The notes below the pieces were generated by a model. That model saw nothing but the letters and a program-made list of their open reading frames with translations, did not search any database and was not told where the DNA came from. The position numbers and the translations under genes are program-made. From Mytilus trossulus (taxonomy: Eukaryota), in the NCBI RefSeq assembly GCF_036588685.1, contig NC_086379.1, forward strand, positions 3,968,001-4,032,000: 64,000 bases of DNA. The letters are read 5' to 3'. Position 1 is the stretch's first letter, and the number at the start of each line of letters is the position of its first letter. Shown piece by piece: positions 1 through 64,000 of the stretch.

Positions 1-3000
1 CGATGTCTTCTTTGAACACTGTCAAGTTTGCGATGTAACCAGTGCATGTTAAAATTATCCCATACATTCGTATCACTATGACATCCTTCGACGTGGTCTG
101 GTAAAATCGTGTTGAGTTTGGCACCAGCCTATTTTTACAATACCACTTCGGTTTGTGAGGACTTTGCATTGATAGAAACTTTGCAGATAATGTAACAGTT
201 GTATCCATTGTAATAGTTTTGTCAACTAGAACTGGTGGACCTAGATGAAAAATAAAACTTTACTAGTATTCTTTTTATTCAAATTGATTTGATCAGTTCT
301 TATGTTTAGTGTTTGTATTGAAATGGGAATCTAATCAGAATTTTACATGCACCCCATAATAATTCCGATTTAAGCAGAACCACAAATCTTTTTTTTTTTT
401 ATTTTGGACTTGAGATTCTATCTTGAACTGAAGTAAATGGTACGCGTTTACATGAACTAACATTCATTTAAACAGCTGAGGAATTCAAATTATTATACCT
501 TTTACGATTACACTAGTAGAACTGTTTAGACGGTATAGCTGTTGAGAGTCTTGGTTCCATGCTCCACAAATGTATTCACCGTTGTCCTCATAATTACAAG
601 AATCGATTGACAAAAAGGAAATATTTCCTGTAATATTTCCTGAGAGAGATCGTATGTGTGTACCATGAAATATGTGCTCCCAAGGAGAAAATCTAAATTC
701 TGACAAGTCACCGCTGAATCGGCATGATAAAATGACTGAGTAAGTGTTGTTGCAGAAAACCATATCCATTGTTTCGAGAATTGGAGCTCCTGAAATATGG
801 TTTTTAGTGATATTACCTGTAGCATAGTGAACATACACGTTCAATAATCCTCACATTGCAGTGAGTTTTCAGATCTAAAGAATCTTTGTAAAATTGAGAC
901 TTGAAAATCCTATGATGACCAGGTTATACGAAAATCCAAGATTCGTCCAATTGCAGTTCTTATTCTTACGATCAATGACGATATCACTACTAATTTGATT
1001 TTAGTAGTTTTGATCATAACGTCATTTGAAACCTCTGACCAATGACTTAATCAGTCATGTTCAGTGTTTCTGTCAACTCTCAGACTTATTCATTGCAGTA
1101 AAGTGAGCAGTGTTCAGACAAAATAACTTGCAATCAATTCAGTATTGTTTAGTTGTTTATCAAATAATTTAGTACAAGTCCATACCATTTACTAGAAAGT
1201 TTTGAATACATACTAAACAGATCGCAATTTATTACAATCGAATTGTCTGAACGGTCCTGATTTGATAGTATCAAATAAATCTGAAAATTAACCGAAATAC
1301 TAAAAATTAACTAAATAGTTTATTTAATGCAGTTTTAAAAGAGATGTTCCGATCAAAATAAACGTTTCACTTATAAAAAAAATGGGTTTCTAGCTATATT
1401 TAATAGGATTTTCCAGTCGGTATCTTTGTTTACCTAAGTTTATCTATACTTTGTGAATGAAATGTAAGGTTAATAATAAGGAAAGATTAGTTCATTGTTA
1501 CATTGCAGTGTAAACGATGAAAGAGATGAAATTAAATTTGCTATGTTTATTTGAACAGGTATATTTAAGCTCGTTTTAAACACATATCAGTTCAAATTCG
1601 TACAAGTGCAAAAGGGGACTAATATTTAAGCATTGTATAACTAATGGTTAGACAGACATATAAAAATAAGAATAACCAAAATAAAGACATCTTTTAAAGA
1701 TGGAGGAGAAGCAGTGGCAAATTTGTACAAAGTAGTAAAGTGGACGAAACGTATTAACGATTATGTATATATATATCCCTTCATTTATTCTTATATGCAT
1801 TCATATACAATGTATAAAAGATCAATATAAATCTTACTGCTAATACAAAAATTATCAATTGTATACTTACTTATTATATGTAGTTTAATCGACGTTGAGC
1901 TGGTAATGACACTTGATGATTTACATGTACAGAATGTTCCGTTATCTGAAGAATTCACTCTTTTTGAAAGTTTAGCAACGTATGTACCATTATAACTCCT
2001 GCTTGTTATTACAAATTCATTAAGACAACTCAAATGCAATTCGAGTACATGAACTCTGGAAGTACTTTTACATGTCAATTCAACAACACTACCAGCAAAT
2101 AATGGAAAGTCTTTATCAGATGTTATAACAGGACCAATGATATCTGCAAACGGAGATCAAACTTATACAGTCAAAAGAATCAAAATATTTGCATTTTATA
2201 TAGTTGACATTGATTCGTTTACACAAGTGAAAATGAGGCTCGGTTGAGAACAAAACCTTACGACAAAATAGACGATTGTGCTTCCCAATTGTGACCTTTA
2301 CACTTCTGTAAAGCAACATTCCAGCAGCACCGGCATATGGAGTATATATCTCCCGGTTGTTACGAACTTCCAGGTCTTGCATTTCCTATCTTTATTTTCA
2401 TGATAGATGATAGCTGTTCTCATTTGTAATCACAATCCCATTTTTATTATCTTGAAAATTTCCTATACTTATCACCGGGTTTGTACTTAAATTAGCATAG
2501 TGTGTTTTTTGTTGTTCTGCTACACAACTGTCCCTGTTAAAGAAGAGATTTAAGCGCTAATTTTGTTATGTACTTATTGATTATCCACAGTCAGAATGTA
2601 ATTCTGTATACGTAGTTGTAACATATGAACAATTTCTGAATACCCTTCAACAGCACTAGGGCAATGTCGGATTTTGACGGAGTTCGTGTATTTCAACCTG
2701 TATTTTTGAAGACTTTTTTAATTCATTTTTATTTCTTACAATGACGTGTCAGATTTTATTTGAGTTATGAATTTTAATATCCCCTATTCAAACGGTTTCA
2801 TTTTTTGTCATGCATTGTCCCTTAACATATGTATGAGCTTTGCTTATTGTTGAAAACCGTGTAGTGCCCTACACATTTTTGTTCTCTGGTCTCTTATTGA
2901 TTTTTGCTTTGCTACATATTCATCATTCATACGTACCAACTACAGTCACAAAATGACAATCTGATAGTGTACCAACGATCTTGAAATCCATAGAACATTT

Positions 3001-5452
3001 AAACTGTAGGACTCCACTAGTTAACTCTGCATCATATTGTAATACAAAACTTCTGCCATCTGACAGACACTGACACACAACATTCTGGCACATTGACGAA
3101 TCTAGGCTTGAGAGGCAACCATTTGCGTTTTTATATATTCTTGTATAAAGCTGATTGTTTACATGAAAATAAATTGACGAATCTTTGGAGTCTGTATTCG
3201 AGGTACAAAACAATAGTATCTTTTGTTGGATTTGGACATATTTAGGTCCAGTGACAGTAACTTTTATTTGTTCTTTTAAACCTAAAATAAGATTGATTAT
3301 GTTTATGTCGTACGCTATATTAATTGTGGATTGTTTATTTGAGTAGTGCGTATTGTTATGAAAAATGTCCAAGTAATAAAAGTCTCATAATAGTTAACTG
3401 CTAGTACTGACATCAGAATCGGACTTCTCTTGAACTGAATTTTAATGTGCGTATTGTTATGCCTTTACTTTTCTACATTAGCTAGATGTATCGGCGGTGG
3501 GGGTGGGGTTGGGTTGGGGTTTGAAATATCATAAACATGTTTAACCCCTCCACAATTTCCCGCCTGTTCCAAGTCAGTACCTTCTGGCCTTTGTTAGTCT
3601 TGTATTATTTTGATTTTTTTTCGTATGTACAATTTAGAGTTTAGTATGGTGTTCATTATCACTGAACTAGTATATATTTGTTTAGGGGCCAACAGAAGGA
3701 CACCCCCGGGTGCGGGAATTTCTCGCTACATTAAAGACCTGTTGGTGACCTTTTGCTGTTGTTTTTTTCTATGGTCGGGTTGTTATCTTTGACACATTTA
3801 TTGATAAAAATATAGGTTTTAACCATCGAATATAAAACATAAAACACCCTTTCTCTATTGCTTTTATTTTGGTTTGGGTTGTGAATATTTCTATCTTTAA
3901 ATAATTATCTACCAATCATGTGCAATTTCGACATTTTTCACTAGATTGCTCGATGAAAAGTAGTCAATAGTATCTAAACAGCGAAAAAGGAAAATCTTGA
4001 AACCAAAATTTCAAAATGGATGATTTCAAACTTTTTAACTCTGTATTAAAATAAAATCTTTAGTTTATTTAATTCAGGCTTAACTTGACACATAATCATA
4101 CCCTAAACTTGTAAAATATATACAATACGTATTGAAATTGTTGCTTACGTCATAAAATAGTATTAATATGCACTTATGAGAAGTAAACTTATACCTATAC
4201 GTTTCGGCACTGCTACATTCACACTAACTTTATCAAGTGTAAATCCATGGTAGCAGCTCCATGTATCATTTAAAGGAAGGTTATTAAGGGCTCGATTCAC
4301 AACATATACTGTTTCACCGGATGTTATGTCTTGTGTTATACTGTTCATGTGCTCACTTGCGTGGCACTGTGTCGTTGTGTTTGGGACCGGGCAGTAGGCT
4401 ACCTCTTCACCAGATGGATTACAAAATACGACAGGTAAGTATAAATCATCTGTTTTACACGCTATTCTTAGCTGATCCTTGTATAAACTCCAGCTTATGC
4501 ACACATTTCCATGGATTTGGCAAGTATCTGTTTAAAAGAAATATCACATTAGTCTTGAAAAAAAACAAGAAACCTTGTAGTATGTGTTTAATGAAAGCTA
4601 AAACAAAGTACACGTTATTCTGACTCCGAGTCAGATGCTTTAGTTTAACCAAATTCCGTTGTTTTATGGTCGAGAGATTATACTCAAGATCATCTACACA
4701 CGATGTATATAAGATGCCGAAAGATAATTTGTTGGATATATTAAACTGTGTTTACGAGTAGTTTGTCTTTTTCATTTTTAGCAATGGCGTTGTCAGTTTA
4801 ATTAGTTTCGATTTTTGAGTTTGACCTTCCCTATGGTATCTTTCGTCCCTCTTTTTGAACTTTTTACGACGAAATGATTTGATTGGCGTAAATTCAGTTT
4901 TGTACCGCTCCATATTGATCCATATTCAACGCTAAATAAAAAGATAAAGACAGCAGGAATCAACCTATCAACATGGCAATAAACGTTGTTTAAGTTTAAA
5001 ACATTGCTAACATCATACTTTAAAAGCTTTAGGAATATCAAAATAGACGATAAAGAACGCAGATTATTATGTGAATGCTTCATGATCTACAAGAGTAGCA
5101 TGCCATGAACTAGTTGTACAAACACACGATAAACGAATGTGAACCAATAAGTACAAAACGATAAACAGTTTCTAAACCACATTTATGGCCTTTTTGTCTT
5201 CTTGAGTTCAGCTTCACTAATTTTGTAGACGAAATGCATGACTGCCAATCAAAATTTTATTTCTACAACCTATTATGAGTTTATCAAATGAAGATACAAC
5301 TTCTGAAGATTAAGAATTCATTGTTCTGTAGTATTGTTAATATTGATAGTATAATCTCAAAGGATAAACCCCTAGCTTTTTTTAATGTTTTACAGCCAAA
5401 TTTTTCACTTACATTCAAGCAGAATAAATGTATATAATATATAAATATCCAT
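1..5452 (-). CDS. Gene A: multi-exon Ig-like-domain cell-surface protein (signal peptide, D1-D5); 3' part runs off the window start
   Basis: Exons 5413-5452 (MDIYILYTFILLE), 4195-4527, 2937-3281, 1871-2143, 499-789 and <1-240 all have AG/GT boundaries, phase-1 junctions and a continuous frame. Exon sizes 40/345/273/291 equal those of gene B. D4 contains the Ig motif DNGEYIC. Confidence 0.85.
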
Positions 5453-6251
5453 GATGTCCCTAGTTTGAAAAAAATATTCTGCAATTCTATGTCTGAAAGC
5501 CCAGTTTCCTATTTCCTGATTTGTTGCCATCTATCCGAGAGCAATTGTATTTTTTTATGAGTAATTTGTATTAAAATTTCATCCGGATATAGCGAAAATA
5601 AAAAAAAATAATGTATTCGGAGGAAGTAGGAAATATATAATATATAGTTAATGTGCAACATTTGAAGCATCTGCACATTGAAAATTAAATTATCGAATAT
5701 ATTGAATTATTAGATATTTTATAATCCTGGTACCTTTGATAACTATTATTTTAGAATGTAGTTAACATCAGTTTAAATATGTTTCAATTTGCTCCATGAA
5801 GCAAAATCGACCCATTGATTATAAGAAAAAGAAGATGTAGTATGATTGCCAATGAGACAATCTTTCACCATTCAGCCTTATTTTGATGTTATTATATGAG
5901 AAAAAAAATAACCAGATAAAACTATAATATTTTATAAAATGTAGGTGTAATAGCCCCTTTGATTTCCCCTTCTCAGTCTTTCATTTTGTCTTTGTTAAAT
6001 TGCGCTTTTAAATTTTGTTGAATTTATCTTTGGTACATGCAAAATATCACTGAAATTTCATGAAGATGATTTGCATATATATATATGTGTGGTCTAGCGG
6101 GACGGCTGCAGTGCAGGCGATTTGGTGTCACGATATCACAGTAGCATGGGTTCGAATCCCGGCGAGGGAAGAACCAAAAATTTGCGAAAGCAAATTTACA
6201 GATCTAACATTGTTGGGTTGATGTTTAGACGAGTTGTATATATATATATAT

Positions 6252-7011
6252 ATATAAACGAGTCTAAATTGAAAACTACGTTCAAACCTATGACTGCGTT
6301 GGATAAAAACCGCAATTTTTATACGTGTGCATGTCAAACAAATTTCGTTGTAGAAGGGTCTAAAAACAGCACAAACAACATTTTCCAAAAGACCAAAAGA
6401 GTGAAAAAGTATATTTAAACAAAACGCATTTGACTAACAGGTCGAACAACTGATGTTCTTTAACCCTGCTGACTGCCATTATCGATTGCCAAATAAAATT
6501 GATCACAAGATGTAACAAAATGGATTCTCATATAAATTTAATACGTCACAGAAAGAAAAAAAAATGTTAACTTGTGGACAGGATGTTGTGCCACAAACAT
6601 TCGGTGTCAATATTTCTTTAGTACACCATATCCGGATATCGACAATAAATGTCTCTTCAGTGATGTTAGGGATCGAAACGGTATTTGGAAGGCCAAATCA
6701 AAAGTACCCTCATTTTCAGAGAAAGTACCCTCATTTTTAGATTAACTCTTGAATTTTAAGAGTCAATATATAGGATGAACGGATCATATAAACCGGAGGG
6801 AAAATATGATACATGCCCAAACAAAAAATATAAACGAGTCTAAATTGAAAACTACGTTCAAACCTATGACTGCGTTGGATAAAAACCGCAATTTTTATAC
6901 GTGTGCATGTCAAACAAATTTCGTTGTAGAAGGGTCTAAAAACAGCACAAACAACATTTTCCAAAAGACCAAAAGAGTGAAAAAGTATATTTAAACAAAA
7001 CGCATTTGACT
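6252..7011. repeat. Direct repeat with ~576-bp spacing (~180 bp duplicated: 6252-6433 and 6828-7011)
   Basis: The AAACGAGTCTAAATTGAAAAC...CGCATTTGACT block occurs twice; the intervening part holds the mutated hammerhead. Confidence 0.85.
6623..6666 (-). ncRNA. Hammerhead motif of a second family with a mutated core (probably inactive)
   Basis: Minus strand reads acatca-CTGAAGA-gac(atttatt)gtc-GATA-t(ccgg)a-TA-tggtgt. All helices pair, but GAAA has become GATA. Confidence 0.6.
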
Positions 7012-7019
7012 ATATATAC

Positions 7020-7446
7020 ATAAGTACGTCTGAGTCAGGTGAGCCCAGGTGGTCGTGTGGTCTAGCGGGACGGCTGCAGTGCAGGCGATTTGGTGTCACG
7101 ATATCACAGTAGCATGGGTTCGAATCCCGGCGAGGGAAGAACAAAAAATTTGCGAAAGCAAATTTACAGATCTAACATTGTTGGGTTGATGTTTAGACGA
7201 GTTGTATATAGCGGGACGGCTGCAGTGCAGGCGATTTGGTGTCACGATATCACAGTAGCATGGGTTCGAATCCCGGCGAGGGAAGAACCAAAAATTTGCG
7301 AAAGCAAATTTACAGATCTAACATTGTTGGGTTGATGTTTAGACGAGTTGTATATACATTATGTACACAGCCATGTATCACCATCATTGATGGCGATCCG
7401 ATGGATACATCTGTTGTAGGGTTGTCACTGACTCAGACGTACTTAT
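7020..7446 (+). mobile_element. TIR-bounded element carrying two tandem tRNA-derived (SINE-like) units; a third partial unit lies at 6087-6240
   Basis: 19-bp inverted repeats ATAAGTACGTCTGAGTCAG (7020-7038) and its complement (7428-7446). Pol III A-box-like TGGTCGTGTGG and B-box GGTTCGAATCC. Sits in a (TA)n context. Confidence 0.7.
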
Positions 7447-7590
7447 ATATATATATATAAAAAAAAAATCTCCTATGAAATGATGATGGATATGAACTTC
7501 AAATCGGAAATCCCCTTATCAAATTGCAAAATCAAACGAATAGAAAACAACTGTCATATTCCTGACTTTTTAATCGATGGAAAACTTTCA

Positions 7591-7800
7591 ATAGATATAG
7601 GAAGATGTGGTGTGAGTGCCAATGATACAACTCTCCATCCAAATAACAATTTAAAAAGTAAACCATTATAGGTTAAAGTACGGCCTTCAACACGGAGCCT
7701 TGGCTCACACCGAACAACAAGCTATAAAGGGCCCCAAAATTACTAGTTTAAAACCATTCAAATGGGAAAACCAACGGTCTAATCTATATAAACAAAAGTC
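7591..7800 (+). repeat. Dispersed short repeat family (GATATAGGAAGATGTGGTGTGAGTGCCAATGA...)
   Basis: Near-identical copies at ~7591, ~16787 and ~27446, with many diverged copies on both strands. Confidence 0.75.
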
Positions 7801-8768
7801 ATCTAACTATCATTTAGGTGACCAGGCCATAATATGTATAAATAAAGGCAAAAGTAGTATACCGCTGTTCAAAACTCACAAATCCATGGACAAAAAAACT
7901 AAATCGAGGTAACAAACTAAAACTGGGGGGAAACGCATTACATACAATAGGAGAACAACGACACAATATTCAAATGTAACACACACAGAAACGGACTAAG
8001 CATTAAACAAAATCATATGAGAATAACAAATATAACATCAAAACCAAATACATGAATTTGGGATAGATAAGTACCGTGACACGTCTTATAATAATGTGAA
8101 TTCATTCTCAAGAATAAGAGAAAACATATGACACAACGAAAAAACAACGTTAAATGTAGCACACACAGAGACTAACTATAATATAACAATTGCCATATTC
8201 CTGACTTGGAACAGGACATTTTTTAAAGAAAAAATGGTGGGTTGAACCTGGTTTTGCGGCATGCCAAACCTTCTTCTTTTATTGCCATTTGAAATATAAC
8301 ATTAAAATGACAACACAACATTATAGGACTACAATGTAAAAAAATAGGAGAACACAAAAGAAACATACGAATAATAGCTAACAAAAGGCAACAAATTTAA
8401 AATTTAAGTACGCCAGAAGTGTATTTTGTCCACACAAGACTTACAAGTGACGCCCAGATACAAAAGTGTGAAAGCCGAAACAAGTACAGAGTTGAACAGC
8501 ATCGACGACCAAAAGTTCAAAAAAGTTATACCAATGCTAATACAAATGCGTACATAATATCCACTGACTTATTATGCTAGTGGTCCCTGTTAACAAAACC
8601 TTACTTTATCGCCGCCGACACCACTGGAAAGGAGACTCCATTACCTCGCACAGGCGACACAATAAAAACAACATTTGTAACAACGATCATCGATTTGCCA
8701 TATCTAAAACGCGCTAGAACTATGATATTGTATCAAAAATTTTCCTAGTAAACACATTAAATGTTCAT

Positions 8769-9285
8769 ATAAAATTGAGAATGGAAATGGGGAATGTGTC
8801 AAAGAGACAACAACCCGACCAAATAAAAAAACAACAGCAGAAGGTCACTAACAGGTCTTCAATGTAGCGAGAAATTCCCGCATCCGGAGGCATCCCTCAG
8901 CTGGCCCCTTAAAAAATATATACTAGTTCAGTGATTATGAACGCCATACTAATTTCCAATTGTACACTAGAAACTAAAATTAAAATAATACAAGACTAAC
9001 AAAGGCTAGAGGCTCCTGACTTAGGACATTTTTGTGAGATCTCAACCCTCCTCCTATACCTTTAACCAATGTAGAAAAGTATACGCATAATAATACGCAC
9101 ATTAAAATTCAGTTCAAGAGAAGTCCGAGTCTGATGTCAGAATATGTAACCAAAGAAAATAAACAAAATGACAATAATACATAAATAACAACAGACAACT
9201 AGCAGTTGACTGACATGCCAGCTCCACACTTCAATTAAACTGATTGAAAGATTATGATTTCTTCATATAAACATCAGGCACAATG
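8769..9285 (+). repeat. Dispersed ~500-bp repeat family (other copies reversed at ~3390-3800 and ~31470-32010)
   Basis: AAAATTGAGAATGGAAATGGGGAATGTGTC...TTCAGTTCAAGAGAAGTCCG is shared among three loci. Confidence 0.8.
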
Positions 9286-9859
9286 TCTTGAATATGAACA
9301 TATTAAAATGAGTTTTAAAATTGAAAGTTTAAACCGAAAATTGGCACACATGCATCAAATTAATAAATTTTCGAGGTTCGAAAGATGCAAGGATATTTCA
9401 TAAGGTCATCCGGAATGTCTGTAGGGCTGTGGAAAATACTCAGCAACGTTTTGACTAGTATAAGGAAGTTAAACATATACAATGTGAAGAACGCAATGCA
9501 ACATTTAAACTATCAATCGATCATTCAACAATATTTACGACCAACCAACCAACAAATTTACCAATCAACCAATCAATTAACTGTGCATGCATTCATGCAG
9601 ATTTTGGAAGCCAATATGTTCAATATAAGATTCTTGGTCTTTATTTCTAGAGAACCAATCCAATGAATGTAACAAGTCAATCAGTCAAACAATCAATCAT
9701 CCACATAGCAGTCAATAAAGTTTCGAAGGGAAAATAATTTTGATAGTTTGTTTTTTTAATAATTGGTTTATATTAGTACTTTATTTTATACATATACATT
9801 TTGTACGTTAACTAATAGCATATAGCGTACTCGGGAAGATAATTTAGAAAAAAAACATG

Positions 9860-10790
9860 CTTCATAAAAAAGAATGGCCAACGCAGATTCAAGTATCTTG
9901 TCTTAGGGAGGAATAATTCCTACTTTGTAAAGGACCCCTCTGATTCTAACAAAAAATTCCCTGAATCTGATATTATCAAGATGCTTGATTTCTTGATTGA
10001 CAACATATTTGTTACGTTCGGAGGACGCGTTTTTCAACAGACTGTCGGCATACCAATGGACACAAACTGTGCCTCTCTACTAGCTGACTTTTTTCTTTAT
10101 TACTATGAGGCTGAATTCATACAGGAATTTCTTAGCAAATCCTTTATCTCTACTTTCCGCCATATAGATGATGTTCTTTTGCTAAATTATTCAAAATGGT
10201 GACTTTGTGGAACGCATCTGTCCCATTGAACAAGAGATAAAGGATACTACAGTAACAGTTCATATCTCGACTTACATTTAGAAATTGACAATAAGGGTCG
10301 ATTGAAAACAAAACTTTACGACAAAAGAGATGATTTCAGCTTTCCAATTGTGAACTTTCCATTTCTAAGTAGCAACATTCCAGCAGCAACTGCATACGGG
10401 GTATATATCTCCCAATTGATACGATATTCCCGTGCTTGCATTTCCCATCATGATTTTCTTGATAGAGGGTTGCTGCTCACAAGGAAGCTATTACACCAAG
10501 AGTTCCAAATGGTGAAGTTGAAATCATTCCTTCGTAAATTTTACGAGTTGGTTGACCGTTATGGAATAACCGTTTCAAAAATGATATCGGATATGTTCCT
10601 TACGTCGTAACTACTATCCTCTTCCCTTTCATGAATGTGACCTACCGAATAAGATTATTTACCGAATTTGTTATCACATAAGCATCACGACGGGTGCCAG
10701 ATGTGGAGCAGGATCTGCTTACTTTTCCGGAGCACCTGAGATCAGCCCTTGTATTTGGTGGGGTTCGTGTTGTTTATTCTTTTTTTTCTA
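9860..10790 (+). mobile_element. Penelope-like retroelement RT fragment with 3' tail (pseudogenised)
   Basis: NIFVTFGGRVFQQTVGIPM(D)TNCA, FRHIDD, TKLYDKRDDFSFPIVNFP and SQLIRYSRAC. Shorter related pieces at ~2230-2480 and ~45580-45900. Confidence 0.75.
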
Positions 10791-10916
10791 TGTTGTGTCA
10801 TGTGTAATTAATAGTGTTTGTCTTTTTGTCTTTTTCATTTTAGCCACTGCGTTGTCAGTTTGTTTTAGATTTATGAGTTTGACTGTCCTTTTTGGTATCT
10901 TTCGTCCCTCTTTTAC

Positions 10917-11563
10917 AGGGGCACTAGCTAAATATAAAAAAAATAAAACAAGATTTTTGATTTGTGGAATCAATAATGATAATATTATGGTGAAATAATC
11001 ATTCGCTTTTAGCAGCCAGTATGATCTTATTTTGTCATAATAAACATAGAAACAAGCAAGTGAATAATTCGATCTCATTGAATCCGTATTCATGTGAACT
11101 TCAATTTAATAACCCTTCGATATGGATAGTTAACTCTTGAATTGTATGCGTGTTTGATCGTGTAATGAAAAGAAGGTTAATATTGAAAGTGAAACAAAGA
11201 TAAACCGTTTGATTGACTGATCCGATCCCAAAAAAAAATCTCTCTTATACAGGTTAAAACGATGATTAAGATATACTTTTAATCTTTGAATACAATTAAA
11301 TAGACCTATAGGAATCTAATCGTACGATTTCCGATATATATGTTTATTATCGGGCATTGGTGGTCTTCTTGAGGTCTACTCGACGATGCATTTGATGAGT
11401 TCTAGTCTATAATACAAAAGAAACGAAGCTACGTTTTATTGAGACAATGACCTGTTAATTGCTCGTTTAAGACTTTTTCTAATTTAAATAAATGTTTTAC
11501 ATTTTTATAAAACAAATATTTAGAGTCACATCAGTGAACACAACTTTGGCAACCAGTGCCCCT
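10917..11563. mobile_element. Non-autonomous TIR element (MITE)
   Basis: Ends AGGGGCACTAG / CCAGTGCCCCT; the TSD is degenerate. Confidence 0.55.
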
Positions 11564-11847
11564 TTGAACTGTTCAAATAGATATATCATAAATACCAGGT
11601 GCGTTTTAACTAAGACGTAGGTGAAGTAATAGAACTAGGAAGTTGGAATCTTTCCAATAAGACATTCATTTAAACAGTTTGTAACTTCCTGTAATATGAC
11701 TCATATGTACAACACAATGTTAATGTATATAACTATAAGTTTTTTCTGTATTCCTTATTTTAGGGCCTCGTTGGTTGAAAAGTGTCTTAATTAATTGTTT
11801 GTGTAATCAACATATCTTTTATATTTCTTCGTTTAATAACGAGTATT

Positions 11848-13485
11848 AGACATTCACGGAAACTAGGTCTACACCGAGGATTATATCTTAGACTTACGAT
11901 TACATTTAAAAAAAAAACAAAGGGTCATCTCAAAATAAAAAAAATAAAATAAAAAAATAAAGATACATAGTAAAATGATTTATTTTATTATGTAAATAAG
12001 TCTTTGCGCTTTACGACGGCAGCGCATATGGTCACAACAGATGTTAATCGCTGTCTTGGATGTCTCCACAAAGTCCCCATAACTTTATACCTTTTTAATT
12101 CTCCGACTGCGTGTTCAACCTTAACTCTATAGTGGGTTATCAGTCTATTTAACTTTCCACATTTTCTCTGCATATTTCTAACAATTTGCTGTCTAGTATT
12201 TTGTTAAAGATATATGCATAACGTTCGACAAATTCTAAATTTAATAGACAAAAAACATAATTAAACTACCTGTCTTGCTCTAACAATCGTAATTCATTTA
12301 ATGAAGGTGCTTTTTTTTCTACGCACCCCTATTTTTCCACCAAAACAAATCTTTGTGTAACATTTTAAAAAAACAATTATATCGCGACTTAACTGCGCTT
12401 GCTTATAATTTTTATTATTGTATCGTCTTGAACACGCATGAAATATTTGTTACTGGAAATATGGCACACACTCAACGTTTCAACTGTTGTATGTTTGTAC
12501 TTTTTATCCTCTTAGAAAGTATGTTTTCATTCCTTTTTGTCAAATTTGTAGGGAAGAGGTTGTTAAAGTAAAAATATTAGAGACCAGGTTGACAAAAGAT
12601 CATCAAAATGTCCCTAGCCCATCTACTGCAACTGACAAAAGGGATAAGATGCTTGAGGATCTATCCTCTGAAGATGATAATAACGGGCCACTTAATCCAG
12701 AGCCGATAAAACCCTCAAAAATGCTACTCCGATACAAAATATAGAGCAGGAAGTACCAGAAGAGCCGAAACGAATGAGGAGGAAATGGAGCAACCGCAAG
12801 CTGTCAAGAGGGCCAAGCTACAAAAAAAAAATAAAAAAAAATGCCGCTCATGAATTTGATTAGAAAAAAACATGAGACCTACAGTTAATTTATTACCAAA
12901 AAGGTTCCGAAGTTGCTATGTACATGATGTAGGCTTAAGGTCTCTTCATCAGAGTCTGACGATGATGAATTATAGTTCAAATTCTATATTTAAAAGGTCG
13001 ACATAAATATTATCACCATGAGTTTTTTTCCTTTACTTTGAATGTTTATTGATAGAGGAAACGTAAACAAACTGTTTTCTCGATTGAGAAAAAGTTAAAG
13101 ATTATAAAAATTTACCGAAAGGGAAAGGAAATACAACGAAAAACATATTATATATACATGTAATTCTTAAACAACACCTTGTTGAATCTAATTCTCCTTT
13201 TAGGTCAATGTATGGCCTTCAACATATTTATACTTTTGAGTGGAATACTTAAACTATAGTTTAACACACCGAACAAAATTAAATATTTATTTAAATTATA
13301 GTTTCATGTTTTGCTTGAAAAACTTAATTGTTCGACATTTAAAATCACCATAAAAGAGATAGCATTGGTTTGGAACGACAGTTTTATTTATACTTTGAGA
13401 CGACCAAAGTTTAAATGTTACCTGTAACAGTGTAAGTGTAATCGTAATCCTAATCGTAGGTGTATGCGAGTTTCCGTAAAGGTCT
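11848..13485 (-). mobile_element. Internally deleted PIF/Harbinger-like DNA transposon
   Basis: Imperfect TIRs AGACATTCACGGAAACT...TTACGATTACA and their complement at ~13435-13485, with ATT on both flanks. Transposase C-terminal remnant RVKVEHAVGELKRY at 11988-12173. Acidic ORF remnants on the opposite strand at ~12570-12970. Confidence 0.7.
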
Positions 13486-16400
13486 ATTACTACTGGCGAC
13501 TGAGATCGCAATCAAAAACTTGTCATATGCAACTTTTTTTATAAATTAGATTTACCCTTTTAAACCAAATTTATTTGTTACTTGTACTACCAAATATTCT
13601 GTTTTTTCAATTGTTTTTATCATTGTCTACGATTTATTGTATTCTATTCAAGTTTTCATAAATAAAGTATTTCTTACGGTTTGAACTATTCATGTACCAA
13701 TGCTTAACTATTAATTTAGTTTCACCTTTTTATGTATTTTCATAAATATACCTGAGAATAAGATTTGACACGAAATAGACTTATGTTATTTGTAACATTG
13801 TTAGATATATGTTACATAATGATATGAATAGATCGTTTAAAGTATTACGTTTAGGTTTTTACTTAGTTGTTCATTCAGGAAAAGGATTTCTTTACTTTTG
13901 TTAGTAAGCAATGAATAGTATCATATAGTTACTTAGTTTTTTGAAAATATTTTTGTCAATATAATAATAGTTCTCCAAAGCTCTATTGTTAACATCGATT
14001 TATATTCTTAATTTCAAATTATGAAAAAAGTTTTTCCTAAAGTGAACTTATTTGGAAAAGTGCCACGTTATATATCTGTACATGTGTTTTGCATAATTTT
14101 ATAAATAAAAATATATAATTATATTATATGTGCTATTTCGTGGAACTTGGCTTACTTTGTGAATGCAAAAAATAATGATTTTTCGGATAAAGATATTCAG
14201 TTACTATATATTTCGACATTTCTATTTTTACATCAAAGTTAAGGAAGCAGATAAAGAGTAAGTACGTCATTTTATAAATATAAGTTTGGATTTTACATTA
14301 AATGCTTTTAATTCTGCTATGTCTTTTTATATTTTTCTTTTCCTTGTGAATTATCTTCTGTTTTTTTTTTGTTTAAACTTATTTTCTACATTCTCGGCTT
14401 TCAAATAGGATTAAGGCGTTAAAGATAATGGTAAATTCAGAAAGGCGAGTCCGGCCAACACAAAATCATTACATACTTTTTTCGTTTAGTGTTGATAAAG
14501 ATTACATTTAAAAACCTTACTAAAATTGTCAATTGATGATCTTTAAGAATCATCAATCAAAAGAATAGACAAGCCTACCAGAATTGTAATTTAGTTCAAA
14601 GGGTCTAAAATCAACATCGCCGTATAGAATATAATATGATATCCTGCATTTTCAGGGATTGGCATTTCTGGATAATAGGTTATCAATTCGTGAATGAAAT
14701 AGAAACTAGCTGAAAGAAAATAAAACAGTGTGATGAGACCATATATTTTCCTTCTTTATATTATATGCATTCGTTGTTAGTTTACGGGATAGTTAGTGGT
14801 AATTCAAAATCTACATTTATATGCGTACATTAAGGCAATCGCTATAAACGTTAAAATGATTTCAGTGCAATTTTAAACGACCACACATAAGGACTCGCAC
14901 ATATACATTGAATTTTGATCAATTTTTAAATCTACAAGTGAATTGTTTTCCTTTCCTTTTCTTTCGATTTTTCCTTGTTTCCCTTTTCCCTTTGCATACA
15001 TTATATATTTCTCCAACTAATTTGTTAAGCTGTTCACTGAAAACGAAAAGAAGCAAAACATTTCCCAATTAAGGGAGAGACCAGAAGAGAAAACAATTTT
15101 ATGTTTTCCCCGGCAAATCGACGTTTCAAACGGACTGCATTCTCCTTCACTGGATCTACGAGGATTAACTCTCGTAAACGTTTCCAGTGTTCTTAGATCA
15201 CAACCTCATAATCGTTGAATGCTTAACATTGCATAACAATATAAGCATACAAATATTGACAACAAAACAAATAGATATAAAAGGTAAAAATTTCAAAGAT
15301 AGGGGTAACATTAACAGTCAACATTATAAAAACAAACAAATATTTTAACAAAGAACCACAAAAAGGACCAGTATTATAAACATAATTGTAAGTTACGTAA
15401 GCGCGCCATAGTTTTTTTTATATCCTGTGAAGTTTGTCGTTGATATAATATGTTCGTTGTTGTTTACGGTTTGCATGTTGTGTGGAAAATTAAATTATTG
15501 TTTGTGCGTTTCTCTGTGATGAATGTTCTTGCGTGTATTTGCTTTGTTTCTGTCACGTAGTGCTGTCATTTTAGCGCCGTTTTAAACATTGTCATAAAGC
15601 GGGATGTTTGGGGAGCCTAAAAACCAGGTTCAACCCCCTATTTTGTCTTATTTATGCCCTTGCCGTATAAAATGACACCGCAGTAATAAGCAGTTAAATT
15701 CAGGGATAAGTTTGTCCTGTATATGAATAGTATGTATATTACCAGAAAGTTATAACAATTATTAGAAACATAACTAATCTGCTATTGAACTTGATATGAT
15801 GCAAACCGCCTATGCAATACAAAAGTAACTGTGTCAACTCGGCCCGTACAGAATAACTCAACCAATATTGATTTTCTTCATATACTGGCCGAATTCTGGT
15901 CCGATAAATGTTGTTGTTGTTGCTGCTCTGTATATCTGTACATCTTTCCATATATATCTGGAGAACTGTAGTGTTGAGTATACAACACTTCATAATATAT
16001 ATATATATATGCACTGTCCCACTTTTACGACACTTCTAAGGAAAGTTCTATAGTATGTACACGGTAAGAGCGGGGTGGTCCCTTTTATATTTTAATCACT
16101 CAATAATGAAAGTATCATACATGTCAAATGAGATTTATCAAATTATTTAGCAAGTCAATCATAAACAGATATGACAATCTTTAGTGCGGAAGTTATTCAA
16201 TCATTGAACAATTTATTTATGGGTACTTGCTATTTAAATTTTCTCGATGTATATGACGCAATCGCGGTGAACCGTGTGACAGATATCTATTTTACTATCA
16301 GTGATCGTCTAAAAAAAATTCTCTCACAAATTTGTAGTATACAATAATCAAAAATATGTTCGCCTTGCTTATTCAGGTGTTAGATATACAAATATAAGGA

Positions 16401-17197
16401 ATTACGCCCTCTCAAAAATTAATCCATACGCCGCTGACTTTTATCAAGTACACAAAAATTTATAAATAATGTGATGTCAGTCTTGATGACATTAACCTAT
16501 AAATATTATCGATTGTAAAGGAATATGTATACATACGGGTGTACTCTATTTAAAACTGAAATGACGTAAACAAATATTAAAATAGTACAATGGATAGGTA
16601 TGGACAGAGTTTTCAAATTCAAATGTAATAATGATTTCTACGTACTTTTCGGTGATTTGCTGTATCCCTATTTTTGACCTATCGACCTAGTACATCTCTT
16701 TTTGTTCACATGTTTTGTCAATATAATGGAATTGTATGCGAATATCATTCAAGTGAAAGGTTCAGCTAGCTATAAACCAGCTTTAATAGATATAGGAAGA
16801 TGTGGTGTGAGTGCCAATGAGACAACTATCCATCCAAATAACAATTTAAAAATTAAACCATTATAGGTTAAAGTATAGAAAATGTCTGAAACAAGTCAGG
16901 CATTTGACAGTTGTTATCCATTTGATTAGGAACTTTTCGTTTTTGATATTCCTCAGTTTTTTGGTTTTGTAATTTTACTTTTATACAATCCTCAATATTT
17001 AAGCCTCAAAGGAAAACAATATATCGATATCGTATATGTACATTGTGATAATTAATGAATTTTTCGCCATATGGCTGTACTTTTACACATTCAAGAACTA
17101 AGTTTCTTGCTAGTTAAAACATATATATCAGAGAGTAAAATGTAAGTATATAAATATTTTCTAATTATTTTCAGGTTAATTTCACATTGACTATTAA

Positions 17198-20100
17198 ATG
17201 GAGATCGTCGCAAGAATTTTTTTTCTTTTGGTTCTTGGTATATCAAGATTAAATATATTTGGTAAGTTTGTTTTGTGACTTTCGTTTTGTTATCAGATGA
17301 TAGTTCAAATAGTTAATTCAAATACATTATATGTCCACAAAACACACACTTATTCCTACAATATACTTTTCAAAGACTGAAACTTAACAATAATTCTTGC
17401 CTAATAGTGATTATATCGAAAGAAAAACAAACTAAATTTAGTAACACATCCAATATTAAAAACTGCTGAGACACCTTCAGATAAATTGTATATGTATGTT
17501 ATTCTTGGAGTAGATTACACTAGTTTTAACATTATGCAAATTTTATAAACAACAATTTCGAAGTTTTTATGAGTTTGTTTTAGGACTACGTTTTCGCCTA
17601 TTATGCAAGAATAATAGGAAAATTAATTTGACTTCAAGTTTGTATGAATAAGTACCAATAAATATTATTTTTCAGATGTACAGGCATGTGAGAATATATC
17701 TTGTTTCTTGTGGAGAAAAACAGACAAACAACTATCTATGTCATGTTACATTAAAAACGTTTATTCATCTATACTCATACTTGATCCCTTTAACACGACG
17801 CAAGCAAATTGTTCAGCCTTTAACAACACGTTCGTCTGTGATGCACTGCCGGAAATTGGTGCATATTTCAATTCTCTAAAAAACGAAACAGTTGTACAGT
17901 GGGATATATCACATGTTTTAATAACTGGAAAATGGTTGTGCATTCATGGTGATGATATAATCGAACTGTACATAGACCCAACAAAAGGTAAGATTAATGA
18001 ACAAACAAAGTTGTTTTTGGTAAATAATTCTGGAATTACATAAAAAAAAATTATACAAATAACATCCGTACAGTTAAGGAAAAATAAACATGTATTTAAA
18101 CGAGTTTTTCTCCTACATTGAAGCGATAACAAATACCATAAATGTTCTCATTCATTGAAAGCACATTGTGTTGACCCTGCAATTTGATTAAAATCGGGAG
18201 GAATTAACCGAGGACAGCCATGCATACTACATATCAAACTGTAATGTAAACAATAATTTGAAATTTGCTATTCCTCGCAACAGAGGCATGACACCAGAAG
18301 ACTATAACTATACACGTTTATGATTATGAATTTGTGTAAACAATACACTAATTTTGTATATAAGAAAGGTCGTTTAAAGTATGACAGATTTTATTCTTTT
18401 ACCTGTTAATTTTGTAAGCAGTTCACTATAATTTAAATTATTCAGTTTGTATACAAACTCATCATAGATACCTGCATTTTGATGCGATATTCGCGCGTTT
18501 CGTTTATAAAAAAATCATTATTGCGCTTCAATGCCAAATAAAGTATACCGCTGAAGGGCATTGTGAACCAAATATTCAAAATGGTTTCTAAATACTAAAA
18601 AATACTTCTAATGTAATCTATTCTTAGGGTTAAACTCAGATTCAAAGTTTTGTAAACATGTTATTAAGAATGAGGGATATCAACAAGTTTTAAAGTATCC
18701 CAAAAGAAGCCTATTATCTATATTGAATTGACACACATGTCTTTCATCTCCAATCTCGGGTCCTTTCATAGCTGACTATTCGGTATGGATTTTGCTAATT
18801 TTTGAAGACCGTACGGTGACCTATAGGTGTTAATTTCCGTGGTATTTTGGTATCTTGTGGAGGGTTGTTTCATAGGCAATTATACCACATCTTCTTTTTT
18901 TATTGAATCATAATCGGGTACCGTCAAAATTAGATTTAAGGGTGTTGCGCTTCCGATTGATGTTCAAAATCAATGATTTGGTCATTTATCCAGATTCTGT
19001 CCATCTCAAAAAGAAAATAACAAAATTACCCAAAACGGCAAGTTCCTTTTCAGATAGAAAAAATCCAAAGCTCAAACACATCAAACGAATGGGTAGTGTA
19101 AAGTGACATTGCAATGTATTTGTTATCATTGTTGACTGTTTGTTGGCCAACATACTTGCATATAGTCAACAACTCACATTTATCGTTCATTTTTGTGCAA
19201 AAATATTGTGCTCTGTTTAATTTAAACATATGCTATTGAAAAATGCAAATTTTAAACTTTCAGCCTCACACTTATCTATTAAAGTAGAAATGAAGACAGG
19301 AATACAGATTAAAAACAAAAACATATATTTGTTTACTTTCGAATGTACTTCATGTCAAACACCTTATGGCAATTCTGCTGAGTTCATATTAAATAACAAT
19401 ATTCTGGACGTACTTCGAGAAGCCGACAATAAATGTTATCATAATTTAGGGGAATGCAATTACAAAACTTGTGAATGCTGTAATAATTCGAATAGATATG
19501 TTTTGAAATATGAAACGCTTACAAAGACCTCAATAATTTCGTATGGGTGTAGGATGAGATTTAACGATGAACACCAGCAAGGTCTCGTGGTAAAAGAAGT
19601 GATTTCACAATTCAGAGATCTTGGTAAGTGATTTTTTTACATTAAATGTTTCTGCAAAGTGAATTTGCCTNNNNNNNNNNNNNNNNNNNNNNNNNNNNNN
19701 NNNNNNNNNNNNNNNNNNNNNNNNNNNNNNNNNNNNNNNNNNNNNNNNNNNNNNNNNNNNNNNNNNNNNNNNNNNNNNNNNNNNNNNNNNNNNNNNNNNN
19801 NNNNNNNNNNNNNNNNNNNNNNNATGATTATTGAAAATTCGTAGCAAAAATAGTTTTCAACATTTCCTATTCACAAATAAAATTATTTTTCTCCATTGAA
19901 TTTGTTTGAAACGATCTATTTGTTATTGTTTTAGATGACGTTTACCCAATATTTAGTTTAAATAGTATTAATGAAAAATTACACGAATAGAATATTACAA
20001 TACAAGTTCACATCCTTTTTCATACATAACATTATATTTTGATTAGGAAGACACAACTTATCATTGCTTATCTCTCGTGGAAATGGGACTTACGTAGGAT

Positions 20101-23100
20101 TTAAAGAGTCAGATATTTTATCAACAATACAAACATCAACAAAGGAGACGACAACAGAACACATGCACACTACACTTTCAAACGGGAATGTGTCAAGTAT
20201 GTAATAATTTAGTTCACACCAATTGAAATTAGAACTTAAAGATATTCACTTCACTGCTAAAATACACTGTTATAAATTGATTGAATATAAATAAAGAAAC
20301 TGGAAAAGCAGAAGAAAAACAAATAATGGGTCCGTGTGATTGATTTTGAGATACAACTTATGACATTGATAAGTTTGCAGGGAAAAGCAATTTCTAGATT
20401 TAAAAAAAAATTAACATTGTCACCTTTTTTCTTTCGAAAGCCATGACAAATAACAAAGATTTTTAAATATTTTAAAAGATGACATTTTAAACTATATCTA
20501 ATCAAATTAACTTTAAAAGTAGAAGTTCATGGGCAAAATTTTTGACTGGTAGTTCGTGAATGAAACCAGAGGATTCCGAATATCTGACAAAATTTTAAAA
20601 AATATCAGGAGGAACGAGCAGCGTTAAGATAAGCATATGAACATATTTCAACAGACATTATAATGATCACTTATAAGATCAATATTTCAAATCATGTAAA
20701 ATGTTGTCAAATTTTCATAAAAAGGTTGGTGAGATGCCTTTTTATATTTGAATTATTCATTCTGTTGAACTGTACATATTTTTACAATAGGTCGTTATCT
20801 TTTTTGGATAAACACATCGTAGAATGAAACTTGTGTACGCAAGACGCGTGTTTCGTCTTGAGAAGACCTACCAAATACGAATTTATTTGTATATGCGAAT
20901 TTCCCATCAAAATATAGTTAAGTGACTTAGTGAAGCTTGGTCGTTTCAACGAAAATCTCGTTTTCTTCATAATTAGTTTTGCCTTGTCTTCTCGCAGGTT
21001 TGGATGAATTGCAATTGGTTTCAGTATAAATAACGGTGCTTGAAAAAAACGAAATGGTTCTAGCAGGATGGTTGTTTAAAATATTTCATCACGTGTAGAT
21101 AGTATTGAATTATTACATAGGTAAAGGCAATTGAGGTTCTTGTGTATATGATAATTTATTAAAACAATGAAATGTTAATGACGGAATGATTGTTTTCATA
21201 TAACATGATAAGCAAGCAAATCGTATACTCAAGAACATGTTAACACGAACAGAATAATCAACCATTTTGACTTCATCGTTACAGAAATGACTTTGTTCGT
21301 CAGCGAGATGATCTTTGGAAAAAAAACATAACTATTAATCGATTCATTTTACATTGGACCTTTAATACAAACATTTGGTATATCATAGTGAATACTCATT
21401 TACATGTTTTTAACTTTAAACTAACAGATGACGCAATCATTTTTTGCAGTATTTCATAATACATTCACACCAACTTCTGTGTGCGTGATGTATTGTCAAT
21501 TAGTGTCATTCATACGGTTCAACTTGCATTTTCAAATATTGTAGATGTGTACTTTGATTTTGGAAGATCACACTTAGGTCCGAAAGGCAAAAATACATTA
21601 AGCCATACTGGTAAGTAATGAATCATTAGGATGAAGTCTACTGCAAATCATCAATGATTTAAAAAAAAAGAAGGGAAAATTCATGTGTGATATTCTACTT
21701 ACACATAATGGTCATACACCACACCACATCTTCCTATATCTATATACAATATGTATCACACCATACCTGTAATATTCACAGATATAATGAAACCCTTCTG
21801 ATTAAATTGAAGGATATGATGATACAAAAAGTTGGGATTATACATCACCAATTAAAATGAACTGTTTGATTTGAGGGAATTGTAAACGTATATGGTCATG
21901 AAGGTGAATGCGATCATAAATCTTACAAAATTTATTGTGAATTATAAAATTTATTAAGAACTGACAAGCAAAACAATGCCTATACGTGCACAAAGTATTT
22001 CCTAATTTTTCAAGCTTTAATATTAAGTAAAATCACAAAAACTGTTGAACTCCAATTCTAAACGGAAAATTTCAAATCGAATGGCAAAATCAAAAACGCA
22101 AATACATGAAACGAATTGACAACAACTGCCATATACCCGATATATTCGAAAATACAATACAATGACTTGGCTCTTATACAATTTTATTATATTGACATTT
22201 TAGTGCCAAGTCATGGTATTTTGGATATATTTATGATCTATGAGTTTGACTGTCCCTCTGGTATCTTTCGACTATCTTTTCATACAAGTGAGAGGTTAAT
22301 ATAGCTATAAAGCTAGGTTAAATCCACCATATTTTTTAAAAAATAAGTCAGGTATTTGACAAGCAATATCTCATTCTAACTCATTTTGACAGTATTCAAC
22401 GTGATCTCCTTTTCCTAAATAACCATTTCCAGATAGTTCTATGATTAAAGGTTTCATAATGAGTGAGAATGAGATATCACTTGATATCAACATAAGTTAT
22501 TAAATTACAATATATTAATAAACGAGAATTCGGCGAGTTTATCAATTTTATTTTAATTAAGTAACAAGAGTTGACATCAAGCGATATCCAATTATCATAA
22601 GTTGTTAAACCTATTTCTCTAATGGTAAACACTGTCATTGTGTTTTATAAAAAAAAAACACGAGATATTGATCTCGTTTTTTGGGGCAAAAACTATTATG
22701 ACGTCATATTTTCTGTTCCGATGTCAAACTTAACATCAGACATTTTAAAACTTTCCTAAACGCTTCAGAATGTACTAATATTTGACAAAAACGAAGATTT
22801 TCAGTTGAAAAGTGTGAGTGTTTCGTATATTATGAAAAGTTCCCATAGTACGTCCGATCACCGGACAAAATGCACATTGTCTTAACCTTTAAAAGTTGTC
22901 AATGACTTAAATAATACACTATGATAATGTCGTAATATCGTCTCAGGATGCTGAATAATCCAGTCTAATAAACGCATATTTTTACTATTCTTGTATCACA
23001 CTACGTGCAGTGTGAAACGAAAAATTTCTCTTCTTGCAAGAAATGGATAGCAGACCACACTCATAAATATCCTTTCTCTTATGGTAGTGGCCTGTTATCC

Positions 23101-24793
23101 AATATTTGCCAGAAGAGATAAGTTCATGCATGACTATGGTCACATGAAATGAAATTCGTTAGCAAGAATATGTTTGTATTGCAGAAAATGCTCCTAATGT
23201 TATCTAATATAATATAAGGACGTCTCAAAGCGACATCTTTTTCACTTTTACATCCATGCATTTGTTTTCGTATTGGTTATGCACACAACTTAATATAACT
23301 TTTCGAGGGAATTATGCATGTGATGCTTGATAAAAGCATTTCTTCTCCTGCAATATATATTTAAATTGTTTCATTTTTTTTTTAGATTTTAAAGATAATG
23401 TTATCAAACTAGCAGTTGGGTTTGCAATTGTAATATTCTTTGTGGCATTGATATGTTTTTGTGTACCATATAGGAATCCAGGTTCAGTATATTATATCTT
23501 AAAAGTGCCACATCGTTGCATAACTTGGCTTGGTGAAATTTAATGATCTTAACGTCTTGTTAAATAATTTTCTTCCTCACTTAAACTAACAAGGCCTCAT
23601 ATTTTTTTGCAACATTATAGCTCTGCAAATGTGGTATATCTGATAGAATGAAATTCAAAACAGTGTGGCTGTGGCTATTGATTGACAGATTAAATTCATC
23701 CATTGACTGGGACAATTTACGTGCACGTTTGTCTGTAACGACCACTGTTCACGATGTACCTACGATAGACATTTAAACTGTGGGGTCACCAAAGGTTTCT
23801 TAACGCCTTTAATTATAAAATAATTCGAAAAATTAATTAGGAATAATCTTTATGTTTTGATTTTATATAATTGATATAAATCAAAACATCGTTTTATTTT
23901 GATAAATTTTTCGAATTATTTTATTTAGGGGTTGAGAACCTTTGGTGATACCATAGTTTAAGAGTCTTTTAAAAGTGCATAGTGAGCATTTGGCGTTACA
24001 TACAAACGTTCACCTAAATTGTCCTAGTCAATGAATGAATTTAATGAGTCAATCAATGGCCACAGCCACATTGAATTTCATTCTATAATAAACGAAATGT
24101 ATATGTATACCTCACATATTCAAATAATAAAGTCTGTTCTTATGACTTGGCCAGTACGTCATATTAAAACGGTTTACTTAATTATTTAAACATAGCATGT
24201 ATACATATCATGTATTATATCAGGTAAACAAAAATTGCAGAGCCATACATATTTTTTTCATATTTAAGGGATTGAGATACAACACTGACTTATCTAAAAG
24301 AAACAAAACTTTGTTTTACGAAAGTAATTAAAGAGAGAGTATATACGAAGGGGCAATCCCAATTCATATGTCAAATAAAACAGACAATTACAACATAGAA
24401 AAATAGAACTAACGAAAGGATAAAAATTAGGATAAAAATTCTAGAAACATATTTCAATTCTACGCAAGAGGAATAATGATAAAATAAACTAAAAGGAAGT
24501 AAACCGTTTATGGAAAGGAATACTTAAATTGATAATTAATGAAGTTGAAATAAGCTAATTGACAAACCGTTACATTTTTCTTATCATTTTGTCAATAAAT
24601 CATTACTTGACGTGTATAATTCTAAATACAGCAAAGATAATGTGGTAATCGAAGCTTTGAAATACATTATATTCTACATGCCCAATGACAATTTAAATAT
24701 TTTTTTATTTGTCTTGTATATCATGTAAATATTCATTTTTTATACATGTTGTATTTCACATTAAATACATTTATTCTTGTAGAAGACATATAA
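17198..24793 (+). CDS. Gene C: divergent short paralog (signal peptide, D1, D2, S/T-rich stalk, TM, short tail), ~352 aa
   Basis: Exons 17198-17261 (MEIVARIFFLLVLGISRLNIF), 17676-17987, 19264-19623, 20047-20196 (STIQTSTKETTTEH), 21545-21610, 23386-23481 (LAVGFAIVIFFVALICFCV) and a tentative last exon 24783-24793; all phase 1 with canonical sites. Cys spacing of D1 (CxxW...AxC...ETV...WxCxHG) and D2 (CTS...CxC...CxMxF) matches genes A and B. The last exon is uncertain, and an N-gap lies in intron 3. Confidence 0.75.
19671..19823. other. Assembly gap (153 N)
   Basis: Run of N inside intron 3 of gene C. Confidence 1.
23643..24086. mobile_element. Almost fully palindromic MITE (~444 bp)
   Basis: ATAGAATGAAATTCAA...GTGGCTGTGGC is mirrored by GCCACAGCCAC...TTGAATTTCATTCTAT; the arms match imperfectly for ~200 bp. 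Confidence 0.85.
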
Positions 24794-26179
24794 AACTATG
24801 AAGTGATATAAGACGCTGCTCATAAATCTCGAAAAGATATTGAGAAACCACACATCCCCAAGTGAACTTCACATGGAAGACAAAAACAGAACCTAAAAAT
24901 ATACGCCCTTGTAAAAGTAAGATCATAAAAAATACTGAACTCAGAGTAAATGATAGAAATTCAACGAAAGTGCGTTTAAAGTACCAAAACAGGCAAAGAA
25001 ACCTTTGGAAGATTCATCTTTACAAGAAAACATTGTCAACCAACAAAAACTTGCGAGCGATTATTTATTCATTATGCAAATATGATTCCCAAAGCAAAGT
25101 TTTTAGATTTTAACTTGCAAACTGTTTTAAATTAGCCAAAAAATATTGTACAAAAAATGCAATAAGGATGAGTCCACAACTACTTTGCTTCGATAAATTA
25201 AACGCATGTGAATTAATCGCTTTAACAGTGACTACAAACAAAATATAAAATCACCTCGGACCAGGATATGTTGACTTGTAAACACCTATAGGATTAAACT
25301 ATAGTAAAAGAACATTAACTCTGGAAAATTTTGCGATACATAGTCACTAAGTACTTTTGTATTTATTTGAAGAAGTTATGTATATATAATTCAATTAGAT
25401 CATACATCTGTATTCAGAAAATATCGGTATATCAAGAAATTTTAAAATATTAAGTACTGCCACAATAATTTTGCAACGAATAAAGTTATGTATTTATCGA
25501 ATTATCAAAATGATGATCTTATACAGTAAAAGATAGAAGCGTGTATCAATAAACAGGAAAATTATTGTAATTGACTAGCTGAACCTTCATATTTTATTCA
25601 AATGAAATATACAAATCATACCCACAACTTTATTTCTATAAATATGATAAATAAGCTGCACATGAACATCCGGTCCTTTTGTTTCAAATAGATTTATGAT
25701 ATATAATTTAAATGCCAGAAATGTATGTTTTCATTGGGTAAATGTTTAAAATAGAAATTATAAACGGGACTAAAAGTTAAATGCAAGTCAGAAAACTATA
25801 AGGTCTGGTATCAGAAGATATGAGTTGCATTTTTCTTCATCCAAAATTTTACCTCGTAAGATCATCAAATAAAGACACTAACCACAAAAGGATTTTCTGT
25901 TTGAAAGAATATTTTTTTGTATTTTTGAAAATAGGTGATGAAACTAAAAAAAAGCAATAAAATTTGAATAAAGATTTTTCCGAAAACAACATGCCTTAAT
26001 AATATTCATGTCTAAATTATCATAAAAAGGATTAAAAAAATCTCATTTGCGATTGAGACAAAAACAAAATCAAAAGAGAATATGTAATTCTTACATCAAT
26101 ATCAATTTCTTAAGTGACCAAAGTTTAGTTTCTTTTTTCACCAAAATGATATATTATAATACATGTGGGCATACTGAGA

Positions 26180-29100
26180 TTATTCTAATTCAAGATAATG
26201 ACCGACATCTTCGGGGTACTCTTCTGTTTCATCACTCTTAACACTTGTCTCAGTATTGTTGGAAGCAGTTGGAACTAAGTAATCATCACCAATTTCTTCA
26301 TAGGGAGAGGTGAGGTCGTAAATATTCACATTGTTGATGTTTTCAGGTGCAGCCAAATATCTGAAATATATGACTTCTATTTTATGAAATATTTTTGATA
26401 TTGAATAGCAATAAATGATTTTTATCAAGCAAAAAAAAATGTAATATTGCAATTTTATGTACGGCAAGATATTTTCATTTAAATATATTGTATATACATA
26501 TTATAATAAGACTTTACAATAGCGTTACATTTGTAAATATTTATATGTTAATAATATACAATAGTTTTCGATTCAGGAATATACATAGCAATAAATGAAA
26601 AATGCTTTTTTCTTCCGTTGTTTTTTCTCATTTCAAATATTTCAAAATCAATATTGAAACATCTTTCCAATTTTTTCTCTGCAAGGATACCAACCAAAAA
26701 AGTCAAATGCTAAACCTGACATATAGAACAATGTCATTAACAATAATTACGGTACCACTTTTACTGTATAAGTTTAGCATTGTTGGCAACAATTCCTGTC
26801 ATTAAAGCTCGAGACCAAACTATTTAAAAAAAAGTTCACTTATTTAAAAGTGAGGAGCTGATAAAAACCAACTTGAAAAGTGTGTTGCTAAAGACTAATC
26901 ATTAATGATCAAAATGTAAATTTCAATGATAAAAAGTTTTCGAATTCATACCGTTTTTGACAGATCGTACCTCAAATTACGTCATAAACGTTTACAATTT
27001 TTAGAGCGTCATTTGTGATTATTTTGTACATGAAACGCGTTAAGTCGCGTACACATTCTAAATTCTTGTATCGTCTATGAAGAGTTTATTTGCAACCACT
27101 GGGTCGAAGCCACTGTTAGTTAGGTTTGATCCCCGATTATATCATTAGGCCAGTAGTCAGCATTTCTGTGTTGACATGAGTTGTCATCGATAAGGTCATA
27201 ACTATGAACTAACTGTATACACATTTTGGATTTTATCGAAGTACTTATGATTGTATTCTCCAGGAGTAGATTACCAGAGCAGAATTCGGCAAACTCCTGT
27301 TTAGTGTTGAAATCAGAAATGATCTGGAACTACGTATTTAATTGTTTTTTTAAACACTATTATGTTGATCCGAGGGTCACGTATGAGTCTTTTTAAAACA
27401 AAACGCGTGTCTGATATACACATGTTTTATCCTGATATTTTTGATGATAGATATAGGAAGATGTGGTGTGAGTGCCAATGAGACAACTCTCCATCCAAAT
27501 AACAATTTAAAAAGTAAACCATTATAGGTTAAAGTACGGCCTTCAACACGGAAATTCAACATATTGATATAAAAAAAGAAGATGTGGCATGATGGCCAAT
27601 GAGACAACTCTCCACACGAGACCAAATGACACCGAAATTAACAACTATAAATTACCGTAATGCTTTTAACAATGACCAAAGCCCATACAGAATAGTCAGA
27701 TATAAAATGACAAATGTAAAACAATTCAAACGTGAAAACTAACGGTTTAATGTATGAAAAAGAAATTAACACAAAACAAAACAACAAATAACAACCACTG
27801 CATCACAGGCTCCTGACTTGGGACGGGCACATGTATTAAGAAATTGCGGGGTTAATCATGTTAGCGGGATCCCAACCCTTCCCTAACCTTAGATAGCGGA
27901 TGCTACAGTACAACATAAGAACGAGCAAAAAAAAAAGGCTTAACTTATCAAATGATACCAAAAGAAATAAACAAAAACACAGGGTGAACGTGGCCCAGCT
28001 TCTTGTATATTCCAAAAACAAAAAGACACTTGGTATTGATCTGAGAGTATTCGCAGTTACTAACAGCTAGTTCAAAGCCGCTAACAACTCATATAAAAAA
28101 ATCATGCATCTAAGACTCAATGAACAGGTTATATTCTATGTCATTAATATATCTCTACAAAACGTGTCAACCAAAGGGATGATAAACTGTTCAGCTTCAA
28201 ATATAAGATTTAAATAAAGATGTTATTGTACTCTGTTAAGGATCAATCAACATTATACGTATAAATGGATTTTTCTGACACTTAACATCACATTTACTAT
28301 GAAGTTAAAGCTTTTAAAATTTTAATTACACTCTTAAAACATCTTGTATTTCTACCAACCTTGGACAGAAGCTTGTAAATGATGAAGCAAGTATATAGAA
28401 GAATTTTGTAATTTTCACCCTGTTTTTCTTCATATTACTTATAAATGGACTAGCTAGCATTACATACAGTCTGCAGTTAAAACTTGTAAAACATGCATAA
28501 GATTCATAAACCATCATGGAGTTTTAATAAAATTTGACTGTAGCTTCTTACAATCAACCGATAGTATATCAAGAAGAAAATCTGTTAAATGATTTTTCAC
28601 CATTTTTGAGTCTGTGACTAACAGCACAAGTAGATTAGACACTGGGTTCCGCGGAACCCTTACGAATTTTGTTCATGCACTAATTTATAACAAATACCAC
28701 TTAGTCTAGATAGTCTTGAACAAGTTTAACTAGCAATAAATGGTTTGGTTTCAGTAATTTTACTTCTACACAAAGCTTCAATTTGATTTATCTAGACATA
28801 TCTCGTAAAAATAAAACAAATAACAACAAATGCAAATAACACTTATTGACTTATTGCGTCAGAAGGGCTTTTCTTGATTTAGATTTACCTGGTTACGCCC
28901 CAACCTACACTTGTGAAAGTCAGCAATGTATATACACATAAAACATAAAAAGCCGAGGAACCAACACAGAACTAAAAACGATAGCCAAGTAGGTATTGTC
29001 AAGTTCCTTGAAGGAGTTTTAATCCTAGCCTGTCAGTATCTAGCACCAACTACTGATCTGTTGATAATATTGAGGACCTACTGTATATCAAAAGTGTTGT

Positions 29101-32100
29101 AAATGTACAAGTTAGAAATATCAAGGATGTTCATGAAGTATATTTGTCGGGAATGATAACAAACATTCACCCATACAACAAATACAACGAAATACTAGAA
29201 AGGTGTGTCAACTATCCATATACAATTTGTAGACAACTTTTAATCAATACATTACACAAATATAATATATAACTCTACTCACATAGCTCTAGAGGCAGTC
29301 AGTACCTGTGAATCTATAAGAAATTTAATTATCATCAATGATGATGACGTATTTAGCTATCAATTAATTTGACCATTTCGTCGTCAGTTTAATAAAAAAA
29401 AAATCATATTTTCTTTGTTCTTTAACACTTTGAATTGTTTTACATTTTTTTTGGGGTCCTTTTATAGCTGACTATGTGGTATGGGATTAGCCCATTGTTG
29501 AAGGCCGTTGGGTGATATGTAGTTGTTAATTTCTGTTTCATTTTTGTCTCTTGTGGATAGTTGTCTCTTCAGCAATCATAACACATCTCATTTTTTTATA
29601 TGTGATTTTGTAAAAATAAGATATATTAAAAATGTTATTGTTGTTTGTTGTTGATGTATATTTTATCTGTAAAGAGTTCCTTAAAATTCAGCTACGAATA
29701 TCTAAATAAAATCTTTAATGATTTAATAAAAGGTAATTATGATCCATTTCAAAAGGTAGGTATAAATATATTTAAAACATAACAGTTACTGTGCATGCAT
29801 TTACATGTACAGAAAGATGGGTGGATAAATCAATTGCGCAAATATAGTTTTAAACAATTACTTGTAATAGTTCAGCTTTTAAATTTCAGCAAAGCAACCA
29901 AAGACTGAATATTGGCATTTGCAGCTTATATTACAACAACTGACAAAATCAATGCATAGGAAATTACAGTAAAATTTGGAATGACTCCAACATGAGATAA
30001 AAAAATCACTTTCTGAATTGAAAAATCTTTATTCTGTAATCCTTTTTTAAGTTGCTAGCTTTTAAATTGGTGTTATGAATTGACACATTTACTTGTTATA
30101 ATACTTACTTCGTCTGTGGCGGCAGATCAAAGCAGTTGATAAAATAACTGTTATCAAAAGTAAAATCGTTCCAAATGATAGCCAGCTGAACAGTCTTAAG
30201 TTAAAAACATTAGAGCCTACTAAAAATAAATATCACATTAAATTAATGATCAGGTTTTTTTTAAAGTTTAAGAACCGATCTATATCGATAAGTTTGTTTT
30301 TGGTGTTTAACAACCATTCTGTCTCCCAAAAAAAGACCACGATGAAAGAAAGCCTCCATTTTCTTTAGTTGTATATTTAAGGTATATAAAATTGATAAAT
30401 AATTGCTTCATTATAACAACTTGCAACCGACCATTCTTTCGCATGTTTCATTCTATTATCCAATCAAGAGGCATTGACGTAGATATCAAATTTTTTTTTG
30501 ATTTTTTAAGAGACGTAGAGATTTTGTTTCGTGTTATTCTTGCTTTTTATTTTAGCGTTATAACATGTATAATGAGTGCCTTTTACATTTCAATTTTCTG
30601 TGTTGTTTCTACTGGTTTCAGTCATCCGTTTGTTGGTCCATATAAACAAACTGCATATCTATTATTGTTATAGTGGTTTTTTTTTATAAATACTGTTCCA
30701 AACATTAACAATTATTTTCATAAAGTCTTCTTTATTCAGATTATTCCAAATTTTTCTAAATGTCACGAAGAATACATAATAAACATGTCTAAGTTGCCTT
30801 TAAATAATTGTTTATTAGTTTGTTTTGTCAACCCTGTGTGTTTATAGCATTTCTGATAGACTAGTTCATTTTTAAAACAATTGTTAATGGCATGTAGCTG
30901 TTTACTACATTAAGTTTGTTTCTTAACGGATTTTTGTTTCTTAAAAGAAAGGAATTGACATGTCTTTTTGTTTCTTCAATGCGCATGTTGTGACTTTGCA
31001 TGACATAAATTCTTTTCTGATACATTGTGATATGTACAGGATATTGTATTCTTTAAGACAAAGATGAGACCAAACGAAATACCACAATACATTGATGGTT
31101 AATATTTAATTTTTGTGGTATATAGACGCAAGAAGATCTGATATAAGAGCGAAGGAGACAACTCTCCATCCGAGTAAAATTTTGTAAAAAGTCAAAAATT
31201 ATAGGTGAAATCGTTATTAAATGTACCAGGCTTATAATTCAATACGTCAGACGCGCGTTTTGTCTACAGAAACTCAACGATGACGCTCAGATCAAAATAG
31301 TTATAAAGCCAAACAAGTTCAAAGTTGAAGAGCATTGAGAGCCCAAAATTCCCAAAAAATATACCAAATACGGCTAAGATAATTTATGCCAACGATAGGA
31401 AAATCCAGAGTATTTCGAAAAAATCATATATGTTATATGGTATGATACTAAACCCCTCACGGGAAGTAGTGTGCCTGATATTCATAAGATGAAGACATAC
31501 TCTTTCAATCAGTTTAATTGTAGTCTGGATCTGGCATGTCAGTTAACTGCTAGTAGTCTGATGTTATTTATGTATTATTGTCATTTTGTTTATTTTCTTT
31601 GGTTACATCTTCTGGCATCAGAATCAGACTTCTCTTGAACTGAATTTTAATGTGCGTATTGTTATGCGTTTACTTTTCTGCAATGGCTAGATGTAAGGGG
31701 GAGAGTTGAGATCTCATTAACATGTTCAACCCCGCTGTAATTTTGTACCTGTCCCAAGTCAGGATCCTCTGGTCTTTAGTAGTCTGGATTATTTTTAATT
31801 CTAGTTGCTTGTGTACAATTTGAAGTTTAGTATTGCGTTCTTTATCACTGAACTAATATATATATTTGTTTAGGGGCCAGCTGAAGGACGCCTCCAGGAG
31901 CGGGAATGTTTTGCTGCCTTGAAGACCTGTTGGTGACTTTCTGATGTTGTCTGCTGTTTGGTCGGGTTGTTGTTTCTTTGACACATTCCCCATTTCCATT
32001 CTCAATTTTTTTCTGAAAACAAGCAATTTATAAAAATAACAAATTGAATAATTTTCGGAATTTTAAATCCTCAATGCTCTTCAACTTCATACTTGTTTGG

Positions 32101-35100
32101 CTTTATAAATATTTTGATATGAGCGTCACTGATGAGTCTTATGTAGACGAAACGCGCGTCTGGCGTACTGAATTATAATCCTGGTACCTTTGATAACTAT
32201 TTACACCACTGGGTCGATGCCACTGCTGGTGGACGTTTCGTCATCGAGGGTATCACCAGCCCAGTAGTCAGCACTTCGGGGTTGACATGAATATCAATTA
32301 TGTGGTCATTTTTATAAATTTCCTGAATATAAAACTTTGAATTTTCGAAAAACTAAGGATTTTCTTATCCCAGGAATAGATTACATTAGCCGTAATTGGC
32401 ACCACTTTTCGGAATTTTAGATCCTCCATGCTCTTCAACTTCGTACTTGTTTGGCTTTATAAATATTTTGATATGAGCGTCACTGATGAGTCTTATGTAG
32501 ACGAAACGCGCGTCTGGCGTACTAAATTATAATCCTGGTACCTTTGATAACTATCAACACTGAAGTGCTGATTACTGTACGGACTACAATACCGAACCTT
32601 TGAATTTTAATCACGAGGAATTACATTGAAAGAGTGTTATAGATCCTTAATAAGTAGGAAAAGTAAAGTAATACCATTATCATGATTGTTGAATTCAAAT
32701 TCCATTTTTGTCGTTCCATACTCATTATCAATCAAAAGATAGCACTTAAATATAGCGTAGTCGTTACTGACTGTGAGATTTGCGATGTAACCATTGTGGG
32801 TTAAAATTTTCCCATACATTCTTATCACTAAAACATCTTTCGACATATTTTGGAAATATTGTGTTGAGTTTGGTAGCAGCATTGTTTTGTAAAACCATCT
32901 CGGGTTATATGGTCTCTTTACTGATAAAAACTTGACAGATAATGTCACAGCTTTGTCAATCGTTATAATTTTGTCAATTTCCACAGGAGGACCTGGATGA
33001 AAAACAAAATGATAAAATGAAATTTCATTAAAAATTCAGAATTGAAAAAATCTCATTACCAGGGAAAACATTATATACTTATTTTTATAAAAATAAGGCT
33101 GTTTGTTTTCTTGTTTGAATTGTTTTACATAGTCATTTCGGGGCCTTTTATAGCTGACTATGCGGTATGGGATTTGGTCATTGTTGTAGGCCATACTGTG
33201 GTGTAAAGTTGCTAATTTATGTGTCGTTTTGGTCTCTTTTGAATAGTTGTCTCATTGGCAATCATACCACATCTTCTTTTTAATGTTTATTTGTTCACGT
33301 ACATTTTACGTGCTGTATTTAGAATTGATCCCTGCTTCAATATGACAAAATTAGTATGCACGATCATCCTGACGCTTCGGCATTTGCCATTGGATGTGAA
33401 GCAACCAACATTCAATTAATCATAATGCACTCTTGAGGTTTTTAAAGCATTTGTTTAACCATATGTTTGTTTTTCAATACTATATTGATTTTTGTCATTT
33501 ATAATATTTATCTCAGCATAATAATCAATTAAGATATAAACCTCTTTGAACAAAATACTGATCAAGATGATTTTAAATTGAATATGCAACCGAATAAAAA
33601 TGCATTGCTATGAAACTGCAAGATAAACATAAAAATAATAAGATTATAAACGAACTACTAAATTAGAATTGACTAAGTATAATCTACATCTGTCATAACT
33701 ATATATATTTACAGTTACAAATGTGTGTTTTTTTATTTTGTTTTTGTTGTAGTTGTTGAAAACACCGGCTCATTATTACACCAAAAAGTGCACGCAGATT
33801 GCATAATTTATTTTTTTAAGTATTGAGTTGAATCAAAATTCTAAGTTTTGAAACGTCAGTCATTTAACTAATTATTGATTAACGAATCAATTTTGGAGGT
33901 GATGCTTACTAATTGATACATTTAGTTGTACATTAAAAACTATTAATTGTTGTTTTTAAAATATTTTAAATCATTGTTATTCACGGCATTTAACAGATTA
34001 TTAGGCCACACCAATTTAATTTCTTGTTTTACGGATTTTTGGACTTCAAAAAATGGGGCGAGCGAGCGATTTGAAAATTTTAATAAAAAAATATTTAATT
34101 TGCACATTTTTGAGGCGAAGCTTAAAAAGTAAAGGCGAGCGATTATAATTTTTTTTTTGTAAATATAAAATAGGAGGTTTTGACTATATTAAAACTTGAT
34201 TTATCACTTGTACCTTGACATTTCTTTAATTTATGAAATATTTTTTCCCTGTTCAACAAGAAATAATTGAATAATTAAATCTGGTCTATGTATGTGTGAC
34301 TGACAATGAGACAATTCTCCATCCAAGTCATAATTAGGTTCAGAACAACCCCTTAATGTAATGAATATCCCTTTTATGAGGGGTCATATAAGTTATAATA
34401 TATTTTTTTTGTAAAAACACTTCAAGTACAAAAGGGCTAATATTTTCCCAAAGAAATATAATATTTGGTATTAAATGGTCAAAACATATCCAAGAATTTT
34501 GTAATATTCCTGGACTTTAACCTTGTTAACACCTTTACTTTAACAGTTTAATATTATTCAAAATAAAAAATGTAAGTGGACCCATCCCTCTTTTAGAAAA
34601 GTGGTTTAAAATATGATGTATTTCTCCTCAATTTGAGTAAAACATTCTAAGTTGTCAAAGATTTTGTATAGTAGCACTATACAAGTCCTTAGTATTTCTA
34701 TTTTCTTTTCTACATCAGTAGATATGGTAAAATGACCCCTTCAGGGCCCTTGTCTGAGGGAGGGTTGTTCCAAACCTGATAATAACAAACATAAGTCAAA
34801 GTACGGCCTTTTACACAGAGCTTTGATCCAGACCAACCAGCAACCTATAAGGCACCACAACTTAGTATTGTACACAATTCGAACAGGAAAACCAACGATC
34901 GAATTTATATTTCCAAACGGGAAAACACCAATGAACCTGCCACATCAACAAACGATAACGGCTGAACAATAGGTCCCTTAATAAACCTGAACAGGTGCAC
35001 AAACCTGCAGCGGACATGACCGTCACCATACTTTATAATTGCAGTTGAAGGCAAATCCTTCAGGAGTTCTTTGTACTTTATTTCCACGAACATTTTGTTA

Positions 35101-38100
35101 TAGGGAATATAAGTTAGGGGGAAAGAAACCAACGTTTTGTTCTGTACTGGTATTTCCGGTTATATATTTACTTGTCCTGCTTCCATTTATATCGGAGCAC
35201 TCCCAGGTGAAATAAATTAATTGGTTTCATGCTGAAACAAATATTCTCGCAGATATTTACAGTGTTGTGGGGTACTGATAGGTTTAAAATCGTTATATAA
35301 AGGCTAGACTGTGATTTATAAACAAATGTTGAGATCTTTTTATAATAATTACAAAAAAAACGGTGCGGGAAATGGACATGATTTCATTTCCGGATGCGGG
35401 AAGCGGGAAAATAATAAAAATAAAAAAAATCTGTTTTGAAAAAAATAGATGCAGGCCGGTCCGTCGAACAAGGAATCAAATTGGTGTGGCCTTAGGACAT
35501 TTAATTAATGATGCCTCAGCGTAGTTAATAAGATGACACATGTACATAAATAGATTAGCTACCGTTAACGGTCACACTAGTAAAACTTTTTTGATGTAAC
35601 ATCTGTTGAGAGTCTTTGTTCCATGCTTCACAGATGTATTCACCATTGTCTTCATAATTACAAGAATCAATTGATAGAAATGAAATATTCCCCGTTACAT
35701 TTCCTGCCTCAGATCTTATAAATGTTCCATGAAATCTGTGCTCAAACGGTGAGAATCCAAATTCTGACATTTCGCCACTGATTGTGCATGATATAATGAC
35801 GGAATCTGTGTTATTGCAGAATATCTTATCATTGATATCAAGAATCGGTGCTCCTGGAATTTAAAATTTTCAAAGGTTTCAAAATTAAAGTAAAATAAAA
35901 AGACCCGTTCTGTATGTAACCTTCATAAGTAGTTATTTCTTTATGGGAAATATATTATCGTTTACCGTACAATTTGCAAAGTAAACCAAATTTTTGCCTA
36001 CTATAGCAATTTGTATATGCCGTAATCTCCTAGGGTTATCGTCAATTGTCAACTGTTTTTAATAGTGTTTGTACAAAAAATCTGTCAGTGCACCCGAAAA
36101 AGGCAGTACTACTTGTGGTGTTTGAATTCAATGTGAACCAATTGTTTTATTTTACATTGTTGTCCATTTTTTGCTTAAACCATCGAATCACTTTTTTTCT
36201 TTCCTATTTGACCTGTTTACCTTAATGTTTTTTGTTGATTTTCCTTGCAGCGCATACGCAACACTATTTGTCTACTCTATTCGACATATTTCTAAGTTCA
36301 TGGGCTACAGGATTTTGGATAATTTCACGCTTTGTACACCAATATCAAAATGATATTGTACGATCAATTCGATATCTTCTTATATTTGATCAATCACCAA
36401 TTTATTAGCACAATGTTACCCATTAACAGCGTACGATTTTATAAAACACTCATCTAGAATACAGCAGACCCTAACTTAGATATTTATCATTACTTGATGC
36501 TATAAACGAGACATACATGTATGCACAAATATACGTAAATGTCAAATCTGGATTAAAAAATATTGACAATGATATTATTTAAACATGAAGTAAAAACAAG
36601 TAATAAAGCTGAATAAGGTCACAATAAAGCAACACAAGCTATCTCATAACTCTAAATTATCATATTAGTTATGTCAAACAATTGGAAGGTATAGCTTGCT
36701 AACTGTTAACCCAGGTTTAATCTACAATTTTCTACATAAAGAAATGTCTTCACTAAGTCAGGAATGCGACAGTTGTTTTCCATTCGTTTGATTTGTTTCA
36801 GCTTTTGAATTTGCCAGTTGATAGGGAATTTCCGATTTGAATTTTCCTTTGAAATCGGTGTAATTTCTATTTTACTTTTCACTTACATCTATGTAGTGAT
36901 AAAAAAAAACATGTTTATGCAATTATATAGATGTGGTGTAGTCAATCATATAGTACTTACTATTTACATGCAGTTTGATTGAAGATGACTTTGTAATCAC
37001 GCCTGAGGCTTTACATGAACACTTTGTTCCATTGTCTAACGACGTCACCATTTTGGAAAATTTAGCGACGTATGTATTATTTTCACGCTCACTTGTTTGA
37101 ACAATTCTGTCAAGACATTGCATGCGAATATGGAATAGGGAATTCGTGGAAATTGTTCTGCACGTTATTGCAACAACACTGCCGGCAGATAGCGGCAATT
37201 CTTTATCGAATAAAATGAATGGACCGTTTATATCTGCAACAAGAAGTGAAATAAAATGGAGAAATACGTTTCCACAGATAATCATACAAATATAAATATA
37301 ATTGAAAATGTCGTTTGTTTCCTTGATATTTGTTAATAGTTTTGTCTTTCTTTAAAATTTGAATCTCACTGACGCAGTTGATCACTGTGTCAGGTTCACA
37401 TTTCGTTATTACAAATATAAAGTCTTGTTTTTTTTTTTGTAATGCTTACAAAAGAATGGTGAGAATGAACTTTGTTTTATACGCACCAACTACTGATACA
37501 AAAAGGCAATCAGATAATGAGCCAAACATCTTGAAATCCATAGAACATCGAAATGCTAAGTCTCCTGTATCTAATTCTGAAAAATACTGCAACGTGAAAC
37601 TTCTTCCATCTGCCAAACACTGGCACATATGCCTTTTACAATCTGATGCCTCCAGGCTTGAGAAACAGCCGCTTGCATTTTTACTTATCTTTGTATAAAA
37701 CTGGTTGTTAACATAAAAATAAACCGCCGAAACAGTCGATTCTGTATTTGAGGTACACAAGAGAGAAATCGTTTGTTGCCTTTGGACAAATTTCGGTCCA
37801 CTTAAAGTTATTCTCGGCGATACGATAAACCCTGAAAAAGTAAGACCTCATTAGTTTAGTTTGTACAACTTGAACGATACACAATTGTAAATGATAATGA
37901 CTTGTTATTATTTCAAATATTGCACGACGGTTCCAACCAATCAAATCAATCAAGAAACAGCAATTTGAAGATAACCGTTAGTGAACTATCGAAACAACTA
38001 CTGACAGTATTCCCTCGGTCTAAATGGCAATATCAAAGAACAATGGAATATACAACATTATCATTTAAAACTGTTTACTCCGGTGAGGGGGGAGGGGTTG

Positions 38101-41100
38101 AACATTCAGACGTTTCTCTATTCCCGTCACATTATATAAAAGCCTGTTCAAAGTAAATGAAGTGTTTTGCCAGAAATCAGGCCGTTGAGTTTCTATTTGA
38201 ACTGTTTCATATTTTATTATTTCATAGCTTTTTTATGATGCCTTTATACTGTGGTGGCTTTGTTCGTTTTTGAAAGACACACTTTGATCTATAGTTGTAT
38301 CCATGTCATGTGCGCTTTATTATATTTCAAAAAGTAAAATCACAAAAAATACTGAACTTAGAGGAAAATCAATTCGGAAAGTCCATTACCACAAGGCAAA
38401 ATCAAATAACAAAACGCATTAAAAACGAATGGACAAGAACTGTCATATTTTGACTTGGTACAGGCATTTTCGAATGTAGAAAAATGTTGGATTAAACCTG
38501 GTTCTATAGCGCTAACCCTCTCACTTTAATGACAGTATTATCAAATTCCGTAATTGATATTTGCAACCTATCCTAATTTTTATACTATCCGTCAGTCATA
38601 TTTAATAATACGTCATGTATAAGGCTACGAGCCGTCAGTCAAAATATAACATCAACATTGTGAGATTTGAAAATTGTTATGAACATATAAAATTACTTAA
38701 AAGACTCTCTACATTGCATGAGATACATATATATTTTTGTGCAATTATACCTTTTGGCATTTCAACATCGACAGTGATATTTTCGAATCCATGAACACAC
38801 CTCCATAAACCATTCAAAAGATTAACATTTGGAGGTCTTTTAACGACAAATACTGTTTCACCAGATGACAAGTCTTGTGTAACGTTGTTCGTTTTTGGAT
38901 TAGAACACATTGAATTTGGATATGGCAGCAAGCAGTATGCTATTTCATAACCGGACGGACTAAATATCGTGACGCTCGACACTATTTTATCTGCTTTGCA
39001 CGTTAATCTAAATTGATCACTGTTTACAATCCATGTGATGCATATACTTCCGTAGATTTCGAAAACATCTGTTTAAAAAAAATCAAATAAGTCTAAAAAT
39101 AAACCTGAAACAAGTCTATAAATTTTCTATAAAAGCTATACAGTCATACATCATTGTTTCTATACACAATTTAAGTTGGAGTTTGGCCAGGAATTATGCA
39201 AAAAAAGGAAATATAGTGATATACAATGTGTAAACTTTTTCATGTATTTGTATTTAGAGATTTTGTGAAGATAGTACTGAATCATGGCGAGTCAAACGTT
39301 TCAAAACTGGAAAAAAATAATGATTAAAAAAAGCATTTTCAAAACATGTATTTTGCAGACCAAATAAAGAGGGATAAATTATTAGTTTCAGAACTATATT
39401 CTCTATGAATTCAAATGTTTGCATTTAATCACTTCCATATTTCAATAACATACTTTTATCAGCTCTGTTGCGTTTAGCATTGAGAAGATACTGTAACAGT
39501 GGACGATATTGAGAGTGAATCATTGAAATTGTTTAGTCAAAACTATGTTGAAGGTGACCTATAATTGCTAATGTTTGTGTCATTTTTGTCTTTTGTGGAT
39601 AGTTGTCTCTTTTGCAATAATACCACATCTTCTTTTTTACATTAAACCCTTTTTTCAAAACAAAAAAATACACACTGAGATTTAAAAACCTAAAACAACA
39701 CACTGAGATTTTAAAATTACACACTGAGATTAAAAAAACATGAAAAACACACACTGAGAAATTAAAATTACATACTGAGATTTTAAAAAGGCCACACTAA
39801 GATTAAATCAATTGAAAAACACACACTTAGAATTGTTTAAAATTACACACTGAGATTCACATTGAGATTATTATGCAAGTTACTAATGAATATTCATGAG
39901 ATGAATAATTCAACAGATTATTATCTTGGTTTCTCGAACTCTTGTCATTATAATAATGTGGTTCCTTCAACCAACATTCATAATAAAGGGCATTAAGGCC
40001 TAGTTTTGGCCCAAGAAAATGAATTGTTTGATAACTATTTCAAATTGGCACATAATGTTTAGAAATGTATAGGGTCAAGAAATATAAATGATAAACATTA
40101 TGATTTTTTCTGATGACGTCACAATTACGTCATGATATGTACTATTTTCATAAAAAAATATAAAAAAACCAACAGAATTTATGCAGTTTTCTGACTTTAT
40201 TTCCGTTGTGGAAACATCCTGCGCAACCGAGAAACCACACTAATTTGACAAAAGCTTTATTATAACTATTGGCATCATCTCACCAAATATAAAGTTGTTT
40301 CTTGGGTGCGCACATACTTTCTCAGTCTAAAAAATACTTAACATTTGATGAAAAAATAAGGAAAATCACGAAATTTAACAAAATATGCAAATTAGGTTAT
40401 GATTTGTTGTCATGGTAACTTGTTCGATGTCAAATTTGTCTTTTTTTTTTCTAAGTACCTAATGCCTTAGACAAGTTTTCAGTAATAGAAGGATAGTTAT
40501 GATAACTTTGTAATTTGTAGTAATTTTTGGGCCAAATAAGGGCCTTATTGCCCCTACTCCTTTCATACCACATCTTCTTATGTCTATATATTAAGACCTT
40601 TTTTTGGTAACTCATATTCACAAGATTGTTGTCTATATAATTCAGACTAATATAATTGCTAACAGCGTATTGGGATTGTTTGCTCAAAACTTTTTAAGCA
40701 TAGGTCCTTTTTCAAACGTTTTTCAATGTTTTCTATTTTTGTTACATTTATATGCTATAATCGGCACTTGGGTAAAAATGTCTTTGCATTGTTTTTCTTT
40801 TTGTAGATTGTTCCAACATTTCTTATAATTTTTCAAGTATTTTACCATGATGTGATCATATGTGAGACAAATAATACATGTCTGTGGTTATATTTTGTAA
40901 TGAGAGTAAGGTATTTTTCATGTTCTATTGGTCCCTTACGTCGTATTCCTAATGTATTTTATAAAATATTTGGCGCCAGATTTAGGGAGTTACGAGTTCT
41001 GTCCCCTAGTTGTTTTCAGCTTGTAATAGATTAAGATTACGTATGCTAATTAGATATATGCGCATTAAAAATGCACACAACTCTCAGTGTGTAATTGTAA

Positions 41101-43845
41101 ATTCTCAGTGTGTGTTTTTTCAGTTTATTTCATCTTAGTGTGTCTTTAAGAAATCTCAATGTGAAATTTTCAGTTCTCATTGTATAATTTTCAATTCTTA
41201 GTATGTGTTTTTCATTTTTCATAATCTCAGTGCGTCTTTATGAAATCTCAGTGTTTAATTTCTTATTCTCAGTGTGTATTTTTTTTGTATTTTAATCTCA
41301 GTGTTTTTTTTTTTAAAATCTCAGTGGTTTTTTCTTAAAATTCTCAGTGTATAAAATTCAGTCGAAAAATGTTTTAAGCATTCATTTAGTTTTGACGAGA
41401 ACTACTTGTCATACCTTAAGTCATTATTCTTCATGTGAAGGCTATACTTACATGTAAAAATTTATTCAAATGTTATTAACACCATTCAGGGATGAAGTGT
41501 AGAAACTATTGGGGAATTTACGATTTGCTTTTGGCTTACAAAATTTTGATCAAAATATCTACATGTATGATGGGTTTATTTCTGACCGTTCATAAAACAA
41601 ATATTTACGTTACACTTTTTACAGAATTTTATTTTGGTCATCAGCTTTAGAGTGATGATTTCGTAACGTGTTGTATAAAACTAAGACGAGGTGGTATATT
41701 GCGAAGAGACACTACATTTATTATAAACTACATCTGATAGGTCTTAATTTATAGATCTAGTTATTCATGATTTTTTTTTCTGATAGGTATGAAAAAAAAT
41801 CTGCCCATCCATCCCCACCTGTCAGAAATTATATGGAATGACCCATATCCAACTGGTGAATCTAAGACGGGATCAGAGTCCCTTTTGTGACGTTCAATGC
41901 AATAAACAAGGCCATATATTTCGAACTCTCTTTTATGTAGGGTTGTAGTCCCCTTTGCTTCCCTGTATCCCTAGCTTGGACACAATCAAAGGTTTAAAAA
42001 TGAGTCTTTGCCTCTTGTTTGCCAAACAACTGAAATTAAGAATAAACACAAATACTTAACGAACTTGTTGGCTAATAGTCAGTATAGATAATTGGTCTAT
42101 GTACTTTTCTTTAATGGAGTATTTACCTTATGAGCTCGCAACTAAAATTATAAACATATATATGACTTTATTTAGTTCTTTTATAAGTATCAGTTCTATC
42201 TTATTAACACAAATGTTCTTAGAAAGCATGCCACTGGATATTTTTTTGCAAACAACAGCATATTCCGTTTTCTGTCATTCGCCTCTTTAGAAAATCCTTA
42301 ATACACCATTAATTTCTTACTTGGAACACAAATTACTCAAAAACCAGCCGACTTTATAAATAGCTTAACCTTCCACTTGATCATTTCGTTTTATATTGTA
42401 CCGATGACTGCCAGGTGTTTCCCCTCAAGGCAACCGTTTCTCACGTGATTAATACTCGTTTTTGGAATCAACTTTTAAGAAATGTACAGGTAGTATTTCC
42501 TGGAAAAGCTAATTGTTAAATTCAATACACTGTTTTGAACAAATGAATAGGGAAAATAAGTATATTAAATTGCAAAACTAGATGTGTCCAAGCGACACGA
42601 ATGGTCCCGTCTCAAAAAGTTGAAAAATCTGCAAATTCAATATGAACACATGTGGACAAAAACATGATGGTAGTTTCACATATAAAAAATCAGCTCAAAA
42701 TCTAGAATAGAGAAAAAATCCGTATAACTGTGATTTTCAATAATTAATCAAAGTCCAAAGCTCGTAAATTCAGCAAAAATAAGCGGAGCGGAACGAAACT
42801 TAAGCTTGCTCTATAACTCATCATGGTTAACTCACATACCAAAATTAGTCCAATATATGAAGGCGTTTAGTTAAAAAGTCTGTATAATGTGATTTTCAAC
42901 AATATCTCAAACTCCAAAGCCCATAATTTCGGCAAAAATTATTTGAGCACAACGAAACTTCAATTTGATCTGTAATTCATCATTGTTAACTCACATATAT
43001 AAAATATGCCCAATATCTGAAAGCGTTTAGAAAACAGTCTGTATAACTATGATTTTCAACAATTTCACAAAGTCCAAAGCCTGTAATTTCGACAAAAATT
43101 AGTTGAGAGGAACTAAACTTGAGCTGTAACTCATCATAGTTTAAAACTCACATAACAAAACACTAGCCCAATATCTGAAGGCGTTTAGCGTTTAGAAACA
43201 AAATCCGTGTAACTGTGATTTTCAACAATTTTTCAAAGCCCAAAGGCCGTAATTTCGGCAAAAATTAGTGGGGCAGAACGAGACTTCAACTTGATCTGTT
43301 ACTCATCATGGTTTACGTACATGCCAAAAATCAGCCCAATATCTGAAGGCGTTTAGAAAAAACTCCGTATAATGGTTTGTTGCGTAATGACTGCATGACA
43401 GATTTACGGAAAGACGGAAAGACGGAATTTCGAACAAGGGTAAAACCAAACGACACCGACAACTTCGTTGCGGGGCCATACAAACATTTAAACTGTCTCC
43501 TTTAAGCTTTCGTAAAACTGGACGAGTTTAAATAGTTTCTGACCATTTTGATCAATTTTGATAAAATTTGATTCGTGAAGTTTGTCACTGTACCTGTTCG
43601 GAATTTTACACTTCCACTTGAATTACTATGGGATCTGATCTCTCTGACTACAGTTATATTATAGCATAATAAAGAATAAGTAATAAGTACACTATCATCA
43701 TTCAAACATTGAACAGTAAAAGTTAAAATGAAGCTTTTCAAACTCCAACAATAGCTAAAGTTTATACAGTTCCACATGACTATTGTAGCTCAATATAAGA
43801 CTTACATTTAAGCAGACAATACGTAAATATCATATAACCATCCAT
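26180..43845 (-). CDS. Gene B: complete type-I membrane Ig-like receptor (signal peptide, D1-D5, TM, Tyr-motif cytoplasmic tail), 634 aa
   Basis: Exons 43806-43845 (MDGYMIFTYCLLK), 38751-39068, 37487-37831, 36961-37233, 35563-35853, 32675-32992, 30109-30216 (TM WLSFGTILLLITVILSTALIC-RHRR), 29283-29313 and 26180-26360 total 1905 nt, an open frame ending in TAA. The phases join (1 throughout, 2 at the last junction). It is collinear with gene A. Confidence 0.85.
32123..32166 (+). ncRNA. Minimal type-I hammerhead ribozyme, copy 1 (predicted cleavage after 32160)
   Basis: gcgtca-CTGATGA-gtct(tatgt)agac-GAAA-c(gcgc)g-TC^tggcgt. The catalytic core is complete; stem I is gcgtca/tggcgt, stem II is 4 bp, and the minimal stem III has a palindromic GCGC loop. 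Confidence 0.9.
32477..32520 (+). ncRNA. Minimal type-I hammerhead ribozyme, copy 2 (predicted cleavage after 32514)
   Basis: Motif identical to copy 1, 354 nt downstream. Confidence 0.9.
34004..35491. mobile_element. Non-autonomous PIF/Harbinger (Tourist-like) element with nested insertions
   Basis: TIRs GGCCACACCAATTT.ATT.CTTGTT at both ends with a TTA target duplication. Contains a nested TIR element at 34336-34777 (AGGTTCAGAACAACCC / GGGTTGTTCCAAACCT). Confidence 0.8.
39660..41352. mobile_element. Foldback-like element whose inverted arms consist of ~20-30-bp subrepeats, with a nested MITE at ~39985-40563
   Basis: Repeated ACACTGAGATT at 39670-39870 and its complement AATCTCAGTGT repeated at 41080-41352. 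Inner TIRs are GGGCATTAAGGCC / GGCCTTATTGCCC. Confidence 0.6.
42575..43484 (-). mobile_element. Helentron-associated (HINE/DINE-like) element with an internal ~160-bp tandem array (~4 copies)
   Basis: AACTAG end with GTGTC..GACAC hairpin; units with TATAACTGTGATTTTCAA at ~42723, 42883, 43043 and 43209; GACGGAAA microrepeat near the other end. Confidence 0.7.
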
Positions 43846-44372
43846 TTTGTTCCTGTTTTTTAAAATTATCAAATTTGTCTACGATGCATTTTTTATTTCC
43901 TGATCTGCTTGTTAACTATCCGATAGCAATAACAATTTGATTATTTTACATACATGTATATTGAATGATATCCGGTTGACATAAAAATATGGAAATGAAA
44001 TAGGAAATATATAATTGGTGATTGTCATTTTGCAATATTAAAAAAAACCATCTGCATTATAGATATTGTATTTTTACAATTATCATAATTAATAAAAGTT
44101 CCTCTATTTCGGCCAAATTGATATTAAAGTCATTTTTTAACTGAATGTAAAGATGTATGTTAATAAGACTTGCAGCTCCTACACAGACTTTGTAAAACGT
44201 CATCAGTGTCTGAGTAGAAAGTTGATGAACCAGAGGTATGTCAAAAAACATCTTGTCCTTTTTCTAAAATAGCTCATCGGAACGTAACAAGACCTTGTTA
44301 ATAAATATTCCGTATCAACTTCTCAAATTATACATGATGGTCTTGATGTATAAGTTCTGCGTACTGATTTTG

Positions 44373-44682
44373 TTTTTATGCCCCACCTACGATAGTAGAG
44401 GGGCATAATGTTTTCTGGTCTGTGCGTCCGTTCGTCTGTTCGTCCGTTCGTCCGTCCGTTCGTCCGTCCGTCTGTCCCGTTTCAGGTTAACGTTTTTGGT
44501 CAAGGTAGTTTTTGATGAAGTTGAAGTCCAATCAACTTCAAACTTAGTACACATGTTTCCTATAATATGATATTTCTAAATATAGTGCAAAATTAGAGTT
44601 GTTATCCCAATGTCACGGTCCACTGAACATAGAAGATGATAGTGCGAGTGGGGCATTCGTGTACTGAGGACACATTCTTGTT
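44373..44682 (+). mobile_element. Helentron-associated (HINE/DINE-like) element
   Basis: Subterminal inverted repeats ATGCCCCAC / GTGGGGCAT, an internal GGGGCATA partial repeat, a (GTCC/GTTC)n microsatellite, a 3' hairpin GTGT..ACAC and T-rich ends. Confidence 0.8.
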
Positions 44683-46989
44683 CATCTTAACAGCGTGTTT
44701 TATAGTTCTTTCATTTGTCTTTGTTTTATTATCAATATTACTTTTACTGTTGAATGGTTTTATGTGATATCCGTTTGACGTGGCTCTGTACTTATACATC
44801 TCGTCAATGTGTTTGTATTGGCTTTTATTTTTTGGTGGTTTGTTTTGTATATGCGACTTTTTGTATTTCTTTTGTGCTTATAACGTGTCTCTGTACTTTA
44901 AAAGATCCCGTCAGTATGATATTGTACTATTATATGTCATTATGATATATTTCTATTATTAATTACAATATACGTTGAACCACAAACGTCAAAATCATTC
45001 AATCGCGTAGTTGAATTAACTATTTGTGGATTCTTATAAATTCTATATATAACTTTTGGACTAGTTTAAATCTCGCTCTATTTCTGAAATTTATTCTTTT
45101 TTTTAACCCTGGATGCTAACAATGCCTATGTAAATTTTAAAATTGTTTGTATGCATATTGAACGACAAATTTATGTGACGTATACAATTTTTCTGACGTC
45201 AGACACTCAAATCAATGAATGTGTTCGAAGATAGTAGCTATGTTTGTGTCTGTTAATTTGTTCCTTTTAGAATTGTTATACGAAGATGACTGATGTACCC
45301 ATATTTTGACTATTTTATTTATTGTGTCTGTTTATAATTTAACGCATCAATGAAAATATAACGGAATTTGATAAGACTGTCATTAAAGTGAGCGCGACAT
45401 AGAACCAGGTTTAATCTACCATTTTCTACATTTGAAAATGCCTGTATTAAGTCAGGAATATGACAGTTCTTGATGCGTTTTGTATTTTGATTTTGCCATG
45501 TGATTATGGACTTTCCGAAATGATTTTCCTCGAACATCTGTATTTTTGTGATTTTACTTTTTGTATGATAGCGGTTTTTGCTCACAAGGAAGCTTTGAGA
45601 CCAAGAGTTCCCAATGTTGAAGCTGCAATCATTCCGTCGTTAACTTTACGGAAGCCTTCATGAATGTGTTGACCGTTATGGAATAACCGTTTCACAGATG
45701 GTAACGGATATGTTTCTTAAGTCGTAACTACAATCCCCTACCGATGTGACTTACGAATTATACTATTTACCGGGTTTGTAATAACATGAGCAATATGACG
45801 GGTGCTACATGTTGGACAGGATCTGCTGACCCTTCCGGAGCACTTGTGATCAACCCCAGTTTTTTGGTGGAGTTCGTGTTGCTTAGTCTTCTATGTTGTG
45901 TCATGTGTATTATTATTTGTATGTTGTTGTTTTTTTTTCATTTTTAGCAATGGCGTTGTCAGTTTATTTTCGATTTATGAGTTTGACTTTTCCTTTTTTA
46001 ACAACCTCGAAACAAACAGTTAAATCATAATTCTTTTGACACTCTTCGAAACAAACAGTTAAAACTCGACATTCAGTCGAGATTGGCATTTTTTCATTGT
46101 TTAAAATCGTCTCCATTATCCTCTATACTGCTTTTTATTATCTATAAACTAATACCATTCCATTATCACCTTTTTTATGAAATCTTTTAAAATCAACGAG
46201 TTTGAAAGTTTTTTTTGTATGTTTTGTATCTCTATTAGATGGTGCATCAGTTTAGACCGGAGGTGTAAATGTTCAAACTTTTCAAATTAACAGATTTTTT
46301 TATAGGTTAACGAGAATAACGCGAATACACTTAATTAAACCATATTATTCTAATGCCGACATATCCTCGTAGATAAAAAAAAAATCAAACATCAGTGGCA
46401 TTGACGCAGTTTAAGAATTTTTTATGCCAGATACCAGTCGTAAGAGAGTGACACATGTTAATTCTATAGTCGCTGTAAACATGTTCATACTTTTGCCGAC
46501 TCAATGACCTTTGAACAAGAAAATTGTTTCCACAACATAAACATAGTTGATAACCTTATAACGTCATTCCAAAGAACGCCTCAATGGATGCTATAATCTA
46601 ATTGCAAATAAAGACAATTGTATCCTAGATATATATATGAGCAATAAAATATATACCCCTTTTTGAAATTCCTTTCTATACTTAGGTAGTACAACTTCAT
46701 CCCACTCGTCTTACCTGGCAGAATGTACTTACTGTTTGCCTCTGACAATTTACTTAAAAGTGAGAAACGTTTTATACCGAGTTCGTTGTATATGTTGTAT
46801 TCGTAGATGATTAAAAAAAGTTCAGAAACAAAAACAAAAATATACTCTAAAAATCATTTATTTATTTAAAATGAAAGTTTAAAGTTATAGTAAATTAATC
46901 AGTCTAAACGAACAACGAAAAAACAGCTAGTAATGTGAATTGACACATCAACAAACAAATGTGATATCACACGAACAATAATTAATATA

Positions 46990-47800
46990 TAATTACAGCA
47001 AGGAAAATATCATGTTATAAGTAGGAACACAATTGACTATCGTTTACATAAACAAAAATTAAGATATCAATACAGCAAGGAAAAAGAGAAAGAAATTAAC
47101 ATGAACACTATGGATTACACACACAACAATTGAGATATCATAACGGCAATGAAACTATCGTACACATTCACAACTCTAAAGATATCATTACAGCAAGGAA
47201 AAATAGAATTCAATTACCTCGAGCACCTGACTAGGGTTTACACCCACACTAATTACGTCATTATTACAGCAAGGAAAAAGATACTGCAATTAATATAAAA
47301 CACTTGACTATAGTTTACACCCACAATAACTAATATATGATTACAGCAAGGCAAAAAATGTGAATAGTTTCAACACACATGACTGCCATTTACATCGACA
47401 ATTCTTAATATACCATTACAGCAAGGAAAAATAGAAATGGAATTGATATGAAGAACACACTTGACTACATTTTATACCAACAGAAGTTAAGATATCTTTA
47501 CAGCAAAGAAGAAATATAATACAATCAGTAAGAACATCTTTGACAACATTTTACATCCTCAGTAGTTAAGATGTCATTACAAAAAAGGAAAAAAACATGC
47601 AATTAGTAAGAACACCCTGGCGTTTACATCTACAAAAGGTAGTACAGCAATATAGTAAGGAAACCTACAATGCAATTTGTAAGAAGACCATTGCCAAGCG
47701 TTTACATCCACAATAAGTAATTTATAAATACAGCAAGGAAAAATAGAATGCAATAAGTAAGAACACACTTGACTATCGTTATCTACACGTATAATTAATA
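46990..47800. repeat. Degenerate ~75-80-bp tandem repeat (~10 units)
   Basis: TACAGCAAGGAAAA recurs at ~46995, 47071, 47189, 47265, 47342, 47417, 47499 and 47729. Confidence 0.75.
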
Positions 47801-48769
47801 TATCGGTATATGCGATCAAATTATAAATTGGATGTTTGCTCCTCAATTTTTAAAATTTTTGCCAGATTTTCGGTAACCTCCGGTTTTATCCATGTATTAA
47901 CATTAAAAAATATTGCCAAGTAACCCCTACTTTTCTTTTCATATTAATATTACATATGGTTTTAAAAGACATATTTCAAAATCTTATGAAATTCTTGTTA
48001 TTATATCATTGTTTTTAAAACAAAAAAGGTGCCAATGTTAAATGTATGAAAAGTACAGAGATAATTTTTTCCCGCCAAATTTTCAATGGCATGTATCTCG
48101 CAAACAAACACACGGACCCTCCGTTTTTTCTCTGCTATTTTTGTTACTTTATTCATATACTATCAATTTATAACACTCTTTTAAAAAGCTTGTTATTTTT
48201 AATCAGAGTAGCGAACATCCTTGAGAAAATAACAATTGATCTGATAGGTTACAGCTGATGCAAATGAACAGGATTAACTGGCTGTTGCATTATTGAAAAA
48301 AAAGAATTTTAGTTGATAAGAAGGCTTCAATATTCTAAGAAAAGCTGCCTCGCGAACATGATGTATAAATGCAATTAAAAACTAATATTAATCTTTTATT
48401 TGTATTTAAAAAAAATAACAGAAATATCACCTCTATCAATCATAACTTGCATGCTTCCGAAGTGCGTTTTTGAATATGTCTCCAACAAAAACTCTAATAG
48501 CCAGGTATTCACTATATCAGATCTGATAATATGTACTAATAATTAACGGTAGAGACAACGAGCGTCTTTTTATTGAAATTTTCCGAGGCTTTGAAAGTCA
48601 ACTTAACGATCGTAAGCTTATAATAATTAGAAAATTATTTATTGGGCAACTGCAATTACCCAGATTTTTTTTCAATAACATTACAATCACGAAAACAAGC
48701 AATTTCTTTTTTTATTTAGTACCTTATCAAATTTCAACTTATATTTCATAGGTTATTTATATTTATAAG

Positions 48770-51700
48770 TCATTTTCCATAATCAGTAGTTCCTCTTGTG
48801 GAGGAATAAGTGATCCTTTTGTTTAATTTAAATCGATTTGTTGTCAGATTTGCAACTGCAAGAAAGAAACCTGTTAGACCACAAAGCAAGGTAAAAATAT
48901 ATTCCAGCCACTCGGATTCATAGAGGGCGTTGAAAATACCTATAAACCAGAAAACTCCCGATAAAGCGACCATCCGAAAGTACATTTTAGCGTCTTGGTA
49001 TATGTTCAGTTTTCGAATGTGGGCAGCTTCAGTTCGAATTTTGCAAACTTGAATAATCACAAAAAACAAACAAGATGAATTTACAAATACTGATACCATA
49101 ACAGGTCCTGTAAAAAAGATCAGGTTAGCAAGGTAATTATTTGGAAAACAGGCATATGAACCGTATCCAGCAGAAAGAAAACTAGGACCAAATACATCAA
49201 TACAGATAGATGGAATAACTAAAAATAAGGGCGTTATCAATCCTAAGGCAGTTAATCTTCTTTTTCTTTTTCGGGAGCTCTCGGTACTTTTAAGTCTCCT
49301 AATTGTCAATTTCGACAACGTTGAAGTAATACATGCGACAGAAATAGTCATAAAGGAAAACACAGAGAGCAGCAAATAATGAAGTGTAACCCCAATTACA
49401 TAACACAGTGTTTTTATTTCTGTAGCCCCAATGCCAACCATAAATAAAATGTTTGATAGCATTATTGATACAGATATGTTTTCAATGTTAGAAATCGGAA
49501 TACTAGTGGTCATACGTAATTTGCGATTGACTATAATCAGTACACATAACGCAATTGCTGATACAGAGAAGGAAACGTATGTTATCATGACAAATATTGA
49601 ATGAGTTTTTAAATTAGAAACAGTTAAACAGCTCATTTCATTGACGTGTAATTCTACTCCCTCAAACTGAGCTTCAATGTTAACCTCGCCACATCGCCAA
49701 TTGTCGATCTGGTCCAAGCCAAATACTCTGTTATCAGAGGGAAATGTGTCGAGTGATTCAGATCTAAAATAATGGTATCTATAGTCCTGCTGCTGAGAGA
49801 TCAAAGAAATATTTGTACCATTATTTGGCATATAATTTGAGTTAAGTATTTCAATCTCTGGATTATAAGTATCGTTTTTTAAAATAACCCTAATTTTTCT
49901 TTTCGTTAAGTATTTTCGAATTTCTTCAATTTCATGGCGGAATGCGGATTTATGTATAATCATTTCCACTCGTACAGTAGCAACAAGTCCGTTGTCATTT
50001 ATCCAAATCTTGAATTCGGATGTTCTTATGGTAAAGTTCCCTGCATTGTAGCTAAAGCTTACCATTACAGCAATTTGGTGAAAGCTTTCTTCCTCTATCA
50101 CTTGGTTTGAAAACAAAGAAAACATAAAATCTATACCAATGTTTGTGTATACATCAAACTGACTGCACATACCTCGTTGTTGTATCTGAAAAAAAAGGAT
50201 TTACAAATTTATATAATAAAAATTATATTTTTTTTAACTGACAAGGACTAAAATCGTCTGTTTACGAACTTTAAAGTTATAAAGAATGTAAGATTTATAA
50301 TATAAGTAAAAATTAGCTTATATGGAATTTTGCTTATGTCCTTTTCGGTCATTAGCCTCTACGACTGTTTGGGTACTTATCTTGGCTTTGAGCGTGGCTG
50401 AGGAATGTAAATCACGAACAGCATTTCACACGCACGAAATTTATAACATATAGTTTGATTTTTTATTCAACATTTATTTATGTCTACGTATTTAAACGTA
50501 ACAAGTGTTTTCCATATAAATGTATTTTCCCGCGTTTCGGAGTATAGCGGGAAAATGTTATCTAAAAGGAACGTTTAATAAGAACGATATATATATTTTT
50601 GGCGGGTTTTTGTTATGTGTAGTTGTAAACGGGGATACGTGGACCAATCATTTGGATTGTCAATAAGTATTCTTATGTTAATGAGGTGAAAGCGGGTTTT
50701 AAATTTTCTTGGGTTTGAAAAACCATTCTAGCCGCAGACGTTCAACACTAAACATGTCGGAGCCGGCAGAAATAAACATGCTCATCGACCGAAAAATTAA
50801 AGACGCTATGAGCCAGAACCAGAACGAGATACTGCAGAGCATCGACAGATTAATGTCTACTCGTTTAGACACGTTTCAGAGATCCGTCCACGAAACGCAG
50901 AGGCAGTTATCAGAAACTCAAATGTCAAAAATTCAGCAGATGAACACTGAAAATTACGTTTTCAAGCGAAAGGGAAACGAGGAGCAGTTCAAGGTTAACA
51001 CAAAAATCGCCAACAAGATGAAAGAGGCCAGAAGTATTCTAACAGAATCGCAGGACAACAACGAAAGTACAGAGGGCGCGATGAGGAACACTTGTGAAGG
51101 TTTGGACATTCTTAATCATCGACAAAAATTGATTAAGCTCGCGGATCAGTCCGAGAACGGAAGGAGAACAAATACGGATTATGAAACGCACAACCTTGCA
51201 GATGACTCAGAAGACGAAAAACACATAATACGAGCAGAAAACAAAGCGTCGAGGAAAATGAAAAGCGACAAAAAGTTTAAGACACGTACAACTCCTTATA
51301 GTGCCCCACAGTCTACTCGATTCAGCTCAGTTTATCAACAGAGTACAGTTAACATTCCTGTGGTGCATCGACCCGGAAAATGTTATGAGTGTGGTATATC
51401 AGGACATTGGAGGTCAGACCATTATAAGCAGGGTTGGCAATCTCAGAAAGAAAAGTCTGATAAGATAAGTACTAGATTATTTAGTAGTGATTTATCTGTT
51501 AATTTTGGTAGAGAAAATGCTATAGTTTTATGTAATTCACCTGTAGGTAAATTAAGAAGTTCAATTGATTATTGGCGTAATATTATTTGCGCTAACGAGA
51601 CAGTTATTGATATCCTAGACCATGGATATAAAATACCTTTTCACACAGAGCCAAGTGAGTTATTTTTCGAATAACAACAAATCGTCTTTAGAGAATTCAG

Positions 51701-54700
51701 ATTTTGTAGAAAATGAGATTTTAAAGTTGATAGAATTAGGATGCATAAAAGAATTTTCATGTAATCCTAAAGTGGTCAATCCGTTGACGGTAGCTATCAA
51801 TAAAAACAAATTAAGGTTAGTTTTAGATTGTAGACACATTAACCCACATCTTCATAAATTCAGATTTAAATATGAAGATGCTAGCGTAGCCAGTCAAATG
51901 TTTAAGAAAGGAGATTACTGCTTTACTTCCGATTTGAGATCGGCCTACCATCATATAGAGATATTTGAATCACACAAGACATATTAAGGTTTTGCTTGGG
52001 TCAAAAATCGGGAAACAAAATATTATGTCTTTAATGTTTTACCATTTTGTATATCTACTGCTGGTTATATTTTCACCAAAGTTGTAAGGTGTATTGTAAA
52101 ACATTTACGAAATTCAGGTTTGAAGATTATCATGTATTTAGACGATGGCTTAGGCGGGGCTGACGAAACTAGCATAGTTGTTCAGAAAGTACTGAAAGCT
52201 TCTGGGTTTTTTTTATAGCAGAAGATAAATGCAATTGGACACCTAGCCAAAATGTGGTATGGTTGGGTTTGGTATGGCAATTTGACAAAGGCATGGTTTC
52301 AGTCACGGAAAGGCGACTTTCCAAATTGTTAGATACTTTAAATAGAATTATACGAAAAATAGGTAAAGGAGAAATACACGTTTCGGCAAGGTTTCTTGCT
52401 TCTATAATTGGTCAGATCATATCTATGCAAGGGGCAGATGGTCCTGTAGTTAGACTACGTACACGAAGTATGTATGAATGCATATTGTATAAAGCAAGCT
52501 GGAATGCTAATGTTCTTTTGAACAGTTGATCTCTTGATGAGATAGTTTTCTGGAAGGAAAATATAGAGAAAATGAATGGCAGAGAATTGCATATTGTTGA
52601 GCAATATTCGAGTGTAGTATACACAGATGCCTCGGGCATAAGTTACGGTGGCTATTTGGTAAAAGCCATAGACGAAGAGATTATGGGTAGTTGGAACGAT
52701 GGAGAAAAATTGAAAAGTTCTACTTGGAGAGAGCTTGAGGCAGTTTATAGAGTACTGCAGTCTATATCTATGTCATTAAAAGGTCAAACAGTTAAGTGGC
52801 ACACAGATAATCAGAACGAAGTAAACATAATAAAAAAGGACAGCAAGAAATCTGATTTACAAAATATTACAATTAAAATAGCTAATGTATGTGAATTAAA
52901 CTGCATTAAGATCGTACCAGAGTGGGTACCTAGACAAGAGAACGTTAAACCAGATAAAATTAGCAAGACTATTGATTGCGATGATTGGGAGATAGACGAT
53001 ATTAAATTTGAATATCTTAATCAGAATTGGGGTCCACATACCGTAGATAGGTTGCCACTGATTGCAATGCAAAATGTAGCATATTCAATACTAAACACTG
53101 GTGTCCAGGTAAACTGGGTATTGATGCTTTCAGTCAGTGGGGTAAAGAAAATAACTGGATTGTGCCACCACCTTCAGACATATCCCGATGTATACACAAA
53201 ATAATACAAGATAAAGCAGATAGCACGTTATTTGTTCCTTTATGGGTTTCAGCACCATATTGGCCACTTTTACACAAAGTCAATGGTAATGTTATAGAAT
53301 TCGAATCGTTCATTAAAGATAGTAAAATATTACCATCAACAGTTATCAAAAAAGGTCGAGGTAGAAATGGTATGTTCGGAAAATCCACAGATTTCAGGAT
53401 GTTGGCTATGAAAATAAGGTTTTTATTTATTTCATTCTTTCCTACAGGTATCGGTCTGAAAAGCAGGGTGTTGGAGCAATTACAAGATGGAGGGATTCTC
53501 TCGGCTGACTTTGACGAATTGGGACGTAAGATGTCATCGTATTTACTGCAGTCCAGAAGTGACAATACTAACAATAAATATTTTTATGCTTATAAACGGT
53601 GGGAGAGATTTATATTGAAACAAGGGGGACTATTTTTGCCAGCAAAGCCTATACATGTAGCCCTATATTTAACCAAACTGATAGACACAGGTTCATCTTA
53701 TAGTGTAGTTCAGTCAGCATTTTACGGTATAAAATGGGCACATACAGTTCAAGGTATTTCAGATTCCACAGAAAATGCATTTGTGACTAATTGACTGGAG
53801 TCTTCTAAACGTCAACCACATAAACCGAAAGTTAAAAAGGAACATATTGATTCTGAATCTATTATTGAATTTTGTATAAAATATAAAGACAGTAATGATA
53901 TAGCTATTTTAAGGGATTTATGTATGATTGTTCTTAGTTTTTCTGGTTTTCTTAGATACAACGAGCTTAGTTCTCTTCGATGTAAATCGATGTTCATTTC
54001 AAAACTAATTATTTAGAAATTGATATTGACAAAAGCAAACCTGATCAGTATAGATTAGGGGAGAAATTAGTTATTTCAAATGTTGAGTCTGCTGCTTGTT
54101 CTTATAGTTTATTGTCCAAGTATTTCAGTATTTGTAAAATTGAGTCCAGTTCTGAGCAGTATTTATTTAAACCTATGTTTAGATCAGGCAAACGGTGTTC
54201 GCTAATTTACAAGAACAAAAAACTGAGTTATACCAGAGCTAGAGAGTGTATAGTAGCTAGACTCAAAGAAGTTTGTGGTGATATACACATAGGTTTACAT
54301 TCTTTAAGGGCAGGTGGAGCCACTGTCGCAGCTAACGCTGATGTTAACGAACGCTGCTGGAAACGGCATGGTCGATGGAAATCTGATACTGCCAAAGATG
54401 GGTACGTGGCAGACTCACTTGCACATCGTTTAGAAGTTACTAAGAAGCTAGGTCTTAAGCATTTTCATTTTATTGTATATCATTTACACTTTTTCTGCCC
54501 TTTCTTTGTGTTTCTAGTCTGCACGGCTAAATGCATTGCTTTGTGTTTGTTATTATTGTAGTGTAGTTAAGACATGTATTTTCCCGCGTTTCGGAGTATA
54601 GCGGGAAAATGTTGTCTAAAAGGAACGTTTAATAAGAACGGTATATATATTTTTGGCGGGTTTTTGTTATGTGTAGTTGTACACGTGGATACGTGGACCA

Positions 54701-57150
54701 ATCATTTGGATTGTCAATAAGTATTCTGATGTTAATGAGGTGAAAGCGGGTTTTAAATTTTCTTGGGTTTGAAAATCATTCTAGCCGCAGACGTTCAACA
54801 CTAAACTTCAATGTTTCATAATATTTGATATTGTATATTATTTTTTTGTTTTTTCTTGTGATGGAGTTTGGCATCAATGTCCCGAGGCGTGCCTTGCACT
54901 TGCTCCGAACACAGGTTTCCATATCAATTTTCTTTCATAAAGTTTTTGATGGTTTTTCCTGGGCGGCAAGGTTTACGTTAAAGACGGATATCTTTACATA
55001 CATAAATACATACATACATACATAGAGATATGGGCTCTTATTGATTCAGCGTAAACTTGTTTCAGATGTTTATTCTTTCTGTGTACCTCATTTGGAATGT
55101 ATTTGTATTTCATATATGTCATGATTTATAATATAATATATACATTAAACGCCGGCTCTGTTAGTCTGCACGGCTAAATGCATTGCTTTGTGTTTGTTAT
55201 TATTGTAGTGTAGTTAAGACCACTAATTGAACTGAATCCTATTTATTAAACCAAGAACATGTAAGCATTATTTGTATTAACATAAATCTCAGATCAATAC
55301 AAGTGCATCAGAAATAAAATATTTAGTTTGAAATATTCACAAATAGATTTTCAAAAGAAATTCAAGTTAACAATGAATTTGATTTGTCAAAGACAATAAT
55401 CAGAAGTTGACGCAAATTGTTGCTTGCTTTAGTGAATAAAATATGGTACACCTTCAGTCCGATAAGAAATAACCTGGAAATCAAATTAAAATAACATTAA
55501 CGGTACCAATTTTACTCCTTAGATATGCATTTAGACAATACATGTCTCTTCAGTGATGATCGGGGTCAAAATATTTGAAACCCAAAGCTTATATACAAGA
55601 TGTAGAGCTATAATCCAAAAGGTCCAAAAAGTATAAGTTTTGGCAAAGTGGACAATCAGAAATATTTGTCTTACCTTCTCTGTCCATTCCTTGCATTGGT
55701 TTTCATCATTATAACCTCCTGCTGGATTTCCCAAAGATATAAGTATCGACAAACTGAAGACATCGTCTTTCCAGATATTAAAGTCAAATATTTTGTATAT
55801 ACATAATATAGTATACATATCGCTTGCAATATTTGAGTCTAGGCAGAAATAATTCTTATATAATTTTATCAATTTAGGTACTAAGATAGGATTACTGTGA
55901 CTTTGACATCTGTTGTTGCTGCTTGTTGATATAAGATTTGTCATACAAAACCGAAGGTTGGTGTTGCGTGGTGGAATAACCTTGTAATCGGCATTATTGA
56001 GAAAATATGTCATTCTGTTCTCCCTTTTCAAACTAGACATAAATTCATAAACACCTTTAACAGAAGCAAACACAATATCAAATTCTTGAACATCTGTTAT
56101 ATTGTTACATAATGCACAAAACTTATTCTTGAATGTGAGGATCTTTCCATGTGACACAAATAGACCGTTTTTCGTTAAATTATTTTGTAAACATCTTTCT
56201 TTCACAGTTCTGTTTTCATAAGAATCAGGACAAGAATCCACTGCAAGGAAACCAGTTTTGTCCTCAATGCCAACGACATAAGTCTGGGGATAGCAGTTAA
56301 ATGAAAGTTGACTATTGCTGTTTCTGATGGTTCTATTATAATCATTACAACAGTCTTTAAACATTTGACAGTCGCTATCACAGTTACAGTACCATTTGGT
56401 TTTATTCTGTGCAATAGAACAAGTTCCATACTCATGACACAAACCACGGTGAGTTTCTTGTGTGGTAATTAGATTCATTGTTGGCTGAGTACTCAAACCA
56501 CTGAGTATATTCAAAGTCTCATTTCTTTCCAAAGTCTTGGTTCTTGGAGAAATCTTTCTTTTAATGTTAGTGAATCCTTTCGAAAAATCATCTTTAAAGG
56601 TCATCATTGATGTCGTAAATAATGCAAGGTGATATCTTTCTTCGTCTTGGGTTTGCTTTGCAGAACCATCAGATGTCATCTCCGTCTTTGTTGCAGTATT
56701 CTTAGTACCATTTACAGAACCATAATGAAACCTCTCCATATATGTTGCTGTATTATTGTTGCTATCAGTTGAACCATCAGGTGTTATCTTCGTTATTTTG
56801 ACCGTATCATAATGGTAATGTGTTGAACTGTCAGAGCTCCGTTTCCTCCTTGTAACAGTATTCTGGTAGTAATCAACAGAACCATTAGAAGTCCATCCCA
56901 TCTCTGCGACTGTATTTGTATCACTATTTGCGGAATTACTGATCATATCCGTATTTTCGACAGTATCATTATTGTAATTTGTTGAAACATCAGAGCTCCT
57001 CTTCCTTCTTGTGACTGCATTTTGGTTGTAATTTACAGAACTATTACGGTTTCTCCCTGTGTTTATGGTGTCGGTGACATAATTCCATGATAAGACACCG
57101 CATACTAGAAGAAATAATATGGGTAAATATGACTGTCGAGATGTCTTCAT
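48770..57150 (-). CDS. Family-2 (adhesion/secretin/methuselah-like) 7TM GPCR with a somatomedin-B-like domain, ~963 aa, two exons
   Basis: Exon 1 is 55675-57150: ATG, signal peptide YLPILFLLVCGVLS, SMB-like CNCDSDCQMFKDCCNDY, FKNKFCALCN, donor AAG|GTAAGA. Exon 2 is 48770-50185: acceptor TTTCAG, phase 0, seven hydrophobic segments including LCYVIGVTLHYLLLSVFSFM, GYG..ACF and FFTGP. Confidence 0.88.
50520..50753 (+). repeat. Split direct repeat A1 (copy A2 at 54574-54806)
   Basis: ~234-bp direct repeat with about 7 differences by eye between copies. Confidence 0.95.
50754..51480 (+). CDS. gag-like ORF of the DIRS element (3' end approximate)
   Basis: ATG lies immediately after repeat A1. Contains FKRKGNEEQFK, RQKLIKLADQSE and the zinc-knuckle-like CYECGISGHWRSDH. 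Confidence 0.75.
51480..53420 (+). pseudogene. Disrupted pol: reverse transcriptase, RNase H and methyltransferase-like domain
   Basis: RT motifs LRLVLDCR, DLRSAYHH and YLDDG (YLDD at 52135-52146). RNase H motifs YTDAS, SSTWREL, TDNQ and WVPR. After a frameshift near 53050: FATDCNAKC...DAFSQW...NNWIVPP. Stops at 51985 and 52527, frameshifts near 51665 and 52210. Confidence 0.88.
53440..54460 (+). pseudogene. Disrupted tyrosine recombinase of the DIRS element
   Basis: FSGFLRYNEL (catalytic Arg region), HSLRAGGAT and HGRWKSD..KDGY. Stop at 53792 and a frameshift near 53985. Confidence 0.88.
54515..54573 (+). repeat. Split direct repeat B1 (copy B2 at 55162-55220)
   Basis: 59-bp identical direct repeat, TAGTCTGCACGG...GTTAAGAC. 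Confidence 0.95.
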
Positions 57151-59659
57151 CTTAATGCTCAAACAACTAGTACCAAAGCATCGGACTCTTTATATACCCG
57201 ACAGAGTTGAAGATATAATGCGCAGTAACAATTAATAGGTGGAGAGCAGCGACTTTAAATATCAGTTTCAAACGGAATTTGTACAAAATAAAATGTGTAT
57301 ACTGTTGATCACCAAATTCATATTGAATCATCAATATTTACTGCTTGTTTTGGTAATTTGAAGTGCATTCAAACTGCTGATTTGAAAAAAAAAGAAATGC
57401 ATATTGGTAAACATACAATCCTTATTAATTTTCTTTTCAAACTAAATCAGAAAGATAATTAGTTCATTAAAGAACCTATATGTTTCAACTGAAATATCAT
57501 CATGTTTTAAGGTAGCTTTTTATAATGCAGTTATTCAGCAATCACTGTATATAAAACGACTAAAATGTAATTAAAATTTAATTGTAATCGTTCGTCATTC
57601 ATTTATTTACAAAGATCCTTTAAATGCAAATGTCCAATGTATCGGTTCATTTGGTTTGAAGCTATATATATAATTACAGTAAACCTTAAATATCCCATAT
57701 TATCTTTTATTCAAATCTGCTAAATACAATCAATTGTCCAAAAATAGCAGTTTTTGTTTTTCATCATTTGAATCTGTATTTTTGTGTCTTGAACTAACGA
57801 GAATAAAAAGATATTGCATATTTGCCACTCGAACAAAAAGCCGATGACACAAACATCATTAAATATCTACCAAACACACATGTTTATATACAAATATAAT
57901 AATTTCTGTAAATATAGAAAATGCAATTTCCCCTTGGAACTCAATTTGTTATTGCAATTATGTCACTTTTACTATGAAGTTTCGTAAAATATTAAATCCT
58001 AGAAAAAAAAGTTAATATGCAGTTCTATGTTATTCAAATGTGGAAACAGAAGTATGTGCAGCTTGTTTTCAACTTGTATATGCCCCGAACTTGTTAGAGT
58101 TTAAACTCTGTTCTAACACTACCTTCACGTTGGGCCTACTTAAGAATTAAATTTCACCGCAACATTTTTTTTACAGCTGACATTCCCAAGTTATGTCTCT
58201 ATGACATGAAAAAAAGAGATTATATCTTGGAACCAGTACGAAAACAAAACAAAATATTCATGAAGATCATATACTTCCCAAAAAGAGACGTGGTTTATGG
58301 AACAGCTGTATTTACGTGTATTTTTAAGTGCAACCAATAAAAGTGCTAAATTAATAATGTGTAATTTTAATTTATTTGAAGTCATTAGCCATTTATATAT
58401 GAAATGATATGAGATGAATTGAGATAGCACGGTATGATATATGCATTGACAACTTTACCAGGAAAATGAAACATAAAGCTGAAAAATGGTAAAAAATGAT
58501 AGGCAAACAAAGAATAAAAAAAAAGAATCTGGAGATGTTTACCGCAAACAAATAAGCAATAGTTGACAAAACATCTAAAAATTATACAATTTTTACAAAA
58601 AAGTAGGTTTCAACTTTAAGAATATTGTATAAATAATCGGTGGTGTGTCATCTGTAATTTGGACGACAAGTATATCGGGCCGTTTTCTCATACTTATCGT
58701 AATTTGTTCTTAGGAAAATCGATTTGGTTGTTTCAAGTTTCTTGTTTCTTTTACATTGTCTAGTACTGGGGATGTGCCACTAGTGGTAAACTACTCGTTG
58801 GTATCACCAATTCAATACTTAGTACTTTGGAACCAACAAAACTTCCTCCGATAAATTTGGCTGTTCTTTTTAAGCCCTGTTTTGTTCTAATACATATAGC
58901 AGGCATACATTCAAATAATTTACCTACTTGGTTTTCTTACGTTTATGGTTGAGAGTTCCAAATAAAGATAGCGCTTCGGTTGCAACTATTAATTGAGTGT
59001 TATTTCTAATTTATATTGAATTTATTCATAGCAATGAATATTTGACAAATTAGAATGACGAAAAGACACGGAATTATATCTTGTTATTTCACAGTTGAGG
59101 CATAAAATGTAGTTATGAGAATTGATCGCTGATCGTGTGCAAATTTTTTAAGTAGTATTCCTGTTGAATTAATCAAAGACAAAGACTCCTGTACGGCAAA
59201 TTTGAACTTTTTCAATAGCCATTCTGACCTACAATTTGTTATTAAAAGCCATGCAGACTTGGAAGGTTAGAAACAAATACAAGTAACTGCAAGGTAACTG
59301 TACAAAATGACAGTTCTCAATGAATCAGGGACAATAAATTTCTTAGAACGAAAGTGAACATTGTATCATAGCAGGAGAATGACAGTTGTTATCCATTCTT
59401 TTGGTGTGTTTGAGCTTTATATTTTCCCATTTGCTTATAAATTTTGAATTTTTCCGTTACGTTCATTATTGAATCTTTCTATACCGGAAAATTGTCCTAT
59501 TTGTTAGTGAACATGATATGCCAGTCTTCATAAGATTAATTCATCAGTAACGCTCCGATGACAATAGTTATAAAGCAAAACAAGTACAAAGTTTAAGAGC
59601 ATTTTGGAAGGACCCAAAATTCGAAAAAAAGTTGTGCCAAATACGGCTAAGGTAATTTT

Positions 59660-61215
59660 CAATTCAATTCAAATTCATTCAAAGCTTTATTTATAGTCGG
59701 CATGTTACTTAACAAATAAACATAAGCTCTCTGAGCTTTTATAACCGACAAATGCATACATTTACATAACAATCATACACAATACAAATATTAAAACATA
59801 AAGGTATAGAACATACATTTCATGCATATTTAGGCTGCACTATTTAAATACTATATATTATTCACATGCTTAAGCATAAGCACTAAAAGCAAACATAAAC
59901 TAAAGAACAGCATTCTCAAATTATAAAAAGCTAAGCAAACATTCTCAAAAAGCAGCACTATTATATTTTCAATTGTGGAGATAACGGTGTCTATATCTCT
60001 ATTTGCATAAGGTTATGCGTTGTCATCAGTATAATTGTAAAGTGAACTGTGTGTGGTCAAGTGAAATATATCATTAATGAAAATGTTGAAAAGTATAGGA
60101 CCAAGAATAGAACCTTGTTGAACTCCTTTGTATATATTTTGCCAATTGCTCAGATTAGAGCCAACTCTAACACATTGTTTCCTTTTAGATAAGTAATTTT
60201 TAATGAGTTTTAATGGGGAAGTTGAAAGATCATATGCTTCAAGATTAAGCAGTAGAAGATCGTAAGAAAGACAAACGAACGCCTTAGATAGATCCATTAG
60301 CATTGAGCCAATACACTTATTTTGATCAAGTGCCATTGGCCAGTCCTCGATGATTCTGAGAAGGGTAGTTTGACATCCGTATTTCGGTCAAAAAGCAGAT
60401 AAGTATAGATGAAAGTATGTATTGAAGTATTCAACAAGCTGGTTGTAAATTGCTAGTTCAAAAAATTATGAATTTGAAATTGCTGGAAGTATACTTACTG
60501 GTCTATAGTTGCCCACATCAAGAACGTTGTTCTTTTTATGCAATGGTACAACTTGTGCCTTTTTTTAATTTGTCTGGAAAAGTGGCTGATTTATCTTATT
60601 TATCAATTCAGTTATTGGTTTTGTGATAACTGGTTGTGCTAGTTTTAGCACTTTAACTGATATGCCATCAATTCCTGTTGTCTTTTTGATATTTTTAAAG
60701 TTGTTTATCTACAAATTCATTTGAGAGGCCACAAAATTGTAGTTGTTGTGTGGCAGAATTGTTTTCGTGTATTTTTTAACACTTGTATGGTTAATATTAG
60801 CGATGAGTTGTTGCCAATATCTTTATCCACATTTATAAAAAAGTCATTGAAGTGTTCTGCTACTTTCTTTTGGTCACTTATTATGGTTTCTTCTTCACAC
60901 AGAATGATGTTTTTGGTGAAGTTGATACCTTTGTTTGTAATAAAAGGTTTAATAGTAGGCCAGAAATCAGATGTTTTGGTCCGCCTATGCAGCGTTCGTA
61001 AAAGTATGTTTTAATGGATTTTTTCTTTATTTTATTGACTAGATTTCCCAGTTATTACCTGATTTTGTTATACCTATTGTACAGTTGTCTTTTTTTGTAC
61101 ACTGCTTTTTGTAGCTCCTGGCTCATAAATGGTACTGGTTGTTTACATTGTGTTCTTTTTTTTCAAGGGAGCATGTTGGTCTTAAACATTTACCACAACC
61201 TTTTCCATCTCTGAA
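59660..61215 (-). mobile_element. CR1/L2-clade LINE fragment (RT pseudogene plus (TTGAA)n-like 3' tail)
   Basis: LMDLSKAF, GVQQGSILGPILFNIFIND and YNYTDD at 60013-60336; NYRPVSILP-like sequence near 60490; tail at ~59660-59690. Confidence 0.8.
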
Positions 61216-62108
61216 TATACCTGATTTATTCCTGGGATAAGAAAATCCTTATTTTTTTCGAAAAATTAAAAGTTTTGTCAACAGGTAATTTATTAGAATG
61301 ATCGTATAATTGTTATTCATGTCTACACCGGAGTGCTGACTACTGGGCTGGTGCACGTGATACCCTCAGGGACGAAACATTAAAATCCTTTATCAAATGT
61401 CAAAAACAATTGCTCAAACGCATCAAACGTATGGAAAATAACTGTCATAATACTGACTTGTTCGTTTTTAAAAAAGATAAAGAAGACTGTAGTTCTGAAA
61501 AAGCTAGTTGTCGTTATTTTCATTTTGTCTGAATGGCATCATTTCTTGTTCACCTTTATTTAAGTGAAAGTATCATTACTTATCCTGCCATCAAAGAAAC
61601 GTGTTATTTCAACTTTTTCATAGCAGTAGACAGTATTTCTCTTTCAGAATACTTATTATTTCATTCCATCACAATACATTTCTACGGCTTCAGAAATGTT
61701 GATTTACGACTGATATTTTTGTTTGCTAAACGTCCAGTGGCAGTTTTTTTATGTAATTTTTAAACGAGAACACTTGTCTAGAAAGACCAATGGGGGGTTA
61801 TGTGCACATAAAACATGTTAAATCCAACAAAATTTGATGCCTTGACATATTTAGGCTATCTGGACCATTCGTTGTTCGCTGTAATGTCTTTTTCATACGT
61901 CTTGTTTTTTTAAATGAGTTGGAAGTTGTGGGTTTATGTGTTTTGTTTGTATAACAGACGGAATAACAATGAATCAGAAAGAATAGCTCTAAAGCGAGAT
62001 TAACCCGAGAATAAGCAATAGTATTCAACTACTAATGAAAGAAAGAGGTGGGTTTTTCCATGTTAAATAGAAAGAGAGTTTGAGAATATACCTTAAAGGG
62101 AAAATGAT

Positions 62109-62152
62109 ACGCAAGACGGGCGTTTCGTCTACAAAAGACTCATCAGCGACAC
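62109..62152 (-). ncRNA. Hammerhead motif of the same family; core intact but helices degraded
   Basis: Minus strand reads gtgtcg-CTGATGA-gtct(tttgt)agac-GAAA-c(gccc)g-TC-ttgcgt. Stem I has a mismatch and loop III is no longer palindromic. Confidence 0.6.
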
Positions 62153-62683
62153 CCCAATAAAAAAGTCAAAAGGCCGTATAAAGAACGAAGTTGTAAAGAA
62201 TAAAGGCCAAAATACGAAAAAAATTGCCAAATACTGCTAAGGTAATCCATTCCTAGGGTAGAACATGCCTAGTATTTCTAATAGTTCAAAGGTTTGTGAA
62301 CAGTTAATGGTTTTAATATGACAATATAATTGATAATTCATCAGCCCTCGGGGAAACAAATTCCTACAACAGTGTAAAAATACTCATCAACGATACCAGC
62401 TGTCTTCCGTTAGTGATGCTTGTTAAAATAACAACAAGCTTAAGAGTAGTCGCAGGCTCCATATATTTGACGACTCAATGAGCCTTTTGATCTGAGACAA
62501 CAATATTGCTGCCACCACATAAACATGATAATCTAGCTGGTCACCTTATTCAAACGAGTTCTTCGAGGAATACTTTAATTTATTTTTATTACAAGTTGAG
62601 CCAATTGTGTCCTTTAATGTAACATAACACACAATATCTTCCTTTCTCTAGGCACTACAATGTGTTCCTCATCCTAGTCGACT

Positions 62684-63890
62684 TACCTAGCAGAATGTAC
62701 CTGTTTTATTGCCGATTATCAACTGGTGTGTTTCTCTCGTCCCGGGTATACCTAGCAGAATGTTCTTGTTTTATTGCCGATTATCAACTGATGTGTTTCT
62801 CTCGTCCCGAGTATACCTAGCAGAATGTACCTGTGTTATTGCCTATTATCAACTGGTGTGTTTCTCTCGTCCTGAGTATACCTAGCAGAATGTACCTGTT
62901 GAATTGCATATAATTAACTGATGTGTTCTTTCATCCCGAGTATACTTAGCAGAATGTACCGGTTGAATTGCATATTATCAACTGGTATGTTTATCTCGTC
63001 CTGAGTATACCTATCAGAATGTACCAGTTGTATTGCCGATTATTAACGGGTGTGTTTCTTCCGTCCTGAGTATACCTATCAAAATGTACCTGTTTTATTG
63101 CTGATTTTTAACTGGTGTATTTCTCTCGTTCCGAGTATACTTAGCAGAATGTACCTGTTAAATTGCATATTATTAACTGGGATGTTTTTCTCGTCCCGAG
63201 TATACTTAACAGAATGTACCTGTTGTGTTACCTATTATTAACGGGTGTGTTTCTCTCGTCCCGAGAATACCTAGCAGAATGTACCTGTTGAATTGCATAT
63301 TATTATCTGGGGTGTTTCTCTATTCCCGAGTATACCTAGCAGAGTGTACCTGTTGAATTGCATATAATTAATTGATGTGTTCTCTCGTCCCGAGTATACT
63401 TAGCAGAATGTACCTGTTAAATTGCATATTATTAACTGGGGTGTTTTTTCTCGTTCCGAGTATACTTAACAGAATGTACCTGTTGTATTGCCGATTATTA
63501 ACGGATGTGTTTCTCTTGTCCCGAGTATACCTAGCAGAATGTACCTGTTGAATTGCATATTATTAACTGGGGTGTTTCTCTCGGCCCTAGTATACCTAGC
63601 AGAATGTACCGGTTGTATTGCCGATTATCAACTGGCGTGTATCTCTCGTCCCTAGTATACCTAGCAGAATGTACCGGTTGTATTGCCGATTATCAACTGG
63701 TGTCTATCTCTCGTCCTGAGTATACTTAGAAGAATGTATCAGTTGTATTGCCGATTATTAACTGGCGTGTATCTCTCGTCCTGAGTATACCTAGCAAAAT
63801 GTACCGGTTGTATTGCCGATTATTAACTGGCGTGTATCTCTCGTCCTAAGTATACCTAGCAGAATGTACCGGTTGTATTGCCGATTATTA
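62684..63890. repeat. 65-bp minisatellite, ~18.5 copies
   Basis: Unit TACCTAGCAGAATGTACCTGTT...CTCGTCCCGAGTA; CCTAG at 62686, 62751, 62816, 62881 and onward. Confidence 0.97.
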
Positions 63891-64000
63891 TGTGGGCAAG
63901 GTTATTTATATACATATTATCTATTTGATATTATTTCCAACTTTGTACTTAGTTTATATCTATTTTATCCAATACTATAATGATCTTACTATATTGAACA

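What the first reader, a model, noticed from the sequence alone, without database searches (positions are those of the whole stretch)
1..43845. Cluster of three diverged Ig-like receptors sharing an unusual Cys-rich D1-D2 head: candidate uncharacterised immune or allorecognition receptor family
Seen: genes A, B and C share an N-terminal two-domain head. D1 reads C-x2-W...L/F-x3-C...P...A-x-C-x8-C...ETV...W-x-C-x-HG. D2 reads CTS...F-x2-NN...C...C...CxC...CxMxF. Each domain is one phase-1 exon. A and B are long five-domain forms; C is a short, oppositely oriented two-domain form. I do not recognise the family. Established: tandem clusters of diverged Ig-like type-I receptors with Tyr-based tails are typical of recognition systems such as Hydractinia Alr genes and vertebrate Siglec/LILR clusters. 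Inference: this may be an analogous lineage-specific system in a bivalve.
Basis: partly seen in the sequence, partly recalled or inferred. Interest (0 to 1): 0.85.

Follow-up and report, generated by a model that had tools for sequence, protein, structure and literature searches.

The report
Mussel-specific expanded Ig receptor gene cluster
The window holds three real, related mussel (Mytilus trossulus) genes for cell-surface immunoglobulin-type receptors from a large, undescribed, apparently Mytilus-only family, but nothing yet shows an immune or self-recognition role.

Summary
Genes A (-), B (-) and C (+) share two N-terminal Cys-rich domains with the stated motifs. Every domain is one symmetric phase-1 exon with canonical splice sites. 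A and B have five Ig-like domains, one transmembrane segment and a tyrosine-rich tail; A finishes just outside the window. The N gap begins 47 nt after C's D2 splice donor, past the stop that closes the D2 frame. It breaks no exon but hides C's 3' part, so "short form" is unproven.

AlphaFold2 and Foldseek show that D1 and D2 are divergent V-set Ig domains that Pfam does not detect. The genome is Mytilus trossulus. It carries at least 56 D1 and 51 D2 exons in about 26 clusters. Public data hold 320 D1 clusters, and all 14 named proteins checked are Mytilus "uncharacterized" proteins.

D1-D2 is not a fixed unit. Only 14 of 56 D1 exons have a D2 downstream, and most D1 proteins are D1 plus 2-4 membrane helices.

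A-versus-B dN/dS is 0.19-0.39, so no positive selection is evident. An immune role is plausible but untested; allorecognition is unsupported.

The parts
4201..4527 (-). Gene A, exon D1 (V-set-like Ig domain), phase 1-1, 327 nt
   Evidence: Motifs found; splice sites; 43% identical to B-D1.
2937..3281 (-). Gene A, exon D2 (V-set-like Ig domain), phase 1-1, 345 nt
   Evidence: 60% identical to B-D2.
1871..2143 (-). Gene A, exon D3 (Ig-like), phase 1-1, 273 nt
   Evidence: Pfam Ig_2 E 0.003.
499..789 (-). Gene A, exon D4 (Ig-like, I-set/Ig_3 type), phase 1-1, 291 nt
   Evidence: Pfam Ig_3 E 5e-4.
1..240 (-). Gene A, exon D5, cut by the window start. It continues about 80 nt to C7:3967921. A's TM exon (C7:3966544-3966654) and tail exon (C7:3964569-3964730) lie outside the window.
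   Evidence: for the acceptor; tblastn on the flanking genome; translations.
17198..17261 (+). Gene C, candidate signal-peptide exon (21 aa with a hydrophobic core, donor TTG|GTAAGT, phase 1). Unverified.
17676..17987 (+). Gene C, exon D1, phase 1-1, 312 nt
   Evidence: E 3e-11 to independent Mytilus D1 proteins.
19264..19623 (+). Gene C, exon D2, phase 1-1, 360 nt. The frame stops at 19629-19631 if it is not spliced.
19671..19823 (.). Assembly gap (153 N). It begins 47 nt after C's D2 donor, in intron or 3' sequence. It was not filled and not searched.
23386..23481 (+). Gene C, candidate transmembrane exon (96 nt, phase 1-1, strong polypyrimidine acceptor, 19-residue hydrophobic helix). Unverified and not conserved in the paralogs checked.
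38751..39068 (-). Gene B, exon D1 (V-set Ig fold), phase 1-1, 318 nt
   Evidence: AF2 pLDDT 87; Foldseek V-set hits.
37487..37831 (-). Gene B, exon D2 (V-set Ig fold), phase 1-1, 345 nt
   Evidence: AF2 pLDDT 94.6; Foldseek V-set hits including TIGIT.
36961..37233 (-). Gene B, exon D3 (Ig-like), phase 1-1, 273 nt
   Evidence: 56% identical to A-D3.
35563..35853 (-). Gene B, exon D4 (Ig-like), phase 1-1, 291 nt
   Evidence: Pfam ig/Ig_3/I-set E 2e-4.
32675..32992 (-). Gene B, exon D5 (Ig-like), phase 1-1, 318 nt
   Evidence: weak titin Ig match, E 0.015.
30093..30219 (-). Gene B, transmembrane exon. It runs 30219..30109 (111 nt, phase 1-1, donor GAA|GTAAGT) or, alternatively, ends at 30093 (phase 2). 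It encodes a hydrophobic helix followed by basic residues.
   Evidence: homologous TM exons in genes A and D.
26180..26376 (-). Gene B, last exon, encoding the cytoplasmic tail. The acceptor is at 26376 (phase 1) or 26360 (phase 2); the stop codon is at 26180-26182. Tyr motifs: NIYD, S-P-Y-E-E-I, Y-L-V-P, E-Y-P-E and terminal Y-L-E-L.
   Evidence: conserved in A and D tails and in Mytilus proteins P0074, P0107 and P0079.

Best explanation
What it is. The window carries three paralogous genes, and a fourth, D, lies 11 kb beyond the window end. They belong to a large IgSF receptor family that is built by exon shuffling and, as far as sampled, is restricted to Mytilus.

Architecture. A and B encode type-I membrane proteins. 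Two membrane-distal divergent V-set Ig domains (D1, D2) each carry extra conserved cysteines beyond the canonical B-F pair. Three further Ig-like domains (D3-D5), one transmembrane helix and an acidic tail of about 55 residues follow. The tail has conserved tyrosines, including S-P-Y-E-x-I. That motif fits both the ITIM consensus and the YEEI-type Src-SH2 motif. The tail ends in Y-L-E-L. C has the same D1-D2 exons in a very diverged form; its membrane and tail part is unresolved.

How it probably works (inferred, not shown). The V-set head binds an extracellular ligand. Tail tyrosines are then phosphorylated by a Src-family kinase and recruit SH2 proteins, so the protein acts as a signalling recognition receptor. 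The most probable setting is innate immune or cell-cell recognition.

How the family grows (shown). New members arise by tandem duplication and by re-use of single-domain phase-1 exons in different architectures.
For: Gene structure and conservation:
- Canonical phase 1-1 exons.
- A and B are colinear over D1-D5, TM and tail, with dN/dS 0.19-0.39 at dS about 0.8-1.0. Both have therefore been kept as coding genes.

Fold:
- AF2 gives pLDDT 87 for D1 and 94.6 for D2, with 9-10 strands including C' and C''.
- Foldseek against PDB returns V-set domains only: nanobodies/VH, CD28, CTLA-4, MPZL1 and TIGIT, at probability 1.00 and TM 0.55-0.71.
- The D2 profile weakly hits Fc-gamma-R and beta-2-microglobulin Ig domains.
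- D3 and D4 give weak Pfam Ig hits; D5 weakly hits titin Ig.

Family size and range:
- 56 D1 and 51 D2 exon hits in the 1.30-Gb genome, in about 26 clusters.
- 27 D4-like exons, at least 16 of them just downstream of a D2.
- 320 clusters at 50% identity in 1.84 billion proteins.
- All 14 named proteins sampled come from Mytilus trossulus, californianus, coruscus, edulis or galloprovincialis. All are annotated 'uncharacterized' or 'Ig-like domain-containing'.

Modularity:
- D1 plus 2-4 TM helices (e.g. P0001).
- D1-D3-D4-D5-TM-tail (P0074).
- D1-D2-D3-TM-tail (P0107).
- D1 x3 (P0048).

Tail: the motifs are conserved in A, B, D and in P0074, P0107 and P0079.

Transcription of the wider family: Logan contigs of about 1-1.6 kb encode whole 280-aa D1-plus-TM proteins. 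The genomic gene of that type is multi-exon.
Against: - No transcript or protein evidence exists for A, B or C themselves. The only database proteins close to B-D2 and A-D2 read on into intron, so they are genomic fragments.
- The signal-peptide exons of A and B were not found convincingly.
- The TM-to-tail junction of B has two in-frame solutions.
- Pfam does not detect D1 or D2, and the classical strand-C Trp is missing.
- Ligand, cell type and signalling are all inferred.
- Restriction to Mytilus rests on 14 named proteins out of 320 clusters.
Confidence: 0.8

Rival explanations
1. Innate immune receptors. A and B are ITIM-type, inhibitory or otherwise regulatory, receptors on hemocytes or epithelia. 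They recognise microbial or host ligands, as KIR, LILR and Siglec clusters do. Shorter forms such as C would act as partners or decoys.
For: - The head is V-set.
- S-x-Y-x-x-I is present in the tails of A, B and D.
- The family is large, clustered and lineage-specific.
- D1, the membrane-distal domain, is the most diverged between A and B: 43% identity, highest dN at 0.40.
- Another window of this scan reported an ITIM-ITSM Ig receptor family in the same genome. That is a lead only.
Against: - There are no expression data.
- dN/dS stays below 0.4 in all domains.
- In other family members the position two residues before the Tyr varies, so the conserved core is Y-E-E-I rather than a strict ITIM.
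- No link to any immune pathway was tested.
Confidence: 0.35
2. Allorecognition or self-marker system. Polymorphic D1-D2 heads would bind in trans between individuals or cells, as Hydractinia Alr1 and Alr2 do. This could matter for resistance to transmissible neoplasia in Mytilus.
For: - General resemblance to the Alr family: many clustered IgSF genes whose V-set domains escape sequence-based detection, with ITAM/ITIM-like tails (PMC9546547).
- M. trossulus is the species of origin of mussel transmissible cancers (my own knowledge).
Against: - Mussels are solitary, with no fusion or rejection biology.
- Mixing hemocytes of different mussels gave no sign of an allo-response (PMC12956514).
- The family is scattered over at least 10 contigs rather than one complex.
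- Polymorphism could not be measured.
- The A/B paralog comparison shows purifying selection.
Confidence: 0.06
3. Cell-adhesion or developmental/neuronal IgSF molecules with no immune role. Multi-Ig ectodomains and tyrosine-based tails also occur in adhesion and guidance receptors.
For: - The five-Ig type-I architecture.
- I-set-like D4 and D5.
- Purifying selection.
Against: - Adhesion IgSF genes are usually conserved across phyla and low in copy number. This family is large and modular, and it was detected only in Mytilus.
- Its head domains have no recognisable orthologs.
Confidence: 0.2
4. Some or all of the three genes are non-functional copies: unexpressed duplicates or fragments. This applies above all to C, whose 3' part is missing.
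For: - Neighbouring gene D has a frameshifted D1 and lacks D2-D5, so decay does occur in this cluster.
- No transcripts were found for A, B or C.
- The leaders of A and B are unresolved.
- C's downstream exons are not identified.
Against: - All 12 domain exons in the window are open, keep every conserved Cys and have canonical splice sites.
- A and B are under purifying selection despite dS of about 1.
Confidence: 0.12

Closest known systems
Hydractinia Alr gene family of the allorecognition complex (Huene et al. 2022, PMC9546547)
   Same: - Dozens of clustered invertebrate IgSF type-I genes.
- The membrane-distal V-set domain lacks the diagnostic sequence motifs and is recognised only by structure prediction.
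- It has extra invariant cysteines and tails with ITIM/ITAM-like tyrosine motifs.
- Pseudogenes sit among the functional copies.
   Different: - No sequence homology was shown.
- Alr genes sit in one complex, whereas this family lies in about 26 clusters on many contigs.
- Alr1 and Alr2 are proven polymorphic homophilic self-markers in a colonial animal. Mussels are solitary, and no allo-response of hemocytes was seen (PMC12956514).
- Here two V-set domains sit in tandem and are followed by three Ig domains.
Vertebrate clustered inhibitory/activating IgSF receptors (KIR, LILR, Siglec, SIRP, CD300; my own knowledge)
   Same: - Tandem clusters of rapidly duplicating type-I Ig receptors.
- One Ig domain per phase-1 exon.
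- Tails with the (S/I/V/L)xYxx(I/V/L) motif.
- Long and short forms occur side by side.
   Different: - There is no orthology.
- The head domains are V-set with additional disulfides.
- The conserved tail core is Y-E-E-I plus a C-terminal Y-[IL]-E-[LM].
- No charged TM residue or adaptor pairing was seen.
- The function is untested.
V-set co-receptor domains CD28/CTLA-4, TIGIT, MPZL1 and antibody VH/nanobody domains (best structural matches)
   Same: The V-set beta-sandwich topology with C' and C'' strands and the B-F disulfide.
   Different: - Sequence identity is only 8-22%.
- TM-scores are 0.5-0.7.
- The strand-C Trp is missing.
- Extra Cys pairs are present: a C-x8-C hairpin in D1 and four extra Cys in the C'-E region of D2.
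Biomphalaria FREPs, diversified molluscan IgSF immune proteins (PMC7588048)
   Same: A mollusc-lineage expanded IgSF gene family with one or two N-terminal IgSF domains.
   Different: - FREPs are secreted lectins with a C-terminal fibrinogen domain and a proven anti-parasite role.
- The genes here are membrane receptors with tyrosine tails and no fibrinogen domain.
- No relationship between the two was tested.

Membership tests
Immunoglobulin superfamily, V-set domain (D1 and D2) | Two-sheet beta-sandwich with strands A-G plus C' and C'' | tested here: met
   The AF2 models (pLDDT 87 and 94.6) have 10 and 9 strands. The top Foldseek PDB hits are all V-set domains, at probability 1.00 and TM 0.55-0.71.
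Immunoglobulin superfamily, V-set domain (D1 and D2) | Conserved Cys pair linking strands B and F | tested here: met
   D1 Cys23 and Cys90 and D2 Cys25 and Cys95 are conserved at 90% or more across 30-31 paralogs. They fall in predicted strands 18-25/86-92 and 20-27/89-99. The pairing itself is inferred.
Immunoglobulin superfamily, V-set domain (D1 and D2) | Invariant Trp in strand C packing on the disulfide | tested here: not met
   Strand C of D1 (residues 32-35) has no Trp; the conserved Trp residues are at positions 12 (strand A') and 88 (two residues before the F-strand Cys). D2 has Phe or Tyr at that place.
Immunoglobulin superfamily, V-set domain (D1 and D2) | Match to Pfam V-set/ig models at the curated cut-off | tested here: not met
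   No Ig-clan hit for D1 or D2 reaches significance. The only one is Big_7 at E 0.16 for B-D2. The D1 profile has no PDB sequence match, and the D2 profile gives only E of about 0.03 to Fc-gamma-RIII.
ITIM-bearing inhibitory IgSF receptors (KIR/LILR/Siglec/PD-1 type) | Type-I topology: Ig ectodomain, one TM helix, cytoplasmic tail | tested here: met
   B has D1-D5, a TM exon and a tail exon in the window. A has the same, with its TM and tail just outside the window. The signal-peptide exons are unresolved.
ITIM-bearing inhibitory IgSF receptors (KIR/LILR/Siglec/PD-1 type) | (S/I/V/L)-x-Y-x-x-(I/V/L) motif in the tail | tested here: met
   The motif reads S-P-Y-E-E-I in B, S-P-Y-E-I-I in A and S-H-Y-E-D-I in D. 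In P0074 and P0079 the position two residues before the Tyr is H or P, so only Y-E-E-I is family-wide.
ITIM-bearing inhibitory IgSF receptors (KIR/LILR/Siglec/PD-1 type) | Phosphotyrosine-dependent recruitment of SHP-type phosphatases and an inhibitory effect | not testable with these tools
   This needs biochemistry.
ITIM-bearing inhibitory IgSF receptors (KIR/LILR/Siglec/PD-1 type) | Sequence homology to a vertebrate family | tested here: not met
   No significant PDB or Pfam sequence match. The nearest ESM-Atlas clusters are mollusc hypothetical proteins; PVRIG and PD-1 clusters score below 0.9.
Hydractinia-type allorecognition (Alr-like) system | All genes lie in one genomic complex | tested here: not met
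   D1 and D2 exons lie in about 26 clusters on contigs C2, C3, C6, C7, C8, C9, C13, C19 and C65.
Hydractinia-type allorecognition (Alr-like) system | Extreme allelic polymorphism of the distal domain | not testable with these tools
The only hints are genomic fragments of unknown species, 90% identical to B-D2 and 81% identical to A-D2.
Hydractinia-type allorecognition (Alr-like) system | Homophilic trans binding that controls fusion or rejection | not tested
   No complex prediction was run, because no binding claim is made. Published hemocyte-mixing assays in mussels showed no allo-response (PMC12956514).

The most novel reading that the evidence does not exclude
Mytilus evolved its own V-set receptor system of 50 to 100 genes by shuffling single-domain exons. 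The system would comprise long ITIM/YEEI-tail receptors such as A and B, short forms such as C, and D1-plus-multi-TM proteins with a CD47-like layout. These members would work together as a polymorphic self/non-self or 'marker-of-self' recognition system of hemocytes. That would bear on why mussels tolerate exchanged hemocytes and how they resist or permit transmissible neoplasia.
Probability: 0.08. Interest if true: 0.85.

Novelty: new variant of a known kind. Interest (0 to 1): 0.45.

Why it matters
Bivalves are known for large lineage-specific expansions of immune gene families, but their IgSF receptors are poorly described. This finding defines a concrete family that databases label only 'uncharacterized'. 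Its two V-set domain types are invisible to Pfam. It has at least 50 gene copies per genome, modular architectures and a conserved tyrosine-signalling tail.

The result supplies profiles (alignments A5 and A6) and exon models that others can use to annotate the family. With these they can ask whether it varies between individuals by presence/absence or alleles, and whether it signals like vertebrate ITIM receptors. That question is of interest because Mytilus trossulus is the source of a transmissible cancer and mussels exchange hemocytes.

As it stands this is a descriptive gene-family result, not a demonstrated recognition system.

Tried and rejected
No expression or polymorphism test was possible.

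2. Annotated protein of gene B. I searched with an alignment of P0074, P0107 and P0138 plus B's exons as separate rows. It returned only relatives of P0074. A search with B-D2 alone found three genomic-fragment ORFs that read into intron, not transcripts.

3. Spliced protein. 

4. Signal-peptide exons of A and B. Hydrophobic Met-start ORFs with phase-1 donors were listed and compared between A and B. The best pair is A 5182-5128 and B 43777-43708. It scores no better than unrelated pairs, and the DNA around it does not align convincingly. I rejected it as evidence.

5. C's 3' part. No family TM or tail exon lies on the + strand after the gap. Downstream regions of four C-like paralogs share no exon with C's candidate TM exon; the conserved pieces there are repeats.

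6. Positive selection. Whole-domain Nei-Gojobori dN/dS between A and B is 0.19-0.39. Loops are only slightly more variable than strands. Neither supports diversifying selection, although site-level tests were not possible.

7. CD47 kinship of the D1-plus-TM proteins. The ESM Atlas gives a CD47 cluster at only 0.84, below the 0.9 level. This is a lead only.

8. Rfam at gathering threshold found nothing in the window.

9. Literature. Four searches found no paper describing this family.
Full report
**1. What is in the sequence**

The window is AT-rich eukaryotic DNA (32% GC) with one N run at 19671-19823. It also found three with the D2 signature (CTS, F-x2-NN, C-x-M-x-F), paired as follows:
- A: 4166-4531 and 2926-3384, on the - strand.
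- B: 38680-39072 and 37449-37847, on the - strand.
- C: 17648-18040 and 19221-19628, on the + strand.

An all-against-all BLASTP of open segments showed that A and B are colinear over five successive segments:

| Domain | Identity | E-value |
|---|---|---|
| D1 | 43% | 9e-30 |
| D2 | 60% | 2e-51 |
| D3 | 56% | - |
| D4 | 71% | - |
| D5 | 64% | - |

C is far more diverged, at 22-26% identity to A. It is still significantly related: C-D2 versus A-D2 gives E 1e-5, and C-D1 versus independent Mytilus proteins gives E 3e-11.

**2. Exon models and the gap**

Every domain is bounded by a polypyrimidine-AG acceptor and a GT donor. Each exon length is a multiple of three, and the intron falls after the first base of a codon on both sides. 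Coordinates are listed under parts.

B continues with two more exons:
- A transmembrane exon starting at 30219: a hydrophobic helix followed by R-H-R-R.
- A last exon ending in a stop at 26180-26182.

Two in-frame donor/acceptor combinations are possible for that junction, and I could not decide between them.

Gene A runs off the window start. On the adjoining genome its D5 is completed, and homologous TM and tail exons follow at C7:3966544-3966654 and C7:3964569-3964730.

The gap was tested first, as asked. C's D2 frame closes with a stop at 19629-19631. Its GTAAGT donor starts at 19624 and the N run at 19671. The gap is therefore outside any exon and no reading frame crosses it. It does break the link between C's D2 and whatever follows. 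I did not try to fill it.

After the gap there is no family Ig, TM or tail exon on the + strand. There is only an unverified candidate TM exon at 23386-23481, with the right phase and a strong acceptor. So 'two-domain short form' is consistent with the assembled sequence but not proven. If the D2 donor is unused, C would be a secreted two-domain protein.

A plausible signal-peptide exon for C lies at 17198-17261. The leaders of A and B remain unresolved.

**3. What the domains are**

Pfam finds nothing for D1 or D2. It finds only sub-threshold Ig matches for D3 and D4. D5 weakly matches titin Ig domains.

I collected paralogous exons from the window's own genome and built alignments of 31 D1 and 30 D2 sequences. 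With these, AlphaFold2 gave confident models for B's D1 (pLDDT 87) and D2 (pLDDT 94.6), with 10 and 9 strands. Foldseek against the PDB returned V-set Ig domains throughout:
- For D1: nanobodies/VH, CD28, CTLA-4 and MPZL1.
- For D2: nanobodies and TIGIT.

The 'unusual Cys-rich head' is therefore two tandem V-set Ig domains.
- They keep the B-F cysteine pair.
- They lack the strand-C tryptophan.
- They carry extra conserved cysteines: a C-x8-C hairpin and an N-terminal C-L-x-W in D1, and four extra Cys between strands C' and E in D2.

**4. The family**

The genome is Mytilus trossulus. Protein P0001 is XP_063398898 of that species. It sits on a contig of 82,295,107 bases, the length of contig C9 here, and locus L005 encodes its D1. 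P0146 gives the same match for contig C2.

Counts in the genome (lower bounds):
- The D1 profile finds 56 exons and the D2 profile 51.
- These lie in about 26 clusters on nine contigs.
- D4-like exons number 27, and at least 16 lie just downstream of a D2 exon.

Counts in public data:
- In 1.84 billion representative proteins, the D1 profile finds 320 clusters at E of 0.001 or better, and 207 at 1e-10 or better.
- All 14 proteins that carry a name come from five Mytilus species. All are called 'uncharacterized' or 'Ig-like domain-containing'.
- The ESM Atlas places D1 nearest to mollusc 'hypothetical protein' clusters.
- Four literature searches found no description of the family.

The D1-D2 head is not a fixed unit. 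Only 14 of 56 D1 exons have a D2 exon within 12 kb downstream, and 147 of the 150 best D1 proteins lack D2. Architectures seen:
- Signal peptide, D1 and 2-4 TM helices, about 250-300 aa. This is the commonest type (e.g. P0001).
- D1-D3-D4-D5-TM-tail (P0074).
- D1-D2-D3-TM-tail (P0107).
- Three D1 domains in a row (P0048).

This is what exon shuffling of symmetric phase-1 domain exons would produce.

The cluster around the window has a fourth member, D, at C7:4043354-4055596. It has a frameshifted D1, no D2-D5, and an intact TM and tail. Decay therefore also happens here.

**5. Tail and likely mechanism**

The tails of A, B and D and of P0074, P0107 and P0079 share these elements:
- a membrane-proximal (I)Y-x-A-A-P;
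- N-[VI]-Y-[DE];
- a Y-E-[EID]-I core;
- a C-terminal [HQ]-Y-[IL]-E-[LM].

In A, B and D the core reads S-x-Y-x-x-I. That satisfies the ITIM pattern and resembles the Src-SH2 optimum pYEEI (my own knowledge).

The most likely working model is that a V-set head binds a ligand, a Src-type kinase phosphorylates the tail, and SH2 effectors are recruited. That model is inference. Nothing here shows the ligand, the cell type or the sign of the signal.

**6. Tests of the immune or allorecognition reading**

- Nei-Gojobori dN/dS between A and B is 0.39 (D1), 0.29 (D2), 0.36 (D3), 0.19 (D4), 0.34 (D5) and 0.25 (tail), at dS of about 0.8-1.0.
The contrast is modest, and all domains are under purifying selection.
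- Loops are only slightly more variable than strands.
- Polymorphism and expression could not be examined.
- The closest database sequences to B-D2 (90% identity) and A-D2 (81%) are genomic fragments of unknown Mytilus origin.
- A 2026 paper reports no sign of allorecognition when hemocytes of different mussels are mixed (PMC12956514).
- The nearest conceptual analogue is the Hydractinia Alr family: V-set domains unrecognisable by sequence, and ITIM/ITAM tails (PMC9546547). That family differs in lying in one complex and in its proven function.

**7. Verdict**

The family is genuinely uncharacterised and, as far as sampled, Mytilus-specific. It is a divergent branch of a well-known kind, namely expanded clustered IgSF receptors with tyrosine tails. 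Its immune or self-recognition role is a hypothesis without direct support.

Another agent of this scan described an ITIM-ITSM Ig receptor family of at least 57 genes in the same genome. I could not test whether it is the same family.

Noticed in passing
window 32123-32166 and 32477-32520 (+): There are two type-I hammerhead ribozyme motifs, each scoring 33 bits (E 7e-6), just under Rfam's gathering score of 34. They are exactly 354 nt apart, inside gene B's D5-TM intron and antisense to B. This looks like a retrozyme-type tandem.
   Followed up: partly
window 48773-50170 (-) and 55534-57162 (-): A 466-aa ORF matches the secretin/adhesion-type 7TM domain (7tm_2, E 1.5e-15). A 543-aa upstream ORF on the same strand has a sub-threshold somatomedin-B match. 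Together they are probably one GPCR gene. A retroelement fragment (RT_RNaseH, 52572-53201, +) lies between the two parts.
   Followed up: partly
P0001, P0027, P0122 and about 40 other proteins; e.g. locus L005:1501-1806: Most proteins that carry the D1 domain are not D1-D2 receptors. They are proteins of about 250-300 aa with a signal peptide, one D1 V-set domain, a short Cys-containing stalk and 2-4 transmembrane helices. That layout recalls CD47 (IgV plus a multi-pass membrane part). The ESM Atlas lists a CD47 cluster at only 0.84, so this is a lead, not a finding. Logan contigs of about 1-1.6 kb encode whole proteins of this type, so they are transcribed.
   Followed up: partly
outside the window: G000 C7:4043354-4055596 (-), loci L067 and L069: This is a fourth cluster member (gene D). 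Its D1 is split by a frameshift and no D2-D5 exons were found, but the TM exon and the tyrosine tail (S-H-Y-E-D-I ... Q-Y-L-E-L-E) are intact. It is a probable decaying copy or a truncated form.
   Followed up: partly
window 62684-63890: A 65-nt satellite is present in 18.6 copies with 86% matches.
   Followed up: no
window 7063-7356 and 6000-7500: A 146-nt unit is repeated twice at 99% identity. It contains a tRNA T-arm-like GGTTCGAATCC motif, so it is probably a tRNA-derived SINE. It lies within a locally duplicated stretch upstream of gene A.
   Followed up: no
L072 (C19:3524191-3534190) versus L073 (C9:78349973-78359972): The regions downstream of two C-like D2 exons on different contigs are 80-95% alike in all reading frames over several kb. 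This points to a recent segmental duplication of a family member between contigs.
   Followed up: no
   Followed up: no

What the first reader, a model, noticed from the sequence alone, without database searches (positions are those of the whole stretch)
32052..32554. Intact tandem hammerhead pair able to excise a 354-nt monomer (retrozyme, candidate circular RNA)
Seen: two identical minimal hammerheads with predicted GUC cleavage after 32160 and 32514, and a palindromic GCGC loop on a minimal helix III. The monomer is structured: CTGGG/CCCAG and CTGGTG/CACCAG stems, and a C-UUCG-G hairpin at 32267-32286. Established: such minimal type-I hammerheads cleave as dimers, occur in Penelope-like elements and non-LTR retrozymes of animals including mussels, and yield small circular RNAs. 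The class is known, but it is invisible to the ORF track, and this copy looks recent and potentially active. A Penelope-like RT remnant, the probable mobilising partner class, lies at 9860-10790.
Basis: partly seen in the sequence, partly recalled or inferred. Interest (0 to 1): 0.7.

Follow-up and report, generated by a model that had tools for sequence, protein, structure and literature searches.

The report
Mussel retrozyme carrying Naiad start signal
This is one ageing copy of a very common mussel repeat with self-cutting RNA motifs, likely the kind already shown to make small RNA circles, and it shares a folded RNA segment, placed just past where its copies end, with ribozyme-free Naiad jumping genes, which likely supply the enzyme that spreads it.

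Summary
The two type I hammerheads are real (Rfam RF00163, E 7e-6), with predicted cuts after 32160 and 32514. They are canonical, not 'minimal': helix III has 2 bp, and the mussel form cleaved from a single-repeat clone in print. The exact core occurs 11,823 times in this genome. The unit is a mussel non-LTR retrozyme; a sister family here matches the published 375-nt one. The family is in RNA reads, about 6:1 on one strand. This copy is likely not the source: reads almost never carry its rare alleles, and a 2-nt change collapses its conserved fold (pairing 0.03; at least 0.8 in 28 of 36 loci). Not found in print by my searches: positions 32205-32267 match the 5' end of full-length Naiad Penelope-like elements (84%, E 2e-14). 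A four-helix fold is kept by compensatory changes across three retrozyme and two Naiad families. Copies end just before it (45 of 50 loci, +39 to +47 from the cut), and so do Naiad copies. Naiad RT likely binds it and starts internally, on a circle or uncleaved tandem RNA. This scan noted the same link on other copies before; I reached it before seeing those notes.

The parts
32052..32553 (+). Retrozyme insertion, 1.4 units: 5'-truncated part-unit (32052-32160), full unit (32161-32514), 3' tail (32515-32553)
32123..32166 (+). Canonical type I hammerhead 1: stem I 32123-32128/32161-32166, core 32129-32135, stem II 32136-32148, helix III 32152-32159; predicted cut after 32160
   Evidence: Rfam RF00163, 33 bits, E 7.3e-6; sequence
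32477..32520 (+). Canonical type I hammerhead 2, identical core; predicted cut after 32514
32161..32514 (+). Predicted 354-nt cut-to-cut monomer (family 1)
   Evidence: full-length copies at 92-98% identity elsewhere
32181..32202 (+). Tail motif (GGTAYYT...TTT) that resembles the Naiad 3' end; family insertions end at about +40 to +45 from the cut, i.e. here
32205..32267 (+). Naiad-like 5' domain: P1 32208-32214/32259-32265, P2 32216-32221/32249-32254, bulged P3, P4 hairpin 32231-32243; this copy carries a rare CC-to-AT change at 32243-32244 predicted to collapse the fold
   Evidence: BLAST 84%, E 1.7e-14; covariation; folding; allele counts
32267..32286 (+). UUCG hairpin, retrozyme-specific; A.G mismatch at 32273/32280 in this copy
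32554..32577 (-). Right piece (unit +101 to +125) of an older antisense copy of the same family, apparently split by the insertion
   Evidence: score 41; 0 of 200 shuffles reach it
32011..32047 (-). Left piece (unit about +133 to +174) of the same older antisense copy
   Evidence: score 41; 0 of 200 shuffles reach it; best of 144 units, AT-rich, so weaker
31204..31421 (-). Older decayed copy of the family (81-85%)
9858..10914 (+). 5'-truncated, frameshifted Naiad (family A) remnant: RT C-terminal part and 3' UTR
   Evidence: 87.9% over 1104 nt to L086

Best explanation
This is a 5'-truncated, decaying insertion of a mussel hammerhead retrozyme whose family is likely copied into the genome by Naiad reverse transcriptase-endonuclease through an RNA fold that the two share. 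Shown here: the hammerheads, more than 11,800 family copies, a fixed 3' end about 41-45 nt after the cut with variable 5' ends, strand-biased family RNA, and a domain homologous to the Naiad 5' end that starts 4-8 nt after that fixed end and is kept by compensatory changes. Shown in print for mussel retrozymes: self-cleavage, RtcB circularisation in vitro and abundant circles in tissue. Inferred: tandem transcripts self-cleave into 354-nt units that are ligated to circles. The Naiad protein binds the borrowed domain, nicks AT-rich DNA and starts reverse transcription inside the RNA just 5' of the domain, as shown in vitro for the Poseidon PLE. It then copies the tail, crosses the cut junction and continues round for n units until it falls off. 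A cut, unligated monomer would offer only about 41 nt of template, so the template must have an intact junction (circle favoured, uncleaved precursor not excluded). This copy would likely still self-cleave if transcribed but is predicted to have lost the Naiad-type fold.
For: Hammerhead intact in 132 of 144 units; stems I-III compensated in a third family. Exact core: 11,823 copies, control 0. 3' ends at +39 to +47 in 45 of 50 assessable loci, 5' ends scattered. Window 32205-32267 matches three full-length Naiads at 84%. The Naiad version of the motif has 98 exact copies; 18 of 21 loci examined run on into the Naiad ORF, 20 of 21 show part or all of the Naiad 3' end directly before the domain, and none has a hammerhead within 450 nt downstream. 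Naiad identity: N-terminal GIY-YIG and C-terminal RT (Pfam E 0.03 and 5e-4, both under cut-off), DKA, CxC and mussel-type Zn-finger motifs read in the ORF against PMC8557442 section 6. A second Naiad family (44-57% aa identity; 5' end as in the published Naiad_Mgal) carries the same domain. Pairs: 95.4% and 96.4% of cells paired against 28-53% when slid; changes on both sides at 3 of 23 and 4 of 13 pairs; P4 varies as GGACG/CGUCC, GGACA/UGUCC, GGACU/AGUCC, GGAGA/UUUCC. Units within arrays are closer than between loci (0-1.5 differences in 6 of 21 arrays; between-locus median 18). Five of 50 5' ends lie 6-9 nt past the cut junction, so RT crossed an intact junction. PLE RT starts internally with its binding region 3' of the start (PMC11167929). 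Family RNA about 860 against 146 depth by mate strand in X21, similar in X22, none in the unstranded-looking X24.
Against: No biochemical test of Naiad protein on this RNA. Naiad RNA is low and only weakly strand-biased, with depth 0-17 near its 5' end. The helper family is not pinned down: no closer Naiad was found among the first 30 of 2,669 motif hits, and hammerhead-bearing PLEs of this genome were not searched. The covariation rests on few independent lineages, and one of the tool's measures (pairs changed on both sides) did not beat shuffles on alignment A1 (326 of 500). In the Poseidon system hammerhead cleavage was not needed and uncleaved RNA was the main template. Short reads cannot tell circles from tandem linear RNA, and no pile-up of read ends was seen at the cut. 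Some arrays have heterogeneous units (up to 28 differences). Library strandedness was assumed, not checked on a control gene.
Confidence: 0.7

Rival explanations
1. Same Naiad helper and signal, but the template is an uncleaved tandem or read-through transcript; circles are a stable by-product and long arrays grow by unequal crossover.
For: Poseidon RT used uncleaved RNA in vitro and hammerhead mutants did not affect insertion (PMC11167929). The hammerhead is predicted to be sequestered in the unit (stem I probability 0.0 in four circular folds). Heterogeneous arrays exist. Two or three copies start at or within 3 nt of the cut, as run-off on a cleaved linear RNA would give.
Against: The hammerhead is conserved with compensatory changes in three families and intact in 132 of 144 units, so cleavage is selected. 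Many dispersed short arrays have near-identical units. Circles dominate in mussel tissue (PMC7229834).
Confidence: 0.25
2. The shared domain is an inherited relic or an internal promoter from an old Naiad ancestor, and another PLE (for example a hammerhead-bearing Penelope/Neptune) does the copying.
For: Retrozymes in Xenopus resemble pLTRs of hammerhead-bearing PLEs (10.64898/2026.07.22.740005); mussels are said to have such PLEs (PMC7229834); PLE promoters lie near the pLTR/5' UTR (PMC8557442 passage). Not searched here.
Against: Compensatory base changes point to a single-stranded structure, not a DNA promoter; a relic would not keep every helix in three families; both Naiad and retrozyme copies end at the same offset before the domain.
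Confidence: 0.15
3. One reading: this locus is a recent, active source of a 354-nt circle made by a dimeric minimal hammerhead.
For: Both cores are intact and in tandem; the helix III palindrome can pair between copies (-13.3 kcal/mol) while the intramolecular 2-bp helix alone is unfavourable (+2.4), so dimer assistance is possible.
Against: 921 of 933, 914 of 933 and 1008 of 1012 X21 reads carry the family allele, not this copy's, at 32243, 32244 and 32280; depth is 0 over 32577-32900 in all four runs (other individuals, so not conclusive). Seven rare alleles. A single-repeat mussel clone cleaved.
Confidence: 0.08

Closest known systems
Mytilus galloprovincialis non-LTR retrozymes (Cervera and de la Pena 2020, PMC7229834, parts 1-4 of 6 read, supplement unreadable; Cervera et al. 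2016, PMC4918200, Additional file 11 read)
   Same: Canonical type I hammerhead in 350-390-bp tandem repeats, thousands of copies, several hammerhead families, hammerhead predicted to be blocked in the circle. The published 375-nt retrozyme reads as family 2 of this genome, sister to the window's family 1 (78-79% identity). The paper's clone Mg353 is 1 nt from this unit's size.
   Different: Identity of family 1 with Mg353 was not checked. The papers name no helper; the 2020 review says the repeats show no conserved motif that points to one (PMC7761336, passage). Here such a motif is found.
Naiad Penelope-like elements (Craig et al. 2021, PMC8557442; passages, section 6 and supplement searches read)
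   Same: 5' truncation, partial tandems, fixed 3' end; shared 5' domain and 3'-end motif.
   Different: No ORF; carries a canonical hammerhead, which Naiads lack (no CUGANGA in L086 or L144).
Poseidon PAc internal initiation (Frangieh et al. 2024, PMC11167929, parts 1-2 of 4 read)
   Same: RT start inside the RNA, downstream of a hammerhead cut, with the binding region 3' of the start; ATT-rich junctions.
   Different: Another clade; acts in cis; signal lies in the ORF; its hammerhead needs protein. Here the signal is a short non-coding fold used, by inference, in trans.
Vertebrate retrozymes as PLE pLTR derivatives (Li, Clavereau, Pollet 2026, 10.64898/2026.07.22.740005, parts 1-4 of 5 read; supplements not seen)
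   Same: Retrozymes as non-autonomous partners of PLEs, with homology to PLE termini.
   Different: Xenopus, hammerhead-bearing PLEs, no molluscs, no Naiad link and no RNA structure described in the text read.

Membership tests
Canonical type I hammerhead | CUGANGA and GAAA cores, NUH cut, helix I about 6 bp, II 4 bp, III 1-2 bp with palindromic loop | tested here: met
Canonical type I hammerhead | Self-cleavage of this sequence | not testable with these tools
   Shown in print for a mussel clone; no read pile-up at the cut, which is uninformative in fragmented libraries
Minimal PLE hammerhead (min-HHR) | No or near-absent helix III, long helix II (7-8 bp), short helix I, extra base before stem II | tested here: not met
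   Helix II 4 bp, helix I 6 bp, helix III 2 bp, no extra base
Metazoan non-LTR retrozyme | 150-450-bp tandem repeats, one type I hammerhead per unit, GC under 50%, no LTR or ORF | tested here: met
   354-355-bp arrays of 1 to about 70 units; no ORF of 130 aa or more overlaps it
Metazoan non-LTR retrozyme | Expressed as RNA | tested here: met
   Family level: 7,435, 8,660 and 4,583 reads in X21, X22, X24; about 6:1 strand bias in two. Not shown for this copy.
Metazoan non-LTR retrozyme | Circular unit-length RNA | not testable with these tools
   Circle junction equals the genomic tandem junction; shown in print for mussel
Metazoan non-LTR retrozyme | Target-site duplication (when present) | tested here: inconclusive
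   No duplication above 5 nt at this locus
Published M. galloprovincialis retrozyme | Sequence identity with the published elements | tested here: inconclusive
   The published 375-nt element matches family 2 by eye; the Mg353 sequence could not be read
Naiad PLE (the helper, e.g. L085, L086; remnant 9858-10914) | N-terminal GIY-YIG, C-terminal RT, CxC, DKA, no canonical hammerhead, partial tandem pLTR | tested here: met
   (Pfam hits under cut-off; motifs read directly)
Non-autonomous partner of Naiad | Shared terminal signals and the same insertion geometry | tested here: met
Non-autonomous partner of Naiad | Mobilisation in trans by Naiad protein | not testable with these tools
   Needs an in vitro or cell assay

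The most novel reading that the evidence does not exclude
Mussel retrozymes are circular-RNA parasites of the ribozyme-free Naiad clade: a hammerhead joined to a 60-nt Naiad RNA fold that recruits a telomerase-related RT and fixes an internal start site, so that the enzyme rolls round a host-encoded RNA circle. The fold would be the first defined cis-signal of Naiads and a portable tag for copying a chosen RNA circle into DNA.
Probability: 0.45. Interest if true: 0.7.

Novelty: new variant of a known kind. Interest (0 to 1): 0.5.

Why it matters
The element itself is a known kind and this copy is ordinary. What it adds is a direct handle on an open question: which enzyme spreads animal retrozymes, and how a circle without a 3' end is primed. 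A short fold shared with Naiad 5' ends, sitting where insertions of both stop, names a candidate enzyme, a binding site and a start site, each testable in the published PLE in vitro assay. It also supports the suggestion in PMC8557442 that hammerheads can parasitise PLEs that lack them.

Tried and rejected
Rfam at gathering level: no hit; the hit appears only by E-value. 'Highly structured monomer': rejected. CTGGTG/CACCAG stem: rejected. Target-site duplication: none above 5 nt. Pfam on the two remnant frames: nothing meaningful. Run search: no RNA holder on record was listed; raw-read runs came by species label. Read ends at the cut site: no pile-up, uninformative. Two first patterns for family 2 gave only 3 and 7 hits because the tail has a length variant; the third gave 1,685. 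Search for a Naiad closer to the retrozyme found a third retrozyme family instead; 0 of 30 loci led into a Naiad N-terminus. MAFFT misplaced Naiad B's inner helices in A2, so only P1 and P2 were counted there. My scripted 3'-end walk mis-scored about 5 of 48 loci, so the BLAST-based count is the one quoted; L057 and L069 were dropped as open-ended or overlapping, and 40 of the 52 loci were best hits, not a random sample. Paper searches for a printed Naiad-retrozyme link: 'retrozyme'+'Naiad' gave 2 works, a four-term search gave 4, three sequence motifs gave 0; none of the text read describes it. Repbase, Dfam, subscription papers, the 2020 supplement and bioRxiv supplements were not visible and could hold it. 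Notes search by sequence was empty.
Full report
Observation. The window holds a direct repeat with 354-nt spacing (32052-32206 and 32406-32560). Each copy has a type I hammerhead that matches Rfam RF00163 at 33 bits, one bit under the gathering score, E 7.3e-6. The predicted cuts follow 32160 and 32514. Helix I has 6 bp, helix II 4 bp, helix III 2 bp with a GCGC loop. PMC4209133 (parts 1-2 read) calls this architecture canonical; its minimal PLE form has a longer helix II, a shorter helix I and little or no helix III. The monomer folds no better than shuffles.

Family. The 32-nt core occurs exactly 11,823 times in the 1.3-Gb genome, reversed control 0, in arrays from one unit to about 70. Seven older fragments lie in this window alone. 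Two sister families exist: family 2 (1,685 exact tail motifs), which reads as the published M. galloprovincialis 375-nt retrozyme (PMC4918200 Additional file 11), and family 3 (2,669 motif hits, 350-nt period), whose hammerhead has compensated stems I, II and III. The genome is therefore inferred to be a Mytilus. PMC7229834 (parts 1-4 read) describes mussel retrozymes of 350-390 bp, self-cleavage at about 0.1/min from a single cloned repeat, abundant circles and RtcB ligation of a 353-nt monomer. Its supplement could not be read, so identity of family 1 with that clone is likely, not shown.

This copy. The insertion runs from 32052 to about 32553: a 5'-truncated part-unit, one unit and a 40-nt tail. 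The four differences between its repeats are each rare among 41 other loci, which fits identical units at insertion and later decay. The unit has seven alleles seen in at most 2 of 41 loci and is 7 differences from its nearest copy; arrays such as L002, L057 and L067 have 0-0.4 differences between units. It is not among the youngest. It sits inside an older antisense fragment of its own family, split near unit position +125; a second locus shows the same junction. RNA reads of three runs cover the unit deeply, about 6:1 on one mate strand in X21 and X22, which is the ribozyme strand if the libraries are of the usual kind; the neighbouring repeat shows a weaker, opposite bias. Almost none carry this copy's alleles, and the right flank has no reads. 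These are other animals, so this lowers but does not exclude expression of the locus.

Insertion geometry. Of 52 loci, 50 could be scored: 45 end at +39 to +47 after the cut site, and 5' ends are scattered. This is the pattern of target-primed reverse transcription with a fixed start (established for non-LTR elements and PLEs). The start cannot be an RNA end made by the ribozyme, since it lies about 41 nt inside the unit. A cut linear monomer would give only that much template. Five 5' ends lie 6-9 nt beyond the cut junction (small numbers, mostly best-hit loci). So the template had an intact junction: a circle or an uncleaved tandem RNA.

The Naiad link. The RT remnant at 9858-10914 belongs to an abundant family (39,234 first-look candidates, 150 scored) with full-length copies of about 1000 aa. 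These have an N-terminal GIY-YIG, CxC and DKA motifs and a C-terminal RT, the Naiad layout of PMC8557442, and no hammerhead core. Directly after their upstream pLTR end they begin with a stretch 84% identical to window 32205-32267 (E 1.7e-14; 86% over 71 nt for a typical unit). The Naiad form has 98 exact copies; 18 of 21 loci examined continue into the Naiad ORF, so it is part of the Naiad, not a retrozyme insert. A second Naiad family, 44-57% identical in protein and with the 5' end of the published Naiad_Mgal, has the same domain with changed letters. Four helices hold across three retrozyme and two Naiad families with changes on both sides in P1, P2 and P4; slid controls pair at 28-53% against 95-96%. 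One measure did not beat shuffles on A1, and lineages are few. Naiad copies end at the motif just before this domain (12 of 12 loci), as retrozyme copies do, and the two tails share a short motif. In typical units P2 has probability at least 0.8 in 28 of 36 loci; in this copy 0.03, owing to the change at 32243-32244 (7 of 36 are under 0.2, 7 more loci could not be scored).

Mechanism. In the one PLE studied in vitro, RT starts inside the RNA, needs sequence 3' of the start, prefers ATT targets and does not need hammerhead cleavage (PMC11167929). By analogy the shared fold is the Naiad binding and start signal, borrowed by the retrozyme. Steps shown here: anatomy, copy number, geometry, homology, covariation, family RNA. 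Shown in print for mussel: cleavage and circles. Inferred: binding, trans-mobilisation, circle as template. Against: Naiad RNA is low and only weakly strand-biased, other PLE clades were not searched, and uncleaved RNA may be the template.

Novelty. The element is a known kind. PLEs were proposed as helpers (PMC7229834), and a 2026 preprint shows pLTR homology in Xenopus. The 2020 review states that no motif pointing to a helper was known. My searches found no printed Naiad link, with the limits listed under Tried and rejected. Notes of this scan report the same link on other copies; I had it before reading them, and they gave me two papers to check. They are not independent support. Verdict: real, ordinary as a locus, with a testable new handle on the family's helper; interest 0.5.

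Noticed in passing
window 32011-32047 and 32554-32577; L162 (G000:C2, about 93.73 Mb): In two loci the retrozyme 3' end abuts an older antisense copy at unit position +125, the base of the UUCG hairpin. The flank could pair with the RNA just 3' of the start site (6 of 7 by eye), a possible primer-template microhomology hot spot.
   Followed up: partly
L165-L193 (G000:C1): A third retrozyme family, 350-nt period, with an AUC cut triplet and compensated hammerhead stems; 2,669 exact motif hits. The 2020 paper mentions two mussel hammerhead families.
   Followed up: partly
L058 (G000:C1:160000-166000): A 1,055-bp tandem near the contig start in which telomere-like GGGTTA repeats directly precede a 5'-truncated retrozyme.
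   Followed up: no
L118-L121 (G000:C5, 60.42 Mb); L157-L161 (C10, C12): Short tandem arrays (78, 131 and 140 bp) made of the Naiad 5' domain alone, without hammerhead.
   Followed up: no
L032, L035, L041: Three arrays or copies whose 5' end lies within 3 nt of the cut site, one of them about 19 units long.
   Followed up: partly
window 31800-32010; 29450-29595 and 33136-33281: Other abundant repeats with sharp ends flank the element; the first is deeply covered by RNA reads.
   Followed up: no
window 50703-54561 (+): Broken frames that look like a DIRS-type element (gag-like, RT/RNase H-like, tyrosine-recombinase-like), judged by eye.
   Followed up: no
window 48770-50200 and 55531-57189 (-); 36923-39072 (-): Long frames resembling an adhesion-type GPCR and, separately, cysteine-rich or Ig-like exons, by eye; whether the retrozyme lies in an intron of these was not determined.
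   Followed up: no
window 62684-63890; 19671-19823: A 65-bp tandem array of 18.6 copies; one run of 153 N.
   Followed up: no
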